Positions 1-64,000 of a stretch of DNA of 64,000 bases are shown here, one piece after another. Source of the stretch: Pelagomonas calceolata (Eukaryota); the NCBI GenBank assembly GCA_918797485.1, contig CAKKNE010000002.1, positions 1,178,001 to 1,242,000 of the forward strand, in the 5' to 3' direction. The notes beneath the pieces were generated by a model. It was not told the origin of the DNA and made no database searches. It saw nothing but the letters and a program-made list of their open reading frames with translations. Within the stretch, counting starts at the first letter, position 1; each line of letters starts with the position of its first letter. Position numbers and translations under genes: made by a program.

Positions 1-1
1 C

Positions 2-922
2 GCCCTGTCGCTCGGCGCCTACGTCGTCATGGCCGCGACGTCGGCGACGCAGGCCGCCGCCGCGGCGCTGGCGTCCGATAGCATCGAGAAGGACGCGCGC
101 CAGAGAACCGCTCTAGCGGTAGTAGGCGGCGCCCGGGGCGCGGGCACCGTCGTCGCCGCCGCCGCGGGCTACTTTGTTTTGAGAAGGGACCTCGAGGACT
201 ATGCAATACCCTACGCGGCCTGCGCGGCCCTAGCGTTGATCGGGGCGGCGCTCGCGCGGGGCGCGTTGCCCGAGGACGCGCCTCCACAACAGACGGAGCG
301 CGACTGGCGCCGCGGCGCGCGGGCCCTCGTATCAAACTGCCACCGCGCGGCCGCGGCCCTCTCTATTACAACCGCGGCCTACTACGCCGGCTTCTCTATA
401 TTAAGCTCGTGGGGCATCTCGCAGCTCGGCCTCGCGCAGGCGACGCTGTCGCTCGTGGTGTTGGTCCAGTATGCGGGAATGGCCCTCGGCGCCCTCGCCG
501 CGAGTCTCGTCGGAGGCGCGATCGCCGTCGCGGGCGGCTTGGTCGCGACGGGCCTCGCGGCGCCGCGCGCACCTTTATTGGTCTGGGCGCTGCCGCCGAT
601 CGCGGGCGTGGGACTGGGCGCGGCGTCGACGGCGGCGTCGACTGAAGTCGGTATCGGCGTCGAGCAGGAAGACCAGGGCCAGGCCCAGGCCGTGCTATTG
701 CTACTGGGCTACGTCGGGGCGGCCCTGGGGTGCCTCCTGGGCCCCCGGCTCTACGCGCCGGAGGCATCGGTGTTGAGGGCGTCGCTTCCATTTTTGGTGG
801 GCGCGGGCGTGGCGGTGGCGACAGCGCTCGGTCTCATCGCCACGGCGCCTCGCTCAGCGGGACCGCTCGAGGAGACGCTCCTCGACGAAGACTCCGAGGA
901 GGCGGACCCGGGCGAAGTGTGA
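2..922 (+). CDS. MFS-like multi-pass membrane transporter, C-terminal part (5' end outside window)
   Basis: The frame is open from base 2 (ALSLGAYVVM...). It has many hydrophobic helices and the late-MFS-like segment 'VEQEDQGQAQAVLLLLGYVGAALGCLLG'. Confidence 0.6.
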   Translation, partial: ALSLGAYVVMAATSATQAAAAALASDSIEKDARQRTALAVVGGARGAGTVVAAAAGYFVLRRDLEDYAIPYAACAALALIGAALARGALPEDAPPQQTERDWRRGARALVSNCHRAAAALSITTAAYYAGFSILSSWGISQLGLAQATLSLVVLVQYAGMALGALAASLVGGAIAVAGGLVATGLAAPRAPLLVWALPPIAGVGLGAASTAASTEVGIGVEQEDQGQAQAVLLLLGYVGAALGCLLGPRLYAPEASVLRASLPFLVGAGVAVATALGLIATAPRSAGPLEETLLDEDSEEADPGEV

Positions 923-1007
923 CGATCCAGCGAGGCCTCCACGCCGTCGACGCGAGTCCCGGAAGAGAACTGTAAATAATTGTGTTTTTTCCTTAGGGAG
1001 GGAAGGG

Positions 1008-1084
1008 CCGAGTCCTGCAATAGCGGTGCGGTACCGAGTCCAGCAAATTGCGGTGCGGTACCGAGTCCTGCACGAGCGGTGCGA
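1008..1084. repeat. Three imperfect 26-27 bp tandem units (CCGAGTCCWGCA...GCGGTGCGGTA)
   Basis: Directly visible in the convergent gap between the MFS gene and RIB43A. Confidence 0.85.
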
Positions 1085-1086
1085 CC

Positions 1087-2193
1087 CTAACGATATGATT
1101 TCCCGAAGCCCGACAGCACGCCGCCCTCTTCGATGGCCCCGAACCGATCCTTGGCGATCGCCGCCTTGCGCTCCCGCTCCTCGATCATCATCTTCTGGAG
1201 GTGTTCCTGCACGTCCAACCGCTCCCGCAACTTCTCGTTCTGGGCGTGGTACTCGGCGGCAGCCACCAAGACGTTGACGTGGTCGCTCTCCGCTCTAAAC
1301 TGGGCCCCTTCGTCGAACTGCGACTCATTCACTTCTTTTCTGTACTTCTCGACGGCCTCGTTCTCTCCATAAATGCCGATGACCTGGGCCTTCGTCAATC
1401 CTCTATAATGGTCCGGCCGCACGCGGCCGTCCGCGAGGTACTCGCGCGCTTCGTTGAGCATCGGATCGTTGCGCATGCGTTCCATCTCGAGCGCGTTGCA
1501 CTCGGCGTCCAACACGGCGTCGTCCCATTCGCGCTGTTTTCTGTCCGCTACTTGGCGGTCTCTCGCCGCTCGCAGATCGAGTTGGACCTCGGCCTTGGCG
1601 CGTTTTTCTGCGGCTTCCACCTGAGCTCGTTGCTGGGAAACATGTCTTTCCCAGGCCGCAAATCTTCTGTCCTCTTCTTTCCCATCGTTCTTGTGGGCCT
1701 CCTTGAGGGCCATCTGTTCCAGACTCCAGGTCCGCATCTGGGCGTGCTGCCTTAACTTTCTCCGAGGCGCGCTTGGATCCTCCCCAACAAAGGTTTGTGC
1801 GGCGGCCTTGCCCGGTTCCAATTCGCTTGCGGACGCTAACTTGGGCAGGTCGTTCTTCGGTAAGGTGCTTCGCCGGTCCCAGTCCTGCTTGAGCGCTTGC
1901 AGCTCGGACTGCCTCTGTTCAAGGTCCGCCTGCCTTCTCTCTTCCACAATGAGTGAGACGCGCTCGGCCATGACGGCGTAGCGCTTGTCCAGTTCCCGCT
2001 CCTCGTCTCTTCGCGAATCGTTGTGCGCGATCTGGCGCGCCAGCGTCTCCACGGAGACATTGCGCCGCTTGCCCGAGTTAAAGCGCTTGGCGCGCTCGGC
2101 GTTCCGCGCCCGCCGCGCGTCGATGCGGTTTTGCTCCCTTTGGAGCGCCTCCACCTGCAGGGAGTGCACGGGGAACGCGGGAGCGTCGGCCAT
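1087..2193 (-). CDS. RIB43A: RIB43A-domain flagellar microtubule inner protein (RIBC-like)
   Basis: Coiled-coil protein with RIB43A-type motifs 'QTFVGED', 'RVRPDHYRGLTKAQ' and C-terminal 'FGKSYR'. Confidence 0.8.
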   Translation of the reverse strand: MADAPAFPVHSLQVEALQREQNRIDARRARNAERAKRFNSGKRRNVSVETLARQIAHNDSRRDEERELDKRYAVMAERVSLIVEERRQADLEQRQSELQALKQDWDRRSTLPKNDLPKLASASELEPGKAAAQTFVGEDPSAPRRKLRQHAQMRTWSLEQMALKEAHKNDGKEEDRRFAAWERHVSQQRAQVEAAEKRAKAEVQLDLRAARDRQVADRKQREWDDAVLDAECNALEMERMRNDPMLNEAREYLADGRVRPDHYRGLTKAQVIGIYGENEAVEKYRKEVNESQFDEGAQFRAESDHVNVLVAAAEYHAQNEKLRERLDVQEHLQKMMIEERERKAAIAKDRFGAIEEGGVLSGFGKSYR

Positions 2194-2415
2194 GGTGCTC
2201 TGCGTCGGCGGCGCGCGGGCAGCTGGTGTTGCCCCCGGCGCGTCGGCACGTTGTGGGCAGCCTGGCGGCGCGAGGAGGCAGCGGCGCCGATAACGCCAAG
2301 CCTCCGTTGTTAGCCAAGTTTGCCTAGAGAGTTGTGCTGCGTGCTGCTTGAAGATGGCTGTGGGCGGTTCGTGAGGCTTGCTGGTGGTCGTAGAAGCATA
2401 CGTGCAAATAACGTG

Positions 2416-2435
2416 CTAGCGTAATCGGACACTAG
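2416..2435 (+). promoter_or_regulatory. CTAG-bounded upstream motif, degenerate copy (CTAGCGTAATCGGACACTAG)
   Basis: In the divergent RIB43A / hydroxylase gap; shares the CTAGCG...GACACTAG ends with the other copies. Confidence 0.5.
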
Positions 2436-2634
2436 GAATCTCGCGCCAGCACAACAGTGGTTTTTGGGCAATCGCGACGTCAATTTTAGCCGTTTCACGC
2501 CGTGAACGCTCCAAGTGGACCTTCAGTGCCATAGCTCCGCAGCCCTGCCAGCAAACCGGACGTCTAGCGGCCCCCACATCGCACAGACAGCGCAGCTGCC
2601 AAACGCATTACGCCAGTCGGCGCGACACGGCAGG

Positions 2635-3564
2635 ATGGTCGTCGCCCCGCCCTCGCAAGCGTTGGACGCGCCAAACCTATTAGCAGCGGCGACGATGGTC
2701 GGCTTCCTCTACGTCGTCAAAATCGTTTCACAAATCGAGCGGCAGCAGACGGCCTGGAGCCCCTTCTGGCGCGACACCGCTGACGGAAGGGAGCCCATCT
2801 ATCGGAGGATGGTCGTGTTTGGTTCTTTAATAGCGCTGGGCATGGAAGCGCTGCAACACATCGTCGAGCAGGGCGTCAATTTTCATTTCCGGAGGAAAAA
2901 AGAGTCGAAGCCATTACCGCACAACCCGAACCAGCACCTGGACGAACTTGCGACGATCGATAAGGTCTTTATCGGGTGCAACAAGCTGTTAACTGTCTTC
3001 TTCGTCTACCACCTGACGCAAGCTTCATTGTTATTCCAGCACGTCAAGTGGGGTCTCGACGAGTTCACCTTCATGAACACGATCGGTGCTTTGATATTGT
3101 TCTTCTTCATCTACGACTTTGGGTACGCGACGTTCCACTGGATTCTGCACTGGCCCTCGTTATACCGATTGGTCCACATGCACCATCATAGACAGATTTC
3201 ACCAACAAGGGGAAATTATGATGCCATCAACGTGCACCCCTTCGAGTTTTTAGTTGGAGAGTACAACCACTTGTTTGTGGTCTGGCTCGTGCCGTGCCAC
3301 GCCGCTACCATACTCACGTTCCTGATCTGCGGTGGTGTACTAGCATCACTGAACCACACGCGCCTGGACCTCCAGATCCCGGGCTTCTACGACGTGCGGA
3401 ACCACGACGTGCACCACCGCTGGCCGCGGTCGAACTACGGCCAGTACACGATGTTCTGGGACCGCGTCTTCGGCTGGTACCGCGACTACGCGCCACCCCA
3501 TTTACCGAAGAAGCCGTCGTCCAACCAACTGGCGGCCGAAGCGAGCAAGGCCAAGGTGCCGTAA
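2635..3564 (+). CDS. Fatty acid hydroxylase / sterol desaturase family protein
   Basis: His boxes HWILH, HMHHH, LNH and HDVHH; 'NYGQYTMFWDRVFG'; TM segments; first ATG at 2635. Confidence 0.9.
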   Translation: MVVAPPSQALDAPNLLAAATMVGFLYVVKIVSQIERQQTAWSPFWRDTADGREPIYRRMVVFGSLIALGMEALQHIVEQGVNFHFRRKKESKPLPHNPNQHLDELATIDKVFIGCNKLLTVFFVYHLTQASLLFQHVKWGLDEFTFMNTIGALILFFFIYDFGYATFHWILHWPSLYRLVHMHHHRQISPTRGNYDAINVHPFEFLVGEYNHLFVVWLVPCHAATILTFLICGGVLASLNHTRLDLQIPGFYDVRNHDVHHRWPRSNYGQYTMFWDRVFGWYRDYAPPHLPKKPSSNQLAAEASKAKVP

Positions 3565-3588
3565 TATCTACTTTGTGTACTCATAGTC

Positions 3589-3641
3589 GTCCCGACGCCT
3601 CGTCGCGGCGAGTACTACTCGTAGTCCCGACGCCTCGTCGC
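3589..3641. repeat. 18-bp exact direct repeat GTCCCGACGCCTCGTCGC
   Basis: Copies at 3589-3606 and 3624-3641 in a convergent intergenic region. Confidence 0.8.
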
Positions 3642-3761
3642 AGCGACGGCGTGGGAAGTGACACGCGAGGGGGTCCGTGGTCGTACGCCAATGTGACGCC
3701 ATCGACGCGACCCTTTCGCTGGCCAGACTTCCGAGTCGGACTAGAACTTCGGACAATATTC

Positions 3762-4616
3762 TTAGTACGGCAGATCCGACGACGAGAGCGTCGGGGGGTT
3801 CTCCGCGGGCGCCGCGGGTGCTTCCTCCGCCGCCGCCTCGAAGGCGTCCGCGGCCGCGACGGCCGCGGCGGACAGCTCCTCCTCGTCCTCCTCCTCGAGC
3901 AGGATCGCGAGCTTCTCGCGCTCGTAGCCGAACTCGAGCTCGAGCGCCCGCCGTTTGGCCTCGTAGAGCCGCTCGACCTCGGCGAGGCGCTCGGCCTTCG
4001 TTCCAGTCATCGTCGGCGACGCCGTGGCAGCGGCCGGCGCCGCCGCCGCGGCCGGCGGCGCGGCACTCATTTGGGACGCCGCCGGCGCTGCACTAGCCTC
4101 GTTGGCCATTATTTTAGCATTCCAGTCGTCCACATCTAATTGAGGGTTTTCCGACTCCTCCGGCGGCGTATAGTTTTGCTCTTCACCGGTATTGAAGTTC
4201 GAGTAGTCGTTGGAATAGCGCGCACTCCTAAAATTAAAAGCGTCCTGCAATTCTTGCGCGGCGGCCTGGATCTCCTTGACCTCCTTGAACTCGAACGTTT
4301 CTCCGTCAAGAGTCGCTTGCCACTCGGCCGCGGACTTCGTGACGTACTCCCGCGCTTGGCCGACGACTTTCCCGATCTCTTTACTGAGCCGGTAGAGCTC
4401 CTCCGGTCCTAGTAAGAAATACCCAACAGCAGCTATAACTAAAACCTCGGGCGTGCCGACGCCGAGGACGCCGCCCTGATAAAACATGAGCGGCGCCGGG
4501 CCGCGTGCTGGTCGTGCTGGTCGTCGCGGCGGCGGCGCGGCTATCCTCCTGAATTGGGGCGGTCGTGCGAAGCCGTCCGCGCGCGCGACGAGCGCCAGCA
4601 GCAAAGCTGCAACCAT
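3762..4616 (-). CDS. tatB: Plastid Tat translocase subunit TatB/Hcf106 with bipartite targeting peptide
   Basis: Signal peptide MVAALLLALVARADG-F, an Arg/Pro transit region, then 'LGVGTPEVLVIAAVGYFLLGPEELYRLSKEIGK' (TatA/B TM plus amphipathic helix). Confidence 0.8.
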   Translation of the reverse strand: MVAALLLALVARADGFARPPQFRRIAAPPPRRPARPARGPAPLMFYQGGVLGVGTPEVLVIAAVGYFLLGPEELYRLSKEIGKVVGQAREYVTKSAAEWQATLDGETFEFKEVKEIQAAAQELQDAFNFRSARYSNDYSNFNTGEEQNYTPPEESENPQLDVDDWNAKIMANEASAAPAASQMSAAPPAAAAAPAAATASPTMTGTKAERLAEVERLYEAKRRALELEFGYEREKLAILLEEEDEEELSAAAVAAADAFEAAAEEAPAAPAENPPTLSSSDLPY

Positions 4617-4773
4617 GGGCAGGGCGTGCCTCCGGTGGCCCGGGCGAGTTGGCGACGAAACCGCCATGAAGAGATGCGGTTGTGTAGCTATTTCACCGTG
4701 TAAAGGGCGCGCGCAGGTATGAATGCGGCTCGCGCAGCACGGCAAAGCAAGACTGACAAGCTCTCCAAGCTTG

Positions 4774-4795
4774 CTAGTGCCTTACCGGCCGCTAG
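4774..4795 (-). promoter_or_regulatory. CTAG-bounded upstream motif (CTAGCGGCCGGTAAGGCACTAG on - strand)
   Basis: Two mismatches to consensus; divergent TatB / pLGIC gap. Confidence 0.65.
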
Positions 4796-5211
4796 TTAGA
4801 ACCGTGCGCGCACCGCTCGTGCGCCCACCAGGGCGGACGGGACGCAGTGCCCGTCGTGCGGAACGCTCCGTGCGGGTATGCATTCAAAACAGCGCTTGGG
4901 CCAGACTCTGGCTGTGGCAGCCTCACAGTGTGGTACATGAGCAGCGGAGCGCTCCTCGGTAGCACCGCGCCGCCACAGCAATATTACCAGGCCGTGCGCA
5001 CGCGCGGGGCAGGATCGGCCAGCTTGGGCAGCTGCACTGTGGACATACAGCAGGCAAGCGCAGCCTTGGTAGCACTACGCTGTCGCAGCGATCGCACCGG
5101 TCGTGCGCACGCGCGGGGCAGCTCTCCTGCAGATTGACGAACGCGCATCTGCGCAACTACTGGGCACCAGTGCCATATTCGCCGCACATCTCACAGCCGC
5201 GTAGCTGATCG

Positions 5212-6701
5212 ATGGCCAGCAAGGTGACACCCGTCGAGGAAGACCCGCCGCCGCAGTGGACTACGTTCGACGGCATCGATTGGTCCAAGCGCCCGGAGCC
5301 GGAGACGGACACGCACGTGCAAGTCGTGCTCCAGTTCAAGACTTGGGAGATCACAAAATTGGAGGGCAAGGAGAACCTGACCTGGAGTGGTGTGTTGGAG
5401 CTCTACTGGACCGACGCACGGCTCGACGGCTGCCCTAGGTCGCACAGTCTCCCCGAGAACATCTGGCGTCCTCGCATGACCGGTTCGGTGGGTTTCTCGC
5501 TCGGCGAGGCGGAGAAGGGCACGAAATTACCTACATTCAACGATTCAAGGAAGGAAAAAACACCGGACGGCGGCCGCATCTCGAACGGTAAATTGCAGCT
5601 CAAAGCGACCTTCGAACTGGGCAACGGTGGCTTAAATCTGAGCAACCACCTCAAACGCTTCCGAGCTTTTCCTTACGATAGCACCAGAGTGGATGTGATG
5701 GTCCAGTTCTACACGGGCCACGACGAAGAACCGGGCTCCACTGGTCTAGATTTGCAGTTTAATCGCCCGAACGTCAAGACCCGGCTCAAAGACGGGGCGT
5801 GTCAGCACATTGACTGGTTGGCGACGCGCCACTGCGACGACTTTGCGCTGAAAGCTGTCGGCTACGCTCTGGGAAGTAATCACGTGAACGTCTGGGGCAA
5901 CCCCGCGGGCTCGAGACCTTGTTTGATGTTGTCGCTACACATCGCGCGGACACCTGCGTTCTACGAGCAAAAAGGTATCCTTCCCTTGTACGCCGTCCTC
6001 GTCTTCGGGCTGCTGTGCTACTACGCCCTGGAGCCGACCGATTTACCCAGTCGCATCTCGATCATGGCGGCGCTCTTCCTGACGGTCTTCGCGATTCAGT
6101 GGATAGCTATTGAAAGATTGCCGCGGCTGCCGTTCTCGACTATTTTAGACACGGTCGCGCAGTGCGCCATCGGGGGGTTGATGATGATGCTGGTGGGCGC
6201 CTGTGTCGAAATCAAGCAGTGGGTCGCGCCATCGTCGCGTCGATCGCGCTCTTATTTCTAATTGGATTTCCCGTAGGTCGGCGCCTGTGCCTCGTACAAA
6301 TTTGCGGCGCCATCCAATGGGTTTTGTGCGCCGGGCGATTGCCCAGGGTTCAAGATGGAGCAGGCGCGGAGGGTCGATAGGTTGACGCTGATCGTGGTCC
6401 TGGTTTACGTCGTGGGCTACGCGTTCCTCTACGGATTGGTGTACCAATGCGCGAGCGTCTGTGCGGAAATCAAAGTTTTGCGGTCCACTTCCCACCTCAC
6501 TGGTTGGTTTCTGCGCAGATGAGCATCAACCGGCAATGCGGCTGCTTTCGGCCATGGACCCGAGGTAAGAGCATTGGGAACACGAGATTCGCTCCCCACG
6601 CGGGCACGGCGTGGCGGCTTCTCACGACGGAGAAGTGGGCAGAATTACACGAGAACAAATTCATGGGAGAAGGGACGCCTGTCGACGCGAAAACTTGGTA
6701 A
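5212..6701 (+). CDS. Pentameric ligand-gated ion channel (Cys-less, Pro-loop type); exons 5212-6192, 6277-6450, 6519-6701
   Basis: 'LYWTDARL', 'IWRP', 'FPYD', pre-M1 'IARTPAFY', M1-M3 with 'LPRLPFSTILD'. Removing intron 1 restores an M4-like 'ARRVDRLTLIVVLVY'. Confidence 0.85.
6193..6276 (+). mobile_element. Introner-type intron (84 nt)
   Basis: TSD GTGGGCGC (6193-6200) / GTCGGCGC (6277-6284); left TIR CTGTGTCGAAATCAA; decayed right end GATTTCCCGTAG; splicing keeps the frame. Confidence 0.8.
6451..6518 (+). mobile_element. Introner-type GC-AG intron (68 nt)
   Basis: TIRs CTGTGCGGAAATCAA (6459-6473) / TTGGTTTCTGCGCAG (6504-6518); decayed TSD GCGAGCGT / ATGAGCAT; splicing joins in frame to the 6519-6701 exon. 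Confidence 0.7.
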
Positions 6702-6726
6702 GTATTGTGTGTAGTTAACAACATCA

Positions 6727-8043
6727 CTAAACAAGAGAAGCGAGCAGAGCCTCCTCCAAGAGCCCCCGCCGCTTCAGGGCCGCGGCGATGGCGTGGCCCT
6801 CGACGTCGTGCTTCACGACGCGAAGGCCGCGGCCGTCGTCCACCGCTCGACTCACCGTCTCGCCGTCGCGCGGGAGCGGCTCGTCGACGTCGTCAGGGGA
6901 GTACGCCGCCACCGCGCGCGGCAGGTACGTCAGTTGCTGCAGGTCGTCGGCGTCGCGGCCGACGTGGATCGAAATACGAGCATCTGACGCGCCGACGGCG
7001 TTCACGATGTCGTCGCGCAGGCGCTCGCGCCTCGCGTCGTCAAAATCAACGCGGTCGCACGGCGCCGGAAAGTCCCTTAGGTCGATCTGCGGCACGAACG
7101 CGACGACCGCGTCGGCGTGCCGCGCGAATCTCAGCGCCGCCGTCCCGCCCATCGAGTCGCCCAACAAAACGACCTTTTGGTATGGCTTACAAAGCTCCGC
7201 GAGGGCAGCGTCCCACCACGCGCCGCCGTCGAAATGGCCGGTCATCGGATTCGAACAGTACCAGGTCTTCGCCGTGTCGAGGGCATGCGCGACGTTCGGA
7301 AAACCAGAGGCGCGCAAAACACCGCGCCACTCGGCGCGTAGGAGTCCGTGCCAGCCGAGCGACGAGAAGGCGACGACGAGCGTCGCGTCCTTGGGAGCCG
7401 CGGGCGCGATGAGCGGCGCGAGGCCGTCGGACGCGTGCCAGACCCGGCCGATCGCCGCGGCGGCGCGGGGGCCCGCCGCGGCGACGAAGCTCCGCGTGCC
7501 GAGGGGCGATTCGGGAAACCCCAGCCGCCGCAGCACCGGGGCCAGCGCGGAGGCCAGCGCGGAAGCGAGCGCCGAGGCCAAGCGCTCGTCGTCGCTTGCG
7601 CTGGGCGCGTCCGTCAGCCCGTCCCGTCGCGTCCCGTCGAGCGCGGCGCGGCGCGCGGCGAGCGTGGCCTCGCTTGTGATCACTGTGTCGAGCGCGTCGA
7701 GCGCGGCGTCGGCGTCGGCGCGCGATAGCAGTGCGAAGCGCCCCGACGCGGCGACCGCGGCGGCCGCCTCGTCGTCGCCGCGGGCCAAGGCCCGCGCCGC
7801 GTCGTCGCACGGCTTCGCGGCGAAGAAGCGCGTCGAGAGGGCCATAACGTCCTCGTCGGCTAGCGCTCGCAGTCTTGTCTTGTCGACGGGTGTTGAGTGT
7901 GGCACCTGGCGAATGACGTCGAGGCACGCGTCGACCGACGGATTGCATTGCAGCCTGTCGATTGCGTGCTGCAGGCGTGATTGACTCGTCGAGAGAGCGC
8001 GTACCGATGCCACCCACTGTAAGAGAATGCTGATGCGCAGCAT
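6727..8043 (-). CDS. Alpha/beta-hydrolase-fold protein with N-terminal signal-like peptide
   Basis: Nucleophile elbow 'VVLLGDSMGG' and late 'EGH'; likely start MLRISILLQWVASVRA. Confidence 0.65.
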   Translation of the reverse strand: MLRISILLQWVASVRALSTSQSRLQHAIDRLQCNPSVDACLDVIRQVPHSTPVDKTRLRALADEDVMALSTRFFAAKPCDDAARALARGDDEAAAAVAASGRFALLSRADADAALDALDTVITSEATLAARRAALDGTRRDGLTDAPSASDDERLASALASALASALAPVLRRLGFPESPLGTRSFVAAAGPRAAAAIGRVWHASDGLAPLIAPAAPKDATLVVAFSSLGWHGLLRAEWRGVLRASGFPNVAHALDTAKTWYCSNPMTGHFDGGAWWDAALAELCKPYQKVVLLGDSMGGTAALRFARHADAVVAFVPQIDLRDFPAPCDRVDFDDARRERLRDDIVNAVGASDARISIHVGRDADDLQQLTYLPRAVAAYSPDDVDEPLPRDGETVSRAVDDGRGLRVVKHDVEGHAIAAALKRRGLLEEALLASLV

Positions 8044-8400
8044 TGATAGCATCAATCCATGCTGCATTAATCGCAGTATCTTGCGTGCAAAACGCGCCGG
8101 CAATGGAGGAGCAGCAGTCACTGTGTTATTGCTGAGGGTCACACTGCACCCAGTGGTTCGCGGCAGAGATCCGACAAGGATCGCAGCACGAAGCAATGAT
8201 ACAATTAGACCAACTGGCGAGCAATGCGGCGCTGAGGGCTGGTTTTAGCCGCGTGCCAGACGATTGCAGTTTTTGCTCTCGGGTTTTGGGGACACGTCAA
8301 ACCGTGTATGCACGCCGTAGAGCTATCATCCGTCGTCTTAATTCAGTGCATGTAGTCTCTGGCGCTGTGCGAACCAGCCGCGGACAGATCGGTTGCAGCC

Positions 8401-9318
8401 ATGTCTCGTTTTGCTGCAGCAGTGCTGCTGCAATGCTGCACTGCAGCTGCGCTCGAAGCACCGCTACGTGCGCTGCGTGCAGGCCTCATCGATCGCACGA
8501 CCGCGACCGCACTCATGCGATCCGCAACGGTCCGATTCGACGCCGACGGCTGGGCCCGCGACGCCGCCCGGTCGCTGCGGGACGAGGGCTTCTGCGTCGT
8601 GCGCGCGGGCGGCGCGCAGATCTCGGACCGCGTGCTCGAGCGCTGTCGCACCGTTGCGTCCGCACGTCTCTGCGACTTGCTCGCGCGAGTTGGTCGACGC
8701 GGCGTCGAGCTGTGGCGGCGGGACGACAGTGGCCTGGCTGCAGACGGCGTCGGGGTGGACGCCGCCGCGGGCGCCGAGCCGTTCCGATATCTCGAGCTTG
8801 TGCATCGGGAAGGTACTGGCCGCTATGATATGCCACTGCCCTGGTGCGTCGACGGGCAGGCCGGCGACGTGAGCCTACCTGTGGCGGACGAGGCCGCGTT
8901 CGGAGAACTTCACGCCGCAATGGATGACGTCGCACGGCCGGTGGTCAGCGAGCTGTGGCCCGTGAGCGCCGAGATGAGAGCCGGCTGCGTCATCTCGGAG
9001 CCCGGCGCGTTGGCGCAGCCGTCGCACCGCGACGGGCCCGACGGCCTCGTGACCGTGTTCGCTCCCCTCACGGCCTTCGTGCCGCGGAACGGCCCGACGG
9101 AGCTCTCGCCCGCGACGCACCGCGGCGGCGACGACTCTTCGAGCTTGGCGCCCCTGCTGCAACCTGGTGACGTGCTCCTCTTCGACTACCGGTGCCTGCA
9201 CCGCGGCCTCGCGAACCAGGGCGATTTCCGACGAGAGGTCGCGTACGCGGTCTATTCGAGGCAGGGCGTGCGAGATATCCAGAACTTTCCGAGTGCCACG
9301 ACGCTGGAGTACGACTAG
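8401..9318 (+). CDS. Phytanoyl-CoA dioxygenase (PhyH) family 2OG-Fe(II) oxygenase
   Basis: 'QPSHRD', 'NGPTELSPATH', 'GDVLLFDYRCLHRGLAN', 'R..AYAVY'; signal-like N-terminus. Confidence 0.85.
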   Translation: MSRFAAAVLLQCCTAAALEAPLRALRAGLIDRTTATALMRSATVRFDADGWARDAARSLRDEGFCVVRAGGAQISDRVLERCRTVASARLCDLLARVGRRGVELWRRDDSGLAADGVGVDAAAGAEPFRYLELVHREGTGRYDMPLPWCVDGQAGDVSLPVADEAAFGELHAAMDDVARPVVSELWPVSAEMRAGCVISEPGALAQPSHRDGPDGLVTVFAPLTAFVPRNGPTELSPATHRGGDDSSSLAPLLQPGDVLLFDYRCLHRGLANQGDFRREVAYAVYSRQGVRDIQNFPSATTLEYD

Positions 9319-9424
9319 TGTGTTCGTTCGTTCGTTCGTTTCATTTTGTTGTTCGAGTGTGTGCTAAGTACAAATTAGCTACCCGTTGGTGTTGTATGGA
9401 GTACGTCTATGGGAATCGAGCTTG

Positions 9425-9446
9425 CTAATGTCTTACAAGCCGCTAG
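9425..9446 (-). promoter_or_regulatory. CTAG-bounded upstream motif (CTAGCGGCTTGTAAGACATTAG on - strand)
   Basis: About 180 bp upstream of the sulfotransferase ATG; two mismatches to consensus. Confidence 0.65.
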
Positions 9447-9626
9447 CTAATTCACGCCAGGCGCCGGCCGCGTCTTGTCGGGTCCTTACAAGCGCTGCAG
9501 AGCGTACGCATCATATTAGAGTAGCGCATCGCTGCCGCAGTTCAACTAAGTGCCAGCCGCGCAGCGCTAGTGCCGCAATAGGTTGCTGCGACCCTCGCTC
9601 TACGCCGTCGGCGCAGCGCTCCGAAG

Positions 9627-10832
9627 ATGCTGCTGCTCGCATGGCTCATCACTAGCGTCGACGCAACTTGCAATCCGGAGGGTTTTGATCCAAAGAACGC
9701 AAATCTAGACATGGCGCGCTGGCGCGTGCACGCGAATCCACCAGTAGACACCGCACGAACGAACAGAGCCTTCGGCGCCTACAAGTTCAGCGCGTCCGAC
9801 GGGAGAGAAACGTTCCCCGTGGCCTTCGGCATGGTCGAGGGCTGGCCGTGGCCCCACCGCTGCGACCCGGCGAAGTATCGAAGACTGCACGCCACTGTTA
9901 AATTCAGAAACACGGACGTCGCCGTGGCGTCCTATCCCAAGACGGGCACGACCTGGGTCGAGCAGATCGTACTATTACTATTGCATGGTGCCGACGCCAA
10001 ATTAGACCCAGCTTCGAGAAATACGTACAACGCGCGGCGGAACCCCCTCGGGTGCGTGTGGCTGGAGCCCATGGTCGCGTCGGCTCGAAGGGCGCGCATG
10101 TCGCTGAACCAGTTCGCCGATTTGCCGGCGCCGCGCGTGCTCAAGTCCCACGCGCCCTTCGACGCGTTTCTAGGAACGCGCGGCAGTACGGACAACGCTT
10201 CGTTGGCGAACCTGCGCCAGACCGGTTTGAAGGTCATTTACGTCGCGCGGAACCCGAAGGACGCGGCCGTGTCCATGTACTTCCAGCGGGCGCCTTTGCC
10301 GGGCAAAAGGAACAATATCAAGCGTAGGATGCCCATGGACGCGTGGTGCGCCTTATACACAAAGGGCTACGTGTCGTGCGGCGCCTTCGTCGACCATGTG
10401 GCCCGGTGGCACGCCGTTTCAAAAGCAGTGGAGTCTCCTGTGTTATTTGTGACGTATGAAGAGCTGAAGCAGAATCCTGCCAAGGGCGTCCGGAAGATTG
10501 CCGATCATCTCGGTCTGGAGCGTTCTGATGAGGATATAAATGCTGTGGTCAAATTGTCCTCCTTCGACGCCATGGCCGCGCAAGCCCGCAAGGCCCCGCG
10601 GCCCGGCGACGCGCGCAACGCGAAATACGCGACTCTTACAAACGGCGCCGTCGACGCGAAGTCCGCTTCTTCTCACCTGCGCCAGGGCGGCGCGGGCACG
10701 TGGGTCCAGCACTTCTCGCCGTTGTTATCGAAGCAGTTCGACGCGGCGTATCAATCAACGATGGCCGTCGCGGCGGCGAGGCTGGGGGGCCCTCCGCCGG
10801 CGTTCGACTTCGGGCATGGGTGTGTGATGTGA
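9627..10832 (+). CDS. Sulfotransferase (Sulfotransfer_1) with signal peptide
   Basis: 5'-PSB 'SYPKTGTTW', 'KSH', 3'-PB 'ARNPKDAAVSMY', 'TYEELK', 'LRQGGAGTW'. Confidence 0.9.
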   Translation: MLLLAWLITSVDATCNPEGFDPKNANLDMARWRVHANPPVDTARTNRAFGAYKFSASDGRETFPVAFGMVEGWPWPHRCDPAKYRRLHATVKFRNTDVAVASYPKTGTTWVEQIVLLLLHGADAKLDPASRNTYNARRNPLGCVWLEPMVASARRARMSLNQFADLPAPRVLKSHAPFDAFLGTRGSTDNASLANLRQTGLKVIYVARNPKDAAVSMYFQRAPLPGKRNNIKRRMPMDAWCALYTKGYVSCGAFVDHVARWHAVSKAVESPVLFVTYEELKQNPAKGVRKIADHLGLERSDEDINAVVKLSSFDAMAAQARKAPRPGDARNAKYATLTNGAVDAKSASSHLRQGGAGTWVQHFSPLLSKQFDAAYQSTMAVAAARLGGPPPAFDFGHGCVM

Positions 10833-10913
10833 GTAAGTGTGCTTAGTGTTTTGCGCGCTCGGCGGCGGCGTCGTCGGGCCTCCTGTCACCCAGAGCGTCG
10901 CCAAATTGCTTCA

Positions 10914-11246
10914 CTATAGTGTCTCCGACGGCGGCGACGGCGTCTCGCGGGCGGCGAGGATTGCTCGCGACTGACGCAAGCAATCCTCAAATATCTCTAA
11001 GAGCGGGTGTGCGCCACCCAGCACGCGCCGCGCGGTCCGCTCGATCTCCTCGAGCGTCGTCACGGCCTCGTGGAGATCGTCGAGCGTGGCGTCGGGGTCT
11101 GCGTAGAGCGACTGCGCGTAGATGCATCTCATCCTGAGCGTGAGATTACAACCTTCTCCGAGGACGCGTCGCGCCACGGGCATCATTTTGTCTACTAGCG
11201 ACTTTGCTTCTTCAAAGCGCTTCAGAAAAAGAAGGGAAGACGCGTA
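10914..11246 (-). pseudogene. Orphan C-terminal fragment of a TPR-like 'ARRVLGGAHP' protein family
   Basis: Reads YASSLLFLKRFEEAKSL...ARRVLG...DPDATLDDLHEAVTTLEEIERTARRVLGGAHPL; an in-frame TGA precedes it at 11249-11247; a paralogous fragment lies at 42172-42330. Confidence 0.65.
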
Positions 11247-11332
11247 TCAAGCGCCTCTTCCCGGCGCTGATGACGGACGAGGGCAGGGGGTACGTTGTAT
11301 AATAGAGCTTAGTCCCTAACAATAACCGCGCC

Positions 11333-12679
11333 TCACTCCTCCGTGCGCCTCTTCTTCGCGGCCGGCAGCTGCTCGAGCAGTTTTACTTGAGACGACTTCC
11401 AGGTCATGGCCAGCTCGCCCTTGTCGTACGTGACCACCGCATCTAAACGTAATAATTGTTTGGATTGCTTCTTGGCATCTAAAGCGTAGACGCCCTTGCC
11501 CTTGGCAGCGCCCTTCCACCCGAGAAAGCAGAAGGGTTCTCTATACCCAATCAGCGTCAGCGAGTCCGAAGCGCCCAATTTCCGAAAGGACTCATACACG
11601 GTAGAGTTCAACGGCCGGGTCTTGGCCATAGCAGTATCAGTGATGCAGCACCCTACCACAGTGTTCTTCGGTAAACGATCGACCCACTTCGCGAACCTTT
11701 TGGTCTCGGCCTCCGTGTCCTGGTAGAGGTTGAAGCGGTGCACCTCTCGCACACTGAACGTGAGGACCTGCTTTGGCGTAGAAGGAGGTACGACATCCAA
11801 TTCCACGACGTGAATCCCCGTCGCGTTCTTGCGGAAGTGCTCCGTGTGGACCTTGTCGCCGCCACCCTTGCCCGTCTGCCAGGCGATCCAGCCCCAGCCT
11901 CTACCCGCGGCGTAGCCGTTCGTTTCTACAGAAAGAGCGCCACTGCCAAACGAAGGGGGATTGTTCTCGTGATGCCTCTCCGTGAACGCGACGTGGTCAT
12001 CTTCATCGACGGCGGCCAGATCCCGATATTGAGAAAAGTACTTGTCGTCGACACCCGCCGTCGAGCAGGCCGTGACACCCAGTCTCTTCGCCTCCTCACA
12101 GATACTCTTGGTGAGCTTGTTGTACCGGTCGGGCGTGAAGAGGATGAACGAGAACCTATCTTTACCGGAATAGGGCTCCGTCGCGTGCTCCGTGTTCCCG
12201 TCGAAGAGGCACCACTTTTCTCTACAGTCTAGAATACCTCTATCTCCGGTCCACAATTGGCCGCCCTCGAAGCTACCCAATGCAACAATATAGGACGGTC
12301 CTAAATTGTTCGAGTCGATGTGCTTGCGCGCGCGGTAGTTGTAGTTCACTTGGATGGAGCCGTATCTAAATGCAGCATCTGGTAAGGTATCACGAATCCA
12401 CCGCGTGACGACTTGCGTGAGTGACGGGCACTGCTGCGACGCCTGCGCGATGGAGCAGCCGCCCTGGCGGTTCGGGCTCAATCCGAGTACGAGTCCCGTG
12501 ACCTCGGGGTTCGCCGTCGGCGCGACGTTCGGTCGCACTTGCGTGGGCCAGTCCGCGGCCTTGATCAAGCGGAACGTCCTCAAGACGTCGGCGTGCGAGA
12601 TCTTCTTCTTGCCCTGTAGCAACTTGGCGGCGGCGTCCTCGCAGCGCTGGAGGTGCTCTGGTGTTTTTGGCTTGGCCAT
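11333..12679 (-). CDS. 2OG-Fe(II) dioxygenase-like domain fused to an ILEI/PANDER-like domain
   Basis: HxD 'KHIDSNN', 'ALGSFEGGQLW', distal His 'FDGNTEHAT', 'DRFS'; C-terminal 'GIHVVELD...FRKLGAS...IGYREPFCFLGWKG'; basic tail KKRR. Confidence 0.65.
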   Translation of the reverse strand: MAKPKTPEHLQRCEDAAAKLLQGKKKISHADVLRTFRLIKAADWPTQVRPNVAPTANPEVTGLVLGLSPNRQGGCSIAQASQQCPSLTQVVTRWIRDTLPDAAFRYGSIQVNYNYRARKHIDSNNLGPSYIVALGSFEGGQLWTGDRGILDCREKWCLFDGNTEHATEPYSGKDRFSFILFTPDRYNKLTKSICEEAKRLGVTACSTAGVDDKYFSQYRDLAAVDEDDHVAFTERHHENNPPSFGSGALSVETNGYAAGRGWGWIAWQTGKGGGDKVHTEHFRKNATGIHVVELDVVPPSTPKQVLTFSVREVHRFNLYQDTEAETKRFAKWVDRLPKNTVVGCCITDTAMAKTRPLNSTVYESFRKLGASDSLTLIGYREPFCFLGWKGAAKGKGVYALDAKKQSKQLLRLDAVVTYDKGELAMTWKSSQVKLLEQLPAAKKRRTEE

Positions 12680-12859
12680 TTTTGATTGGGAGAGCGGATG
12701 GCGGGAATGGAGCTTGCTAGATACTGGCGGCTTCCGGCGCAGCGCGAGGCAGCAGGCGGCAGCGGATGGATCAAATGGCAGCGCTCGCTGGACAAGGACT
12801 GCGATTGGGACCTGTAAGCAAGCTCTTTTGGTGCTTGGGCGCGCGAGCTTGGTTATTAG

Positions 12860-12881
12860 CTAGCGGCCTGTAAGACACTAG
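12860..12881 (+). promoter_or_regulatory. CTAG-bounded upstream motif, consensus copy CTAGCGGCCTGTAAGACACTAG
   Basis: Identical to 37648-37669; lies 181 and 169 bp from the two divergent ATGs. Confidence 0.75.
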
Positions 12882-13049
12882 CAACTGCGGTTTCCTTGCT
12901 TTTGTCTACCAAGCGGGGGGCTTCAGCGCTCCGAATTTGGTCCCGTCTTTCGCTCGACTTTAACTGCGTGCCGCTCACGAGCTCTTGAGTCATCTGGAGC
13001 TTCCGGAGAGTGGATCACTCATATCAATTTGTGAGTCGCGGCGCGCAAG

Positions 13050-13714
13050 ATGGACTCGGATGGCGAGGATGATACGCCTCCGCTCCTTGCTGCGGCATAC
13101 GAAGGTGATGCGCACGCTCTGCGTCGGGCGATCGCGGACGGCGCCGATCTTCATGTCGAGGACGAAGAGAATTATACGGCCCTTCATTGGCTCGTCAACA
13201 ATACACCGCAGGGTAACGACGAGCTACGAATTGCCTGCATCTCTGCGTTGTTGGACGCGGGAGCCGACGTGAACCCTGGTCTCTGCGTAGGTACCTACGT
13301 CAGGCTACGTAGGTACCTACGCAGGTCGTGGAGGCCGTAGGTACCTACGTAGGTACATTTGGAGAAGTTACCTACGTCAGGCTCCACCTACGCAGAGACC
13401 AGGACGTGAACAGACTGGGGGGGCTTCATGATTTTGATCGTGACCAAATTCCGGGCACGCCTTTGATGGATGCCGTATTTCTGTGTGAGCCTAATCCAGG
13501 CAGTTGTGCTGCGGAACGTACGATCATCGACATGCTACCAGTACGCGCGGGCGCGGACCCGAATATTGCCTCCGCCGACAGCTTTACACCTCTGCATATG
13601 GCTGCAGTTTGGGGATACTGGCACATTGTTCCTGTTCTGCTTGCCGCCGGCGCCGAGGTGAACGCCATTTGGCCTAGTAGAGATACTGATGAAAGGGGGG
13701 ACCCCCTTGACTAA
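13050..13714 (+). CDS. Ankyrin-repeat protein interrupted by a MITE/intron (exons 13050-13268, 13403-13714), possibly truncated
   Basis: Ankyrin motifs 'TPPLLAAAYEG', 'TALHWLV', 'LLDAGADVN', 'TPLHMAAVWG', 'LLAAGAEVN'. The two track ORFs join in frame across the element. Confidence 0.65.
13275..13403. mobile_element. 129-bp non-autonomous DNA transposon (MITE) with perfect 18-bp TIRs and 8-bp TSD
   Basis: CCTGGTCTCTGCGTAGGT (13275-13292) / ACCTACGCAGAGACCAGG (13386-13403); TSD ACGTGAAC at 13267-13274 and 13404-13411; internal CGTAGGTACCTACG palindromes. Confidence 0.92.
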
Positions 13715-13740
13715 TGTACCGCATGCGGTACATTAGTCAA
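13707..13740. repeat. Perfect 34-bp palindrome TTGACTAATGTACCGCATGCGGTACATTAGTCAA
   Basis: Self-complementary base by base with no loop; contains the ankyrin ORF stop codon. Confidence 0.95.
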
Positions 13741-13915
13741 AATCCACACAAGCGGAAACCGGACCACGCGGAAGACTCCGCGACCGATCCCGGCGATCAG
13801 GGGCTGCCCGCGCGGACGATCAGCCGCGCCGAGGCAGCCAGAGATAATAAGCCATCGGCGGGGCGTACAGAGGAGTGCATCGGGACACACCAGCTGAGAT
13901 AGCAGGGCGCGCAGC

Positions 13916-16900
13916 ATGCTCCTCCTCGGCCGGTGCGTGCTGCTCAGCGCGTTAGCGTGGGGGCAGCAGCACCCCCCCCGCAGCGGGCCGAAGGCGCGGC
14001 GGTCCAAGGGGCGGCGCGGCGGCGCGCGCCGGCTCGAGGACGTGCCGACGGCCGTGCCGACGTTCGTCCCGACGCCCGTGCCGACCTCCATTCCTTCGCC
14101 CAAACCCACGTTCGCGCCGATGCCGGCCCCGACGAAATTCCCGACGTCCGTGCCGACGCCCGTGCCGACGCCCTTGCCGACGCCGACGGCGTTTTCCCGC
14201 AAGCCGACCGGCAGCCCGACGTCCGCACCATCTTCCGAGCCGACGCAGACCTTTCGGCCGACCGGGGTCCCGACGTCCACGCCGACGGCCGTGCCGACGC
14301 CCATGCCGGCGTGCTGCGTCGAGCACCAATTTAGCGCCACCGGCGAGGTGGAAAGCACGACGTGTAGCGGCAGCCGCTCGCCGTGGGACGCCGCCACCAT
14401 GACCGAGCTGTGTACGGCGGGCTATTCGGAAGCCGGCGATGTGGCGCCGCCCTTCCGCGATTGCAGGCAGGAGGCGATTGACTCGGGGAACTGCGGCACG
14501 ATCTCGTGCGTGGAGTGCGACGACGCCGGGGACTGGGCCGAGGACAAGTACTGGGCGAACGTCGGCTACGAAGCGTGCCCCGACTGGGTGGTCGACGCCA
14601 TGAACGCGGAGGCGGCCACCGGCGGCGCGTGCGCGGCTTGGGTCAGCGTCCGCGGCTACTGGCGCCGGGGTCCCGTGCCGACGTCCGTGCCGACGTCCGT
14701 GCCGACGGCGCAGCCCCAGGTCTCGGCCAAACCGACGCCCGTGCCGACATCCATGCCGACGACCTCCACGTGGGCGCCGACGACCTCCACGTGGGCGCCG
14801 ACGGGCGAGCCGACTCTCGTCCCGACCCCGGTGCCGACGGCCTTGCCGACGGCCGTGCCGACGCCCGTGCCGGCGTGCTGCGTCGAGCACAAATTTACCG
14901 AAACCGGGGAGGTGGAAGGCACGACGTGCTACGGCGGCCGCTCGCCGTGGGACTACTCAACGATGGCCGACCTGTGTACGGCGGGCTATTCGAAGTACGG
15001 CGCGGCGGCGCCGCCCTTCCGCGATTGCAGGCAGGAGGCGATTGACTCGGGGAACTGCGGCACGATCTCGTGCGTGGAGTGCGACGACGCCGGGGACTGG
15101 GCCGAGGACAAGTACTGGGCGAACGTCGGCTACGAAGCGTGCCCCGACTGGGTGGTCGACGCCATGAACGCGGAGGGGGCCACCGGCGGCCAGTGCGCGG
15201 CTTGGGTCCGCGGCTACTGGTATCCCTCCGGTTCGTGCGGGCACCACGCCTGGGGCGCCGATCGCGACGGATACTCCAAGTGCGCCCGGCTGGGTAGAGA
15301 GCCCTATCCCGAGGGCGACGCCGCCCTCCACGCGATGGGGAACAACGCCGGGTTGTGCTGCCCGGAGTATCCCTCCGGTTCGTGCGGGCACCACGCCTGG
15401 GGCGCCGATCGCGACGGATACTCCAAGTGCGCCTCGGCGGGGAGAGAACCCTATCCCGAGGGCGACGCCGCCCTCCACGCGATGGGGGACGACGCGGAGA
15501 CGTGCTGCCCGGGCGAGGACTGGAGGTGGGCGAACGGCTGTCGCCAGGACTACTGCACGGACTGGGGTAACGACTGCTACGCCTCGATGGACTGGGGCGA
15601 GCCGGTGACCTGCTCAAACGGCTACACTCCGTCGCCGCCGAGCCCGCCTGGGCACGACCCCGAGTACACGTGCTGCCCGAGCGCGACCAGCTGCGAGTAC
15701 GTCGCCGGCCAGCCGTTCGTCCTCGTGGCGTTTGAGCCCGATCCAGCCACCCAGGCAATGTTGGGCCTGCCAGGCGGGGAGTTCTCGGTGGGCTTGAACG
15801 ATGCCGACAGAAGCTACCACCCCGATGAGGGCGGAAACGTGCACAGCAACACCTTTTTCACGGTGCAAACTACGGAGGGCACGAAAATGCTTCATCGCAG
15901 CACGGACAACAACATAGTTTTCCCGGACATGCCGCCCGAGTGGACGACGGACGCGACGCGGCCGCCGCACATCGAGGGGGATGTCCTCATCAACGTCGGT
16001 CTGCACGTGAACTGCCAAGAGTACGTGCACGGCTCCTTTGTGAAAGCGCTCGGGAATGTGGGCTCCCCCGGGAGCTGGGTCGTCAACGAAGACGGGACAA
16101 TTTCGCCGCATGATGCCCCGCACCTCGTTCTTGGCTGGGGCGACTTCACCACGGCCGCTTGCTGGGACTGGTTCGTGGGCCCGGAACCGAACAACCTAGT
16201 CCTCATGGACTCCGCGATGGCGCTCGGTTGCGAGGCCGCGAGAGAGGCCGATCCTGCTCAGATGTGCGCGCCGGTCTTCCGCGCGAGAGGCGTCGACTGC
16301 GATCACGCTGGCCACGACCATGGCGGCGCCTGCGACGGCATCCACCTCGAGGCCGGGGTGGGCGAGGTCTGCAACTGGGCGCACGGGGAGACGCACGGCT
16401 GCCCGGTCGTGAACACCCAGTTGTGGGACAGCGAGCTCTGGAGCTGCGACGATCTCTGCGGCAGGGCTGGCGGGTGGTGCGAGCGCGCGGCGCACATGAG
16501 CAACAATCACTGCGGGTCGGACGTCCACGAGGAGTACGAGCTCTCGTGCGACCAGGGCATTCGCGACATCCGGACGTGGGGTGGTGAGCCGTCTCACACC
16601 TTGTGCTGGTGCCGGGTCGACGACACGGACCACTGGTGGCACTACTACCACGAAGACGACGACGACGACGACGACGGTGATGGGGCCACGGAGCTCGTCA
16701 TGTCCGGCGGCCTCGTCGCGATCGGACTTACGTTCACCGGTATTAGCATCGCTGCGATCGCGAATGCGTTCCAGGAACAATGCGCATTAGGACCGACGAT
16801 CATCTTCGAGGCCGGCACCACCCACCCCTACTACATCAGCCCCAACCTCTGCACCATCGGCACGCACACGTACGCCTCCAAGAAGACCGTGCGCGACGCG

Positions 16901-17005
16901 TCGCCGCGCAAGGTCTGCCGCAAGTTCTGCGAGGCCGCGTCCGCCGCCGGGAAGCTGGCGCTCAAGCACGTCCAGGGCCTGACCTGCTACTGCAAGCGGC
17001 GGTAG
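13916..17005 (+). CDS. Large secreted Cys-rich protein with PT-rich linkers and internal duplications
   Basis: Signal peptide, RRL site, PTPVPT repeats; a duplicated ~125-aa Cys block (~14282-14660 and ~14846-15220); 147-bp tandem units starting at 15221 and 15368. Confidence 0.8.
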   Translation: MLLLGRCVLLSALAWGQQHPPRSGPKARRSKGRRGGARRLEDVPTAVPTFVPTPVPTSIPSPKPTFAPMPAPTKFPTSVPTPVPTPLPTPTAFSRKPTGSPTSAPSSEPTQTFRPTGVPTSTPTAVPTPMPACCVEHQFSATGEVESTTCSGSRSPWDAATMTELCTAGYSEAGDVAPPFRDCRQEAIDSGNCGTISCVECDDAGDWAEDKYWANVGYEACPDWVVDAMNAEAATGGACAAWVSVRGYWRRGPVPTSVPTSVPTAQPQVSAKPTPVPTSMPTTSTWAPTTSTWAPTGEPTLVPTPVPTALPTAVPTPVPACCVEHKFTETGEVEGTTCYGGRSPWDYSTMADLCTAGYSKYGAAAPPFRDCRQEAIDSGNCGTISCVECDDAGDWAEDKYWANVGYEACPDWVVDAMNAEGATGGQCAAWVRGYWYPSGSCGHHAWGADRDGYSKCARLGREPYPEGDAALHAMGNNAGLCCPEYPSGSCGHHAWGADRDGYSKCASAGREPYPEGDAALHAMGDDAETCCPGEDWRWANGCRQDYCTDWGNDCYASMDWGEPVTCSNGYTPSPPSPPGHDPEYTCCPSATSCEYVAGQPFVLVAFEPDPATQAMLGLPGGEFSVGLNDADRSYHPDEGGNVHSNTFFTVQTTEGTKMLHRSTDNNIVFPDMPPEWTTDATRPPHIEGDVLINVGLHVNCQEYVHGSFVKALGNVGSPGSWVVNEDGTISPHDAPHLVLGWGDFTTAACWDWFVGPEPNNLVLMDSAMALGCEAAREADPAQMCAPVFRARGVDCDHAGHDHGGACDGIHLEAGVGEVCNWAHGETHGCPVVNTQLWDSELWSCDDLCGRAGGWCERAAHMSNNHCGSDVHEEYELSCDQGIRDIRTWGGEPSHTLCWCRVDDTDHWWHYYHEDDDDDDDGDGATELVMSGGLVAIGLTFTGISIAAIANAFQEQCALGPTIIFEAGTTHPYYISPNLCTIGTHTYASKKTVRDASPRKVCRKFCEAASAAGKLALKHVQGLTCYCKRR

Positions 17006-17193
17006 CGCCCCTTTCTTTTTGCTTCCCCCCTCCTCCCCTTCGGTCGTCGACTCTGGAGTACTGGGCGCACGCGGGCTGCCCAGTGTCTTCGTGCGATCAG
17101 TACTCGCGAACTACCAACTGATTTCAAGGTGCGCAAAGAATTCAACTAGTCATAAGTTTCACAAAATACCTTATCAGGAAGGAAGGACGCAAC

Positions 17194-19163
17194 CTACCAA
17201 GACGGCACCTCGTCCGCGCCGTCGACGTCGACGAGGCGGCCCGCCACGGAACCGACGCCGCCCCGGCGGTAGGCCACGCGGCCGCGCACGAAGGTCGCCT
17301 CGACGCGTCCTAGCGTAGGCACGCCCTTCAAAGCGTCGGACGACGCCGACGACGCCGCCTCGGCGTCGAACACGCAGAACGACGCGCACTTGCCTATAGC
17401 TATAGTACCGTACTGCGACAGACCCAGCGCAGCAGCTGTATTGGTGGAGAGCCACTTCGCCACATCGGTCAGGGAGAAGCCCTCGCTCAATGCCCGGGCC
17501 CAGAGAGCGGGTAACGCGTCGGCGGCCACTCTTGCACACGTGCCCGGCGCCGCGCGCGCGAAGTCACCACTCTCGGAACATTTCAACTCCGGAGCGACGG
17601 CGTCCGTCCCCGAATGGATACACTGCAACGTGCCATCCCGCAACGCGTCCCATAAAGCAGTTTGGTGGCCCGAGTGGCGCAAGGGGGGCGCGAATTTGAA
17701 GCGCGTGGCCCCGTTCGGGACCTCTTCCGCGGCTAGGAGTAGGTACAACGTCGATGTCGCAGCCGTCGGCTTTAGGTCTTCCGGCACGTGCTGCAAGGCG
17801 CCCACTGTTTGCGCTGCCGCTACATCAGTGATATGTAACCGCGACGCGTTCTTCACTCTTCTCGAGAGGAGCCATCTTAAACCGCGAGCTTGTGAGCGAG
17901 AAGGATGCGCCCTCGCTAGCAACGAGTAGTCCCTCCGAATGGCTCGTCGCGTGTTGTCGTCCGTGTCCTTGAAGATCGAAATCTCGCGCGGCCGTCTCCG
18001 CGCGAAGCGCGGCTGCCTTATAGTTGCTGACACGGACCGAGGAATGACCTCATGGTGAGAAGGTGACGACGGCTCCGATTGAGCTCTAGGACGTAGCGGC
18101 GGCGGCGGTAGCACCGGACACGTAATCTTGGACACGTCTTTGACGAGCTGGCCTAGCGACGGCGTCCGCACGAAGACCGCCCGTTCGGGAGACGAGGGCG
18201 GGAAGGTCGGTCTTCTCACAGCACAAGGTACCAATCTCTGGGGGTTGGGCACGGTCTGGGAGCGTTTGAGGGCTGGCGAGGTGAGCGGCGCAAACGACAC
18301 GGAGGGCTTCGGGCTTTCAGGAGCCTCGTAGGCGTAGGAGGCTAACTCCGCTTGCAGTAGGGACTGGACCCACGGATCTTCGTCTTCACTGGACTGTTGT
18401 TTTCTCAATCTACGAGAAGGTGATTCTTGGGCGCCGTCGAGCTCACAGAGCGGCAGGCGCGCCATCGGGCTGGCGGCCCGAGGCCTATCAGCAACAGGCA
18501 CGTGGTGGAACGGACTAGCGAGGTCCCGTTCTCCGTCGGTCAATTTTACGACGTCGGTCACGAGGACGCGCGCCTCGGCCTGCGGACGGCGACGCGTGAC
18601 TGCGCTGCTCTGACGACGTCGCGTCGATGGCGTCGACGGCGTCTCCGTGGCGCCACCTCGACGCCGTCGACGCGTCACCTCAAACAGTAAAGGTCGAAGC
18701 GACTTCCGAGGACGCCGGGGCGGGCCTGGGCCTGGAGCCACGTCTCGTCGGTTGTGGCACCATTTACATCGTCGCAGGGGGCCAAGGTCGGGACTTCCGC
18801 GACGACGGGGATGTAGGATGAGGTGGCCCTACCGGCTATTACGACGTCACAGAGCAGCGGCTCGTCATTCTGGAGTTCCGGGCCCCCGAACCTCGAAGGG
18901 AGGTGGACTACTGTCGAAAAGCCTCCTTCGACGGCGCTTTCATAAACATCAGAGCCTCTCAGGACATCGATGAGACCTGGTAAAAGAGCGCAGGCGCCGC
19001 AATCCACAAACTCGACGTCATTCGGAGGCGGCACGCGTCCGGACTCAATACGTGCTATAACACCGTCCTCTACGGTAATCGTGGCGGCCTGGACACCTTG
19101 GGGCAGGGCGACGCGGTCGGAGTAGACCGCGCAGCGGCGCGGTTGCACGTCGCCGGCGGTCAT
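17194..19163 (-). CDS. Allantoinase/cyclic-amidohydrolase-like protein, probably catalytically dead; exons 19163-18732, 18579-17194
   Basis: N-terminal 'ITVEDGVIARI...LLPGLIDV'; C-terminal 'GATRFKFAPPLR...LWDALRDG', 'GDFARA', 'KWLSTNTAAALGL', 'GRVEATFVRG'. The frames join across a 152-nt GC-AG intron. Confidence 0.75.
18580..18731 (-). mobile_element. Introner-like GC-AG intron (152 nt)
   Basis: 8-bp TSD GCCCAGGC / GCCGAGGC on the - strand; ends CCGCAG; contains CGCCATCGACGCG motifs; restores the frame. Confidence 0.7.
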
Positions 19164-19694
19164 TTTCGAGCAGTTTTTTTGCTGGTTTCTTGGCTGGGTG
19201 CTAGCTGAAGCCACTGACGAGCGCTCGGCTTTTCTTTGTGTGCTACGGCGGTGCTAGATCAATCGAAAGCACTGAGATTTTCGAGGGGGTATGCAGCTTC
19301 TACGGTCTCCGACGGCCCGTCGACGTGAGGTCACAGAGCTAAGGAGAAGCCGAGACTGCTGCCAACGCCAATTACTGCGCCGATATGCCGCGCCGCGTTT
19401 ATGGGCCCTCAAAAGGGGAGGCTGCACAAGCTCGATGCATTGCAGGAAATGTGGACCATCCGTTATCAAGCGCCTCGACGCCTCGCGAAGCCCCGCAGGA
19501 CCTCCTCGACGACGGGGCACGGCGCCGCACATTTTGACCTTGGCGCTGCCAAAGCAGGCGCTGCACAGAGAGCAAATCGCCTGGACGGCGGGCAACGCTA
19601 CCGGCGCGGCGCCTCGACGATTTAACCTTGGCGCTCCAAGCGAGAGCAATTGCCCAAAACGGCAGGCAAGACGCGGGCAGCCCAAAACAGCACC

Positions 19695-21839
19695 ATGCCA
19701 CCCCACCAGCGCACGACACTCCTAGACGACGGCAGCCCCGGCTCCGACGCCTGGATCCCGAAGACGCCCTGGCACGAACTAAGGACGGTGATAGGCCGCG
19801 AGGGCCCCGTCGAGGCGCCGATCAATTCGCTGCGGGACCCGCGGACGCCGTGGACCGCGCGTTTTAGATATGCGCAGCACCTGACGCACGGTTGCGAAGA
19901 CGTCGAGTTAAGGACGAAATTGCTCCTGGCGCAGGCGAGGAATTTAGAGAGGACGGCGTCCTATGAGGATGACGAGGACGACGACGACGACGACGACGAG
20001 CTCGATGCTCTATTATCAGTCTTGTGGAGGGCTGGTGCTTTAACAAAAACAAATAGAGGCTTACTAGCATTAGATGCGTACGCGGCCTGGGCCACGGCGC
20101 TGCACTACGCCCTACTCCCAAACCTACTCGCCTCGACAGAAGCCCTCGAGAGCGCGAGAGGAGACTGGGAGCGCGACGTCTCGAGGAGCGGCGCGTTTGA
20201 AGGAGGTAGAGACCACATACCTCAAACCGAGGACCCCGTCGGCCTGCAGCTCCAGCGTTTTGATGACGAAAGTTCTTTATCTTCCGTGGGCTCCGTCCAA
20301 AGAGACAATTCGGAAGACTCCTACGCGCCGCCGCCGTCTCCTTCCCGTTTTGAAGAGGAGCCGGGCATCGACCAGGCGGCCTTTGCGACGGGCATGCGCG
20401 AAGTTTTAAGGGTGTGGGCCCCGGACGATCAAGCGCCTCTGCTGTATTCGTTGATCCAGGCGATCTTCGGCGGTCTGGACGACGTCTGCATGGCGAACCA
20501 CGCGCCGTACGCATTAGATACATTTAGACGGCCTTCAGACATCCCTTGTCTAGCTTTACTACCTCTGAGCTACGCGCGGGAACGGTGCGGCGAGTGGCTC
20601 AAACGCTTCGACAACGGCGCTATTCTGGCGCGCCGGGCCCAAAAGGAGTTCGAAGCGTCCCAAGCGAACCCCGACCAGCCACCTAGACACTTATTGCGAC
20701 CGACGGGGCCGTCTGTCGAGCTAAGTAAAGTGCCCAACAGAGAAAAGCGGTCCACCGTCGTCTCCAAACAGTTAGCGAGGCATTTCTATTTACCAAAGGC
20801 CACGCGTGACTGCGGCTCTGATGCGAGACGGTTTCTCTTGACGTTGAGACAGAAGCAGTCGGCGACTGTGTGGAAATCAACCAGTGTGTCGGGTGCATGC
20901 GGTGAGGAACCGACATCGACACGCCATCGAGCAGGTGTCGCGTCGATGGCGTGGAGGTCGACGAACGCGCCGTAAATTTGATTTCCACACAGGTCGGCGA
21001 TCGAGAAGGACTTTCTGCGGCGCCGGTCGGAGCGGCATCGCACGGAGCAGCCGTCTCCTTTGTGCAAATATCTACCTCCCCGAGAAGTGCTGACGCCGTG
21101 GGCTCCGGACAATTTCAATCCCGTGGGCACCAAAATGCGGGCCAAAAAACGCGACCCGCTGCGTTCCGGTCTCTTCGCGCCGGGCCCGCGCTCTGTGGGC
21201 GGCGGTCACACCGTGAAGATGGCCAAGGCGTCGCCAAAACCGCCGGAGTATTCCATCTTGACGGCGCCGCACATCCATAGAGCCACGGACATCTCGTTAA
21301 GGGGGCCCCCAACCGAGAAGAAGCTCTCGCAGCGCCAGCTGTTGAAAAGGGCCGAGCGGCGCGCGCGGCAACGACTTAGACAAGCCGTCGACGCGCGGTC
21401 CATCGGTTTATTGGTGCAGTACGGCGAGGCCCGGGGCGCCCGCGGTGGGAGCACGCAGGCCGACTCCTTCGTCGCGCCCGACGACGAGTGGCCGTCCACC
21501 ACAGTAACGACGCTGCAGCTGGATTCCCAAGTCGAGACGCACCTGTCAGCCGAAGCCCAGTACGCGCAGGGCGTCCTCGACGGTAGGGTGGTGGTGGCCG
21601 CGGACGCGGGCGCGGCGACTTATGGAATGCAGAGGCCGAGCGACGACCCTGCCGATGATAGGATCCGCGCTGAATTGGCCGAGGCGAAGCGCAAGGCCGC
21701 TTTAAGGCTGCCGCGGGCGCCGCTCGAAGAGAGAGACGCCCTGCTCCGGAAGCGCGTCCCGCCGGACGTGGACTTGCTCGTGCGGGCGCGGAACAAGATT
21801 TTGGAGGGGGCGCCTGTTTTATTACGGTACGCGGTTTAA
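19695..21839 (+). CDS. Hypothetical protein; exons 19695-20857, 20993-21839
   Basis: Two long ORFs join in frame (…RQKQ|SAIEKDFLRRRSERHRTEQPSPLCKYLPP…) on removing the TIR/TSD intron; no family recognised. Confidence 0.7.
20858..20992 (+). mobile_element. Pristine Introner: 127-bp element (20866-20992) plus one TSD copy gives a 135-nt GT-AG intron
   Basis: Perfect 15-bp TIRs CTGTGTGGAAATCAA / TTGATTTCCACACAG; perfect TSD GTCGGCGA (20858-20865, 20993-21000). Confidence 0.95.
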
Positions 21840-21856
21840 CTACATGTTTTTACAGA

Positions 21857-22306
21857 CTACCACAACCAGAGGACGAGCTTCGCCGCCCCGACGGCGAGGC
21901 CCGCCACGACGAACGCGCCGGCGGCGAGCACCACCGGGATCACAAGGTTCGCGGGGAGCGTCATCGAATAGCTCACTTTGCGATGCACGCGCGTGCCGGA
22001 CGCCGAGAGCCAGACCTGGTAGTACGTTGTTTTTGTCACGACGGTCGAGATGTCGTCGTCGCTCCAGGCGGCATAGTGCCCAAAACCGAGGCTCCGGAGG
22101 TCCCACCACCAGCTCAAGCGGAGGTCGCCCGGGTAACAGTCCGACGCCCGCGGCTGGGCCCAGGACTTGAACAGCTCCCGTTGCTTCGCCCACGGCAGCG
22201 CGCGCCACCGCCGCGAGAGCTCGTCGGGCTTCACCGCCACGCCGCCGAGGCACTCGCGGAGGTGGCCGCACCATAAACGGCTTTCGCCCGTGTCGGCGCT
22301 TCGCAT
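21857..22306 (-). CDS. Hypothetical small protein with C-terminal TM helix
   Basis: Protein-like composition and hydrophobic tail 'LVIPVVLAAGAFVVAGLAVGAAKLVLWLW'; start uncertain. Confidence 0.35.
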   Translation of the reverse strand: MRSADTGESRLWCGHLRECLGGVAVKPDELSRRWRALPWAKQRELFKSWAQPRASDCYPGDLRLSWWWDLRSLGFGHYAAWSDDDISTVVTKTTYYQVWLSASGTRVHRKVSYSMTLPANLVIPVVLAAGAFVVAGLAVGAAKLVLWLW

Positions 22307-22794
22307 CGTTTGGAGGCAAGGAATGCGCCTCAGGTGGCTGCCGCGTGGATCCCGAGGACGCGCCTTGCGCTTTAGGCTGCCCGACGGCTTTCTGGTCACC
22401 GCATGGGCTCCTGGCGCGGCGGCATCGGCCCTTGCTCCTCTGTTCAGGCCGGGTTCAATGCGGAATGAGCCGCCCCAGGGCAATCTTACCTCAGATTGTC
22501 CGCTGGATTCAAAAAAGTCCCGTTTTTTTAGGCGTCCCCCACGCCCGGACGACGCCTGCCGCCGCCTCAAGAACCCTGGTGAAATTACGCTGGCTTACAT
22601 ACTAGCTGCTCGTGCACTGGCAAGCAAATTTCGCGGGCGACGAATAAAGGCACATATCACATCCGCCTACCGATTCACAAAGAGGCAGATTCGCAGTGTT
22701 GATGACCTGCATCGCCCAGAAGCCCGCGGCGCTTTCGCCGCAGCGTTTCTCGCCCTTCAGCGGCAGCACGAGTTCTCCGACCACCACCAACTTG

Positions 22795-23535
22795 ATGTCG
22801 GAGAAGGCGCCGGCCGGCCCGGCCGCCATGACGCCCGCGGCACCCGCGCGCACTACCATGACGGCGCCGGGCACCGCTGAACACGCCGCGGCCGAAAAAA
22901 AGGAATTCGCGTCGTTGACGTCAAGAACGGTGGCGGGTCCGAACGCCCCATCCAGGGCCGCCGGCGGCGCGCGCGCGCGCGACGCCAAGTCCATGCCCAA
23001 GGCCACGGGCCGCTGGACCGCCGAGGAGCACGACGAGTTCCTCAAGTGCCTCGACATCTACGGCCGCGAGTGGAAGAAGGTCGCCGAGCGCATCACGACG
23101 CGCACGGCGGCCCAGATCCGGAGCCACGCCCAGAAGTACTTCAAGAAGATCGAGGCCGCCGGCGAGGGCGCCCCCAAGGCCGCGAAGCCCGCGACAACGC
23201 CGGCGGCGGCCGACGGCGCGCCCCAAATCCCCGCGGAGACGCTGGCGGGGGCGCTCGGCGCGCTCGACGACATGCTGCGGGCCCTGCGGTCGAAGCGCGC
23301 GCGCTACGACGACGATCAAACGCCGAGCGAGGCCGCCTCCGATGCTAGTGACGCGCCGCCGGTCGAGAAGCGGCCGCGCGCGGCGAGCGAGGGCCTCGTC
23401 ATTCCGCAGGCGAAGCGGTCGCGGGCGAACAGCGACGACCGCGCGCCGGGCCTGCGGCGCCGCGTCACGTGCGACGACCTCCGCGCGCTCGAGGCGCTCG
23501 AGCTCCTCCGCGAGGCCGCGGGCGGCGCGTTCTAG
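22795..23535 (+). CDS. Myb-like SHAQKYF transcription factor
   Basis: 'GRWTAEEHDEFLKCLDIYGREWKKVAERITTRTAAQIRSHAQKYF'. Confidence 0.92.
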   Translation: MSEKAPAGPAAMTPAAPARTTMTAPGTAEHAAAEKKEFASLTSRTVAGPNAPSRAAGGARARDAKSMPKATGRWTAEEHDEFLKCLDIYGREWKKVAERITTRTAAQIRSHAQKYFKKIEAAGEGAPKAAKPATTPAAADGAPQIPAETLAGALGALDDMLRALRSKRARYDDDQTPSEAASDASDAPPVEKRPRAASEGLVIPQAKRSRANSDDRAPGLRRRVTCDDLRALEALELLREAAGGAF

Positions 23536-24111
23536 TGACGTGTTGAGCCGCTTCCGCGGCGGCGCGATAGGCGCCGCCGCCCATGTGACATCCTGTGCCC
23601 TCCGCCAACGTGCCGGAAAGTCCGCACGTTTACCCCCCCCAATGTACACACCGCTGTCGTGTATTGTACACATCCCCTGTCCGTAATGACCATTTCCCCG
23701 AGTCCGTGTCTTCCAGTCGCGGCGGCGGCGTGGGGGTTGCTGACGCCGTCGAGCAGACGTCGCGTCGATGGCGTGAAGGCGCCGCGCGAGTCTGAGTGTC
23801 ATCGAACCCGAACGCATTTATGCTGCGGATGATGCCACGGCGGATGGTGATTACATTTTACCCGCCGCGAATACGCTCGAGTTGTTGTTATGAAAGAAGC
23901 GGCACGCGCCCGCCGCCGATGAATCGGCGACGCGCGGTGTCTCCCCCCCAGCCCGGGCAGGGGCTCCGTCCACTAGTCCTAGCACTGTAACAAGCACGCT
24001 CGACTCGGAGACGTGAGGCCGAGGCGGTTTTTCTCCGAAGCTCGCGCGCCTCGAGGCGGGGCGCAGGCGCTCAACTACAAAACCAAAACCTTAGGACCCC
24101 AGAAAAAAAAG

Positions 24112-26115
24112 TCAGGTCAGCAGGTCCACGTCCACGGACGGCGAGTCGTCCTCCTTGAGGTCGACGAGCTCGACCCCCCGCGACTGCTCCGTCGTCAGCG
24201 GCGACCAGGCGCGCGGGCCCCGCACGCCGAGGGGCTGGGCCTCGAAGTCCCCCTCGACCTCCAACGCGCCCTCCTTCGGGCTCGCCACGTCGCGGTAGAC
24301 GGGGTTTCTGGCTTCCTCCATAGCTCTCTGGATGTCGCGCCACGTCGGCTCGTCGCGCCGCGCCTTGTGGTGCTTCCAGACCGTGTAGCCCGCCAGCGCG
24401 ACGGCGGCGCAGGCCACGATCATGACGACAACTAATGCAGCAATCAGCACGGTGAGGTCGGCCGAGGCTGAATTTGCGTGGGACCCGCCGTCGTCGCCAC
24501 CAATGGCGGCCGTGGAGGCCGTCGGGCGCGGGACCGGCGCCGCCGTCGGCCTTGATGTCGGGTGGGGCACGGGCCGCCGCGTGGGGTGCGGCGTCGCGCC
24601 AATGACGGGCGACGGCGTCGGCGCCCCGGCCGCGACGGGCGCGGCGCTCGGGGACCCGGGCCGCGGCGACGGTGCTAATGAAGGCGCGATCAGCGCGCGC
24701 GAGTCGACGACAAAGTCCTTCCACGTATGGGCGCAGTCCGTGCGCGTCGCCGTCGCCAGCACCGCGCCGTCCGCGCCCCTCAAAACTTCCACGGTGCCGT
24801 AGGCGCTGCTGAGGGGGGGCGAGCAGAACAACCTCAACAATAATTGATCCGCGCCGTCCACCAAGTACTCGCGCTCGACCCTTTTGCCGTTATCCGACTC
24901 GACGTACTCGTGGCCGTCGATGTCCGGCACGAGCGTGAGCCACTGGCCCTCATTAATTTCGGACGACGTCGTCCGCGTGGGTTTTAATGAAGGCGCCGGC
25001 GTCGGCGTGTGGTTGGACGTGGGCGCCATTGATGAAGTCGGCCGCGGCGTCGCGAGCGACGGCCCGTCTATTCTATAAAGCTCGACGCTCGCGACGGCCG
25101 TCGACGCCGTCCAGTCGAGGGCCAGCATCATCTGGACGTTTCTCGGTGCCCACGTCGGCGTGCGCGTGGGAAAGCCGTGCTCGACCGTGAAATTGTAGGC
25201 CGCGGTGCCGTCGGCGCCCGGCTCCGCGTCGGACACGTAGACCTCGAAGCCGTCCGCGTCGCGCACCGACGCCTTGCCGCCCGCCCAACCGGTAGTCCCG
25301 CCTCGTACGAGTAACGCGTAGTCGCCCGCGCTGAAGCGGTAGTCCGCCGACAGCTTTTTGTCATCGCCGTCGACGGCCGCATCAAAGCCCCACCACGCGT
25401 CGACGCCGCAGGGCGCCACGTCGGGCGCCTTGCGCGGGTCGCGCGGGTGCGCGCCGTCTATTAAATAAGGTCCCACGAGGCCCGTCGGCGTCGGGGCGCC
25501 GTAGCCGCGCGAGTATGATTGGATAGCGACGTGCGCGTCGAATCTTTTGGAAGGGTCGCTCGCTCCAGAAAAATCGAGGTCCACGGCAAACTCATAGGTC
25601 GTCGACCGGCTCTTCGTGGGAGCGGGCGACGGGTGGTGGCGCGCCTCGAAGGTGACCATTGAAGAAACGCTGCACTCCGCGTTCAGGCAGCCCGCGTGAT
25701 GCTCGGGGTTCGCCGCCTGGCTTCCATGTAATTCGTCGCAGCCCTCCATGGCTAGGGTATACGACCCCGCCCCCCAGCCGTCGCCCCATTCATCGTACGT
25801 GTGCAGCTCGTAGTCGCCCGCCGCGAGGCAGTATCGGCACTCGCTGGTGTAGGTCGCCGCGTCGCCGTGGACGAAGGAGTCGTAGGGCGGCGTGCACGTC
25901 TCGACGGCGTTGACCTCGCTCATCATGTCGAGGCGGTCCTCGCCGCCGGCCGCCGTGAGCCAGGCCGCGGCCTCCTCCATGTCGCGCTTCGTCGCTTCGA
26001 CGGTCTTGCCAAGCAATCCCGAAAAGTCCAGGGTGATGGTCACGGTCTGGTCCGGGCAGAAAAGGGGGTTGGAGGCCCATGCCGTCGTGAGCAGCAGCGG
26101 CAGCAGCCCGCGCAT
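24112..26115 (-). CDS. Type I membrane/cell-surface protein
   Basis: Signal MRGLLPLLLTTAWA, beta-rich domains ('TYDEWGDGWGAGSY'), PT-rich stalk, TM 'LTVLIAALVVVMIVACAAVALAGYTVW' and cytosolic tail. Confidence 0.75.
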   Translation of the reverse strand: MRGLLPLLLTTAWASNPLFCPDQTVTITLDFSGLLGKTVEATKRDMEEAAAWLTAAGGEDRLDMMSEVNAVETCTPPYDSFVHGDAATYTSECRYCLAAGDYELHTYDEWGDGWGAGSYTLAMEGCDELHGSQAANPEHHAGCLNAECSVSSMVTFEARHHPSPAPTKSRSTTYEFAVDLDFSGASDPSKRFDAHVAIQSYSRGYGAPTPTGLVGPYLIDGAHPRDPRKAPDVAPCGVDAWWGFDAAVDGDDKKLSADYRFSAGDYALLVRGGTTGWAGGKASVRDADGFEVYVSDAEPGADGTAAYNFTVEHGFPTRTPTWAPRNVQMMLALDWTASTAVASVELYRIDGPSLATPRPTSSMAPTSNHTPTPAPSLKPTRTTSSEINEGQWLTLVPDIDGHEYVESDNGKRVEREYLVDGADQLLLRLFCSPPLSSAYGTVEVLRGADGAVLATATRTDCAHTWKDFVVDSRALIAPSLAPSPRPGSPSAAPVAAGAPTPSPVIGATPHPTRRPVPHPTSRPTAAPVPRPTASTAAIGGDDGGSHANSASADLTVLIAALVVVMIVACAAVALAGYTVWKHHKARRDEPTWRDIQRAMEEARNPVYRDVASPKEGALEVEGDFEAQPLGVRGPRAWSPLTTEQSRGVELVDLKEDDSPSVDVDLLT

Positions 26116-26547
26116 CCTGGAATCGCTGCCCCCGGCACTCGCGTGCGACGCAGCGTTTCGTTTCGATGCGTCGATGGCGTGGAGGCTGCCTGAGTCCTGT
26201 GCTCGCGCTGCACGAGGCGATGTGTTTGTCCTGAATTTTTTGCAATTTGGCTTCGGCGGGTTTTTCAAATTTTCAAGGGCCTCCGACGGCCGAGAGCCGT
26301 GCCAATGAGCCTTCCAGACCTCGCCGTACCGGTCCTCGGCGCGGGCCCCATCCGCTCGGCGCCTTGGTGCAAGACAAATTCGCATTTGCCTGAGTGCACG
26401 CATAAATCGCCGCGCCGCGCGGACGCTGCCCCTGCGTGTAGCATCACTCGAAAACAACGCGGCTGCGAACGCACGGCGCCCATCTCGCAAGCAGCACCCC
26501 AGGAGCAAGCGCTGCCCCACACACCCGGCACGCCGCCGCGCCGTACC

Positions 26548-27297
26548 ATGTCGACGGACATCGACTACTGGAGCGACTCCTACCGGTCATCAATTGATGA
26601 CGCCGACCGGTTAGTGACTTCCCTGGGCGCGTGCGAGCCTGATGAAAGACTATCAATAATCGACGCAGCGGACGCGAAACTGAAGCGCGCCGGGGGCATC
26701 AAGAAGTCCTACAAGCTCGAATTGAGGTTGCTGAGAGATAGGGAACTGAAAAGGAACTACGAGGAGTCTTTGCGGGAACTCGACGACCGACGAGACGAAC
26801 TGAAGCGAAGGGTCGAGGAGCACAGAGAACGGACTGAGCGGAGTACTCTACTACAAGAGACACCAGCCGCATTCGGAGAACACAAGGGCAACGACTACTA
26901 CCTCGACAAAGCCCATAGTCTACAAGATAAGACGGAAAATACCCTCGAGAGAACGACACAGATGATCGAAGCGTCCAAGGAAGTCGGCGCCTCCACACTA
27001 TCCGAGCTAGAGAGGCAGCAAGATCAAATAAAAGATGTGTCCGCCGATATCATGCTCATCGAGGACAATTTGAGCAGGGCCGATCGGCTCATCCGGAACT
27101 TTACGAAACGAATGATGACCGATAAATTGATCATGGGCTTCGCCTTCCTGAACATGTGCGCGCTGACGGGCATCATCGTCTACTGCGTGGTGACGGGGAA
27201 GGTGCTGGGGGACGACAAGAAGAAAGATAAGGAGGAGGGGCCCGACGAGAGCGAGCGGCGGCTGTTCCTGCGAGGGGGGGGTTATGGGTACGGGTAA
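26548..27297 (+). CDS. Qb-SNARE (VTI1/NPSN-like)
   Basis: Habc-like N-terminus, SNARE heptads 'ASKEVGASTLSELERQQDQI...LSRADRLIRNFTKRMMTDK', C-terminal TM. Confidence 0.85.
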   Translation: MSTDIDYWSDSYRSSIDDADRLVTSLGACEPDERLSIIDAADAKLKRAGGIKKSYKLELRLLRDRELKRNYEESLRELDDRRDELKRRVEEHRERTERSTLLQETPAAFGEHKGNDYYLDKAHSLQDKTENTLERTTQMIEASKEVGASTLSELERQQDQIKDVSADIMLIEDNLSRADRLIRNFTKRMMTDKLIMGFAFLNMCALTGIIVYCVVTGKVLGDDKKKDKEEGPDESERRLFLRGGGYGYG

Positions 27298-27456
27298 TTT
27301 GTGGTCTCTTGTATTATTCTGTCGCGGGGCTAGAGTGCGGGTGCCTCGACAACAAGGGTCACTCGAGAGCGCGCTCTGCCGACGCGCACAGCTGCCCTTC
27401 GCGGTAATTTCTCGTCGTTTGCGTCGCGCGGCCCTTCGACGACGATCCGCAGCGCA

Positions 27457-28929
27457 ATGGTTCGACGGCGCTCATCACTCGCTGGCCTTCACGCCGCCGC
27501 CCGCAACCTCGACCTCGACAAGCTAAAGCGCATCCTCGCGGTCGGTGCGGATCCCAATAGAGTACTCTCCCAAGGTCCGTATCGTGACACGACGCCGCTT
27601 CTTGTTTTGTGCGGGCACTCCTGGCAAGACGCGAGAACCCCTGCTGTACTCGAGGCGTGGGCACGACGAGAGGAGGATGTGGTCGCTTGCGCTGCCGCGC
27701 TCATCGAGGCCGGCGCGGACGTGAATCTCCGGAGCAGATGGATAGGGACGCCGCTTTCGCTGGCAGCAGGTGGTCTATTGGGGGACGATTGCTGGCGTGG
27801 TTACCCCATGCCGCGCCTCGTGTCCCTGCTGATAGCAGCTGGCGCTGACGTGACTTCGGCGGGTCGGTGGGTGCTGAAGGCGGCAGCAGAGTCATTACTC
27901 TACTATCGCGGCGACAAAGGCGAAAGGGACGCCGTCCGTGTTATCAGCACGCTCGTCGACGCGGGCGTCGATGTGCGTGGCCGGGAAATAGAGGAGTTTC
28001 TTCCACGCCCTCGTTATGTAGGCACCGATGGTCGCGTCCGTGTTCCCTCGCGCCGCGCCACCAACCGCGTCATCGCGATCCTCCTCCGCGCCGGCGCGGC
28101 GGTTCCGGAACTGCGACCATTGGTGGACGACCCAGCTCTCGGATATCTAAGAAAGGTGGCCTTGTCTGGTGGCTATAAGAACTACGAGCAAAGGTGCCTC
28201 AGGGCCTTCGAGACGATGCTTGCTCCGAAGTTCCCTCTGCTGCCCGAGGACGTCATCCCAAATATTGTCCTATTTGCATTCCACAACGGGATGTACGAGA
28301 TCGAGTGGCGCATGCCACCGGGCGTGTTGGTGCGAATCCGCGACGCGCTGCTATCGCGCAGCGACGAAATCGATGAAATTCGCGTATCTGCAAAGGAGAC
28401 GCGGTATGCCGTGGCTCATGGCTGGTGCGTCGAAGGGTCCGAGCTTCTGGGGCGGAGGGTGCGAGTCCCGCACTTTGTCCCTCCCGGCTACTCAGAAGGC
28501 ATCATTCGGGGCTGGCTCGACGCTTATGACTTTGATCTCCGGGAGCGCCTCGGTGCGCGCCTGATGAACTCTGCCTATTGCGAGGGTAAAGCGGTGCCTC
28601 TGTTCCGCATCTGTTTTCGGACTGGCCATTATGCGGGCCTCGTTGGCACGCCAATGACGCTGGAGAAAGTGTCGAAGTTGCTGCTTCCGGCGTCGCCGCA
28701 AGACGCCAAGCCCACTCCCTCCGAGATAGACGCCGCCCTGCGGGATCGAGCCTTCACGCCGACTATGCTGGCGTGCCTCCACGCCTCGCTGGATTTGCCG
28801 GCCGACGCGAGTACGACCGAGTTCCTCGGCGCCGTGTACGACGCGGCGGTCGAGGCGGGCGTCAACCCCATGCCCTCCATGACAGTCGGAGAATACATGA
28901 ACTGGACGCCGCCGCCGCCGCGGGAGTAA
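27457..28929 (+). CDS. Ankyrin-repeat protein with C-terminal extension
   Basis: 'LHAAAR', 'GADPN', 'LIEAGADVN', 'TPLSLAA', 'LIAAGADV'. Confidence 0.75.
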   Translation: MVRRRSSLAGLHAAARNLDLDKLKRILAVGADPNRVLSQGPYRDTTPLLVLCGHSWQDARTPAVLEAWARREEDVVACAAALIEAGADVNLRSRWIGTPLSLAAGGLLGDDCWRGYPMPRLVSLLIAAGADVTSAGRWVLKAAAESLLYYRGDKGERDAVRVISTLVDAGVDVRGREIEEFLPRPRYVGTDGRVRVPSRRATNRVIAILLRAGAAVPELRPLVDDPALGYLRKVALSGGYKNYEQRCLRAFETMLAPKFPLLPEDVIPNIVLFAFHNGMYEIEWRMPPGVLVRIRDALLSRSDEIDEIRVSAKETRYAVAHGWCVEGSELLGRRVRVPHFVPPGYSEGIIRGWLDAYDFDLRERLGARLMNSAYCEGKAVPLFRICFRTGHYAGLVGTPMTLEKVSKLLLPASPQDAKPTPSEIDAALRDRAFTPTMLACLHASLDLPADASTTEFLGAVYDAAVEAGVNPMPSMTVGEYMNWTPPPPRE

Positions 28930-28942
28930 ATTATATGTGAAC

Positions 28943-30145
28943 TTACTCCTCCTCCCCCCCCTCGAAGTGCTTCTTGATGTGCTTCGCCAGCTGGAACATT
29001 TCGAACCGCTCGACCCCAAACAACGCTTTGAGCTTATCATCACAGACGATGATGCGCTTGTTCGACGGGTCGCTCTGCAAATTATTGGCCTTGATGTGCG
29101 CCCAGAAGATTTTTGACAAAGTAAATCTATTGTTCGTCTCGACGCCCGCGAACTCCGCCAGCGCCGCCGACCCTTTGTACTGCGCCGCGGGTTTCGGATA
29201 GGCCTTCTTCTTCTTCTTCTTCGGCTGCTCGTCACTCTCTTCATCGTCAGACGGCTCTCGTTGCTTCTTCTTTTTTTTGGGAGCTTTCGGCTTGGTCGCC
29301 TCGCCATCTTTAAAAATATGTTGACCGAGTAACTTGGACATGCCAAAGCCCGTGACCTTATCCCTCTTGAAGACCTTTTTTAGTTTTTCATCGCACAGTA
29401 TTTCATTTCTGTTGGCCGGGTTCTGGAGATCATGAGCTTTGATGTACTTCCACAGGAGCTTGACGAGTCGAAAATGGTTCGCTCGGGACACGCCCACGAC
29501 AGCAGACATGTCCTCCGATATGAATGGATGGCGCGGGTCCTCGTCCTCCTCGTCTGGAGCACTTCGCTCTTGGACGCGCTTCGTCACGTGCTCCTTGAAC
29601 CAGTCCTTGTCCTCGCCCGCAATTTCAATACTCAAATCGGAGGCGACCTTCTTGCGCAGCGACTTCATGTTCATCTCGTCGAGGTCGACCTCTTTGAGGA
29701 GGGCGTCGAGGTGCGTGGCGATGCGGGCGCGCAGGGTGGGCGCTTCTGCCGGCTCTGGTGCGGGCTCCGGTGCTTCGGGCGCCGGCGCGGCCGGTGCTTC
29801 CGGTGCCTCGGGCGCCGGCGCGGCGACGGGCGGCGGCGCGGCGGGCTCGGGCGGCGGCGCGGCGGGCTTGGGCGGCGCCGGCGGCGCCGTGTCCATGGGC
29901 GCGGCCGGTGGTGGGGGCGCCGGGGGCGCCGCGGCCGGAGGCTCGGGGTCGGCCGCGGGCGCGGGGGGCGCGGCCGGCGCCGGCGCCGGCGCGGCCGCCG
30001 GCGCCGCGGCCTCGGCCGCCGCGGCGAGCTCGGCCTTGCGCGCGCGCTTGGCCTCCTTCTTGGCCTTGCGTAATTGCTTCTGCTTCTCCTTCTCGTCCAT
30101 CTGGGCACTCTCGAGGCTCGCCTTCATGGCCAGGCGCATGGACAT
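28943..30145 (-). CDS. DEK-C plus two SWIB/MDM2 domains (UAF30/TRI1-like chromatin protein)
   Basis: 'LDEMNMKSLRKKVASDL', 'LWKYIKAHDLQNPANRNEILCDEKLKKVF', 'FWAHIKANNLQSDPSNKRIIVCDDKLKALF'. Confidence 0.88.
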   Translation of the reverse strand: MSMRLAMKASLESAQMDEKEKQKQLRKAKKEAKRARKAELAAAAEAAAPAAAPAPAPAAPPAPAADPEPPAAAPPAPPPPAAPMDTAPPAPPKPAAPPPEPAAPPPVAAPAPEAPEAPAAPAPEAPEPAPEPAEAPTLRARIATHLDALLKEVDLDEMNMKSLRKKVASDLSIEIAGEDKDWFKEHVTKRVQERSAPDEEDEDPRHPFISEDMSAVVGVSRANHFRLVKLLWKYIKAHDLQNPANRNEILCDEKLKKVFKRDKVTGFGMSKLLGQHIFKDGEATKPKAPKKKKKQREPSDDEESDEQPKKKKKKAYPKPAAQYKGSAALAEFAGVETNNRFTLSKIFWAHIKANNLQSDPSNKRIIVCDDKLKALFGVERFEMFQLAKHIKKHFEGGEEE

Positions 30146-30392
30146 CTTTTTGCGTCGTGGTGCGTGACCCGCTATACGTCTAGATCAAAAAGCCGCGTCG
30201 CGCCGCCGCCGATTTCGGCTGGGAGAGCCTCCTGAGGAGGAACAGTGCGGAGCGCAACTAGTGCTTTCGGGACAGCGAGCACTGGCAGGCCTTGAACCAA
30301 GGAAGACTTGGAGGCCCTGAGAGGACTGTTACTTGCCCAGCGGTCCCGTGGAAACTATTACAGAGACGCCGACCTCCTCGGCCTCGAGCTTC

Positions 30393-30414
30393 CTAGTGTG
30401 TCTACGCAAACTAG
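30393..30414 (-). promoter_or_regulatory. CTAG-bounded upstream motif, degenerate copy (CTAGTTTGCGTAGACACACTAG on - strand)
   Basis: Same 14-nt spacing and ACACTAG end; divergent gap, 192 bp upstream of ATG 30606. Confidence 0.4.
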
Positions 30415-30605
30415 CAAGCCTCGAACGCATTCCTCCACGCGAACCCCCAGACGACTAGCTCCGGACCACTACCAGAGCACGAGAAAAACGAGGCTGCCCC
30501 GCACGCAAACAGAGAGCCGCTGTGGAGGGCAGCAAATCGACGGCCTAAGGACGGCTACAATCGCACCGATCATGAACGCACGACGACGATGAGGCGACGC
30601 CGACG

Positions 30606-32906
30606 ATGAGACCGCGGGCAGCCCTCCTCCTGCCACTGGCCGGGGCCATCTGCCCCGACTACGAGACCCTGCCCTACTGCAGCGGCCACGGCGACTGCTC
30701 GATTAGTGGGAGGTGCGACTGCTGGGCCGGCTGGCGAGGTGGAAGTTGTGCGGAGCGGACGTGTCCCATGGGCCGAGCTTGGAGTGATATCGCGACGGCG
30801 ACGGACACCGCGCATGCTATGGCCGAGTGCTCGAACCGAGGTTTGTGTGACCGCACGACGGGGAGATGTGTCTGCGGCGTCGGTTTTGAAGGATCGGCTT
30901 GTCAGAGGATGGGCTGCCAGGGCACGTCGGATGACGGCTTACCGCTGGGTTGTAGCGGCCACGGCGAATGTCTGTCGCTGCGAGATTTGGCGAGGTTTGA
31001 ATACGACAAGTGGTCGCAACGGTTTCTATATGAAACGCCCTGGGACGCCGAGGCGATCTACGGGTGTTTATGTACGTTTCCTTATACCGGTCCCGCGTGC
31101 ACGACGCGGACGTGCCCCGAGGGCGACGATCCACTGACCTCCGGACAGGTCAACGAAGTGCAATTATTGAGCTGTATCGGCTTCGAGGGCAAGATTGTTT
31201 TGAGGTTTGCCGGACAACCGTCCAAGGAAATCGCCTGGGACGCCTCACCAAAAGACGTAGAACGAGCAATAGAAGCCACGGGCACCGCTGTCGGAGACGT
31301 CGTCGTCACCTTCACCAAAAGTGACGCCACCAAACTGTGCTACGCGCCCGAAGCGGACGAGGCGGATATTAACGTGGCCCAGATCGAATTCCGGACGGTC
31401 TTCGGGGACGTGCCTCCCTTGACTTTTGACGAGGCGTCGTCGTCCTTCGAGGGCACGGTCGAGACGAGATCCGTCGCGACGCACGGCGAGCTGGCTGTGT
31501 TGCGAGCTACCGACGGGCAATATGCCGCAGCCGTGCAAGCGACGAAAGAACGAGCAGCGTGTGCCGGACGAGGTCTCTGCGAGGAAGAAGAGGGCGAATG
31601 CGCCTGCTTCACGTCGAACTTCGAGCTATTCACGTCGTCCGATCTCTATGGCGGTCCGGGCCTCCACGGGGACTGCGGCCATCCGATGTCCGTCGTGACG
31701 ATGTGCCCCGGCGCCGAGGACGCTCTCTGTTCGGGAAATGGGAACTGTTTGGGACGGTGTCGCGACGGCGACGCCGACGGGCGATGTGTGGAGAGCGAAT
31801 TCTCGAAAGATCTGTTCGACGACGACGCCACGCCTTTCCCGTCGTACCACGCGCCGCGAAAACGGTGGCAGGCGGAAAAGCCCTTCCAGTGCGCGTGCAA
31901 GCAGGGCTGGACGGGCGGCGACTGTTCGCTCATGCTGTGTCCTCGCGCGCCGGCTTGGTTCTCGTATCCCTCGCGAGATGATAAGGCCCACGACGCGCTT
32001 CAGGAGTGCGCGGGCATGGGCGTGTGTGACCGCACGACGGGCATGTGCATGTGTCCTCCTCACTTGACGGGTGCGGCGTGTGAGAGACTCCAGTGTCCCG
32101 GTGCTGATATAAGTGGAGGCTTCCCGTGCAACGGTGTCGGGCGGTGTATGAGTATGAGAGAACTAGCACTACGAGGAGACACCACTGAGGGAAGTCCAGC
32201 ACATCATTTACCGTTCCCGGGCCTAGACTACGGCTTCGCGTACGGGTCAGATAATGATAATGGCCTGACCTGGGACGCGGACCGCATGTACGGCTGCGTC
32301 TGCGACGAGGGCTATGCGGGGTATGACTGTACCGAAAAAGCCTGTCCCACGGGCGACGACCCCGGGACGAGGGATCAATTGAACGAGCTGCAATCGATAG
32401 CCTGCAAGTACACGTCATCTTCAACGGATTTCGCGGGACGGTTCCAGCTCGTTTTTCGGGAGCAGTCGACGGTCTGGTTACCTTATAATTCATCTGCTAC
32501 TCAAATTGAGAAAGCTCTTGAATCATTAACCACTGTGGGGACGCTGAGCGTGACCATCAAACACGCGTCTGGCTATGATAACCCGGGACCCTTGCAAGCG
32601 TGCTACCACAAAGATAACACGCCTACGATCATAGCCGTCCAGTTCGAGACGGAGCACAGCAACGTGCCTCGGATGATGTCTTTGACGGACAGCGTTTCTG
32701 TCAGAGTCTATGCCGACGGCGAGTCGGGCTTTGGGGGGGACGCCACGAGCCACGCGGGCACCACCGAAGAAGAACCCTGCTCGAACCGGGGCCTCTGCGA
32801 CAAGGTCACCGGCCAGTGCACGTGTTTTCATGGGTACGGCATGTCCAATGGACTGGGCGGGCGGGGGACGATCGCGGACTGCGGGTATAAGCTGGAGGTT
32901 GTTTAG
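30606..32906 (+). CDS. Secreted EGF-repeat protein, tubular mastigoneme (Ocm/Sig-like) type
   Basis: Signal peptide; repeated 'ECSNRGLCDRTTGRCVC' EGF units; 'CPEGDDPLT...NEVQ' and 'CPTGDDP...NELQ' modules. Confidence 0.75.
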   Translation: MRPRAALLLPLAGAICPDYETLPYCSGHGDCSISGRCDCWAGWRGGSCAERTCPMGRAWSDIATATDTAHAMAECSNRGLCDRTTGRCVCGVGFEGSACQRMGCQGTSDDGLPLGCSGHGECLSLRDLARFEYDKWSQRFLYETPWDAEAIYGCLCTFPYTGPACTTRTCPEGDDPLTSGQVNEVQLLSCIGFEGKIVLRFAGQPSKEIAWDASPKDVERAIEATGTAVGDVVVTFTKSDATKLCYAPEADEADINVAQIEFRTVFGDVPPLTFDEASSSFEGTVETRSVATHGELAVLRATDGQYAAAVQATKERAACAGRGLCEEEEGECACFTSNFELFTSSDLYGGPGLHGDCGHPMSVVTMCPGAEDALCSGNGNCLGRCRDGDADGRCVESEFSKDLFDDDATPFPSYHAPRKRWQAEKPFQCACKQGWTGGDCSLMLCPRAPAWFSYPSRDDKAHDALQECAGMGVCDRTTGMCMCPPHLTGAACERLQCPGADISGGFPCNGVGRCMSMRELALRGDTTEGSPAHHLPFPGLDYGFAYGSDNDNGLTWDADRMYGCVCDEGYAGYDCTEKACPTGDDPGTRDQLNELQSIACKYTSSSTDFAGRFQLVFREQSTVWLPYNSSATQIEKALESLTTVGTLSVTIKHASGYDNPGPLQACYHKDNTPTIIAVQFETEHSNVPRMMSLTDSVSVRVYADGESGFGGDATSHAGTTEEEPCSNRGLCDKVTGQCTCFHGYGMSNGLGGRGTIADCGYKLEVV

Positions 32907-33043
32907 TCTTCGAGTGCTTTCTTTGCGACCGTGGGGGCGTAGTCGTTGCGAGCCTGAGTGCTCACGTGCCTGAGCTGATCTCTAGAGCTGATCGGGTTTT
33001 TCATTTTTTTCATAGTTATCACAGGGAGGGATGGGCGAGTGCT

Positions 33044-34879
33044 TTAGCCGTGCTCGGCCTTGACCTCAGTCTTGACGCGAGCGCGCCGCGGCCGCTTCCG
33101 CGGCGGCGGCTCCGGGCTCGGCTCGCGCTCCGGCTCTTCTTCTTCCTCTTCCTCGTCGTCGTCGGACTGGATCTCGATGACCTCGTGGTGGCGCGTGATG
33201 CTGTCGAACGCCACGCCTCCTAAATGAGCGACGGCGTAGCCATTAATCAGCACGCGCCGCCCCGGCCGCGGCTCGACCCGCGTCACGCGTAACTTCCTCG
33301 ATCTACCGGTCACACAGAGCATGAACACGCGGACCCCAAACGCATCAGCAAAAGCTTGCAGGAAGATCGTGTGCTGCATCTCGACCACAGCCGCGCCGCG
33401 CCGCGTCGCGAGGCCGCCGCCGCCGAGGCGCCAATCTTTTCGCGACAGCATCACTTCGGCGGCGCCCAGCCGCTTCAATACGACGTTCGGTGATGATGAG
33501 TCGGAGGACTGCTGGACGGATGCCTCGTAGCCCTCCTCGCCGTCCTCTCCTAGACCGCCTACCTCGTCCGGCTCGACCGCCTCGACCTGGACCAGATCTC
33601 CGGCCACGAGCGGCGGCGGATCGTCCTTCAGCGCGAGTGCGTCGTCGTACTTGGCACCAATGCGGACCGATCCCTTGGCCGCGCGGCGGCTCGCCACGAA
33701 GTCGCGCCAGTCCTCATACTCGCGCAGCGGCGATTTGGAGGGCCGGAACAGCTTGCCGTATTCGTCTCCGCACCACTCACCACCGGGGTAAAGCCTCTTG
33801 TCGTTTCCATCCCCGGCCTCGCGCCGCTCGATCTCCTCGATAACAACGTGCTCTACATATTTCGAGAGCTGGTGAGTCCCACAAAGCTGGTGAGATAACG
33901 CGTCGAAAAGACCGCGAGCCTCGCCACATAGCTTGAAGCCCTCGCTCCGGAGCTTGCTGTCGAGCTCAGCCGTCGCCGCCACCGCTCGCGGGGCCCGCGC
34001 GCCGCCGAGGGGCGAGAGCTCGGTGGTCCAGAGGTATGTTGGCGGCTCGGTGATGGCGTAGCCGGCGCGTAGCGCGCTACGCATCTCGCGCGACCGTAAG
34101 CGCGTCGCGTCAATCTCAGCAGTCTGGCCGTCTAGCCAAACCTTCGGCGTCGTCTTAGCGAGATGCAACGCTTCGATCGCCGCGTAGCGGAAGCTGTACG
34201 TCGCAATGGGCGTCGGATCCTTCTCGGTGACGTAGACGTGCCGCGTCGTTGCTCTTTGAGGCGCATCAAATGCCGCGCCCATGCCAAATACGTTCTTCTT
34301 GCCGCCGCCGGCCGCGGCGGCCGTGGTCATGGAACCGGCGTGTCTCGAGACCGTGGCCTGCTTTTGGCGGGGCGGAGCGATCTGCCGGTATACAACAACG
34401 TCGATGCGCCCTTGTTGCGACTGTGGCTCCGCGGCGCCGTAATCGACCACGGCCGGGGCGCCCGGGTCGCGCGCGGCGATGGGCGCGAAACGCATCTTCT
34501 GCTTGTAGCCCGTCCGGCGAGCATTGTCGTCGTAACTGCAGCTGGTGATGCCGGTGGAGGCGTTTACTGCGGGCGGGCTAGGACGATCGATGATTTTTTT
34601 GGAGACCAGGGCGCCGTCCACGTATACTCGGGTCGAGATGTCGTCGCTGCGCGCATTGCCGATGTAGATCTCAAAGTACTGCCCCGCCTCGACGGCAATG
34701 AGGCATTTGGTCTGGCGCGAGCACGCCGTGGTCCGCTCGACCATGTCGGACTTCTCCCGCGGCCGCCGCCGCAGCCACTCCCAGTCCCTCGGCGCCGCGT
34801 CGGCGTCCTGCATTTCCATCACCTTCCGCCCGTCTACGAGAACGTAGCACGAGGTCTGGGAGGCCTGGTCGGCCGGCAT
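33044..34879 (-). CDS. Hypothetical protein: beta-rich N-terminal domain plus degenerate OTU-like domain
   Basis: Long ORF with 'RVYVDG...GRIDVVVYR...FRY', then 'GLFDALSHQLCG', 'LQAFADAFGVRV', 'HLGGVAFDSI' and an acidic/basic NLS-like tail. Confidence 0.6.
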   Translation of the reverse strand: MPADQASQTSCYVLVDGRKVMEMQDADAAPRDWEWLRRRPREKSDMVERTTACSRQTKCLIAVEAGQYFEIYIGNARSDDISTRVYVDGALVSKKIIDRPSPPAVNASTGITSCSYDDNARRTGYKQKMRFAPIAARDPGAPAVVDYGAAEPQSQQGRIDVVVYRQIAPPRQKQATVSRHAGSMTTAAAAGGGKKNVFGMGAAFDAPQRATTRHVYVTEKDPTPIATYSFRYAAIEALHLAKTTPKVWLDGQTAEIDATRLRSREMRSALRAGYAITEPPTYLWTTELSPLGGARAPRAVAATAELDSKLRSEGFKLCGEARGLFDALSHQLCGTHQLSKYVEHVVIEEIERREAGDGNDKRLYPGGEWCGDEYGKLFRPSKSPLREYEDWRDFVASRRAAKGSVRIGAKYDDALALKDDPPPLVAGDLVQVEAVEPDEVGGLGEDGEEGYEASVQQSSDSSSPNVVLKRLGAAEVMLSRKDWRLGGGGLATRRGAAVVEMQHTIFLQAFADAFGVRVFMLCVTGRSRKLRVTRVEPRPGRRVLINGYAVAHLGGVAFDSITRHHEVIEIQSDDDEEEEEEEPEREPSPEPPPRKRPRRARVKTEVKAEHG

Positions 34880-35098
34880 CTTGAGATCTCGTTGCTCTCT
34901 TGTTCGGTCGCGTCGACGCGGCGGATGTTAATTGGCTCTCACAGGCTCGCAGACTATTTGTTGTCTGCGGCACGACAGGCGATTTGCTTCGCTGCAGCGT
35001 CTCCCACAGCAGATCTGTGGTGACTGCGGGCACCGGCGCACGCTTCCTCGTCCACGCGCAGGCACACAGAGCTTCGCAAAAGCCAAGGCGCAGCCGAG

Positions 35099-35120
35099 CT
35101 AGCGGCCTGTAACACACTAG
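35099..35120 (+). promoter_or_regulatory. CTAG-bounded upstream motif (CTAGCGGCCTGTAACACACTAG)
   Basis: One mismatch to consensus; divergent gap. Confidence 0.72.
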
Positions 35121-35256
35121 GAAAGCAGACCAAAAGCAGCTATACTCGTCGCACGGGTGCTTCCGAGTCCCATTCGTGTGTCTTGGTACGAGAAACGCTT
35201 GCTCTCGTAGTCCTGCGACAGTTGGTTGCGATTACGACAGCTGGTATCCGTGCGAC

Positions 35257-36459
35257 ATGGCTGAGCACTGGGCTGTAACCTACCAGATAGCAGGAGAGGA
35301 GGCGCACGGACTCAATTACGTAGAATTCACCACTAGCACAAGAACACTGCACGCAGCACAGCTTGCACAAAAACTACCGCCACCCCCAGAAAACGCGACT
35401 TGGCATCTCGCGCTGGTCTCGAACGACGCCGGAGACGCGAGGGCGCTCGCACCGACCGACGAACTGTTCTGGTCGCCGGAGCCCCTGCGTGTCGTCGTGG
35501 CCGCTGTCGCGCCCGCGGGCAACGGAGGCGACGACGACGACCGCGCTCTGCCCCCGCCACCGACGACGTCTTCGCCGCAAAAGAACCGGCGAGCGTCGCG
35601 GTGGCTCGCCAAGGGCATAAGCGCGGCCAAGAGCGCGACGGCCGCGGCGGCACGAGTCGTCGACGCGGCCGCCGCGGCGACGGGCGGGACCTTAACTGTC
35701 GGTACGCGCAAGGTGCGCGTCGGAGCTCTGCTTGACGACTCGACGCGACGACGGACCTTCGTCGCACGCGACGTCAAGGCTGCAGAGGAGTTCTCCCTTA
35801 CGTTAGTCGTGTGCGATGGCAAGGACGCACTGCGCGACGTGCGACGGGAGGTGGAGCTGCTAGCGGCGGTCGGGCGCGAGTGCCGGCACTGTCCGATCCT
35901 TGTTGGGCAGAGCATACAGAGGGATGGTCCAAAGATCAGCGTCGCGCTGCTCGGCCGCCCATTCGTCGCGCTAGCGACGGAACGCCTGCCGGGGGCCAGG
36001 ATACCTGTCGTGCTACGGGGCGTCGCGGCGGCGCTCGCACACATGCATAGCCGGGACGTGGCCCTCGGCGACGTCGGCCCGCGCTCGGTAGGCCTCAACC
36101 GCGACGGCGAGGCGCTGCTCGCCGACTTCTCGTGCGCGCGCTCGCCGTGCGCCCACGACACGGCCACGCGCGAGGCGTGCATGGCACTCGCCGCGACGCT
36201 CGTCGACGCGAAGAACCGCCAGTGCCAGGCGCCCGAGGTCGCGTCGTTGAAGCCTGGGGGTCCGCCGGTAGACGCGAGGGCCGACGTGTACGCGTTCGGG
36301 AGCTGGGCGCATCTTGTGGCGACGGGCGCGCCGCCGCGGAACGGCGTCGACAGCGCTCTCCCGGGTCGCCTCGCCGCACTACTCCGGGAGGCGCTCGCGT
36401 CGGACGTCGACGCCCGGCCCGACGCGGCGACGCTTCTCGCGAAGTGCCAGTTGCTGTAA
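35257..36459 (+). CDS. Protein kinase-fold protein, probable pseudokinase
   Basis: 'LAHMHSRDVALGDV' (HRD replaced by LGD), 'LADFS', 'QAPEV', 'DVYAFG', 'RPDA'; no Gly-loop or VAIK Lys. Confidence 0.7.
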   Translation: MAEHWAVTYQIAGEEAHGLNYVEFTTSTRTLHAAQLAQKLPPPPENATWHLALVSNDAGDARALAPTDELFWSPEPLRVVVAAVAPAGNGGDDDDRALPPPPTTSSPQKNRRASRWLAKGISAAKSATAAAARVVDAAAAATGGTLTVGTRKVRVGALLDDSTRRRTFVARDVKAAEEFSLTLVVCDGKDALRDVRREVELLAAVGRECRHCPILVGQSIQRDGPKISVALLGRPFVALATERLPGARIPVVLRGVAAALAHMHSRDVALGDVGPRSVGLNRDGEALLADFSCARSPCAHDTATREACMALAATLVDAKNRQCQAPEVASLKPGGPPVDARADVYAFGSWAHLVATGAPPRNGVDSALPGRLAALLREALASDVDARPDAATLLAKCQLL

Positions 36460-36472
36460 TGTATGTGTCTAG

Positions 36473-37585
36473 TTAGTGCGTCCGCCCCCCGCCCGTGACG
36501 CGGATGGACACGCTCGTCGCCTTGACGAACTCCGCGGACTCCTTCGGCTCGACGAGGAACCGCTCGCCCGTCGTCGACGCCACTTTGCCGTCCCTATACC
36601 GCGTCTGCTTCCGCAGCTCCCGCTTGCCGCCATCCGAGTGGACGATGGGATGGTGCTCCTTGACCTCCTTCTCCATATGGTACTCCTCGAACAGCCGCCG
36701 GCGCTCGTCCTTGGACAGGACGTGGTCGAAGAAGGCGTCGCGCGTGATGACGCGGCCCTTGCGCTCGGACTCCTCGCCGCGCTTCAACGCGTCCAAAGAA
36801 GCTTGGACGAGCGTCTCGGCCGCGACGTTCGCGTCGCCCTTGGCTCGGCGCACGTGCTCCTCGACCAACTCGACGCGCACCGCGGGGAAGACCTCGCGCA
36901 GCGCCGTGACGGCGTCGTCCTGCTTACTCCGCTGCACGGACACGCCGCCCCGCAACGCAACCAAAGCCTTCACGAGGGCTCTCGCTAGCGGCTCCGTCGC
37001 GTCCGCCTCATTCTCATCGTCCGCGAGGAAGGGCGCCGCGGCCTCGACGGCCGTCGCGACCGCGGTCTTCGCGTCGCCGTCACACAATAACTCGGAGAGC
37101 GCCAGCCGCGCGAGGTAGGCGCCCGCGTCCTCGTCCAGATTGAGCGTCTTCTCCAAATCTCGGGCGGCGGCCGCGACGCCGGCGTCCACCGCCGAATCGT
37201 CGTCGCCGTCGCTCGCGTTGTCGAGGGCCTGGGCTTCCGCCGCGAGGCGGTCGACCCACGGCGTGCCGTCGTCGTCGTCGTCGGTTTCCTCGTCCTTTGC
37301 GTTTGGATCGTCCCACTGCGTCACGCCGGACGTGCAGTCGTGCCAGTAGGGTCTTCCGGACTTGGCGTCGATGTAGCGGACCCAGTGGGCGGGCGGCGGC
37401 GGCCGGTCGTCCTTGCCTTCATGGATGCTGCGGGGTTTTGCGTCTTTTGGTTGTGCTGATTGATCTTCTCGGCGCCGTCCGCGGCGGTGCTTCGGTTTCG
37501 AGCTGGCTACTGTCTTTTGTGCTGTGGCTTCCGTCGTCGACGGTCCGGCGTCCGCTGGTTTCGCACGAGCGGTGAGTTCCGCCAT
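36473..37585 (-). CDS. WW domain plus CUE domain protein, CUEDC2-like
   Basis: WW 'WVRYIDAKSGRPYWHDCTSGVTQWDDP'; CUE 'LREVFP...AKGDANVAAETL'; CUEDC2-type tail 'RYRDGKVASTTGERF...KAT'. Confidence 0.75.
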   Translation of the reverse strand: MAELTARAKPADAGPSTTEATAQKTVASSKPKHRRGRRREDQSAQPKDAKPRSIHEGKDDRPPPPAHWVRYIDAKSGRPYWHDCTSGVTQWDDPNAKDEETDDDDDGTPWVDRLAAEAQALDNASDGDDDSAVDAGVAAAARDLEKTLNLDEDAGAYLARLALSELLCDGDAKTAVATAVEAAAPFLADDENEADATEPLARALVKALVALRGGVSVQRSKQDDAVTALREVFPAVRVELVEEHVRRAKGDANVAAETLVQASLDALKRGEESERKGRVITRDAFFDHVLSKDERRRLFEEYHMEKEVKEHHPIVHSDGGKRELRKQTRYRDGKVASTTGERFLVEPKESAEFVKATSVSIRVTGGGRTH

Positions 37586-37647
37586 GCTTTAACCTTCGTT
37601 TGCGCTCTTATATGTGGCGGACGCGAGCGCCGCTTTTTGTGGATTAT

Positions 37648-37669
37648 CTAGCGGCCTGTAAGACACTAG
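37648..37669 (+). promoter_or_regulatory. CTAG-bounded upstream motif, consensus copy CTAGCGGCCTGTAAGACACTAG
   Basis: Near the centre of a 166-bp divergent gap; identical to 12860-12881. Confidence 0.75.
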
Positions 37670-37751
37670 GAATAACGCAGCGCAAGCCAGGGCTGCCCCG
37701 ATTATCACGCTTGAACGCGCATTGCTGCCAAACGGATAAGAGCGGCGCGCC

Positions 37752-38981
37752 ATGGGCTGCAGCACCTCCCGAATCAGCCCGGACCTCCCGGCGGCCAACA
37801 ACTGGAAACAATGGCCGGCGGGCTCTTACCCGACGCGCTTCGTCGAGCTTGCGTCGCCGGAGGACGCGGACGACACGGCGGGCAACGGCTTCCTTTTTGT
37901 GGAGTCGTGCGCCTACAATAAAATATTTGACGCCGATAATTTCTACGTGCCCGTGCAGCACACCGACAGCTCGTGCCACATCTACAAGGTGAGCGTATCG
38001 GACGGGTCTAAGAAGGCGGAGCGCGTCCATCAGGTCGTCAAAAAGTCGGACGGCGAGAAGATGATCTCGCCGTTCGGCAGCGCGCTCTCCGACGAGGGCG
38101 TGCTGTGGCTGTGCTGCTTCAACGAGAACATGGTGTGTGGCGTCGATCTGCGCTCGGGCGAGATGGTCGTGGAGGCCACCGTACCGGCGCCGAATGACAT
38201 CTGCGTGAGCGACGACGGCAAGTACGTCTACGCTGGCTGCGGGTCGTGGCTGGGCAAGGTCCCTCTCGCGCCGGCGGGCACGATCTGGCGCGTGACGACG
38301 GCGGCGCCATACACGTGCAAGAAGGTGGTCGGCGGGGCGCAGGGCGCGATGGCTGGGATCGCAGAGGTCAAGGGCAAGCTCTTCTGCGCGCACTTGCAGC
38401 GGATGAGCGTGTACGGCGCCAAGCGCAAAATATACACGCTGTCGGGGCTGAGGAAGCAGATCTGGACCGGATTGTGCAGCCAAGACGCGGATCCGGAGAA
38501 GGTGGATAAGTTCTACCTCGCCGACAACCTGGCCTGGTGGGACGCGGAGAGGCCCCGCAAGGTGATCCTGACGCCGGCCTACCGCTCCCTGCCTGCGCCG
38601 CTCGGCCATATCTTGGACAGGTCGATCGGGGTGAACGCCGTCGGCTGGTCGGCGGCGCGCGCGGCGACGACGCTATTGCGCCTGAAGGACGGTGGCATCG
38701 AGGAGGTCGCAAAGGTGAACGACGACGGCCTGAGCCCGGAAGTCGACCTAAAATTTTCCAAAGGCGACGACTTCCCCCACGTCCATCTCTGCCTGTACAA
38801 CACCGAAACGGGCGCCACCGCGAACCATGTCTTCCTCCTCGACCAGGCGGTGCAAGGGGCCAACTTTGACGGCCACGTGACGCACGCGGAGCACGTCGGC
38901 GACGGCAAGGTCGCGTGCGTCAACTTCCTGAAGCGGAAGGTGCTCATCATCGACACGAAGGGCCTCATCACGCTGCCGTGA
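37752..38981 (+). CDS. SMP-30/gluconolactonase-like beta-propeller protein, possible N-acylation (MGC)
   Basis: 'PNDICVSDDGKYVY', 'LADNLAW', repeated beta-blade pattern. Confidence 0.6.
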   Translation: MGCSTSRISPDLPAANNWKQWPAGSYPTRFVELASPEDADDTAGNGFLFVESCAYNKIFDADNFYVPVQHTDSSCHIYKVSVSDGSKKAERVHQVVKKSDGEKMISPFGSALSDEGVLWLCCFNENMVCGVDLRSGEMVVEATVPAPNDICVSDDGKYVYAGCGSWLGKVPLAPAGTIWRVTTAAPYTCKKVVGGAQGAMAGIAEVKGKLFCAHLQRMSVYGAKRKIYTLSGLRKQIWTGLCSQDADPEKVDKFYLADNLAWWDAERPRKVILTPAYRSLPAPLGHILDRSIGVNAVGWSAARAATTLLRLKDGGIEEVAKVNDDGLSPEVDLKFSKGDDFPHVHLCLYNTETGATANHVFLLDQAVQGANFDGHVTHAEHVGDGKVACVNFLKRKVLIIDTKGLITLP

Positions 38982-39091
38982 GTACTGTGTGTGGTGTGCG
39001 TATGTTGCTCGGCGACGCATACCTCCCGACCAATATCTACTCCTTTGTTTTTGGAGACGTTATCCTCGTGAAGAAGAAGAAATAATCACTA

Positions 39092-40000
39092 TTAAAGATC
39101 TCGTCGCGCCTTAGCAGGCATGGGCCGCTCCTTGACGCGGCACGTCTCGAAGCGCGCGAGCTCGGGGAAGTCGCGGTGTAACATATCGTAGCCGCCCCGC
39201 TCGTAAATCTTCTGCGGGTCCGGCCCGCCGCCCCATGGCGGCATGTCCCCGTACGAATTCACGAGCATGGGCAGCACACTGCGAATAGCATCGTCATCCG
39301 CGACCGCAAAAGGCGTCTCCCACGGGTTCTCCCCGAAGGCGTTCAGTTGATGTCGAGAGGTCTCGGGCATGACGACGAACATCTCCGTGGAACGCGAGTT
39401 CGGTCCACTTCCAGCAAAGGCCACGTAGCCCGGCTTGAAGGGGATCGACTGCGGCGGGTCGTCCTCTATCGTTCGCATGCGCCACCAGGTCCTCGCTTCG
39501 TAGTCCGCCGCTATCCCAAACTGCGCCAGAAACTGCGGCACGACCCTGTTAATAGCACAGTCGTCAAAGAAGTGCTTCCTCACGAGCTCTAGGAACCGTC
39601 CCGCCCCGCGAGGAGACCAGTCGGGATACACGGTAAATCCAATTTTCCCCCTCCCCTTTGCACCGTACTTCCCACCGGCCACGACGCACTCGACTCTACA
39701 TCTTCCATTCTTCGTAAGTGAGTAATAGGTCCTGTCGGCTCTTATAACTATATCCTCGACGCCGACGCTGTGCCCGCCCTCATAATGGAACTGGTGGCCT
39801 ACATGCGTGTTCTGCGGCAGCTCGCCCCCATACGCCCTCGCGACGCCGACTTTCGTCTTTTGTTTCGTCGCGGGGTCGACCCAGTACAGAGTAGCGTCTT
39901 CGTCCATCTCGTTCCGGAAAATAACGGAGTGCGCGGCCGCTATTATTGAATAGGATTGGCCGGCGGCCGCGGCGAGGAGGAGCGCGCGGAGCATCCTCAT
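39092..40000 (-). CDS. Cyclophilin-type peptidyl-prolyl isomerase with signal peptide and N-terminal beta domain
   Basis: 'WSPRGAGRFLELV...FFDDCAINRVVPQFLAQFGI', 'VAFAGSGPNSRSTEMF', 'WETPFA'. Confidence 0.85.
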   Translation of the reverse strand: MRMLRALLLAAAAGQSYSIIAAAHSVIFRNEMDEDATLYWVDPATKQKTKVGVARAYGGELPQNTHVGHQFHYEGGHSVGVEDIVIRADRTYYSLTKNGRCRVECVVAGGKYGAKGRGKIGFTVYPDWSPRGAGRFLELVRKHFFDDCAINRVVPQFLAQFGIAADYEARTWWRMRTIEDDPPQSIPFKPGYVAFAGSGPNSRSTEMFVVMPETSRHQLNAFGENPWETPFAVADDDAIRSVLPMLVNSYGDMPPWGGGPDPQKIYERGGYDMLHRDFPELARFETCRVKERPMPAKARRDL

Positions 40001-40355
40001 CCGTAGTTGACGCCTCTCGCGCTGCCAAGTGCTTAGCAGTGCGCTGTCTGGCTGGGTTTCGTGCCGCGCCCGGGACGTGCAGCCGTTGTAAGCGTGCAAT
40101 CTGCACGATTCCTAACAAGCACACGATCCGTGCGATACGCGCTTCGCGCAGCGTCGGCCGTTCGCGACTCAGCCCGTGCCAAAAACTGCTGCTGCAGAGG
40201 CAAGAGGAGGCAATTTGGCACGTCGCTAGCGCGCGCGAGCGGACGACTGCGCGCGTTTGCGCGCTGCAGTGGTCAAACGCGGTCGCAGAGGAGCCAAATC
40301 TAACAGCTCAAAACGCCGACGACGCGCACAGACACAGAGCAACACACTGCTCTCA

Positions 40356-42155
40356 ATGGCGGCGATGGACCTTGTTACCGCGCTCCCGATAGAACGCAAC
40401 GCGACCGAGTGCTCCTGGACGCAGCGAAGTAGCTACGCCCAGGGCGACCTGCACGAGGACCTCGTCGCTGATATCAGTGACGCGGTGCCGATCAACGCGG
40501 CCCCGGACGTGGAAGTACGTACTATTGCGATCGTCGGGGACCGAAATGCGGGAAAAACGACGCTGCTCCACGCGTTGATCAACGAGCACGACCGCGACTG
40601 GCTGCGCGTGTCCTCGTTGCTACCGATCGTGGCTGGCGTGTTCGAGAATAGGAGGTACGGCGGTGGCCCTTGCTCTCCAGAAAGACCGCCCGTCGCCGAG
40701 CCGCCGTATCTCGATACGGACGTCGCGTCGTGTACGGCTCTGCTATCCGCAGAAGATTTTAGATTTCTATGTTCGGAGTTTGAAGGAATTGAGCCCTGTT
40801 CTGCTACTTCCGCATATGTGGCGTTGAGACTTGTGGAGGTCGGCGGCGACCACCTCGAGGCTCTCGTTGGTCAGGCGACGCCGACGCAGTTACCGCTCCT
40901 CGAAGCGGCGCTAGAACGGTCGAAGAGTGTACTCGCGAAAGCCGACGCCCATGCGTATTTCTTGAACGCCAAATCACTAGTTGAGGAAGGTGATGCTCCT
41001 GCTAAACTAGCGCAACGAATCGACTGGCTGCGGGCCTTGTCGGGGGACGCGAAGGTGTCCCTGTACGTCTCGAGGGAGCCCGATCAGGTGGATATCGCGA
41101 AGATCATCGACGCGCTGCCTCCCTGTTCCGTGGAAGAGGCCGAGGAGGTTCGGTTTGAGGATAACGATGATGACGACGACGACGCGGAGAGGCGCGCGGT
41201 CCTCGCGGCGCTGCGGAGGGATACGCAGGCGACGCCGCTGTGTCGAGCGCTGAAAGAGCGGTTGCCGGTCGTGTCCGCGCGGTCGGTGCACCACGTGCGC
41301 CCGGGCCACGGCGCCTCCAGTAAAGTCGACGCGGCGGGGCTCGTGGCGTTGGTCGTCAGTCTACTGAGACGACGACGCCAGGTCCCGGACGAGGACGCTT
41401 CACAACGCTACTTCGCGCGCCACGTGACGGAGTGCTGCGCGATGGCGGCGACCACGGTCGAGGACGGCGTCAACGACCCGTGGGTCGACGCGCGGCGGTT
41501 TGGGGACTTTGTGGGGGCTCGTGATGGCGGCAATAGTTGTTGCGGCAACGCGAGCGTGGCTGTGGCCGCGGCGCCGGCGTCGCGGCGCTTCGGGGACGTG
41601 GCCGCGGGATTATGTGAGCGCGGCGTCCTCGTGCGCCACGCGAAGCACGGCCACGCCGCCGTGGTCGTTTGTGGAGAGGGTTTTACATTAGTACCGCCCT
41701 CGCAAGGCTGCAAACGGGCGGCTTCGGCCATGGACGTGGATCAGCCGATGGAGATTCCCGGCGTCGCGGCCCCGGCCGCGTCTGATACGTTGTTCTGCCG
41801 CGCGCCGTTTTCTCCATCATTAAGACGCGTCGTTCGCAAGGCGACGGAGCACGGCCTCGTCGCGGGTCCTTCTGATGACTTGCCGGCGGCTTTGAGACCC
41901 GCGCTCGCCGACGCGATCGCCGCGCTCGACCGCGACCTCGCGGGCGCGTTGGCTGCGCTGGACGCGTCGAGGCCGGCGTCGCTGCGTCGGGTGTTGTGGT
42001 ACGCTGAAGAAAGGCTAGCGGCGGCGCGCCTCGCCGGGCATAGTGGTGACGTGGAGGTAGCCGTTGGCGCTTTGCCGGTGCAGGCGTTGGCGCACTATTC
42101 TTCCGCTGGTGTTTCCGATTCGGCTTGGGGGGTGGTCAGGGTTAAGAGTTGTTAG
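40356..42155 (+). CDS. P-loop NTPase/GTPase-like protein
   Basis: Walker A 'IAIVGDRNAGKTTLL' and 'LVEVGGD'; remainder unrecognised. Confidence 0.55.
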   Translation: MAAMDLVTALPIERNATECSWTQRSSYAQGDLHEDLVADISDAVPINAAPDVEVRTIAIVGDRNAGKTTLLHALINEHDRDWLRVSSLLPIVAGVFENRRYGGGPCSPERPPVAEPPYLDTDVASCTALLSAEDFRFLCSEFEGIEPCSATSAYVALRLVEVGGDHLEALVGQATPTQLPLLEAALERSKSVLAKADAHAYFLNAKSLVEEGDAPAKLAQRIDWLRALSGDAKVSLYVSREPDQVDIAKIIDALPPCSVEEAEEVRFEDNDDDDDDAERRAVLAALRRDTQATPLCRALKERLPVVSARSVHHVRPGHGASSKVDAAGLVALVVSLLRRRRQVPDEDASQRYFARHVTECCAMAATTVEDGVNDPWVDARRFGDFVGARDGGNSCCGNASVAVAAAPASRRFGDVAAGLCERGVLVRHAKHGHAAVVVCGEGFTLVPPSQGCKRAASAMDVDQPMEIPGVAAPAASDTLFCRAPFSPSLRRVVRKATEHGLVAGPSDDLPAALRPALADAIAALDRDLAGALAALDASRPASLRRVLWYAEERLAAARLAGHSGDVEVAVGALPVQALAHYSSAGVSDSAWGVVRVKSC

Positions 42156-42171
42156 ATTGTTACTTCTTGGG

Positions 42172-42330
42172 TCAGAGGGCGCGGAGCGCGGCTCGCGCGC
42201 TTTGCAAGTACTTCTCAATTGCCAACGTGAGCGGGTGCGCGCCACCGAGCACGCGCCGCGCGATCCGTGTCGTCTCCTCGAGTGTTGTCACGGCCTCTCG
42301 GACATCGTCGCCCGTGGCGCCGGGGTCCTC
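42172..42330 (-). pseudogene. Second orphan C-terminal fragment of the 'ARRVLGGAHP' family (not in ORF track)
   Basis: Hand translation EDPGATGDDVREAVTTLEETTRIARRVLGGAHPLTLAIEKYLQSARAALRAL*; no in-frame ATG before the next upstream stop. Confidence 0.75.
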
Positions 42331-43234
42331 CGTGGACGACGGTGCGGAGACGGAGGGCGGGAAAGGCCCCAGACCGGTGGTTTGTACAATAAATTTGCGT
42401 TTCGGGCGCTTCGGTTGTGGGACGGGCCAGCTAACCGGCCTGACTGTCTACTACATTGCTCCGAGACCCCGAGAAGCTCGGCGCTGGTCGTCGGACTCGA
42501 GACCCCACTATCTCGCCAATTCGAGCGCCAGACCCAAATGTGCGACCATCAGCCCGTGTACCTTCACCATGGACCATAACGCGATCATTTGTTTCATGAC
42601 CGACCGACTTGCGCGAGGTCCAGATCAAGATGTTCATGTCCGGAGCGTGGGCAGCCAAAAGTACCCTTCTTATAATGTAGATGCCATATACTTGTATTTG
42701 ACTATCGGTGGGGTAGTATAGGGTCCAACGAGACCGCTACGGCGACTACTGGGGGCCCTCGGGTGATTGACGTTTTTGACGGGAACGGGGCGCCATCGGG
42801 TCCAAATTATTTACTTTTTTCGGATGCAGATCGGCTCGCAGACGCCCTCTAGGATAGGTTTGGGGTCAGGTAGTCGCCTACGCCGCATGCGCCGGTTCTT
42901 GGGGCTCCCCAGAGAGCTCTGGATCGAAATCTTTGGCAAATCATGGCCAATAGAGGTATAGCGCAAAGGACCATGGGAGATGTATCTTACACTAGAAGCG
43001 GCGGCGTAGGCGCTTGCACGTGTATAGTTCCGACCCTACGCGACCTCCGGGAGACCTCCGGGCCGCAAATCGACAGGATTCCATCGACGCGGCCGTCATG
43101 GCGGGACTCATCAATATCGCGAATAAAAAAAATATTTTTTTCGCCCCCCAGGAAGTGTCCCATTGATCTCTTTGGACCAGTAGCGAACAGAACGATACTC
43201 AAACGGCTGCATGACGCGTCTGCTGGTTTGCATG

Positions 43235-43257
43235 CTAGTGTCTTACAAGGCCGCTAG
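43235..43257 (-). promoter_or_regulatory. CTAG-bounded upstream motif (CTAGCGGCCTTGTAAGACACTAG on - strand)
   Basis: Consensus plus one inserted base; 191 bp upstream of ATG 43448. Confidence 0.72.
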
Positions 43258-43447
43258 CTCGATCGGTCTTGGGAGGACGCGTCGCGCTTGCTGCCATACG
43301 CGCACACCGGTGCCTGGCGCTGCAATACTGGCCGCAGTGGTTACGTGTTAGCCGCACCGAGCAGTCAGAGGACAAGAAACGCCACTGTGCGGCCGTAACA
43401 GTCCTGCTGAAGGGCGGACGCGTTTTCACACCAAAAGCTCATAAACC

Positions 43448-43939
43448 ATGGCCACCTCGCCCGCCGTCGCGGAGGTCATGAGCGGTGCCGCCACCAAGGG
43501 CGCCTGGTGCGGCCACGAGCTCGCCCCCGACTTCTACGTGCCGCGCGTCGAGCCCGAGAGGATGAAACCGACGGTGGTTGCCCGGCGCAGCGACGCGACC
43601 GTCTGCCAGGAGTGCGCAGAGGCGTGTGTCGGAACCGTCGCATGCGCGTGGTGCAAAAAGAAGTTTTGTGCGTCGTGTCGGAGCTTCTCGTTTGTGGGCT
43701 ACGCCTACGCTACTCCCGGAGACTTCATCTGCTACAAGTGTCACCCGCACGACTGCTCGCCGCCCTGCCGGCCGAAGCGATCGCGGAGCACATTTCACGG
43801 CCCCATCCCGAAGGCTCTGCGGGACTTCAACGGCGCCGGCGCCAAGGATGACACCGCCGCGAGCAAAACCGCGCTCACGCGGAAGAGAGAAAGGGCGCCG
43901 ACGCGGCGCTTCGCCGAGTACCTCATCGCGGACCACTAG
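43448..43939 (+). CDS. Small Cys-rich (zinc-finger-like) hypothetical protein
   Basis: CxxC pairs 'CQEC', 'CAWC', 'CASC', 'CYKC'; basic C-terminus; promoter-type motif upstream. Confidence 0.5.
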   Translation: MATSPAVAEVMSGAATKGAWCGHELAPDFYVPRVEPERMKPTVVARRSDATVCQECAEACVGTVACAWCKKKFCASCRSFSFVGYAYATPGDFICYKCHPHDCSPPCRPKRSRSTFHGPIPKALRDFNGAGAKDDTAASKTALTRKRERAPTRRFAEYLIADH

Positions 43940-44269
43940 AGCCGACGGGCGGTGAGGCGCAGGCCTCGCGTCGTCGACCACAAGGGACGACCTCGCGAGC
44001 GACCTCGCGTGCGCGCGGCGCCGGAGTCGAAGGAGCCGGGGCGGCTTTGATCTAGGCGTCGCGGCGACGCAACAAGAACTAAGAAGGACTATGTGTAGAG
44101 GTGTGGCGCCTGGGAAAACGGCGCAAAACCCGATCCAGCCTCTCGAGCTCGAGCCATCGGCTTGTAAATCGCTTTACGTCCTAACGCGCGCCTCGCTCGT
44201 GCACGCGAGATATCATAACAATCAACCTTCGCCTCACTGCTCGCCGTCACGCGGTTAAATTTGCAAACT

Positions 44270-45114
44270 ATGGCCAAGAAGAGAAAGAGTGAAACCCCTG
44301 CTGTCGCGAGCGGTGCGAGAATCCATGTTTCACGGCGCCTTACCGCGCGCGGATCGTCGCGCCGACCTCCACGCCATCGACGCGTCGTCTCCTCGGTGGG
44401 CTGGCGGTACTGGTCTTCACTGCTCGACGACAAGCCGAGGGCCGACGTCCAGTTCTACAAGTTCCTCCGTCTCGGCACGACGGGCTACCGCCGCGTCTGC
44501 GACAACATGATGGCTGTGGCCGCCCGCATCCGCAAGGGTCTGAAGGAGCTGAAGCGCGCGGACGGCACGCCCTACGTCCAGCTCCTCGACGCGGGCGACA
44601 CGAAGTGCCTCCCGGTGGTCGCCCCCTGAGTCCACGTGACCGTGTCTGCTCGATGGCGTGACGCTCTACTATCACGCAGGTCACGGCGCGCGTCAACCCG
44701 GCCCTGAACGCGCCCTACGACGACATCGACCTCCAGCACGCCATCGCCCAGGAGCACTGGTACGTCTGCGGCTACAAGATGAACATGAAGTGAGTGCGGC
44801 CGCGCGGATCACGGCGCCTTCGCGCTGGACCATCGTGTCCTCCCGGACGCCTCCACGCCGTCGCCGAGACGGCTTGATTCACCGGTCGCGTTCCACGCAG
44901 GCACCCGATCACCGAGGAGACGCACCACCTCTTCCACGACGCGGACCCGTCGACGCCCATGTTCCGCGTCGTCGTCAAGGCGAACCTGTCCATGCCCATG
45001 GCCGACAACCTCGTCGCGTCCATCAAGAAGTCCTTCGCGTTCCTCGACGCGCACGGCGCCGGCTTCAACAGCCACCCGCACCACGCGCACCAGCCGCACC
45101 ACAAGGCGTGCTAG
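44270..45114 (+). pseudogene. 5'-truncated/chimeric glutamate decarboxylase (C-terminal domain only); introns 44618-44679 and 44790-44900
   Basis: Spliced product QFYKFLRLGTTGYRRVCDNMM...CLPV|VTARV...HWYVCGYKMNMK|HP...MFRVVVKANLSMPMADNLV resembles the GAD small domain; the PLP-lysine region is absent. Confidence 0.7.
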
Positions 45115-45187
45115 GACGGCGTTGGACTCGTCTCTCGCCTTCCCCCTTCCCCTCGCCAGAGACCTAAGCTCAGTTCAACTTCGCGAC

Positions 45188-45210
45188 CTAGCGTACTGTA
45201 AAGACACTAG
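45188..45210 (+). promoter_or_regulatory. CTAG-bounded upstream motif (CTAGCGTACTGTAAAGACACTAG)
   Basis: 227 bp upstream of the RecD2 ATG. Confidence 0.65.
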
Positions 45211-45436
45211 ACAGCGAGCGCTGGGACAAGACGGAATTGTCGCTGTTCCTCTGGGTTTAGTCCATTGCAGTCTTCTTAGAGCTGCCGCATGGACGCCTAA
45301 GAACGGCGGTACGCGCTGAGAACATTCGCTGGGCCAGGGGAGCTATCAGCAAGCCCTTCAGAGCGATAGTGCACCAACAGCTGCCAGCGCGGGAGCAGCC
45401 ACGCCGCCCTCAAACCAGAGCCGCCAAAGCTCCACA

Positions 45437-48316
45437 ATGCGCGCCATCACGCTGCTGGCCTGCGCGGCGGCGCTCGTGCCGCAGAACAAGCCGCCCATCG
45501 CGCCCCTCGCCGTCCCCAAGACGACGCCCGCGCGCCTCCCGGCGTACGAGCCGCCCAATCTCGCGCCCCAGACCGAAGTCTGCGCCGAGCACGGCGAGCC
45601 GGTAGCGACCAAGACCGTGCTGAAGGGCACCAATGCAGGGCGAGAGTACTACTGCTGCAGCAACGCCATTCCCTGCGGCCACTTCCGGTGGGTGCCTGCT
45701 AAAGTGCCCCTCCCGACGGGTCGACTCGCCGGCGACGCCAACCAGATGAATCGAGTGACGGAACAACGCAAAGTTACGTCAAAGCGACCGGCGGACGTCG
45801 CCGAGGAGTGGTTGAACGGGACGCTCACGCGAGTGGTATATAGGGGAGACACGGGCTTTACGATCGCTCGCGTCTTGCCGGACGGCGAGAAGTCTTCTTT
45901 TGAAGAAGAAGGCTATGCCAATCCAGCACGGCCTACGAAGAGGAAGGCCCAAAAGACACTTGGGGTGCGGGCGGACGCGTGTTTAGTTTCTTCGCGTGTG
46001 GGAGACCACGTCCGACTAAAAGGATGGTGGTCCACCCACCCGCGCTTCGGCAAGCAGTTCAACGCTGATGAACTAGAAGAAGAGCAAAGGGAAGTGCTGC
46101 CTCGGAGTCGAGCCGCTTCGTTTGGCGCGTGGCTGGCTTCTGGTGCGGTGCCCGGCGTTGGTGTTAAAACAGCTCAAAAGGTGGTGGACGCTCTCGGTGA
46201 TGACGCCGAGGCGTTGTTGTCGAGATATGGTGATTCCCAGGGCACGGATAAGGAAGCCGAAGCGGCTTTGGCTGATGCTCTCGGCTGGGACGCGACGCCT
46301 ACCATAATAGGAAGGGCGGCCACCAAAAGACTGGCTACTGGAGTGGCCCGCGACGCCGCGTCTCGCGGTGCTATCTTAGCGTGCTTGGAGCTAGGACTGC
46401 CGGTCGACGCGGCCGCCGCGTTAGAACGGCAGCACGGGCCCCAAGCTGCCGGTACTTTTATGAAGGACCCCTACCACGCGCTGACGCAGTGCAAGGGCTG
46501 GGGCTTCCTAAGGACCGACGCCGCCGTCTGCCCGGGCCACCGGCCGCCTGATGACGCTTCCCGATTAAAACACGGCGTCGCGCACGCCCTCGCGGAGAAC
46601 GCCGCGCGGGGCGGCCACTGCTGCCTGACCGCTTCGGAGTTGCTCGAGGTCTTGGAGAAGCCGAGTGGCCCCTTGCACGTGCCTGGTAGCTTTACGCCCT
46701 CGAAGGCGCACGCCCTGTCGGCGATCGACGGCTGCCTGTCGTCGGGATCGATCCGAGGGCTGCGAACGGGCGACGGCGATTTAGATGATTTGCTGCTGTT
46801 TGCGCCGTGGCTGGATGCGGCGGAACGGAGCATTTCAAATGCTGTTGAGATGAGGATCCCGCCCGAAGGCGCGAGAGAGGCCGAGGCGAAGGCTGCTAAT
46901 GATGATCAATTACCAGGCGAGCACCGCTTGTCGGATGAACAGCGGACGATTGTGGCGTTGGCAGCAAAGCAGCCTCTCTCCATACTGGCGGGCGGGCCGG
47001 GCACGGGAAAAACTTTCGCGGCGAGATTTGTGGTCGAGAGGTGGCGCGCGGAGGGCGTCGAAGATGTCGCGTTGGCGGCGCCCACCGCAAGGGGCGCCGC
47101 GGCTCTCGGCGCCGCCATCGGCGCCAAGGCCTCGACGTTGCACCGGTTGCTCGAGTGGCAGCCGAGGGAAGGCGAGTTTGCGAGGAATGCGAGAAATCCC
47201 CTGGACTGCGACGCGATCATCGTCGACGAATTAAGCATGTTGGAGGCGCCGCTGGCTGCGAAGCTGTTCGCGGCCTTGCCACCTCATTGCAAAGTACTAT
47301 TAGTGGGTGATCCTGACCAGTTACCACCAGTTGGGCCTGGTGCGGTGTTGAGAGATCTACTCGCATGCCGGGACGCCGTGCCTCGCATCACACTCACTCG
47401 TATTTTCAGGACGGGCACGTTACTAGAACCTTCCGATGAGGACCCGGCGCAGAACGACGCCTCGGACGTTGCTAGAGATGCCAAAGCGATAAACCAGGGC
47501 ATCCCTCCGAAATTATCTCGTTCTACATTGCGACGGGACGGCTCCATCCCCGACGGCGTTGTTTTATTAGAGGAGGATCCCAGTGACGGCGCCAAGGTCC
47601 GCGACAAAATAGTGGAGGTTGTCAGTGACCTGTTCGAATTTTACGACCCCTGGAGTGATGTGCAAGTCCTGGCGCCCATGAAACGGGGCGCCACGGGGAC
47701 GCGGGCCCTGAACGCCGCTTTACAGGACCTGCTGAATCCATCAGCAGAGAAAGTAGAGGACCCCGAAGAGCGGAAAGTGTTTGCGAGGACCGGCGATCGA
47801 GTGATGCAACTGAGCAATGATTATGAGGTCGGCGTCTTCAACGGCGACGTTGGACTTGTTGATGATGTCATGCGCAACGGCAGTTTCGTCGGGAGGTTTG
47901 TTACTGGAGTAGATAAACAGACGAGGGTGATGTACAGTTCGAAGGATGTGGGAGATACGGTATCCTTAGCCTATGCGTTGACCGTGCACAAGGCCCAGGG
48001 CGCCGAGTACCCTGTGGTCGTGTTGCCTTTGGTCAAAGATCACTTTCCTATGTTAAGAAGGGCCTTGCTGTATACGGCCGTGTCTCGCGCCAAAAGACTG
48101 TTAGTATTGGTGGGTTCGTCCGAGTTGCTGGCCGAGGCCGTGCGGCGGCCTCTCGCACAAAAGCGGCGGACGGCCATCTCGTCTCGGATCATCTCTGAGG
48201 AAAGGGCCGACGGCGTCTCCGCTTTGCCGGCGCACGTCCAGCAGGACTACGCCGCGGCCTTATTGCCCGCGCCGGCATCGGCGCCGGCCAACGCCACCTC
48301 CGTAGTGTCTCGCTGA
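45437..48316 (+). CDS. recD2: RecD2-like SF1B DNA helicase with N-terminal targeting peptide and GRF zinc finger
   Basis: GGPGTGKT, LAAPT, TLHRLLE, IVDELSM, VGDPDQLPPVGPG, GDRVMQLSNDY, VFNGDVG, AYALTVHKAQGAEY, LYTAVSRAK; HhH 'VPGVGVKTAQKVV'; zf-GRF 'CAEHG...NAGREYYCC...CGHFRW'. Confidence 0.9.
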   Translation: MRAITLLACAAALVPQNKPPIAPLAVPKTTPARLPAYEPPNLAPQTEVCAEHGEPVATKTVLKGTNAGREYYCCSNAIPCGHFRWVPAKVPLPTGRLAGDANQMNRVTEQRKVTSKRPADVAEEWLNGTLTRVVYRGDTGFTIARVLPDGEKSSFEEEGYANPARPTKRKAQKTLGVRADACLVSSRVGDHVRLKGWWSTHPRFGKQFNADELEEEQREVLPRSRAASFGAWLASGAVPGVGVKTAQKVVDALGDDAEALLSRYGDSQGTDKEAEAALADALGWDATPTIIGRAATKRLATGVARDAASRGAILACLELGLPVDAAAALERQHGPQAAGTFMKDPYHALTQCKGWGFLRTDAAVCPGHRPPDDASRLKHGVAHALAENAARGGHCCLTASELLEVLEKPSGPLHVPGSFTPSKAHALSAIDGCLSSGSIRGLRTGDGDLDDLLLFAPWLDAAERSISNAVEMRIPPEGAREAEAKAANDDQLPGEHRLSDEQRTIVALAAKQPLSILAGGPGTGKTFAARFVVERWRAEGVEDVALAAPTARGAAALGAAIGAKASTLHRLLEWQPREGEFARNARNPLDCDAIIVDELSMLEAPLAAKLFAALPPHCKVLLVGDPDQLPPVGPGAVLRDLLACRDAVPRITLTRIFRTGTLLEPSDEDPAQNDASDVARDAKAINQGIPPKLSRSTLRRDGSIPDGVVLLEEDPSDGAKVRDKIVEVVSDLFEFYDPWSDVQVLAPMKRGATGTRALNAALQDLLNPSAEKVEDPEERKVFARTGDRVMQLSNDYEVGVFNGDVGLVDDVMRNGSFVGRFVTGVDKQTRVMYSSKDVGDTVSLAYALTVHKAQGAEYPVVVLPLVKDHFPMLRRALLYTAVSRAKRLLVLVGSSELLAEAVRRPLAQKRRTAISSRIISEERADGVSALPAHVQQDYAAALLPAPASAPANATSVVSR

Positions 48317-48575
48317 TACACTGCTCTCCTGGTGGCACTCCTTAACACTTACCTATCTGTCTTTTAGAGTACTCATTCGCGCGTTTTGATTTTCTCGAAA
48401 AACCCGACCCCCTTCCTGATTTTGCGCAATTGCGGAGTCCAGGGAGTTTGTGCCCGGGAGTGAGGCGTCCAAGTTGTCTTCAGCTGCCCCTGGCGCACCT
48501 TGGGTCCCTCTGCTCCGTCCCCAAGCTGCTGCACGTCGCGGCGCAGCGATAGCCTCATCATATCCAGGCATAAGA

Positions 48576-50912
48576 ATGAAGGCAGCCCTTTTGACGGTGC
48601 TTCTCGCGTGGGCCTCGACCGCCGAGGCGGCGGCGCCCTGCAACGGAGATAACAGCGACGCCGAGCGCATCCTAAAGTGTATCAAGCAGTTCTCGGCGTC
48701 GGAGTGGAAGGGCTGTACGCACGATGAGAAATACGAGTGCTATTGCAGCAACGACGACGGCGTGAACTACTGCTGCGGCAGTGACGACCAAGCGGAGGCG
48801 ATAGATATCTGGTCCCAGTGCCTCGGCGTCGAAGACAAGGGCTGCGACCGGAGCAAGTGTTCTTCGGCTTGGGACGACTGCTGCGCCCCGGACGGCGAGG
48901 CCGCGACCTGTCGAGACGGCTACAGTACGGTGTATACCGGCGGCGGCTGCGCGTGGTTCAACAACGGCGACTACACCTGTTGTCCGCCGGACGGCTCCTC
49001 GTCGCCCTCCGATGGGCTCTTCGTCGCTGGGCCCTCGACGGGCAATTATTATGAAGCCGTGGCGTACTGCTCAAGTATAAATGCCGAAGTCGCGGTTATC
49101 CGCAGCTCGCAAGAGAATGAAAAAGCGCGCCAGGCCTGCGGAACCAGTTCCTGCTGGATAGGACTCGTAGAAGAAGGCGGCAGCGTGGGTACTAGCCCGG
49201 GTAGTCAGGTATGGAAGTGGCCGGACGGCACCGGGCCGGCGTATGTTAACTGGCAAACCGGCGAGCCGAACAACTATGATGGCACCGACGAGCGCAACGC
49301 GATGATAAATTGCTTCGTTGAGGGCCTCTGCGGCGATGGCGGTGGCAAGTGGTACGACGCGCCAGACACTTGGGACGGAGCGAAGCCCCTCTGCCGCACG
49401 GACGACGGCTCGGGCAGCGGGGACGGTGGCATTTTTACGATCACAAGCTCAAACGGGGTCTGGGACGACTGTCCAAGCGAGTGTGCCGCCATCGGGGGCA
49501 CCTTCACTTGCATTGCCGACGAGGCGCAGAACATCCAAGCCTTGGCGGCGTTCCGGGGTCACTGTCCCGGCGGGGCGGACGATTGTGGAGCCTGGATCGC
49601 GGTGAGCGACGAGGCGTCGGAGGGCAACTGGGTCTGCACGGCCGACGGCAGCCCGCAAACCTATCAGCCTTGGTCCGCCATCGGCAATGAACCGAATGGC
49701 GGCCCCGGCGAGAACTGCGTGAATATGTGGGGCCCGAACTCGGGAAGAAACGACGGCGCGTGGAACGACTACGGCTGTACCGACGCTCGCATGCCGTGCA
49801 TCTGCAAGGGCGGCGACGCCGGCGCGGGCGCCACCTCTACTACTACGACCGGTACGAACTGCCGGAGTGACATATGCACTGTGCGTTGTCCGAGTCCGAG
49901 CCTCGTCGCGCCAATCCCACGCCATCGATGTCGGCTCGATGGGACCGAGATTTGATCGTCGACTGTCACACAGGACTACGCGGGCGACTGCTGCGCGCCG
50001 GGCTCGGAGCCGCGCGGGTGCAGCATGGCGGGGTACGAGGTCGAGTCGGACCCGTACGGCGCGTCGGGCTGGGGACCCTGCGTGAGCACCTACGGCCAGC
50101 AGAGCGTGTACCAGTGTTGCTCCGAGGAAGGCGGCTCCTCGTCGCCCTCCGAGGATCTCTTCGTCGCGGGCCCCAACGGTGGCAACTACTACGACGCGGC
50201 CGCCTACTGTTCCAGCATCGGTGCGGAAATCGCCACCATCTATAGCTCGGCGGAAAACGAAGCGGCGCGCATTGCCTGCGGGGGCAGTAGCTGCTGGATC
50301 GGACTGAGTGAGCAGGGCGGTACGGTCGGCACGGCCCCGAGCAGTCAGGTGTGGACCTGGCCGGACGGCAACGGCGCGTCGTATTTTAACTGGCAGCAGG
50401 GCGAGCCGAACAACTGGGCCGGACGGGACGAAAAGAACGCCATCATGAACTGCTGCGGCACGTGGGGCCAGGAGTCGTCGGGCAAGTGGTACGACGCGCC
50501 CTACGACTACGACGAACCGCGGCCCCTCTGCCGCACGGCCGCGGCGGGTTCGAGCTCGAGCTCGAAGAAGGGGAGCGACGACGAGCCGGATTCGGCGTCG
50601 GCGGGCTTCATCGTGGCGATCCTGCTCCTCCTGCTCGTCGTCGTTTTGGTCGGTGGGATCTATGTATTGTACAAGAAGGTCCTGAATCTCGAGGCCCAGC
50701 GCCGGCCACCGACGAATCCCGGGGCGTTCTTCGAGGTCGGCGCCGTCGAGCTGGAGACGACGAGTCACATGGCGCATCCGCCCAAGCCGGGCTACGTACC
50801 GCAATATCCCCAGACCGCCGCCGTGGAGGTGCCGGCGGCTCCGTACTCGCCGCCACGAGCCCAGGTCTTGACGGTCGAGCCGTCCGCGCCAGAACGGGGG
50901 ACCATGGTCTAG
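48576..50912 (+). CDS. Type I membrane protein with three C-type lectin domains; intron 49881-49973
   Basis: Signal peptide; 'CWIGL', 'NWQTGEPNN', 'EPNGGPGENC...WNDYGC', 'NWQQGEPNN'; TM 'FIVAILLLLLVVVLVGGIYVLY'; a 93-nt GT-AG intron joins the ORFs in frame. Confidence 0.88.
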
Positions 50913-51066
50913 GCGCGGTCCGGTCGTCGCGCGAAGCCTTCCTCTGGCCCTTTCCCAGGTGTTTATAGTACTTTCCTTACAAAAACCTTTACAAATAGCC
51001 CGCAAACCCGTCTCAAACCTGTCGACGAGACTCGTTTGGCCCGGCTACCGCTCGTTATTAATTTTC

Positions 51067-51086
51067 CTAGTGTCTTACACCGCTAG
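51067..51086 (-). promoter_or_regulatory. CTAG-bounded upstream motif (CTAGCGGTGTAAGACACTAG on - strand)
   Basis: Consensus minus 2 nt; about 256 bp upstream of the glycosyltransferase ATG. Confidence 0.68.
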
Positions 51087-51341
51087 TTTTGAGTCACTCT
51101 GATCAACGACAGCGTCGATAGGGAACCGCTACAGGTTACCAGCTGGGCGCTGAGCTCATTTCCGCGTCACTTATTTGCGGCGATACCAAGAGAAGCTCCG
51201 CCTGCGGCTGCGGAGCCTGGACAGCTTTGCAAGGTCAGGGCTAGCTGCAAGCCTTTGTGAGCCGCGCGCCGCACACGAATCGCCGCGCGCGCTGCACACG
51301 AGCCGCACGACTGCGCCGCCGCGCCGCAGCGCACCAACACG

Positions 51342-54195
51342 ATGCGCCGCGTCGCCAGCGCCCCGTCGGGCAACCTGCGGAGCGGCTCGTTGCTCCCTTT
51401 GCAGAGACGCGACTCGCCGCGGATGAAGGCAACACCAAGCAGGTGGGCGCGGCTCTCGCGCCAGGCGCCGCGGTTGTGTGGTTTCCTGATTGTCTTATTA
51501 GTGATAGCGCGGACCTTCGTGCTCCCGCAAGCCGTGCGCAGCGAGCGGAGCGAGCACCCCGATGCCTTCCACAATGCGGACAAAGTGAGCTGCCCCCGCT
51601 GGTACGACCAGTCCTCCGGCGCGACCATCAAATTACCAAGAGGCGACTGGAAGGTCGGCAAGCACCACCGGCCGCGCGTGTTTTTGTACAGCGTCTTTGG
51701 TTCTTCGTTGGAATCCACTCGACTCGCGAAGCACTTCCTCGACTTTTATGTGAGGAGGGCGGGCATCGCACCGGAGCGGATCCACGTCACGGTCCACGCG
51801 TCGCACGAGCACGACGAGCACGCCCAGACCCTACAGAATCTATTAGATAAGAATAGAGTGCACTACGACTTGTGGATCGGCACGTTCACGTCCGAAACCA
51901 AAGCGTGGCATCGGGACAAGCTCACGCAGAAGACGCTCGACAAGGACGACTGGTTAATAGTCGCGGACGTCGACGAGTTGCACCAGTTCCCTGGAGTTCG
52001 AGCACATGACGGCTCCGCGACGATAGACACGCCGTCGGACGGCACGGCGCCCGTCGACGCCTTTTTGGCTCATGTGGCCGAACGGGGCGCGAATTACGTA
52101 TTGGCGGCGTGGGAGGACCGCGTCGCCGAGGGCGGCCACCTGAACCACATCCAGGACAAAGTACCTCTAGAAAGGCAGTTTCCGTTGCGGTGCCGCATGA
52201 CGGAGTGGACGACGCCGGAAAAGACGTCGCTGATCACGTCGTTTTTGCCGAAGGCCGAGGACCACAAGGTCATCGCGTCGCGGAATTACCTGAAGGTTCA
52301 CAGGAGCGCGCATAAAATACGGTGGGCGTCGTACTGGGAGGCGATCTTCACGTTCGGGCGCGTGTCGTGGCCGACCGTCTACGTACCTCGAAGTCACGGA
52401 GGGCCTTTTACCGCACCCGTCAGTGAATCGGAGCCGAAAATGATCTTGAACTTGATGCGGTCGCCTCGACGTCGTCGATGCGGCCGCCAGAGAGCCCACG
52501 CGTCGTGTCGCGACGGCTTCTGCTCGCGGACGTCTTCGTGAAACGTGGGTCCACGCAGGTCAAGTCGCAGCACTACAAGTGGATCGCTGGTTTAGTACCT
52601 TATCTAGATAGACGAGTGAGAGTATATGAGAAGTGCGGCCTGCTGTGGTCCTACGAGTCCGCTGCTGTTGTAGATAGGTTAGAATCGTACGGTGGTCGCG
52701 TGTGTGTGACGTGTGGCGAGTTGGCCTGTGCCCACGCTTCACCCGTAGAACGGAGGCGTGTCGCCATCGTCACGTCCGTGTGGGACGAGCATATCGATGG
52801 CGTGTCGATCACGATGAATCGCGTCGCGACCTATTTAGAACAGTCTCCCGTCGAGGATGTATTAGTATTGACGCCGCACGACCCGCAAGTGCCCGAGCCC
52901 GCCGTGAAAGGTTTAGACAGAATACCGAAATTTAGTACCGGAAGTATACCGGTCTTCGCTTTGATTGGAAGGAACGACTACGTCATGGGCGCGCCTCTCG
53001 CCAAGGCGTCGTCCGATGTTCTGACGTCGTACGACCCCGACGTGGTGCATCTCGTGTCACCGGACATCCTTGGGTTCTCGGCGCAAAGGTGGGCGCGCGA
53101 CAACGGGGTCTGCGCCGTATGTACCTACCATACGCAGATCGACCGGTATGTGCGCTTTTATACCGCCAAGCATTCCTTGTTGGACAAATTACGGCCTAGA
53201 ATAGCCGTCCAGAAGCTGTTCTCGACGTTCTACGGCGGCTGTGACGTGGTAGCAGTCCCAAATTCGGCCATCGCCGATAAGCTAGTGCTGAAGATGGGCA
53301 TCCCCCGCGCGAAGATCGGGCTGTTTCCGTATTGTCGCGGCGTCTTGTTTTTGCTTCCGTGCGCGGCGATGCCGTCGACGCGACGCCGCCGCGGTGGCGT
53401 AGGAGTACTCGATCGTGACGATCGCGGCGATGGCGTGCGGTGGGCTTTACACCACCTCGACGCCATCGATGCGGCGGTGCGCAGAGAGAGGCGGGACTCG
53501 AACACAAAACCACCTCCACGCCATCGTCGTGACGCCATAAATCACACAGGCGCGGCGTCAACGCGACGCAGTACAACCCCGGGAAGCGCTCGAAGGCACT
53601 AAGAGCGAAGTTCGGCGCGGACGACAGTAATGTGGTCGTGCTCTGGGCCGCGCGCTTAGTTCCCGAGAAGGGCGCGGACCTCTTCGCGGACGCGTTCGTC
53701 GCCTTGTTCAACAACAAGACGCTGCTCGAGCACTACCCGGGCGTGATAGATAGGATTCGGATCGTGGTCGTCGGCTCGGGCCCGTCGCGGGCCCAGATGG
53801 AGGCGGCGCTGCCGCCGGACCGGACGGTGTTCTTCGGGCATCTCGTGGGCGACGAGCTGCGGGCCGCGTACGCGTCGTCGGACGTCTACTTCTTCCCGTC
53901 GCACACGGAGGCCTTCCCGAATACGTTGCTCGAGGCCCAGGCGTCCGGATTAGCTGTCTTGGCGCCGGCCTACTCCGTGAACCGAGCTCTGGTGCCGGCG
54001 GGCTCGGGCCATCTGGTGGACGAGCACGCGGGGGCCGAGGAGTTCGCCGACGGGCTCTTCACGTTGTTGCGCGACCCGCGGTATCGGAGGGCCATCGGCA
54101 AGGAGGCCGTGCGGGTGGCGCGGAACCGGACGTGGGCGAAGGCTTTCGACGGGCTTACGACGTGCTACGATCGGTGCAAGGCGCTGCGGCGGTAG
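51342..54195 (+). CDS. Type II membrane bifunctional glycosyltransferase (GT-A/GT2-like plus GT4); introns ~52419-52558 and 53329-53549
   Basis: TM 'LCGFLIVLLVIA'; DxD 'WLIVADVDEL'; GT4 'VAIVT...IDGVSIT', 'FP|RGVN', 'FPSHTEAFPNTLLEAQASGL'. The first intron donor could alternatively be 52383. Confidence 0.8.
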
Positions 54196-54424
54196 CGTGT
54201 TCGCTTGGCGCGCCCCGCGAACTAATTACTATGATTGTGAGGAATTTTGGACCCCTTTCAGTTGCCGGCGCCGCGGGACGACGCGCGTTGTCTTCGGTTC
54301 CTACCCCCCTCTCGTTTTTCGCTTTCTGAGAGAGCGTGGCTTATCTTTGCTAACAAAACGGCGGATGCACGGAGCGATCTGTCAATACCCGCGCGCGGTT
54401 TTGCTCATTGTGGGCTTTGTCTAG

Positions 54425-54667
54425 CGGCTCCGGCCTGAGGTCTGTCAGGAGCAGAACTGGCTCGAGTGCCGCGACATGTTCGAATGCCTCCGGGCGTTGG
54501 GGTCGTGGAAGGCGGTTGCGCGACGCCCGCACGTAAAAATGCTCGTCCTGCGGGCCCTCGTCGTCCGCGACCGGGCGACGACGCGCGACGTGACTCTACG
54601 CCGACTCGTGACGCTGCCCGACGTGGTCCTCTGGCGCGTGCTGAGCTTCTGGCGCGCGACGGAGTAG
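54425..54667 (+). pseudogene. Orphan C-terminal fragment resembling tails of ankyrin-type family proteins
   Basis: Reads ...GSWKAVARRPHVKMLVLRALVVRDRA...LPDVVLWRVLSFWRATE*; preceded by an in-frame TAG at 54422. The family assignment is from recollection only. Confidence 0.45.
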
Positions 54668-54756
54668 TCCACATGTGAAGCCAAATGTGACTAACGTACT
54701 AGTAGTATGACTCGGAAAGTCTAGAACTGGGGAACCCACACTTTAGCGCGGACCCC

Positions 54757-56441
54757 CTAGATGCCCCCCTTCTTCGCGCGGTAGAACTGGAGGTATGACA
54801 TGTGCTCATCCCCACCACCCTTCAGGCCCTGGACGAACTCCCAGGACGACTCCGAGACGAGGTCGTCGTCAAAAACGAGCCACGACCCATCTTCCCTTTT
54901 GACCCAGCCCATGTAGTGGCCGCCGTCCGCCGACCTTCCTTTGTGTGTGACAATAGCAAAGAGCTCGTAGTGGCCCTGGAAGTCCTTGTCGAGGCCGCAC
55001 GATTCTAGTAATTCCCGGTTCTTCACGGCACTATCGTCCTCCATGGACAACGCGAGAGCGGCAGCTAAATCTTCATCGGGCTCCTCGACGTCCATCTTCG
55101 CCTTTTTTTCCTCGGGCTCGTCCTCAGTCTTCTTGATGTCGACGCGCTCGCCGAATTTGTCGCGGTTCGCCTTGATCGCTTTTTGGAGGTCCGCGTTGCA
55201 GTAGGGGAACACGTCCAACGTGTCCGTGAAGGACACAGGACGCATGATCTTGCACTTGACGCCCGTGTGGTCGGCGCTGTCGGGCGTCGCCTTCCAGAAG
55301 AAGCGCATGTACTGCACACATAAGTACGGCGAGAGCTTGGCTACTGATGAAGTCTTCGTCCAGACCGCGTCCCTGCCCAGGATCTGGGAGCGCTTTTCTA
55401 AAGAGCCGACGAGTCCTAATTTCAAACCCTCGAACAAGTGCGACACATTTTCTCCCACGGTGCCTCCTTGAATGTTGCACACGAGCTTGCGCGCCGTGTC
55501 CTTGCGCACCACTTCGGGCTCCTCCGTGCATTCCGGGCAACTAAGACGTTCTTCCAACTCCAAGCCAAAGAGCTTATCCACAATATTGGAATCGCCGTCC
55601 TTTAATGAAGACGCTAAGGTAGCTAACAACGACGAGTACAACTCCTCCGCATCCTGCTGCGCGAAGCCTCCCCCTCGGCCCCGCTGCGCGAACTGCGGGA
55701 AGGCACTTCTCAGGGTGGCAACGAACGTCGCCGGCTCGACGGGCTTCGTCGAGGCATCTAGCTGCGCGTAGGTCGAGTTGAGGGCACCGGCCAAATCTTG
55801 AGATTGCGTCTGTTTGAGGGAATCGCGGAGCTCAGGGACCGCTCTTAAACATTGTAAGGTCGAGTTCATGTAGCACGTGTTCCCCAAATTGGCGAAGCCC
55901 GCCGGTAGGACTAATCCACTTTTAGCTTGGTCCTCCTCCTGCGCGGAACCGAGACACTGTTGTGAGACGCGGCGCGTCGACGGCGTGGCATCGCGTCGAC
56001 GCCATCGACGCGACCACGGCCTCTCTCGCGGGGCGCGTCGGCCCGACGCGGTTCGAAACAGCTCAAAATTGGGAAAAAAAACACCCACGACCTCGTCTCA
56101 TGAAGAAGACGCGCGCCGATGGCGTCAAGGCCCCATGGAAGACGCGGACTCCGTACCTTCATGTCCTCCAAAAACTTCGTCTCGACCTTGGGCTTGAGTA
56201 AGACGTCGGCCGTGCCCATGAGCGTCACGTTCTGGCCGTCCTTCAAATCCATGGCCATGCCACTCTTCAAAACGCCGCGCCAGGCCCCGCGGGCCATGAG
56301 CTTCTGGCGCGCGACCGGGACGCCCGTTTTTGATTGGAGGTCGTTAAATAATTCATCTGGCGTTTGATTGGGCTTGATCTCGCAGGGCACGTTCTCCTTG
56401 CCCCACTTCACGTTAATTTTTATGGTCGCCATGGCGGACAT
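54757..56441 (-). CDS. USP14: Ubiquitin-specific protease USP14/UBP6; exons 56441-56157, 55938-54757
   Basis: UBL 'INVKWGKE...TGVPVARQKLM...LMGTAD'; Cys box 'GFANLGNTCYMNSTLQ'; 'QQDAEE'; His box 'THKGRSADGGHY'; 'GGGDEH'; 218-nt GT-AG intron. Confidence 0.95.
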
Positions 56442-56840
56442 CGAGCGCTGGCGTGTCTTGTGGAAAGGCGACCGGTGTCTCTGTTGCGCTTGTCGCTCGG
56501 CACAGCTGTGCAGAAGCAGCGGAGCGGTGCGTCGACAGCGTCACGAGATGTCGGAGCGACTAGGACGTGTGCTCTAGGCAGGCGCGGCTCGACGATGACT
56601 TTCGAGTTTGACCCCAACCGCTAGTATGTCTATTCTAGGGTTGCTTGGCGGAAGCTCAGGGAGACATGCCGCGGAAGCTTAGCTCGAAGACTGTTGCGCG
56701 GCGGTCAGAATTTGAAACGTAGAGTACCCGCACCTCGATCAGCGCAGCTCCATCTCCCACAGACTGAGTTTTGAGCTGCGGAACGCACGCGTCGCCTCGG
56801 CGGGACAAAGATGGGGCTGCCTCGGGACGCCAAGTAAACG

Positions 56841-59800
56841 ATGCGTCGAGGGCTGCTGCTGGGGCTGCTGCTGCGCGCGGCCGCGGATGACCGCGTCGTG
56901 CCAAGGAGGCTGGACACCGCGGTGCCGCCGTGGCTTGTACGCGGCGCGGACCTCGAGGCGGTGCCCCTGGACGTGACGCGGGCGCTGCCACTCGAACCCG
57001 GCGGCGGCAGCGCGCATCGGGGCCTGCAATCCTCCTCCGACGCCTGCGACTACGTCTCCGTGTCGGGCTCCACCGGTTGGTCCTCCTATCACGGCCTGTA
57101 CAATTCGACCGGAACCTGCGACTCCAAGCCCTCGTACGAGTGCCTCGACTGCAGCGGCTCGGGTCGAAAGATTTGGCATCACCCTTATGGTTATTGGTTC
57201 ATGGGCACGGACGGCTGCGACTCGACCGCTTCGGGCATAAACATCATCTCAAACGACGATCTCGAGGACGTGTCCGGAGATTGGAGGGAGTGGGACGGGT
57301 CCGCGTGGTCGGCCAACTCCGCCATCGCAGTCACGTGCTACTCGTATTGTAAGGAGATTCCCGGCTCGACGGACAAGTATAGGTGCTTCGACTGCGCCGA
57401 CGCGAGCGCCCCGGCGAGCGTCGGCGACGGCCAGTGTGATGCCGCGAACAACGTCGATCCGTGCTACGACGGCGGCGATTGCTGCGAAACGACTTGCGTC
57501 GACGGCAGCTCCACGTGCGGCTCCTACGACTGCAAAGACCCCGACGCGCCCCCGGTGCCGGACCCGTACTACCCCGACGCCGCGTGGTACCTCGAAGCGA
57601 TCCGCGCGCCCGAGGCGTGGGCCGCGGGCTACACCGGCGATGGCGTCCAGATCCTCATCAACGACGACGGCGTCGACAACACGCACCCGGATCTTGCGAA
57701 GCTCGACGTGGCCAACTCGTGCGCCGTTTATGCCCCGTGCACGGGAAGTGACGGCACATATGATACTCACGGGACAAACTGTGCGGCGATTGCGGCTGGC
57801 GACTCGAACTCGGCTTGCGGGGTCGGCGCCGCGCCGGACGCCGGCATCGCGTCGTGCGTCCAAAGCTTTAGCAATTGCCCCAGCCCCTCAAGTGAGGACA
57901 CCCTCACGCACAACTACAATGTGAACGATATATCGTCGAACAGCTGGATTATCTACAGGTGCGCGGAATACTCAACCTCGGCGACGGACTGCCCGTTCGC
58001 GTGTCCGTCGGTGAGCTCGGCCGACTGCCCGTGCGACGCGTGCGATGGCGACGACTGGGCGTCAGGGAACCTCTCGTCAACGTGCAAGGATGCTGTCGTG
58101 GATTACTGCACGACCTACTTCGACGACGACGTGACGCCCTGCTTGGAATTGGACCACTACTTCGTCGAGTGCGGCTACAGCCAGATATCGACCAGCGGGC
58201 ACAACAGTCTTGTCGATGGCACGACAAACGGTCGGGGCGGCCTGGGCACGGTGTACGTGTTCGCCGCGGGCAACGAGTACGACCGCGGCGAAGACGTCAA
58301 CTACGCGGGCTACCAGAACAGCCGGTTCACGATAACTGTCGGCGCCGTCTACGCCGATCTCACGCACTCCGACTACTCGCAGAGTGGCGCCCCGGTCTTC
58401 ATCGCCGCGCCCGGCGGCGACGGGGGCGACATGGCCGTCGCGAAGCCCGTCGGGAACGGCGTGACCGATGATTGCGCCGACGCGGGCCAGGGCACGTCCT
58501 TCGCGGCCCCGCTCGTCTCCGGCGTCGCGGCCATGGTCCTGGAAGCGAACCCCAATTTGACGTGGCGCGACGTCCAGGGGGTGCTCGCCGCGACCGCGCG
58601 GACCGACTTCAACGACGAGGACGACGAGACCGGCCAGTGGACCACGAACCAGGCCGGCGTCAAACACAGCTACAAGTACGGTTTCGGGCTCGTCGACGCG
58701 CTGGCCGCGACGGCAGCGGCGACGACCTGGACGACCCTCGGCGCCGAGATCACGCTCGTGACGGCGACGACGAGCGGCGCGGCCCTGCTCGACTTCGACG
58801 GCACCGAGCACTGGGTCGAGTCGGAAGCGGCGGAGTTCGGTTCGTCCGACTTTGTCATCGAAGGCGTCTCGGTCTACGTGACCATCGAGCATCCAAGGAG
58901 AGGCGATTTGCGGATCGAACTCGAGCGAAACGGCGTCACTTCGCTCTTGACGGACGACAAGCTCGAGCTCGGTACAGACTACACGAACTGGAAGTTCACC
59001 ACGCTTCGGCACTGGGGAGAGACCGCCGACAGCGGCGCGTTCACGCTCCGCGTCGCCGACCAGCGTGCGGGCTCGGGCGACGACGACGACCTCGGATCGC
59101 GGCGACGGCTCGACGACGACGACGGCGTACTGGTATCGTGGACGCTGCAGCTCTACGGTCATGATAGCGACACGTCGACGCCGTGGACGCCGCAGCCGAC
59201 ACCTCGGGGGGGTTGTGATTCCGTCGCCGTGTCGGGCTCCACCTCTCAATCCAGCAGGCACGGAACGTACTTACCTGACGGCAGATGCGAGGATAACGAG
59301 GATAATGTCTACTACAAATGCTCCGACTGCAGCAGCACGAATTACCTCTGGTATCACGACTCTTACGGCAGATGGTACATGGGCCCAGACGCAGTGGGCG
59401 AAGACGGAGTCGTCTGCAGCTCGTCCCTTTCGGGCATTTACATCATATCAGACGAAGACCTCGAGGACGTGTCCGGAGATTGGAGCGAGTATACTAGCTC
59501 TGGGTGGTCGGCCAACTCGAACATCGTTGTTCAATGTAGCTCATCGCCGTCGCCGTCCACGATGCCGACGGGGCAGCCCACGGCTCTGCCGACGGCGACG
59601 CCCATGCCGACGGGGCAGCCCACGGCTCTGCCGACGGCGACGCCCACCGCGATCCCGTCGTCCGCGCCAACGGCCGTGCCCTTGTCTGGGCCGACATCCC
59701 CGCCTTCGGCTACTCAAGAGACCTACGAGCCGACGGTCGAGGAGACCGCGGCGCCGAGCTACGTACCATCGAGCGCGCCTACATATCCGCCGACGGTCGA

Positions 59801-62800
59801 GGAGACCGCGGCGCCGAGCTACGAGACGTGGGTCCCCACGACTGCGCCGCCGAGTTATGTGCCGTCCAGCGCCCCGACCGCGGCGCCGGCGGCCCCCACG
59901 ACTCCGCTGCCGAGTTATGTGCCGTCGAGCGCCCCGACCGCGGCGCCGGCGGCCCCCACGACTCCACCGCCGCCGAGCTACGTGCCGTCGAGCGCCCCGA
60001 CCGCGGCGCCGTGGGACTCACCGACTCCGCCGCCAAGTTACAAGCCGACGCCCTCGCCGACGGTAACACCCGGAAATCCCACGGCGGCTCCCGTATTTGC
60101 GCCGACGCCGCGGCCTTCGTCGCCGCCTTCTAGCGCCCCGACCGCGGCGCCGACAGTGACCGCGGCGCCGACCCTTGTCTTCAGCCCTACGTTCCAAGAG
60201 ACCTACAAGCCGACGGTCGAGGAGACCGCGGCGCCGAGCTACGAGACGTGGGTCCCCACGACTGCGCCGCCGAGTTATGTGCCGTCCAGCGCCCCGACCG
60301 CGGCGCCGGCGGCCCCCACGACTCCGCTGCCGAGTTATGTGCCGTCGAGCGCCCCGACCGCGGCGCCGGCGGCCCCCACGACTCCGCTGCCTACGTTCCA
60401 AGAGACCTACAAGCCGACTTATGTGCCATCAAGCGCCCCGACCGCGGCGCCGGCGGCCCCCACGACTCCGCTGCCTACGTTCCAAGAGACCTACAAGCCG
60501 ACTTATGTGCCATCAAGCGCCCCGACCGCGGCGCCGGCGGCCCCCACGACTCCGCTGCCTACGTTCCAAGAGACCTACAAGCCGACTTATGTGCCATCAA
60601 GCGCCCCGACCGCGGCGCCGGCGGCCCCCACGACTCCGCTGCCCTCGACGCGGCCGACGCCCGCGCCGAGTTATAGACCGACGCCCTCGCCATCGCCGTC
60701 GCCGTCCACGGGGCAGCCCACGATTCTGCCGACGGCGTCGCCCGGGCCCTCGCCAGGCCCCACGGCAGTGCCGACGGCCGAGCCTACTTTTGAGCCGACC
60801 GCCGCGCCCAGCGCGGCGCCCTCGGCCGCGCCAACGGTCACGCCGACGCTGGCGCCGACGCCCGTTCCCAGCCCGGTGCCGACACAAGCTCCAACGCCCA
60901 GCCCGACAAATGCGCCGTCAACTGGACCCTCGCCAGCTCCGACGCTAGCGCCGACGGTCGAACCTACTTTGGAGCCAACCGCCTCTCCGACCGCGGCGCC
61001 CTCGGCCGCACCAACGGTCACCCCGACGCTTGCGCCGACGCCGGCTCCGAGCGTGGTGCCGTCGTTGGCTCCAAGCCCTAGCCCGACGGTCGCGCCGTCG
61101 CCCGGGCCGTCGCCAGGTCCCACGGCCGCGCCAACGCCGGGGCCTTCGCCTGAGCCGACCATAGCGCCCAGCGCGGCACCCTCGGCCGCCCCAACGGTCA
61201 CACCGACGCTCGCGCCGACGCCGGCTCCCAGCGCGGTGCCGTCGCTGGCGCCGACGCTGAGCCCAACCACGGAGCCTACTCAGGAGCCGACCGCCGCGCC
61301 GACGGCCGAGCCCACGGGCATACCCACGACGCCATCTCCAAGCGCGGTTCCGTCGATGGCTCCGACGCCTCTCCCGAGCGCGGCGCCGAGCTCTGGGCCG
61401 ACGCGAGCTCCGACCGCGCTGCCGACGCTGCGCCCGACGGCCTCGCCAACTTCTCAGCCGACGCTCACGCCGACGGCCACCCCCACGAGTATGCCTACGA
61501 CACCAGCTCCGAGTGCGGTACCCACGCTCGAACCTACGAGCGAGCCCACGATCGAGCCTACGGCGGAGCCCTCTGTGGAGCCGACGAGCGAGCCGACGGC
61601 CGGACCAACTCCGGAGCCGACCGCGGGGCCTACTCAGGAGCCGACGGCCGAGCCGACGTTGGAGCCCACTGCGGTGCCGACGGCCGAGCCCACGAGCGAG
61701 CCTACGGCCAAGCCTACTCGGGAGCCGACGGCTCTTCCGACCACCGAGCCGACCTCGTTGCCCACTTCCTGGCCAACGCACAGACCGACGCCGCGGCCCA
61801 GCCAGCGGCCGACGCCCTGGCCCTCGCCAGCTCCGGCGCCCGCGCCTACCTTTCTGCCGACGCCGCGGCCGTCGCCGGGGCCATCCCCGAAACCGACCCG
61901 AAGTCCCACGCTCAAGCCGACGCCCGAGCCGACGGTGACACCCGGAAATCCCACGGCGGCTCCCGTATTTTCGCCGACGCCGCGGCCTTCGTTTCCGCCG
62001 ACCTCGATGCCGACCAAAATTCCGACGTCTGCACCGAGCCCCCGGCCGACGCCGCTGCCCACGCCGCGACCGACACCGAGTCCCTCTCCGGAGCCGTCGC
62101 ACAAGCCGACGCCCAGCCCGACGACGGCGATGCCGACGACGGCGCTCCCGTCGCCCGCGCCCACGAGCGTGCCCACGATTTCGCCGCCGCCGTCGCCGGT
62201 GCCGTCTCTGGCGCCAACGACCATAAACTACCGCCTCGCGGACTTCTCGGTGGCGGCGCCGCCCGAGCTGGCCGAGGCCGCCTTCACGGGGACGGGTCTC
62301 AAAGTAGAGCATCTGGTCGTCAACCTCACGGTCCCAGCAACCAAGCCCGTGAGGGTGACGCTGCGCGGCGGCGGTCGGAGCGGCGGTAACCTCCGCTTCT
62401 ACGACGAGGACTCAGATAACCCGGGCTACGCGCTCACGTCGGACGCCGGAAGCGCCTCCGTCTCGAAATGGATCCCCGCCGGCGACACCAATTGTACGGT
62501 CGCCGCCGGCGCGCTCCGTGATCGCGTCGACAACGGGGACAGCGTCGCCCAGAGCGTCACGGTCCTCCTCTCGTCGACGGACCCGATCTATGGCCGCGCG
62601 CGCGGCTTTGAGAAGACGGTTTCCGTACATGTGCTGGACGTCGACGAGTCGCTGATCGCGGTGAACAAATTCCTGGCGACGACGGACCCCGTCACGTCTG
62701 GCGCAATAACGGCGAAAGCAAAGGAGAACGCCGCGACCTTCGTCTTCACGGCGGCGCTGACGAGCCTACCGTTTTCCGCCGTGCGCCTCGAGGTCGAGGG

Positions 62801-64000
62801 CGACGTCGACGCGTTCGAGAGCATCTCCGTCGACGGCGCCGACGGAATGAACCGCACCGTCGAGCCCGCCGACTGGGCCTCGCTCGCGACGTACGAGTTC
62901 CGCGTCGCCGACGACGCTGTATTATCCGGCGACCGCAACTACTCCGTCTGGTTCGTGGCGCGCTCGGCCGACGCCAACTACGACGGCGTTCGTTCTCCCA
63001 ATATGACGTGCCAAGTCATCGAGGACGACGTCGCCTTCGCCACCGTGAGCGGCAAGGCGCTGACGGTCGGGGCCGGCATCAACGGCCCGACGTTCGGCGA
63101 CGGCTACTGGATCACGCTGTCCGCGCCGCCAAAGGCCGACGTCGTCGTGTCGCTCGGCTGCGCCGACACGAGCGTGTTCTACACGAAGCAGCTCTTGTTT
63201 ACGCCGGACGACTGGGATCGGAAGTACGTGGCCGTCAACGCCTCTCTCGCAGACCCAAACATCTTGGAGGGCAGGACGGCCATGCTCACGCACTCCGTCG
63301 CCTCCGCTGACGCCTTCTTCGACGGTCTCGCTGTCTCAGACGTCGAGATCGCTGTCGAATTCTCTGTAGATAGTGTGCCGCCGCCCAAGCTGGAGCTCGT
63401 GCGGTTCCTGGACGGCGGCAACGGCCTCGACGTGCTCTTCGACAGCGCGACAAACATGGTCGACGGCGAGTGGGATATTGATTGCGCCACGCTCTTCGAG
63501 TACGCGGCGCAGCAATTCGGCGCAGATGGTACGTGCTCCTGGACGAACTCGAGCGCGCTGCGCGTGACGTTCGGCGCGGGCGCCCAGATCGTGCCGTTCG
63601 ACTACGTGGCCGCGACGGACCTCAACAGCGCGTATCTCAAGGGCGACCTGCTGAAGAACGACCTCGACGGCGCGACGCTCACGAGCGCCGCCCAGTACGC
63701 CGAGGCCCAAAAGCCGCTGCACCCCGTGGCGCCGGCGATCTCGATCACGGCGCCGGAGAGCGTCGGCGTCTGCGACGGCGTCGTCCTCGACGCGCGCGGC
63801 GCCACGGGCGGCGGCTCGCGAGCTCTGACGTACAACTGGGGCGTGCTGACGACCTGGGACGCCGAGACGGACGCCGACATGGCCAGCTTGGCGGCGCTCG
63901 AGACCAAGCTCGCGGCAGCCGACGCTGCCGGCGCCGTGACCTTGAGCCTCGGCTTCGACGACCTCCTCGCGGGCCGGGCCTACGACTTCCTCATTGCCGC
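56841..64000 (+). CDS. Very large secreted/surface kexin-furin-like (S8B) protease with LNR-like module, P domain, mucin stalk and REJ/PKD-like region (runs off window)
   Basis: Hand translation from ATG 56841: signal peptide; catalytic 'INDDGVD', 'HGTNCA', 'FAAGN', 'GTSFAAP'; 'NPNLTWRDVQ'; P domain 'IEHPRRGDL...HWGE'; later 'VGVCDGVVLDARGATGGGSRALTYNW'. The frame was spot-checked to the window end. Confidence 0.88.
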   Translation, partial: MRRGLLLGLLLRAAADDRVVPRRLDTAVPPWLVRGADLEAVPLDVTRALPLEPGGGSAHRGLQSSSDACDYVSVSGSTGWSSYHGLYNSTGTCDSKPSYECLDCSGSGRKIWHHPYGYWFMGTDGCDSTASGINIISNDDLEDVSGDWREWDGSAWSANSAIAVTCYSYCKEIPGSTDKYRCFDCADASAPASVGDGQCDAANNVDPCYDGGDCCETTCVDGSSTCGSYDCKDPDAPPVPDPYYPDAAWYLEAIRAPEAWAAGYTGDGVQILINDDGVDNTHPDLAKLDVANSCAVYAPCTGSDGTYDTHGTNCAAIAAGDSNSACGVGAAPDAGIASCVQSFSNCPSPSSEDTLTHNYNVNDISSNSWIIYRCAEYSTSATDCPFACPSVSSADCPCDACDGDDWASGNLSSTCKDAVVDYCTTYFDDDVTPCLELDHYFVECGYSQISTSGHNSLVDGTTNGRGGLGTVYVFAAGNEYDRGEDVNYAGYQNSRFTITVGAVYADLTHSDYSQSGAPVFIAAPGGDGGDMAVAKPVGNGVTDDCADAGQGTSFAAPLVSGVAAMVLEANPNLTWRDVQGVLAATARTDFNDEDDETGQWTTNQAGVKHSYKYGFGLVDALAATAAATTWTTLGAEITLVTATTSGAALLDFDGTEHWVESEAAEFGSSDFVIEGVSVYVTIEHPRRGDLRIELERNGVTSLLTDDKLELGTDYTNWKFTTLRHWGETADSGAFTLRVADQRAGSGDDDDLGSRRRLDDDDGVLVSWTLQLYGHDSDTSTPWTPQPTPRGGCDSVAVSGSTSQSSRHGTYLPDGRCEDNEDNVYYKCSDCSSTNYLWYHDSYGRWYMGPDAVGEDGVVCSSSLSGIYIISDEDLEDVSGDWSEYTSSGWSANSNIVVQCSSSPSPSTMPTGQPTALPTATPMPTGQPTALPTATPTAIPSSAPTAVPLSGPTSPPSATQETYEPTVEETAAPSYVPSSAPTYPPTVEETAAPSYETWVPTTAPPSYVPSSAPTAAPAAPTTPLPSYVPSSAPTAAPAAPTTPPPPSYVPSSAPTAAPWDSPTPPPSYKPTPSPTVTPGNPTAAPVFAPTPRPSSPPSSAPTAAPTVTAAPTLVFSPTFQETYKPTVEETAAPSYETWVPTTAPPSYVPSSAPTAAPAAPTTPLPSYVPSSAPTAAPAAPTTPLPTFQETYKPTYVPSSAPTAAPAAPTTPLPTFQETYKPTYVPSSAPTAAPAAPTTPLPTFQETYKPTYVPSSAPTAAPAAPTTPLPSTRPTPAPSYRPTPSPSPSPSTGQPTILPTASPGPSPGPTAVPTAEPTFEPTAAPSAAPSAAPTVTPTLAPTPVPSPVPTQAPTPSPTNAPSTGPSPAPTLAPTVEPTLEPTASPTAAPSAAPTVTPTLAPTPAPSVVPSLAPSPSPTVAPSPGPSPGPTAAPTPGPSPEPTIAPSAAPSAAPTVTPTLAPTPAPSAVPSLAPTLSPTTEPTQEPTAAPTAEPTGIPTTPSPSAVPSMAPTPLPSAAPSSGPTRAPTALPTLRPTASPTSQPTLTPTATPTSMPTTPAPSAVPTLEPTSEPTIEPTAEPSVEPTSEPTAGPTPEPTAGPTQEPTAEPTLEPTAVPTAEPTSEPTAKPTREPTALPTTEPTSLPTSWPTHRPTPRPSQRPTPWPSPAPAPAPTFLPTPRPSPGPSPKPTRSPTLKPTPEPTVTPGNPTAAPVFSPTPRPSFPPTSMPTKIPTSAPSPRPTPLPTPRPTPSPSPEPSHKPTPSPTTAMPTTALPSPAPTSVPTISPPPSPVPSLAPTTINYRLADFSVAAPPELAEAAFTGTGLKVEHLVVNLTVPATKPVRVTLRGGGRSGGNLRFYDEDSDNPGYALTSDAGSASVSKWIPAGDTNCTVAAGALRDRVDNGDSVAQSVTVLLSSTDPIYGRARGFEKTVSVHVLDVDESLIAVNKFLATTDPVTSGAITAKAKENAATFVFTAALTSLPFSAVRLEVEGDVDAFESISVDGADGMNRTVEPADWASLATYEFRVADDAVLSGDRNYSVWFVARSADANYDGVRSPNMTCQVIEDDVAFATVSGKALTVGAGINGPTFGDGYWITLSAPPKADVVVSLGCADTSVFYTKQLLFTPDDWDRKYVAVNASLADPNILEGRTAMLTHSVASADAFFDGLAVSDVEIAVEFSVDSVPPPKLELVRFLDGGNGLDVLFDSATNMVDGEWDIDCATLFEYAAQQFGADGTCSWTNSSALRVTFGAGAQIVPFDYVAATDLNSAYLKGDLLKNDLDGATLTSAAQYAEAQKPLHPVAPAISITAPESVGVCDGVVLDARGATGGGSRALTYNWGVLTTWDAETDADMASLAALETKLAAADAAGAVTLSLGFDDLLAGRAYDFLIA
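59545..62220 (+). repeat. Coding Pro/Thr/Ser/Ala mucin-like minisatellite region
   Basis: 84-bp units at 60396, 60480 and 60564; ~175-bp duplication at 59790 and 60210; ~60-bp copy at 60061 and 61933. Confidence 0.9.

Follow-up and report, generated by a model that had tools for sequence, protein, structure and literature searches.

Most introns in the window, a 64-kb stretch of the Pelagomonas calceolata genome, carry a short shared motif, the 19-mer CCTCSACGCCRTCGACGCG. We regard this motif, with moderate confidence, as an internal repeat of small intron-forming elements with TIRs and an 8-bp TSD, and as a likely site bound by their putative transposase.

The 19-mer occurred exactly four times in the window, nine times with at most one mismatch and thirteen times with at most two. 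Markov simulations (orders 2–5, 40 each) gave means of 0–0.7 and a maximum of two matches at ≤2 mismatches, confirming that the motif reported in the initial annotation is real. When the window was divided into introns, non-coding DNA and CDS by gene models made in this analysis, matches at ≤2 mismatches numbered nine in 1,330 bp, four in 11,411 bp and none in 51,259 bp, respectively; exact copies of the 10-bp core ACGCCRTCGA numbered ten, six and two. A looser 14-mer (≤1 mismatch) had four CDS matches, compared with 0.6 in shuffles. Coding DNA is comparably rich in GC and CpG (64.6% GC and 137 CpG/kb in CDS; 62.3% GC and 150 CpG/kb in introns) yet free of the 19-mer, and the motif is thus not equally frequent in GC/CpG-matched coding sequence. 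The copies lie at the following positions:

19-mer, 0 mismatches: 936, 18656, 20939, 44366
19-mer, 1 mismatch: 18620, 26167, 53455, 55994
19-mer, 2 mismatches: 44850, 52464, 53513, 56112
19-mer, 3 mismatches: 55973
19-mer, 4 mismatches: 3691
10-bp core ACGCCRTCGA only (6–7 mismatches to the 19-mer): 20921, 23743, 44645, 49917

The copy at 56112 had been absent from the initial list. Recomputation returned the same identity of 20921–20957 and 23743–23779, at 33 of 37 positions, as had been claimed. A whole-window scan for inverted repeats was discarded because GC-rich chance pairs swamped the signal.

RNA reads or contigs show seven introns in the window, six of which contain the motif or its core; four more are predicted from the reading frame only, three of them with the motif. 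Overall, nine of eleven introns carry the motif or core:

6193–6276 (+): predicted introner intron from frame enumeration, outside the RNA-compared stretches; TSD 7/8, left TIR with one mismatch, degenerate motif
6451–6518 (+): predicted introner intron from frame enumeration, outside the RNA-compared stretches; both TIRs, no motif
17129–17177: intron with RNA joint; no motif, nothing shared with the other introns
18580–18725 (−): old intron with GC donor; RNA joint, 20 reads; three near-perfect cores (19-mer at 18620− and 18656+)
20858–20992 (+): young introner intron; RNA joint, 18 raw reads and contigs of two runs
44615–44679 (+): predicted intron from frame enumeration, donor uncertain (44615–44621); antisense 10-bp core; block common to a second derivative family (L063, L065)
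44790–44900 (+): predicted intron from frame enumeration, derived from the 203-bp family and decayed, with the motif at 44850
49881–49973 (+): intron with RNA joint, 69 reads; one exact 10-bp core (49919), TIR-like 3′ end
52419–52558 (+): intron with RNA joint, 23 reads; palindromic motif variant at 52462–52482
53329–53549 (+): old intron in a glycosyltransferase gene; RNA joint, 41 reads; TSD 2/8; five cores at ≤2 mismatches in both orientations; ~60-bp tail-to-tail block common to loci L043, L010 and L023
55939–56156 (−): old intron in a ubiquitin hydrolase gene; RNA joint, 21 reads; TSD 2/8; four cores at ≤2 mismatches; body homologous to the interior of the 453-bp long element form (L054)

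No RNA joints for 44615–44679 and 44790–44900 were among those listed, and coverage was low there. The intron at 6193–6276 had not been noticed in the initial annotation. The young intron at 20858–20992 shows the full anatomy of an element: copies of the TSD GTCGGCGA at 20858–20865, where it supplies the GT donor, and at 20993–21000 (8/8 matching), TIRs at 20866–20880 and 20978–20992 (the latter ending in AG) with no mismatches, the full motif at 20939–20957 (−) and an inverted core at 20921–20930 (+). Its counterpart at metagenome locus L096, the sole ortholog found for any window intron, also contains the intron, with 134 of 135 positions identical. The initial proposal of a common origin for most introns is supported by evidence beyond the motif in about seven of the eleven. 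It is left without such support for the introns at 49881 and 52419, whose homology, as far as found, is confined to the motif and a 3′ end resembling a TIR, and for that at 17129, which shares nothing.

The wider family was characterized in 120 marine metagenome loci, chosen by one exact 21-mer from 5 of 64 parts of the collection; these contained 72 elements, and we estimate ~1,600 such stretches in the collection. Of 97 exact matches with enough flank, 86 had at least one TIR and 67 had both. In the ~203-bp form, 15-bp TIRs and an 8-bp TSD frame a motif ~52 bp from the left end (30 of the 72 elements have exactly this offset), followed ~7 bp later by an inverted partial copy, with none near the right TIR. 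In the 453-bp form, the motif is present in four copies, two direct and two inverted, and families with unlike bodies have the motif and inverted copy in common. Mean TSD identity across the 72 elements was 0.85 at 8 bp, compared with 0.16–0.38 at other lengths, and the TSD was perfect in 31. In either orientation, the TIR supplies the AG acceptor and the TSD the GT or GC donor: in all 70 elements with a TSD of at least 6/8, the TSD began with GT or GC when read in one orientation or both (~29% expected from composition), and 20 of the 70 had donors both ways (8.5% expected), indicating a weak palindromic target preference. This acquisition of splice sites identifies the known introner design, which the family fits in being interspersed and multi-copy, in having TIRs, a fixed TSD and a co-opted splice site, and in being spliced from mRNA. 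The element begins CTG and ends CAG; it thus lacks the (C/T)AG with which hAT TIRs start, while having the 8-bp TSD and short TIRs.

These data support well the common mobile origin put forward in the initial annotation, with the motif as an internal module of the TIR/8-bp-TSD introner family and several derivatives; the further suggestion of a subterminal transposase-binding site fits the anatomy and is putative. A cut-and-paste transposase acting in trans would have made the insertions, internal deletions would have given rise to the shorter families, and only families keeping the motif would have stayed mobile, so that the motif would mark the shared mobile ancestry of most introns here. 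Likely binding by the transposase would also explain why the motif is present in different deletion families. In keeping with such binding, the motif shows no preferred orientation, its mismatches spare the core CGCC-TCG (2 of ~40 on six core positions), and its inverted partner, which was not selected for, agrees with the consensus at 96%, compared with 87–91% for its neighbours; on the other side, the AT-rich internal segment 151–160 is as conserved as this arm (96%). Presence of the motif is not universal: among 12 elements picked by TIR and TSD alone, five lacked it even at two mismatches, two of these with a perfect TSD, and the predicted intron at 6451–6518, with both TIRs and no motif, is a counter-example within the window. 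No transposase was found among the 20 window ORF pieces (Pfam), and no autonomous element in the metagenome loci, where the longest element was 453 bp. The 19-mer had no matches in viral contigs; matches there to the TIR (three) and to a 17-mer (30) were read as chance, with 0–2 motif copies each and no surrounding element. Prokaryote genomes gave a single match (35 bp, at a contig end).

A role in RNA, as a splicing enhancer, branch-point-like signal or hairpin aiding removal of the introns that carry it, is very unlikely. Such a role would be in keeping with a motif ~90-fold denser in introns than in CDS, with common inverted pairs, with a young element that offers the core in both transcription directions, and with the folding of introns 18580, 20858 and 44790, which is better than that of shuffles (z −2.1 to −3.3). 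However, only four of 12 folds reached z ≤ −2, the other eight did not outdo shuffles, and the intron at 6451, which lacks the motif, folds equally well via its TIRs. There was no strand bias (the two orientations number 19 and 23 in young elements and 11 each in older matches), and the distance to acceptor-like sites, called by a heuristic with 19% background, varied from 8 to 95 nt. The symmetric orientation, the variable spacing and the small number of strong folds argue against a sequence-specific splicing signal or a conserved RNA hairpin, and so against the retained splicing signal that the initial annotation had offered as an alternative. Moreover, the intron at 17129 is spliced without the motif, and the motif persists outside introns, as at the following sites:

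936–954 (+): motif-only site just past the stop codon of an MFS gene
3696–3709 (+): core-only site flanked by convergent gene ends; an inverted partial copy of 9 bp lies at 3644
23743–23786 (no strand assigned): isolated motif and inverted partner, a piece of the element (45-bp hairpin) lying where two gene ends converge; nhmmer E 3.5e-8
26167–26185 (−): motif-only site ~50 bp ahead of a start codon and a few bases within the inferred transcript 5′ end (eight molecules end at 26189)
44312–44429 (+): decayed left half of an element preceding a truncated gene, with a left TIR remnant and the exact motif at 44366; nhmmer E 1.3e-16, model positions 2–117

The motifs at 44366 and 23743, at first taken for free sites, therefore belong to element remnants, leaving 936, 3695 and 26167 as the only motif-only sites.

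The motif was also reported to persist in introns with no recognisable TIR or TSD, and this holds: it is near-perfect in introns where TIR and TSD match no better than background, such as 18580–18725 (no TIR, TSD 4/8). A transposition role alone leaves such motifs, and the motif-only UTR sites, unexplained. We weighed, as a tentative possibility, that a host DNA-binding protein, which may organise chromatin or nucleosomes or serve as a general regulatory factor, recognises the motif as a host cis-element; introners would have captured or seeded this element, and host selection would now keep and multiply it in old introns and UTRs. Equally tentatively, the introner may have seeded a 14–19-bp protein-binding site in most introns and many gene ends, which the host then domesticated, selection keeping and multiplying it after the transposon ends had decayed; motif clusters would number roughly 5,000–6,000 genome-wide, if one per 5–6 kb holds for the ~32-Mb genome, a figure extrapolated from the 120 loci chosen by the 21-mer.

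Abundance is consistent with a host element. In 258 kb of masked unselected flank, in counts that still include two duplicate loci, the 14-mer had 59 matches in 51 clusters, the TIR had 25 with its two ends taken together, and other internal 14-mers mostly had 0–7; the corresponding window counts were 14, 4 and 0–1. Unselected DNA thus contains the motif about 10–15 times as often as other internal segments. Stop-free frames, used in the flank as a proxy for coding DNA, covered 88% of bases and were uninformative. The three motif-only sites also favour a host element, as does conservation limited to about 14–17 bp in 49 TIR-less seed matches (~21 of 79 seeds being expected by chance). CpG-type transitions are not prominent among the mismatches. 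In four old copies found by body alone, bodies are 64–81% alike and the motif matches at 12–14 of 14 positions (2/56 mismatches, P about 0.03 at 12% divergence), but the same test with the query copy included gave 6/70 mismatches (P = 0.25). One homologous gene pair at 79% identity retains 66 of 67 positions of the motif block, although an adjacent stretch is nearly as conserved and patchy gene conversion is possible; in the 53329-type family, motif and spacer, judged by eye, diverge about equally.

Apparent conservation could arise with no function after insertion, if a quasi-palindromic, repeat-prone stretch were restored again and again by ectopic conversion from its thousands of other copies, and rebuilt on the spot through template switching and duplication. 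One young element (L026) does contain tandem and inverted amplifications of the motif, the element consensus has two alternative inverted repeats that overlap it, and three to five copies are frequent in old introns. We nevertheless consider this explanation unlikely: local template switching evens copies within a locus but cannot hold distant loci to one consensus, single partner-less copies (936, 26167 and many TIR-less seed matches) are also near-perfect, and the mismatch profile is strongly non-uniform. The best reading is a putative subterminal DNA-binding site of the transposase, perhaps kept later by a host factor. After insertion, the motif may decay more slowly than TIR, TSD and body and be locally duplicated, which would hint at an added DNA-level constraint through a host binder, or at homogenisation.

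Introners themselves are already known. Those of the MITE type in Aureococcus anophagefferens and Micromonas were reportedly recognised by Huff, Zilberman and Roy in 2016 as non-autonomous DNA transposons that carry one splice site and co-opt the other from the TSD. Compared by description, they resemble our elements in their carried and co-opted splice sites and, in one Aureococcus sp. family, an 8-bp TSD (PMC9860276, Fig. 2F legend); in contrast, the passages on these introners in PMC9860276 and PMC11282704 say nothing of an internal binding motif. P. calceolata itself has 956 putative IEs among about 7,500 introns, with a length peak of about 210 bp, GT/GC donors, an AG acceptor and conserved TIRs (Guerin et al., 2022, PMC9481584). 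All these features recur in our 203-bp family, which, matched by description, is very likely the same; the text consulted, however, mentions no internal motif, cross-family sharing or persistence without TIR/TSD. The supplement of Gozashti 2022 gives Pelagomonas MAG families with "?" for TSD/TIR, and its listed portions lack the motif and TIR strings; the main text of Gozashti 2025 mentions neither Pelagomonas nor Aureococcus.

In Micromonas pusilla, IE families are built of motifs, some universal to all families, and motif-C of IE-A has 463 degenerate remnants, which mostly consist of a single motif and are found close to UTRs or within other introns, CDS being free of them (Verhelst et al., 2013, PMC3879977). 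By our comparison, these remnants are a precedent for the persistence seen here, although motif-C is about 50 nt long and of another lineage and sequence, whereas the Pelagomonas motif spans 14–19 bp, forms inverted pairs and occurs in several copies per intron, within host introns that, unlike the Micromonas remnants, are still spliced. Transposase binding to subterminal repeats has been published for hAT elements and the Emigrant MITE (PMC4890040, PMC1636448), which resemble our elements in having short TIRs, an 8-bp TSD (in hAT) and, a few tens of bp from the end, short internal repeats that point either way; binding was shown there, whereas the copies here, known from sequence, are fewer (2–4), longer and mostly near one end. 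In the parts of the introner literature searched, we found no description of the motif, though it may be shown in Huff 2016 or, for Guerin 2022, in the IE logo figure or Supplementary Data 3. Relative to that literature, its sharing by differently built derivative families, its excess over other internal segments and its persistence without TIR/TSD appear new.

Because homology is soon lost, the question stands whether introns that look ordinary and unique are decayed introners. With a short marker that persists beyond TIR and TSD, one could count within a single genome how many of all introns derive from introners; the motif is in nine of eleven window introns, in contrast to 956 recognised IEs among about 7,500. 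It also offers bait for the sought transposase or host factor. If domestication is true, the motif would be a barcode identifying most "old" introns as introner fossils, as well as a new genome-wide cis-element; and if the host keeps the site, an abundant marine alga would provide an example of regulatory DNA spread by a transposon.

The window is gene-dense, eukaryotic DNA of 63.6% GC with a CpG observed/expected ratio of 1.31; passages of PMC9481584 describe the P. calceolata genome as 63% GC in six chromosome-scale contigs. The nearest named relatives of its ubiquitin hydrolase gene (54757-56441) come from Aureococcus (65%), Aureoumbra, Chrysophaeum and another pelagophyte. The motif, a 19-mer with a 14-mer core and an exact 10-bp core (ACGCCRTCGA), is real and far above chance: the window has 13 matches at ≤2 mismatches, where Markov simulation gives a mean below 0.7. 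Equal frequency in GC/CpG-matched coding DNA, which the initial annotation had named as counter-evidence, was not seen: matches numbered nine in introns, four in other non-coding DNA and none in coding DNA, across 1,330, 11,411 and 51,259 bases, respectively, of similar GC and CpG under our own gene models. RNA was compared with 40 of the 64 kb (7001-27000 and 37201-57200) and demonstrated seven introns, six with the motif or the exact 10-bp core; the seventh (17129-17177) is AT-rich, 49 nt long and has neither. Some version of the motif also occurs in three of four further introns predicted by reading frame only. The claim that most introns carry the motif therefore holds for some version (9/11), but only four of the 11 match the 14-mer at ≤1 mismatch. 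Since random 190-nt windows match at ≤2 mismatches in 13% of cases and at ≤3 in 39%, the weakest cases carry little weight by themselves. The list of sites also needed revision: four are core-only, and those at 44366 and 23743 are element pieces rather than free motifs.

One marine metagenome scan with the exact 21-mer as query gave 120 loci. Among the 97 matches with enough flank, 67 sit between two 15-bp terminal inverted repeats (TIRs), 86 have at least one TIR, and 66 have an inverted partial copy ≤40 nt downstream. The lengths of the 72 delimited elements peak at 203 bp, and shorter deletion forms make up a tail; these elements have an 8-bp target site duplication (TSD) and the motif ~52 bp from the left end. 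In 70/70 elements with a TSD of at least 6/8, one or both orientations have GT or GC as the first bases of the TSD, and the TIR ends in AG; insertion therefore gives an intron, and splicing it out restores the gene. RNA evidence for such splicing exists at intron 20858-20992 (+). Huff 2016 reportedly showed the same introner design in pelagophytes and Micromonas. The motif-bearing element is the introner design described for these groups (PMC9860276 and PMC11282704, in part), introners with TIRs have already been reported in P. calceolata (PMC9481584, within Supplementary Note 3), and the family itself is already known.

At 20866-20960 the introner is covered by about 3,900 poly(A) reads, about three quarters in one direction, while coverage of its host gene is ~30x; RNA therefore contains abundant element copies from other loci, as retained introns or UTR copies. 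A bacterial MAG contig (L121:2639-2673) terminates in a 35-bp match (34/35) to the right end of the algal element, probably because of chimeric assembly. A 32%-GC contig, giant-virus-like by eye and with a major-capsid-like gene, matches the motif region exactly over 22 bp immediately downstream of a stop codon, where no TIR is present (L154:4999-5020), probably by chance.

The window also holds other repeats. A second, unrelated motif, CTAGCGGCCTGTAAGACACTAG-like and the source of the top over-represented 9-mers in the window and flanks, has eight intergenic copies (4774, 9425, 12870, 35109, 37658, 43235, 45199 and 51067), each upstream of a gene, and is likely a host promoter element. A different insert, with its own internal palindromic repeat (GTAGGTACCTAC), lies within an ankyrin-like gene that RNA reads barely cover:

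13275-13403: MITE-like insert with perfect 18-bp TIRs, flanked by an 8-bp direct repeat (13267-13274 and 13404-13411).

A truncated gene with low RNA coverage (44270-45114) shares its reading frame with an ORF further upstream that crosses a decayed element (44312-44429); we take its 3' part to resemble glutamate decarboxylase, and a Pfam search of its pieces gave no match. Gene 45437-48316 (959 aa) clusters with proteins named exodeoxyribonuclease V alpha subunit (RecD-like helicase). At 42170-43100 and 11045-11170, repeat-rich stretches draw large numbers of divergent RNA reads that come from other parts of the genome; a common gene-end fragment is among them.

The motif outnumbers the rest of the element. 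In 258 kb of flanks, with 260 bp around each selected match masked and two duplicate loci still included, the 14-mer core had 59 matches and the TIR had 25, while most other internal 14-mers had 0-7; the corresponding window counts were 14, 4 and 0-1. At least four different element bodies share the motif. A 453-bp element with two direct and two inverted copies joins two of them, and intron 55939-56156 (-) derives from its interior. In TIR-less matches conservation stops within a few bases of the core, and mismatches avoid the CGCC-TCG positions. Introns 55939-56156 (-), 18580-18725 (-) and 53329-53549 (+) have TSDs of 2-4/8 and no left TIR, yet contain 3-5 copies at 0-2 mismatches. Other results count against special persistence of the motif. 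Five of 12 TIR-selected elements had no motif at 2 mismatches, and a body-selected conservation test reached P of about 0.03 when the query copy was left out but P = 0.25 when it was counted. In one gene pair (79% identical) the motif block matches at 66/67, but a neighbouring stretch is also near-identical; conservation of an AT-rich internal segment equals that of the partner arm, the inverted copy beside the motif.

On balance, we slightly favor the motif as a candidate subterminal DNA-binding site of the introner transposase. Several deletion families of this 8-bp-TSD transposon have kept short internal repeats close to its end, in either orientation, and this is the appearance of transposase-bound subterminal repeats (as in portions of PMC4890040 and PMC1636448). 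No transposase was found among 20 window ORF pieces searched against Pfam. Assignment to hAT was set aside on this ground and because the hAT TIR consensus starts differently from the element's TIR.

In the strand-symmetry check proposed earlier, the motif favored neither strand with respect to splicing (19 vs 23 and 11 vs 11), and it kept no constant distance to the acceptor. RNA folding was inconsistent (z ≤ -2 in 4/12 folds, one of the four motif-free). The motif therefore most likely acts as double-stranded DNA, and an RNA role is very improbable given this symmetry, variable spacing and folding.

Transposase binding alone does not account for persistence of the motif once the ends have gone. 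A host factor that binds and maintains it could do so; we regard this as possible but doubtful, and it can coexist with a transposase site. Regeneration by duplication and conversion could also explain persistence but seems improbable; in a young metagenome element (L026:1483-1744, TSD 8/8), the motif segment has been amplified in tandem and inverted several times, an instance of local amplification.

We found no description of the motif in the introner literature searched, which did not extend to Huff 2016 or to Guerin 2022's IE logo and data table. Micromonas motif-C is a precedent for a universal introner motif surviving alone near UTRs and inside introns (PMC3879977, in part). A less likely reading is that the motif was seeded by introners and domesticated, such that it would now be maintained by the host.
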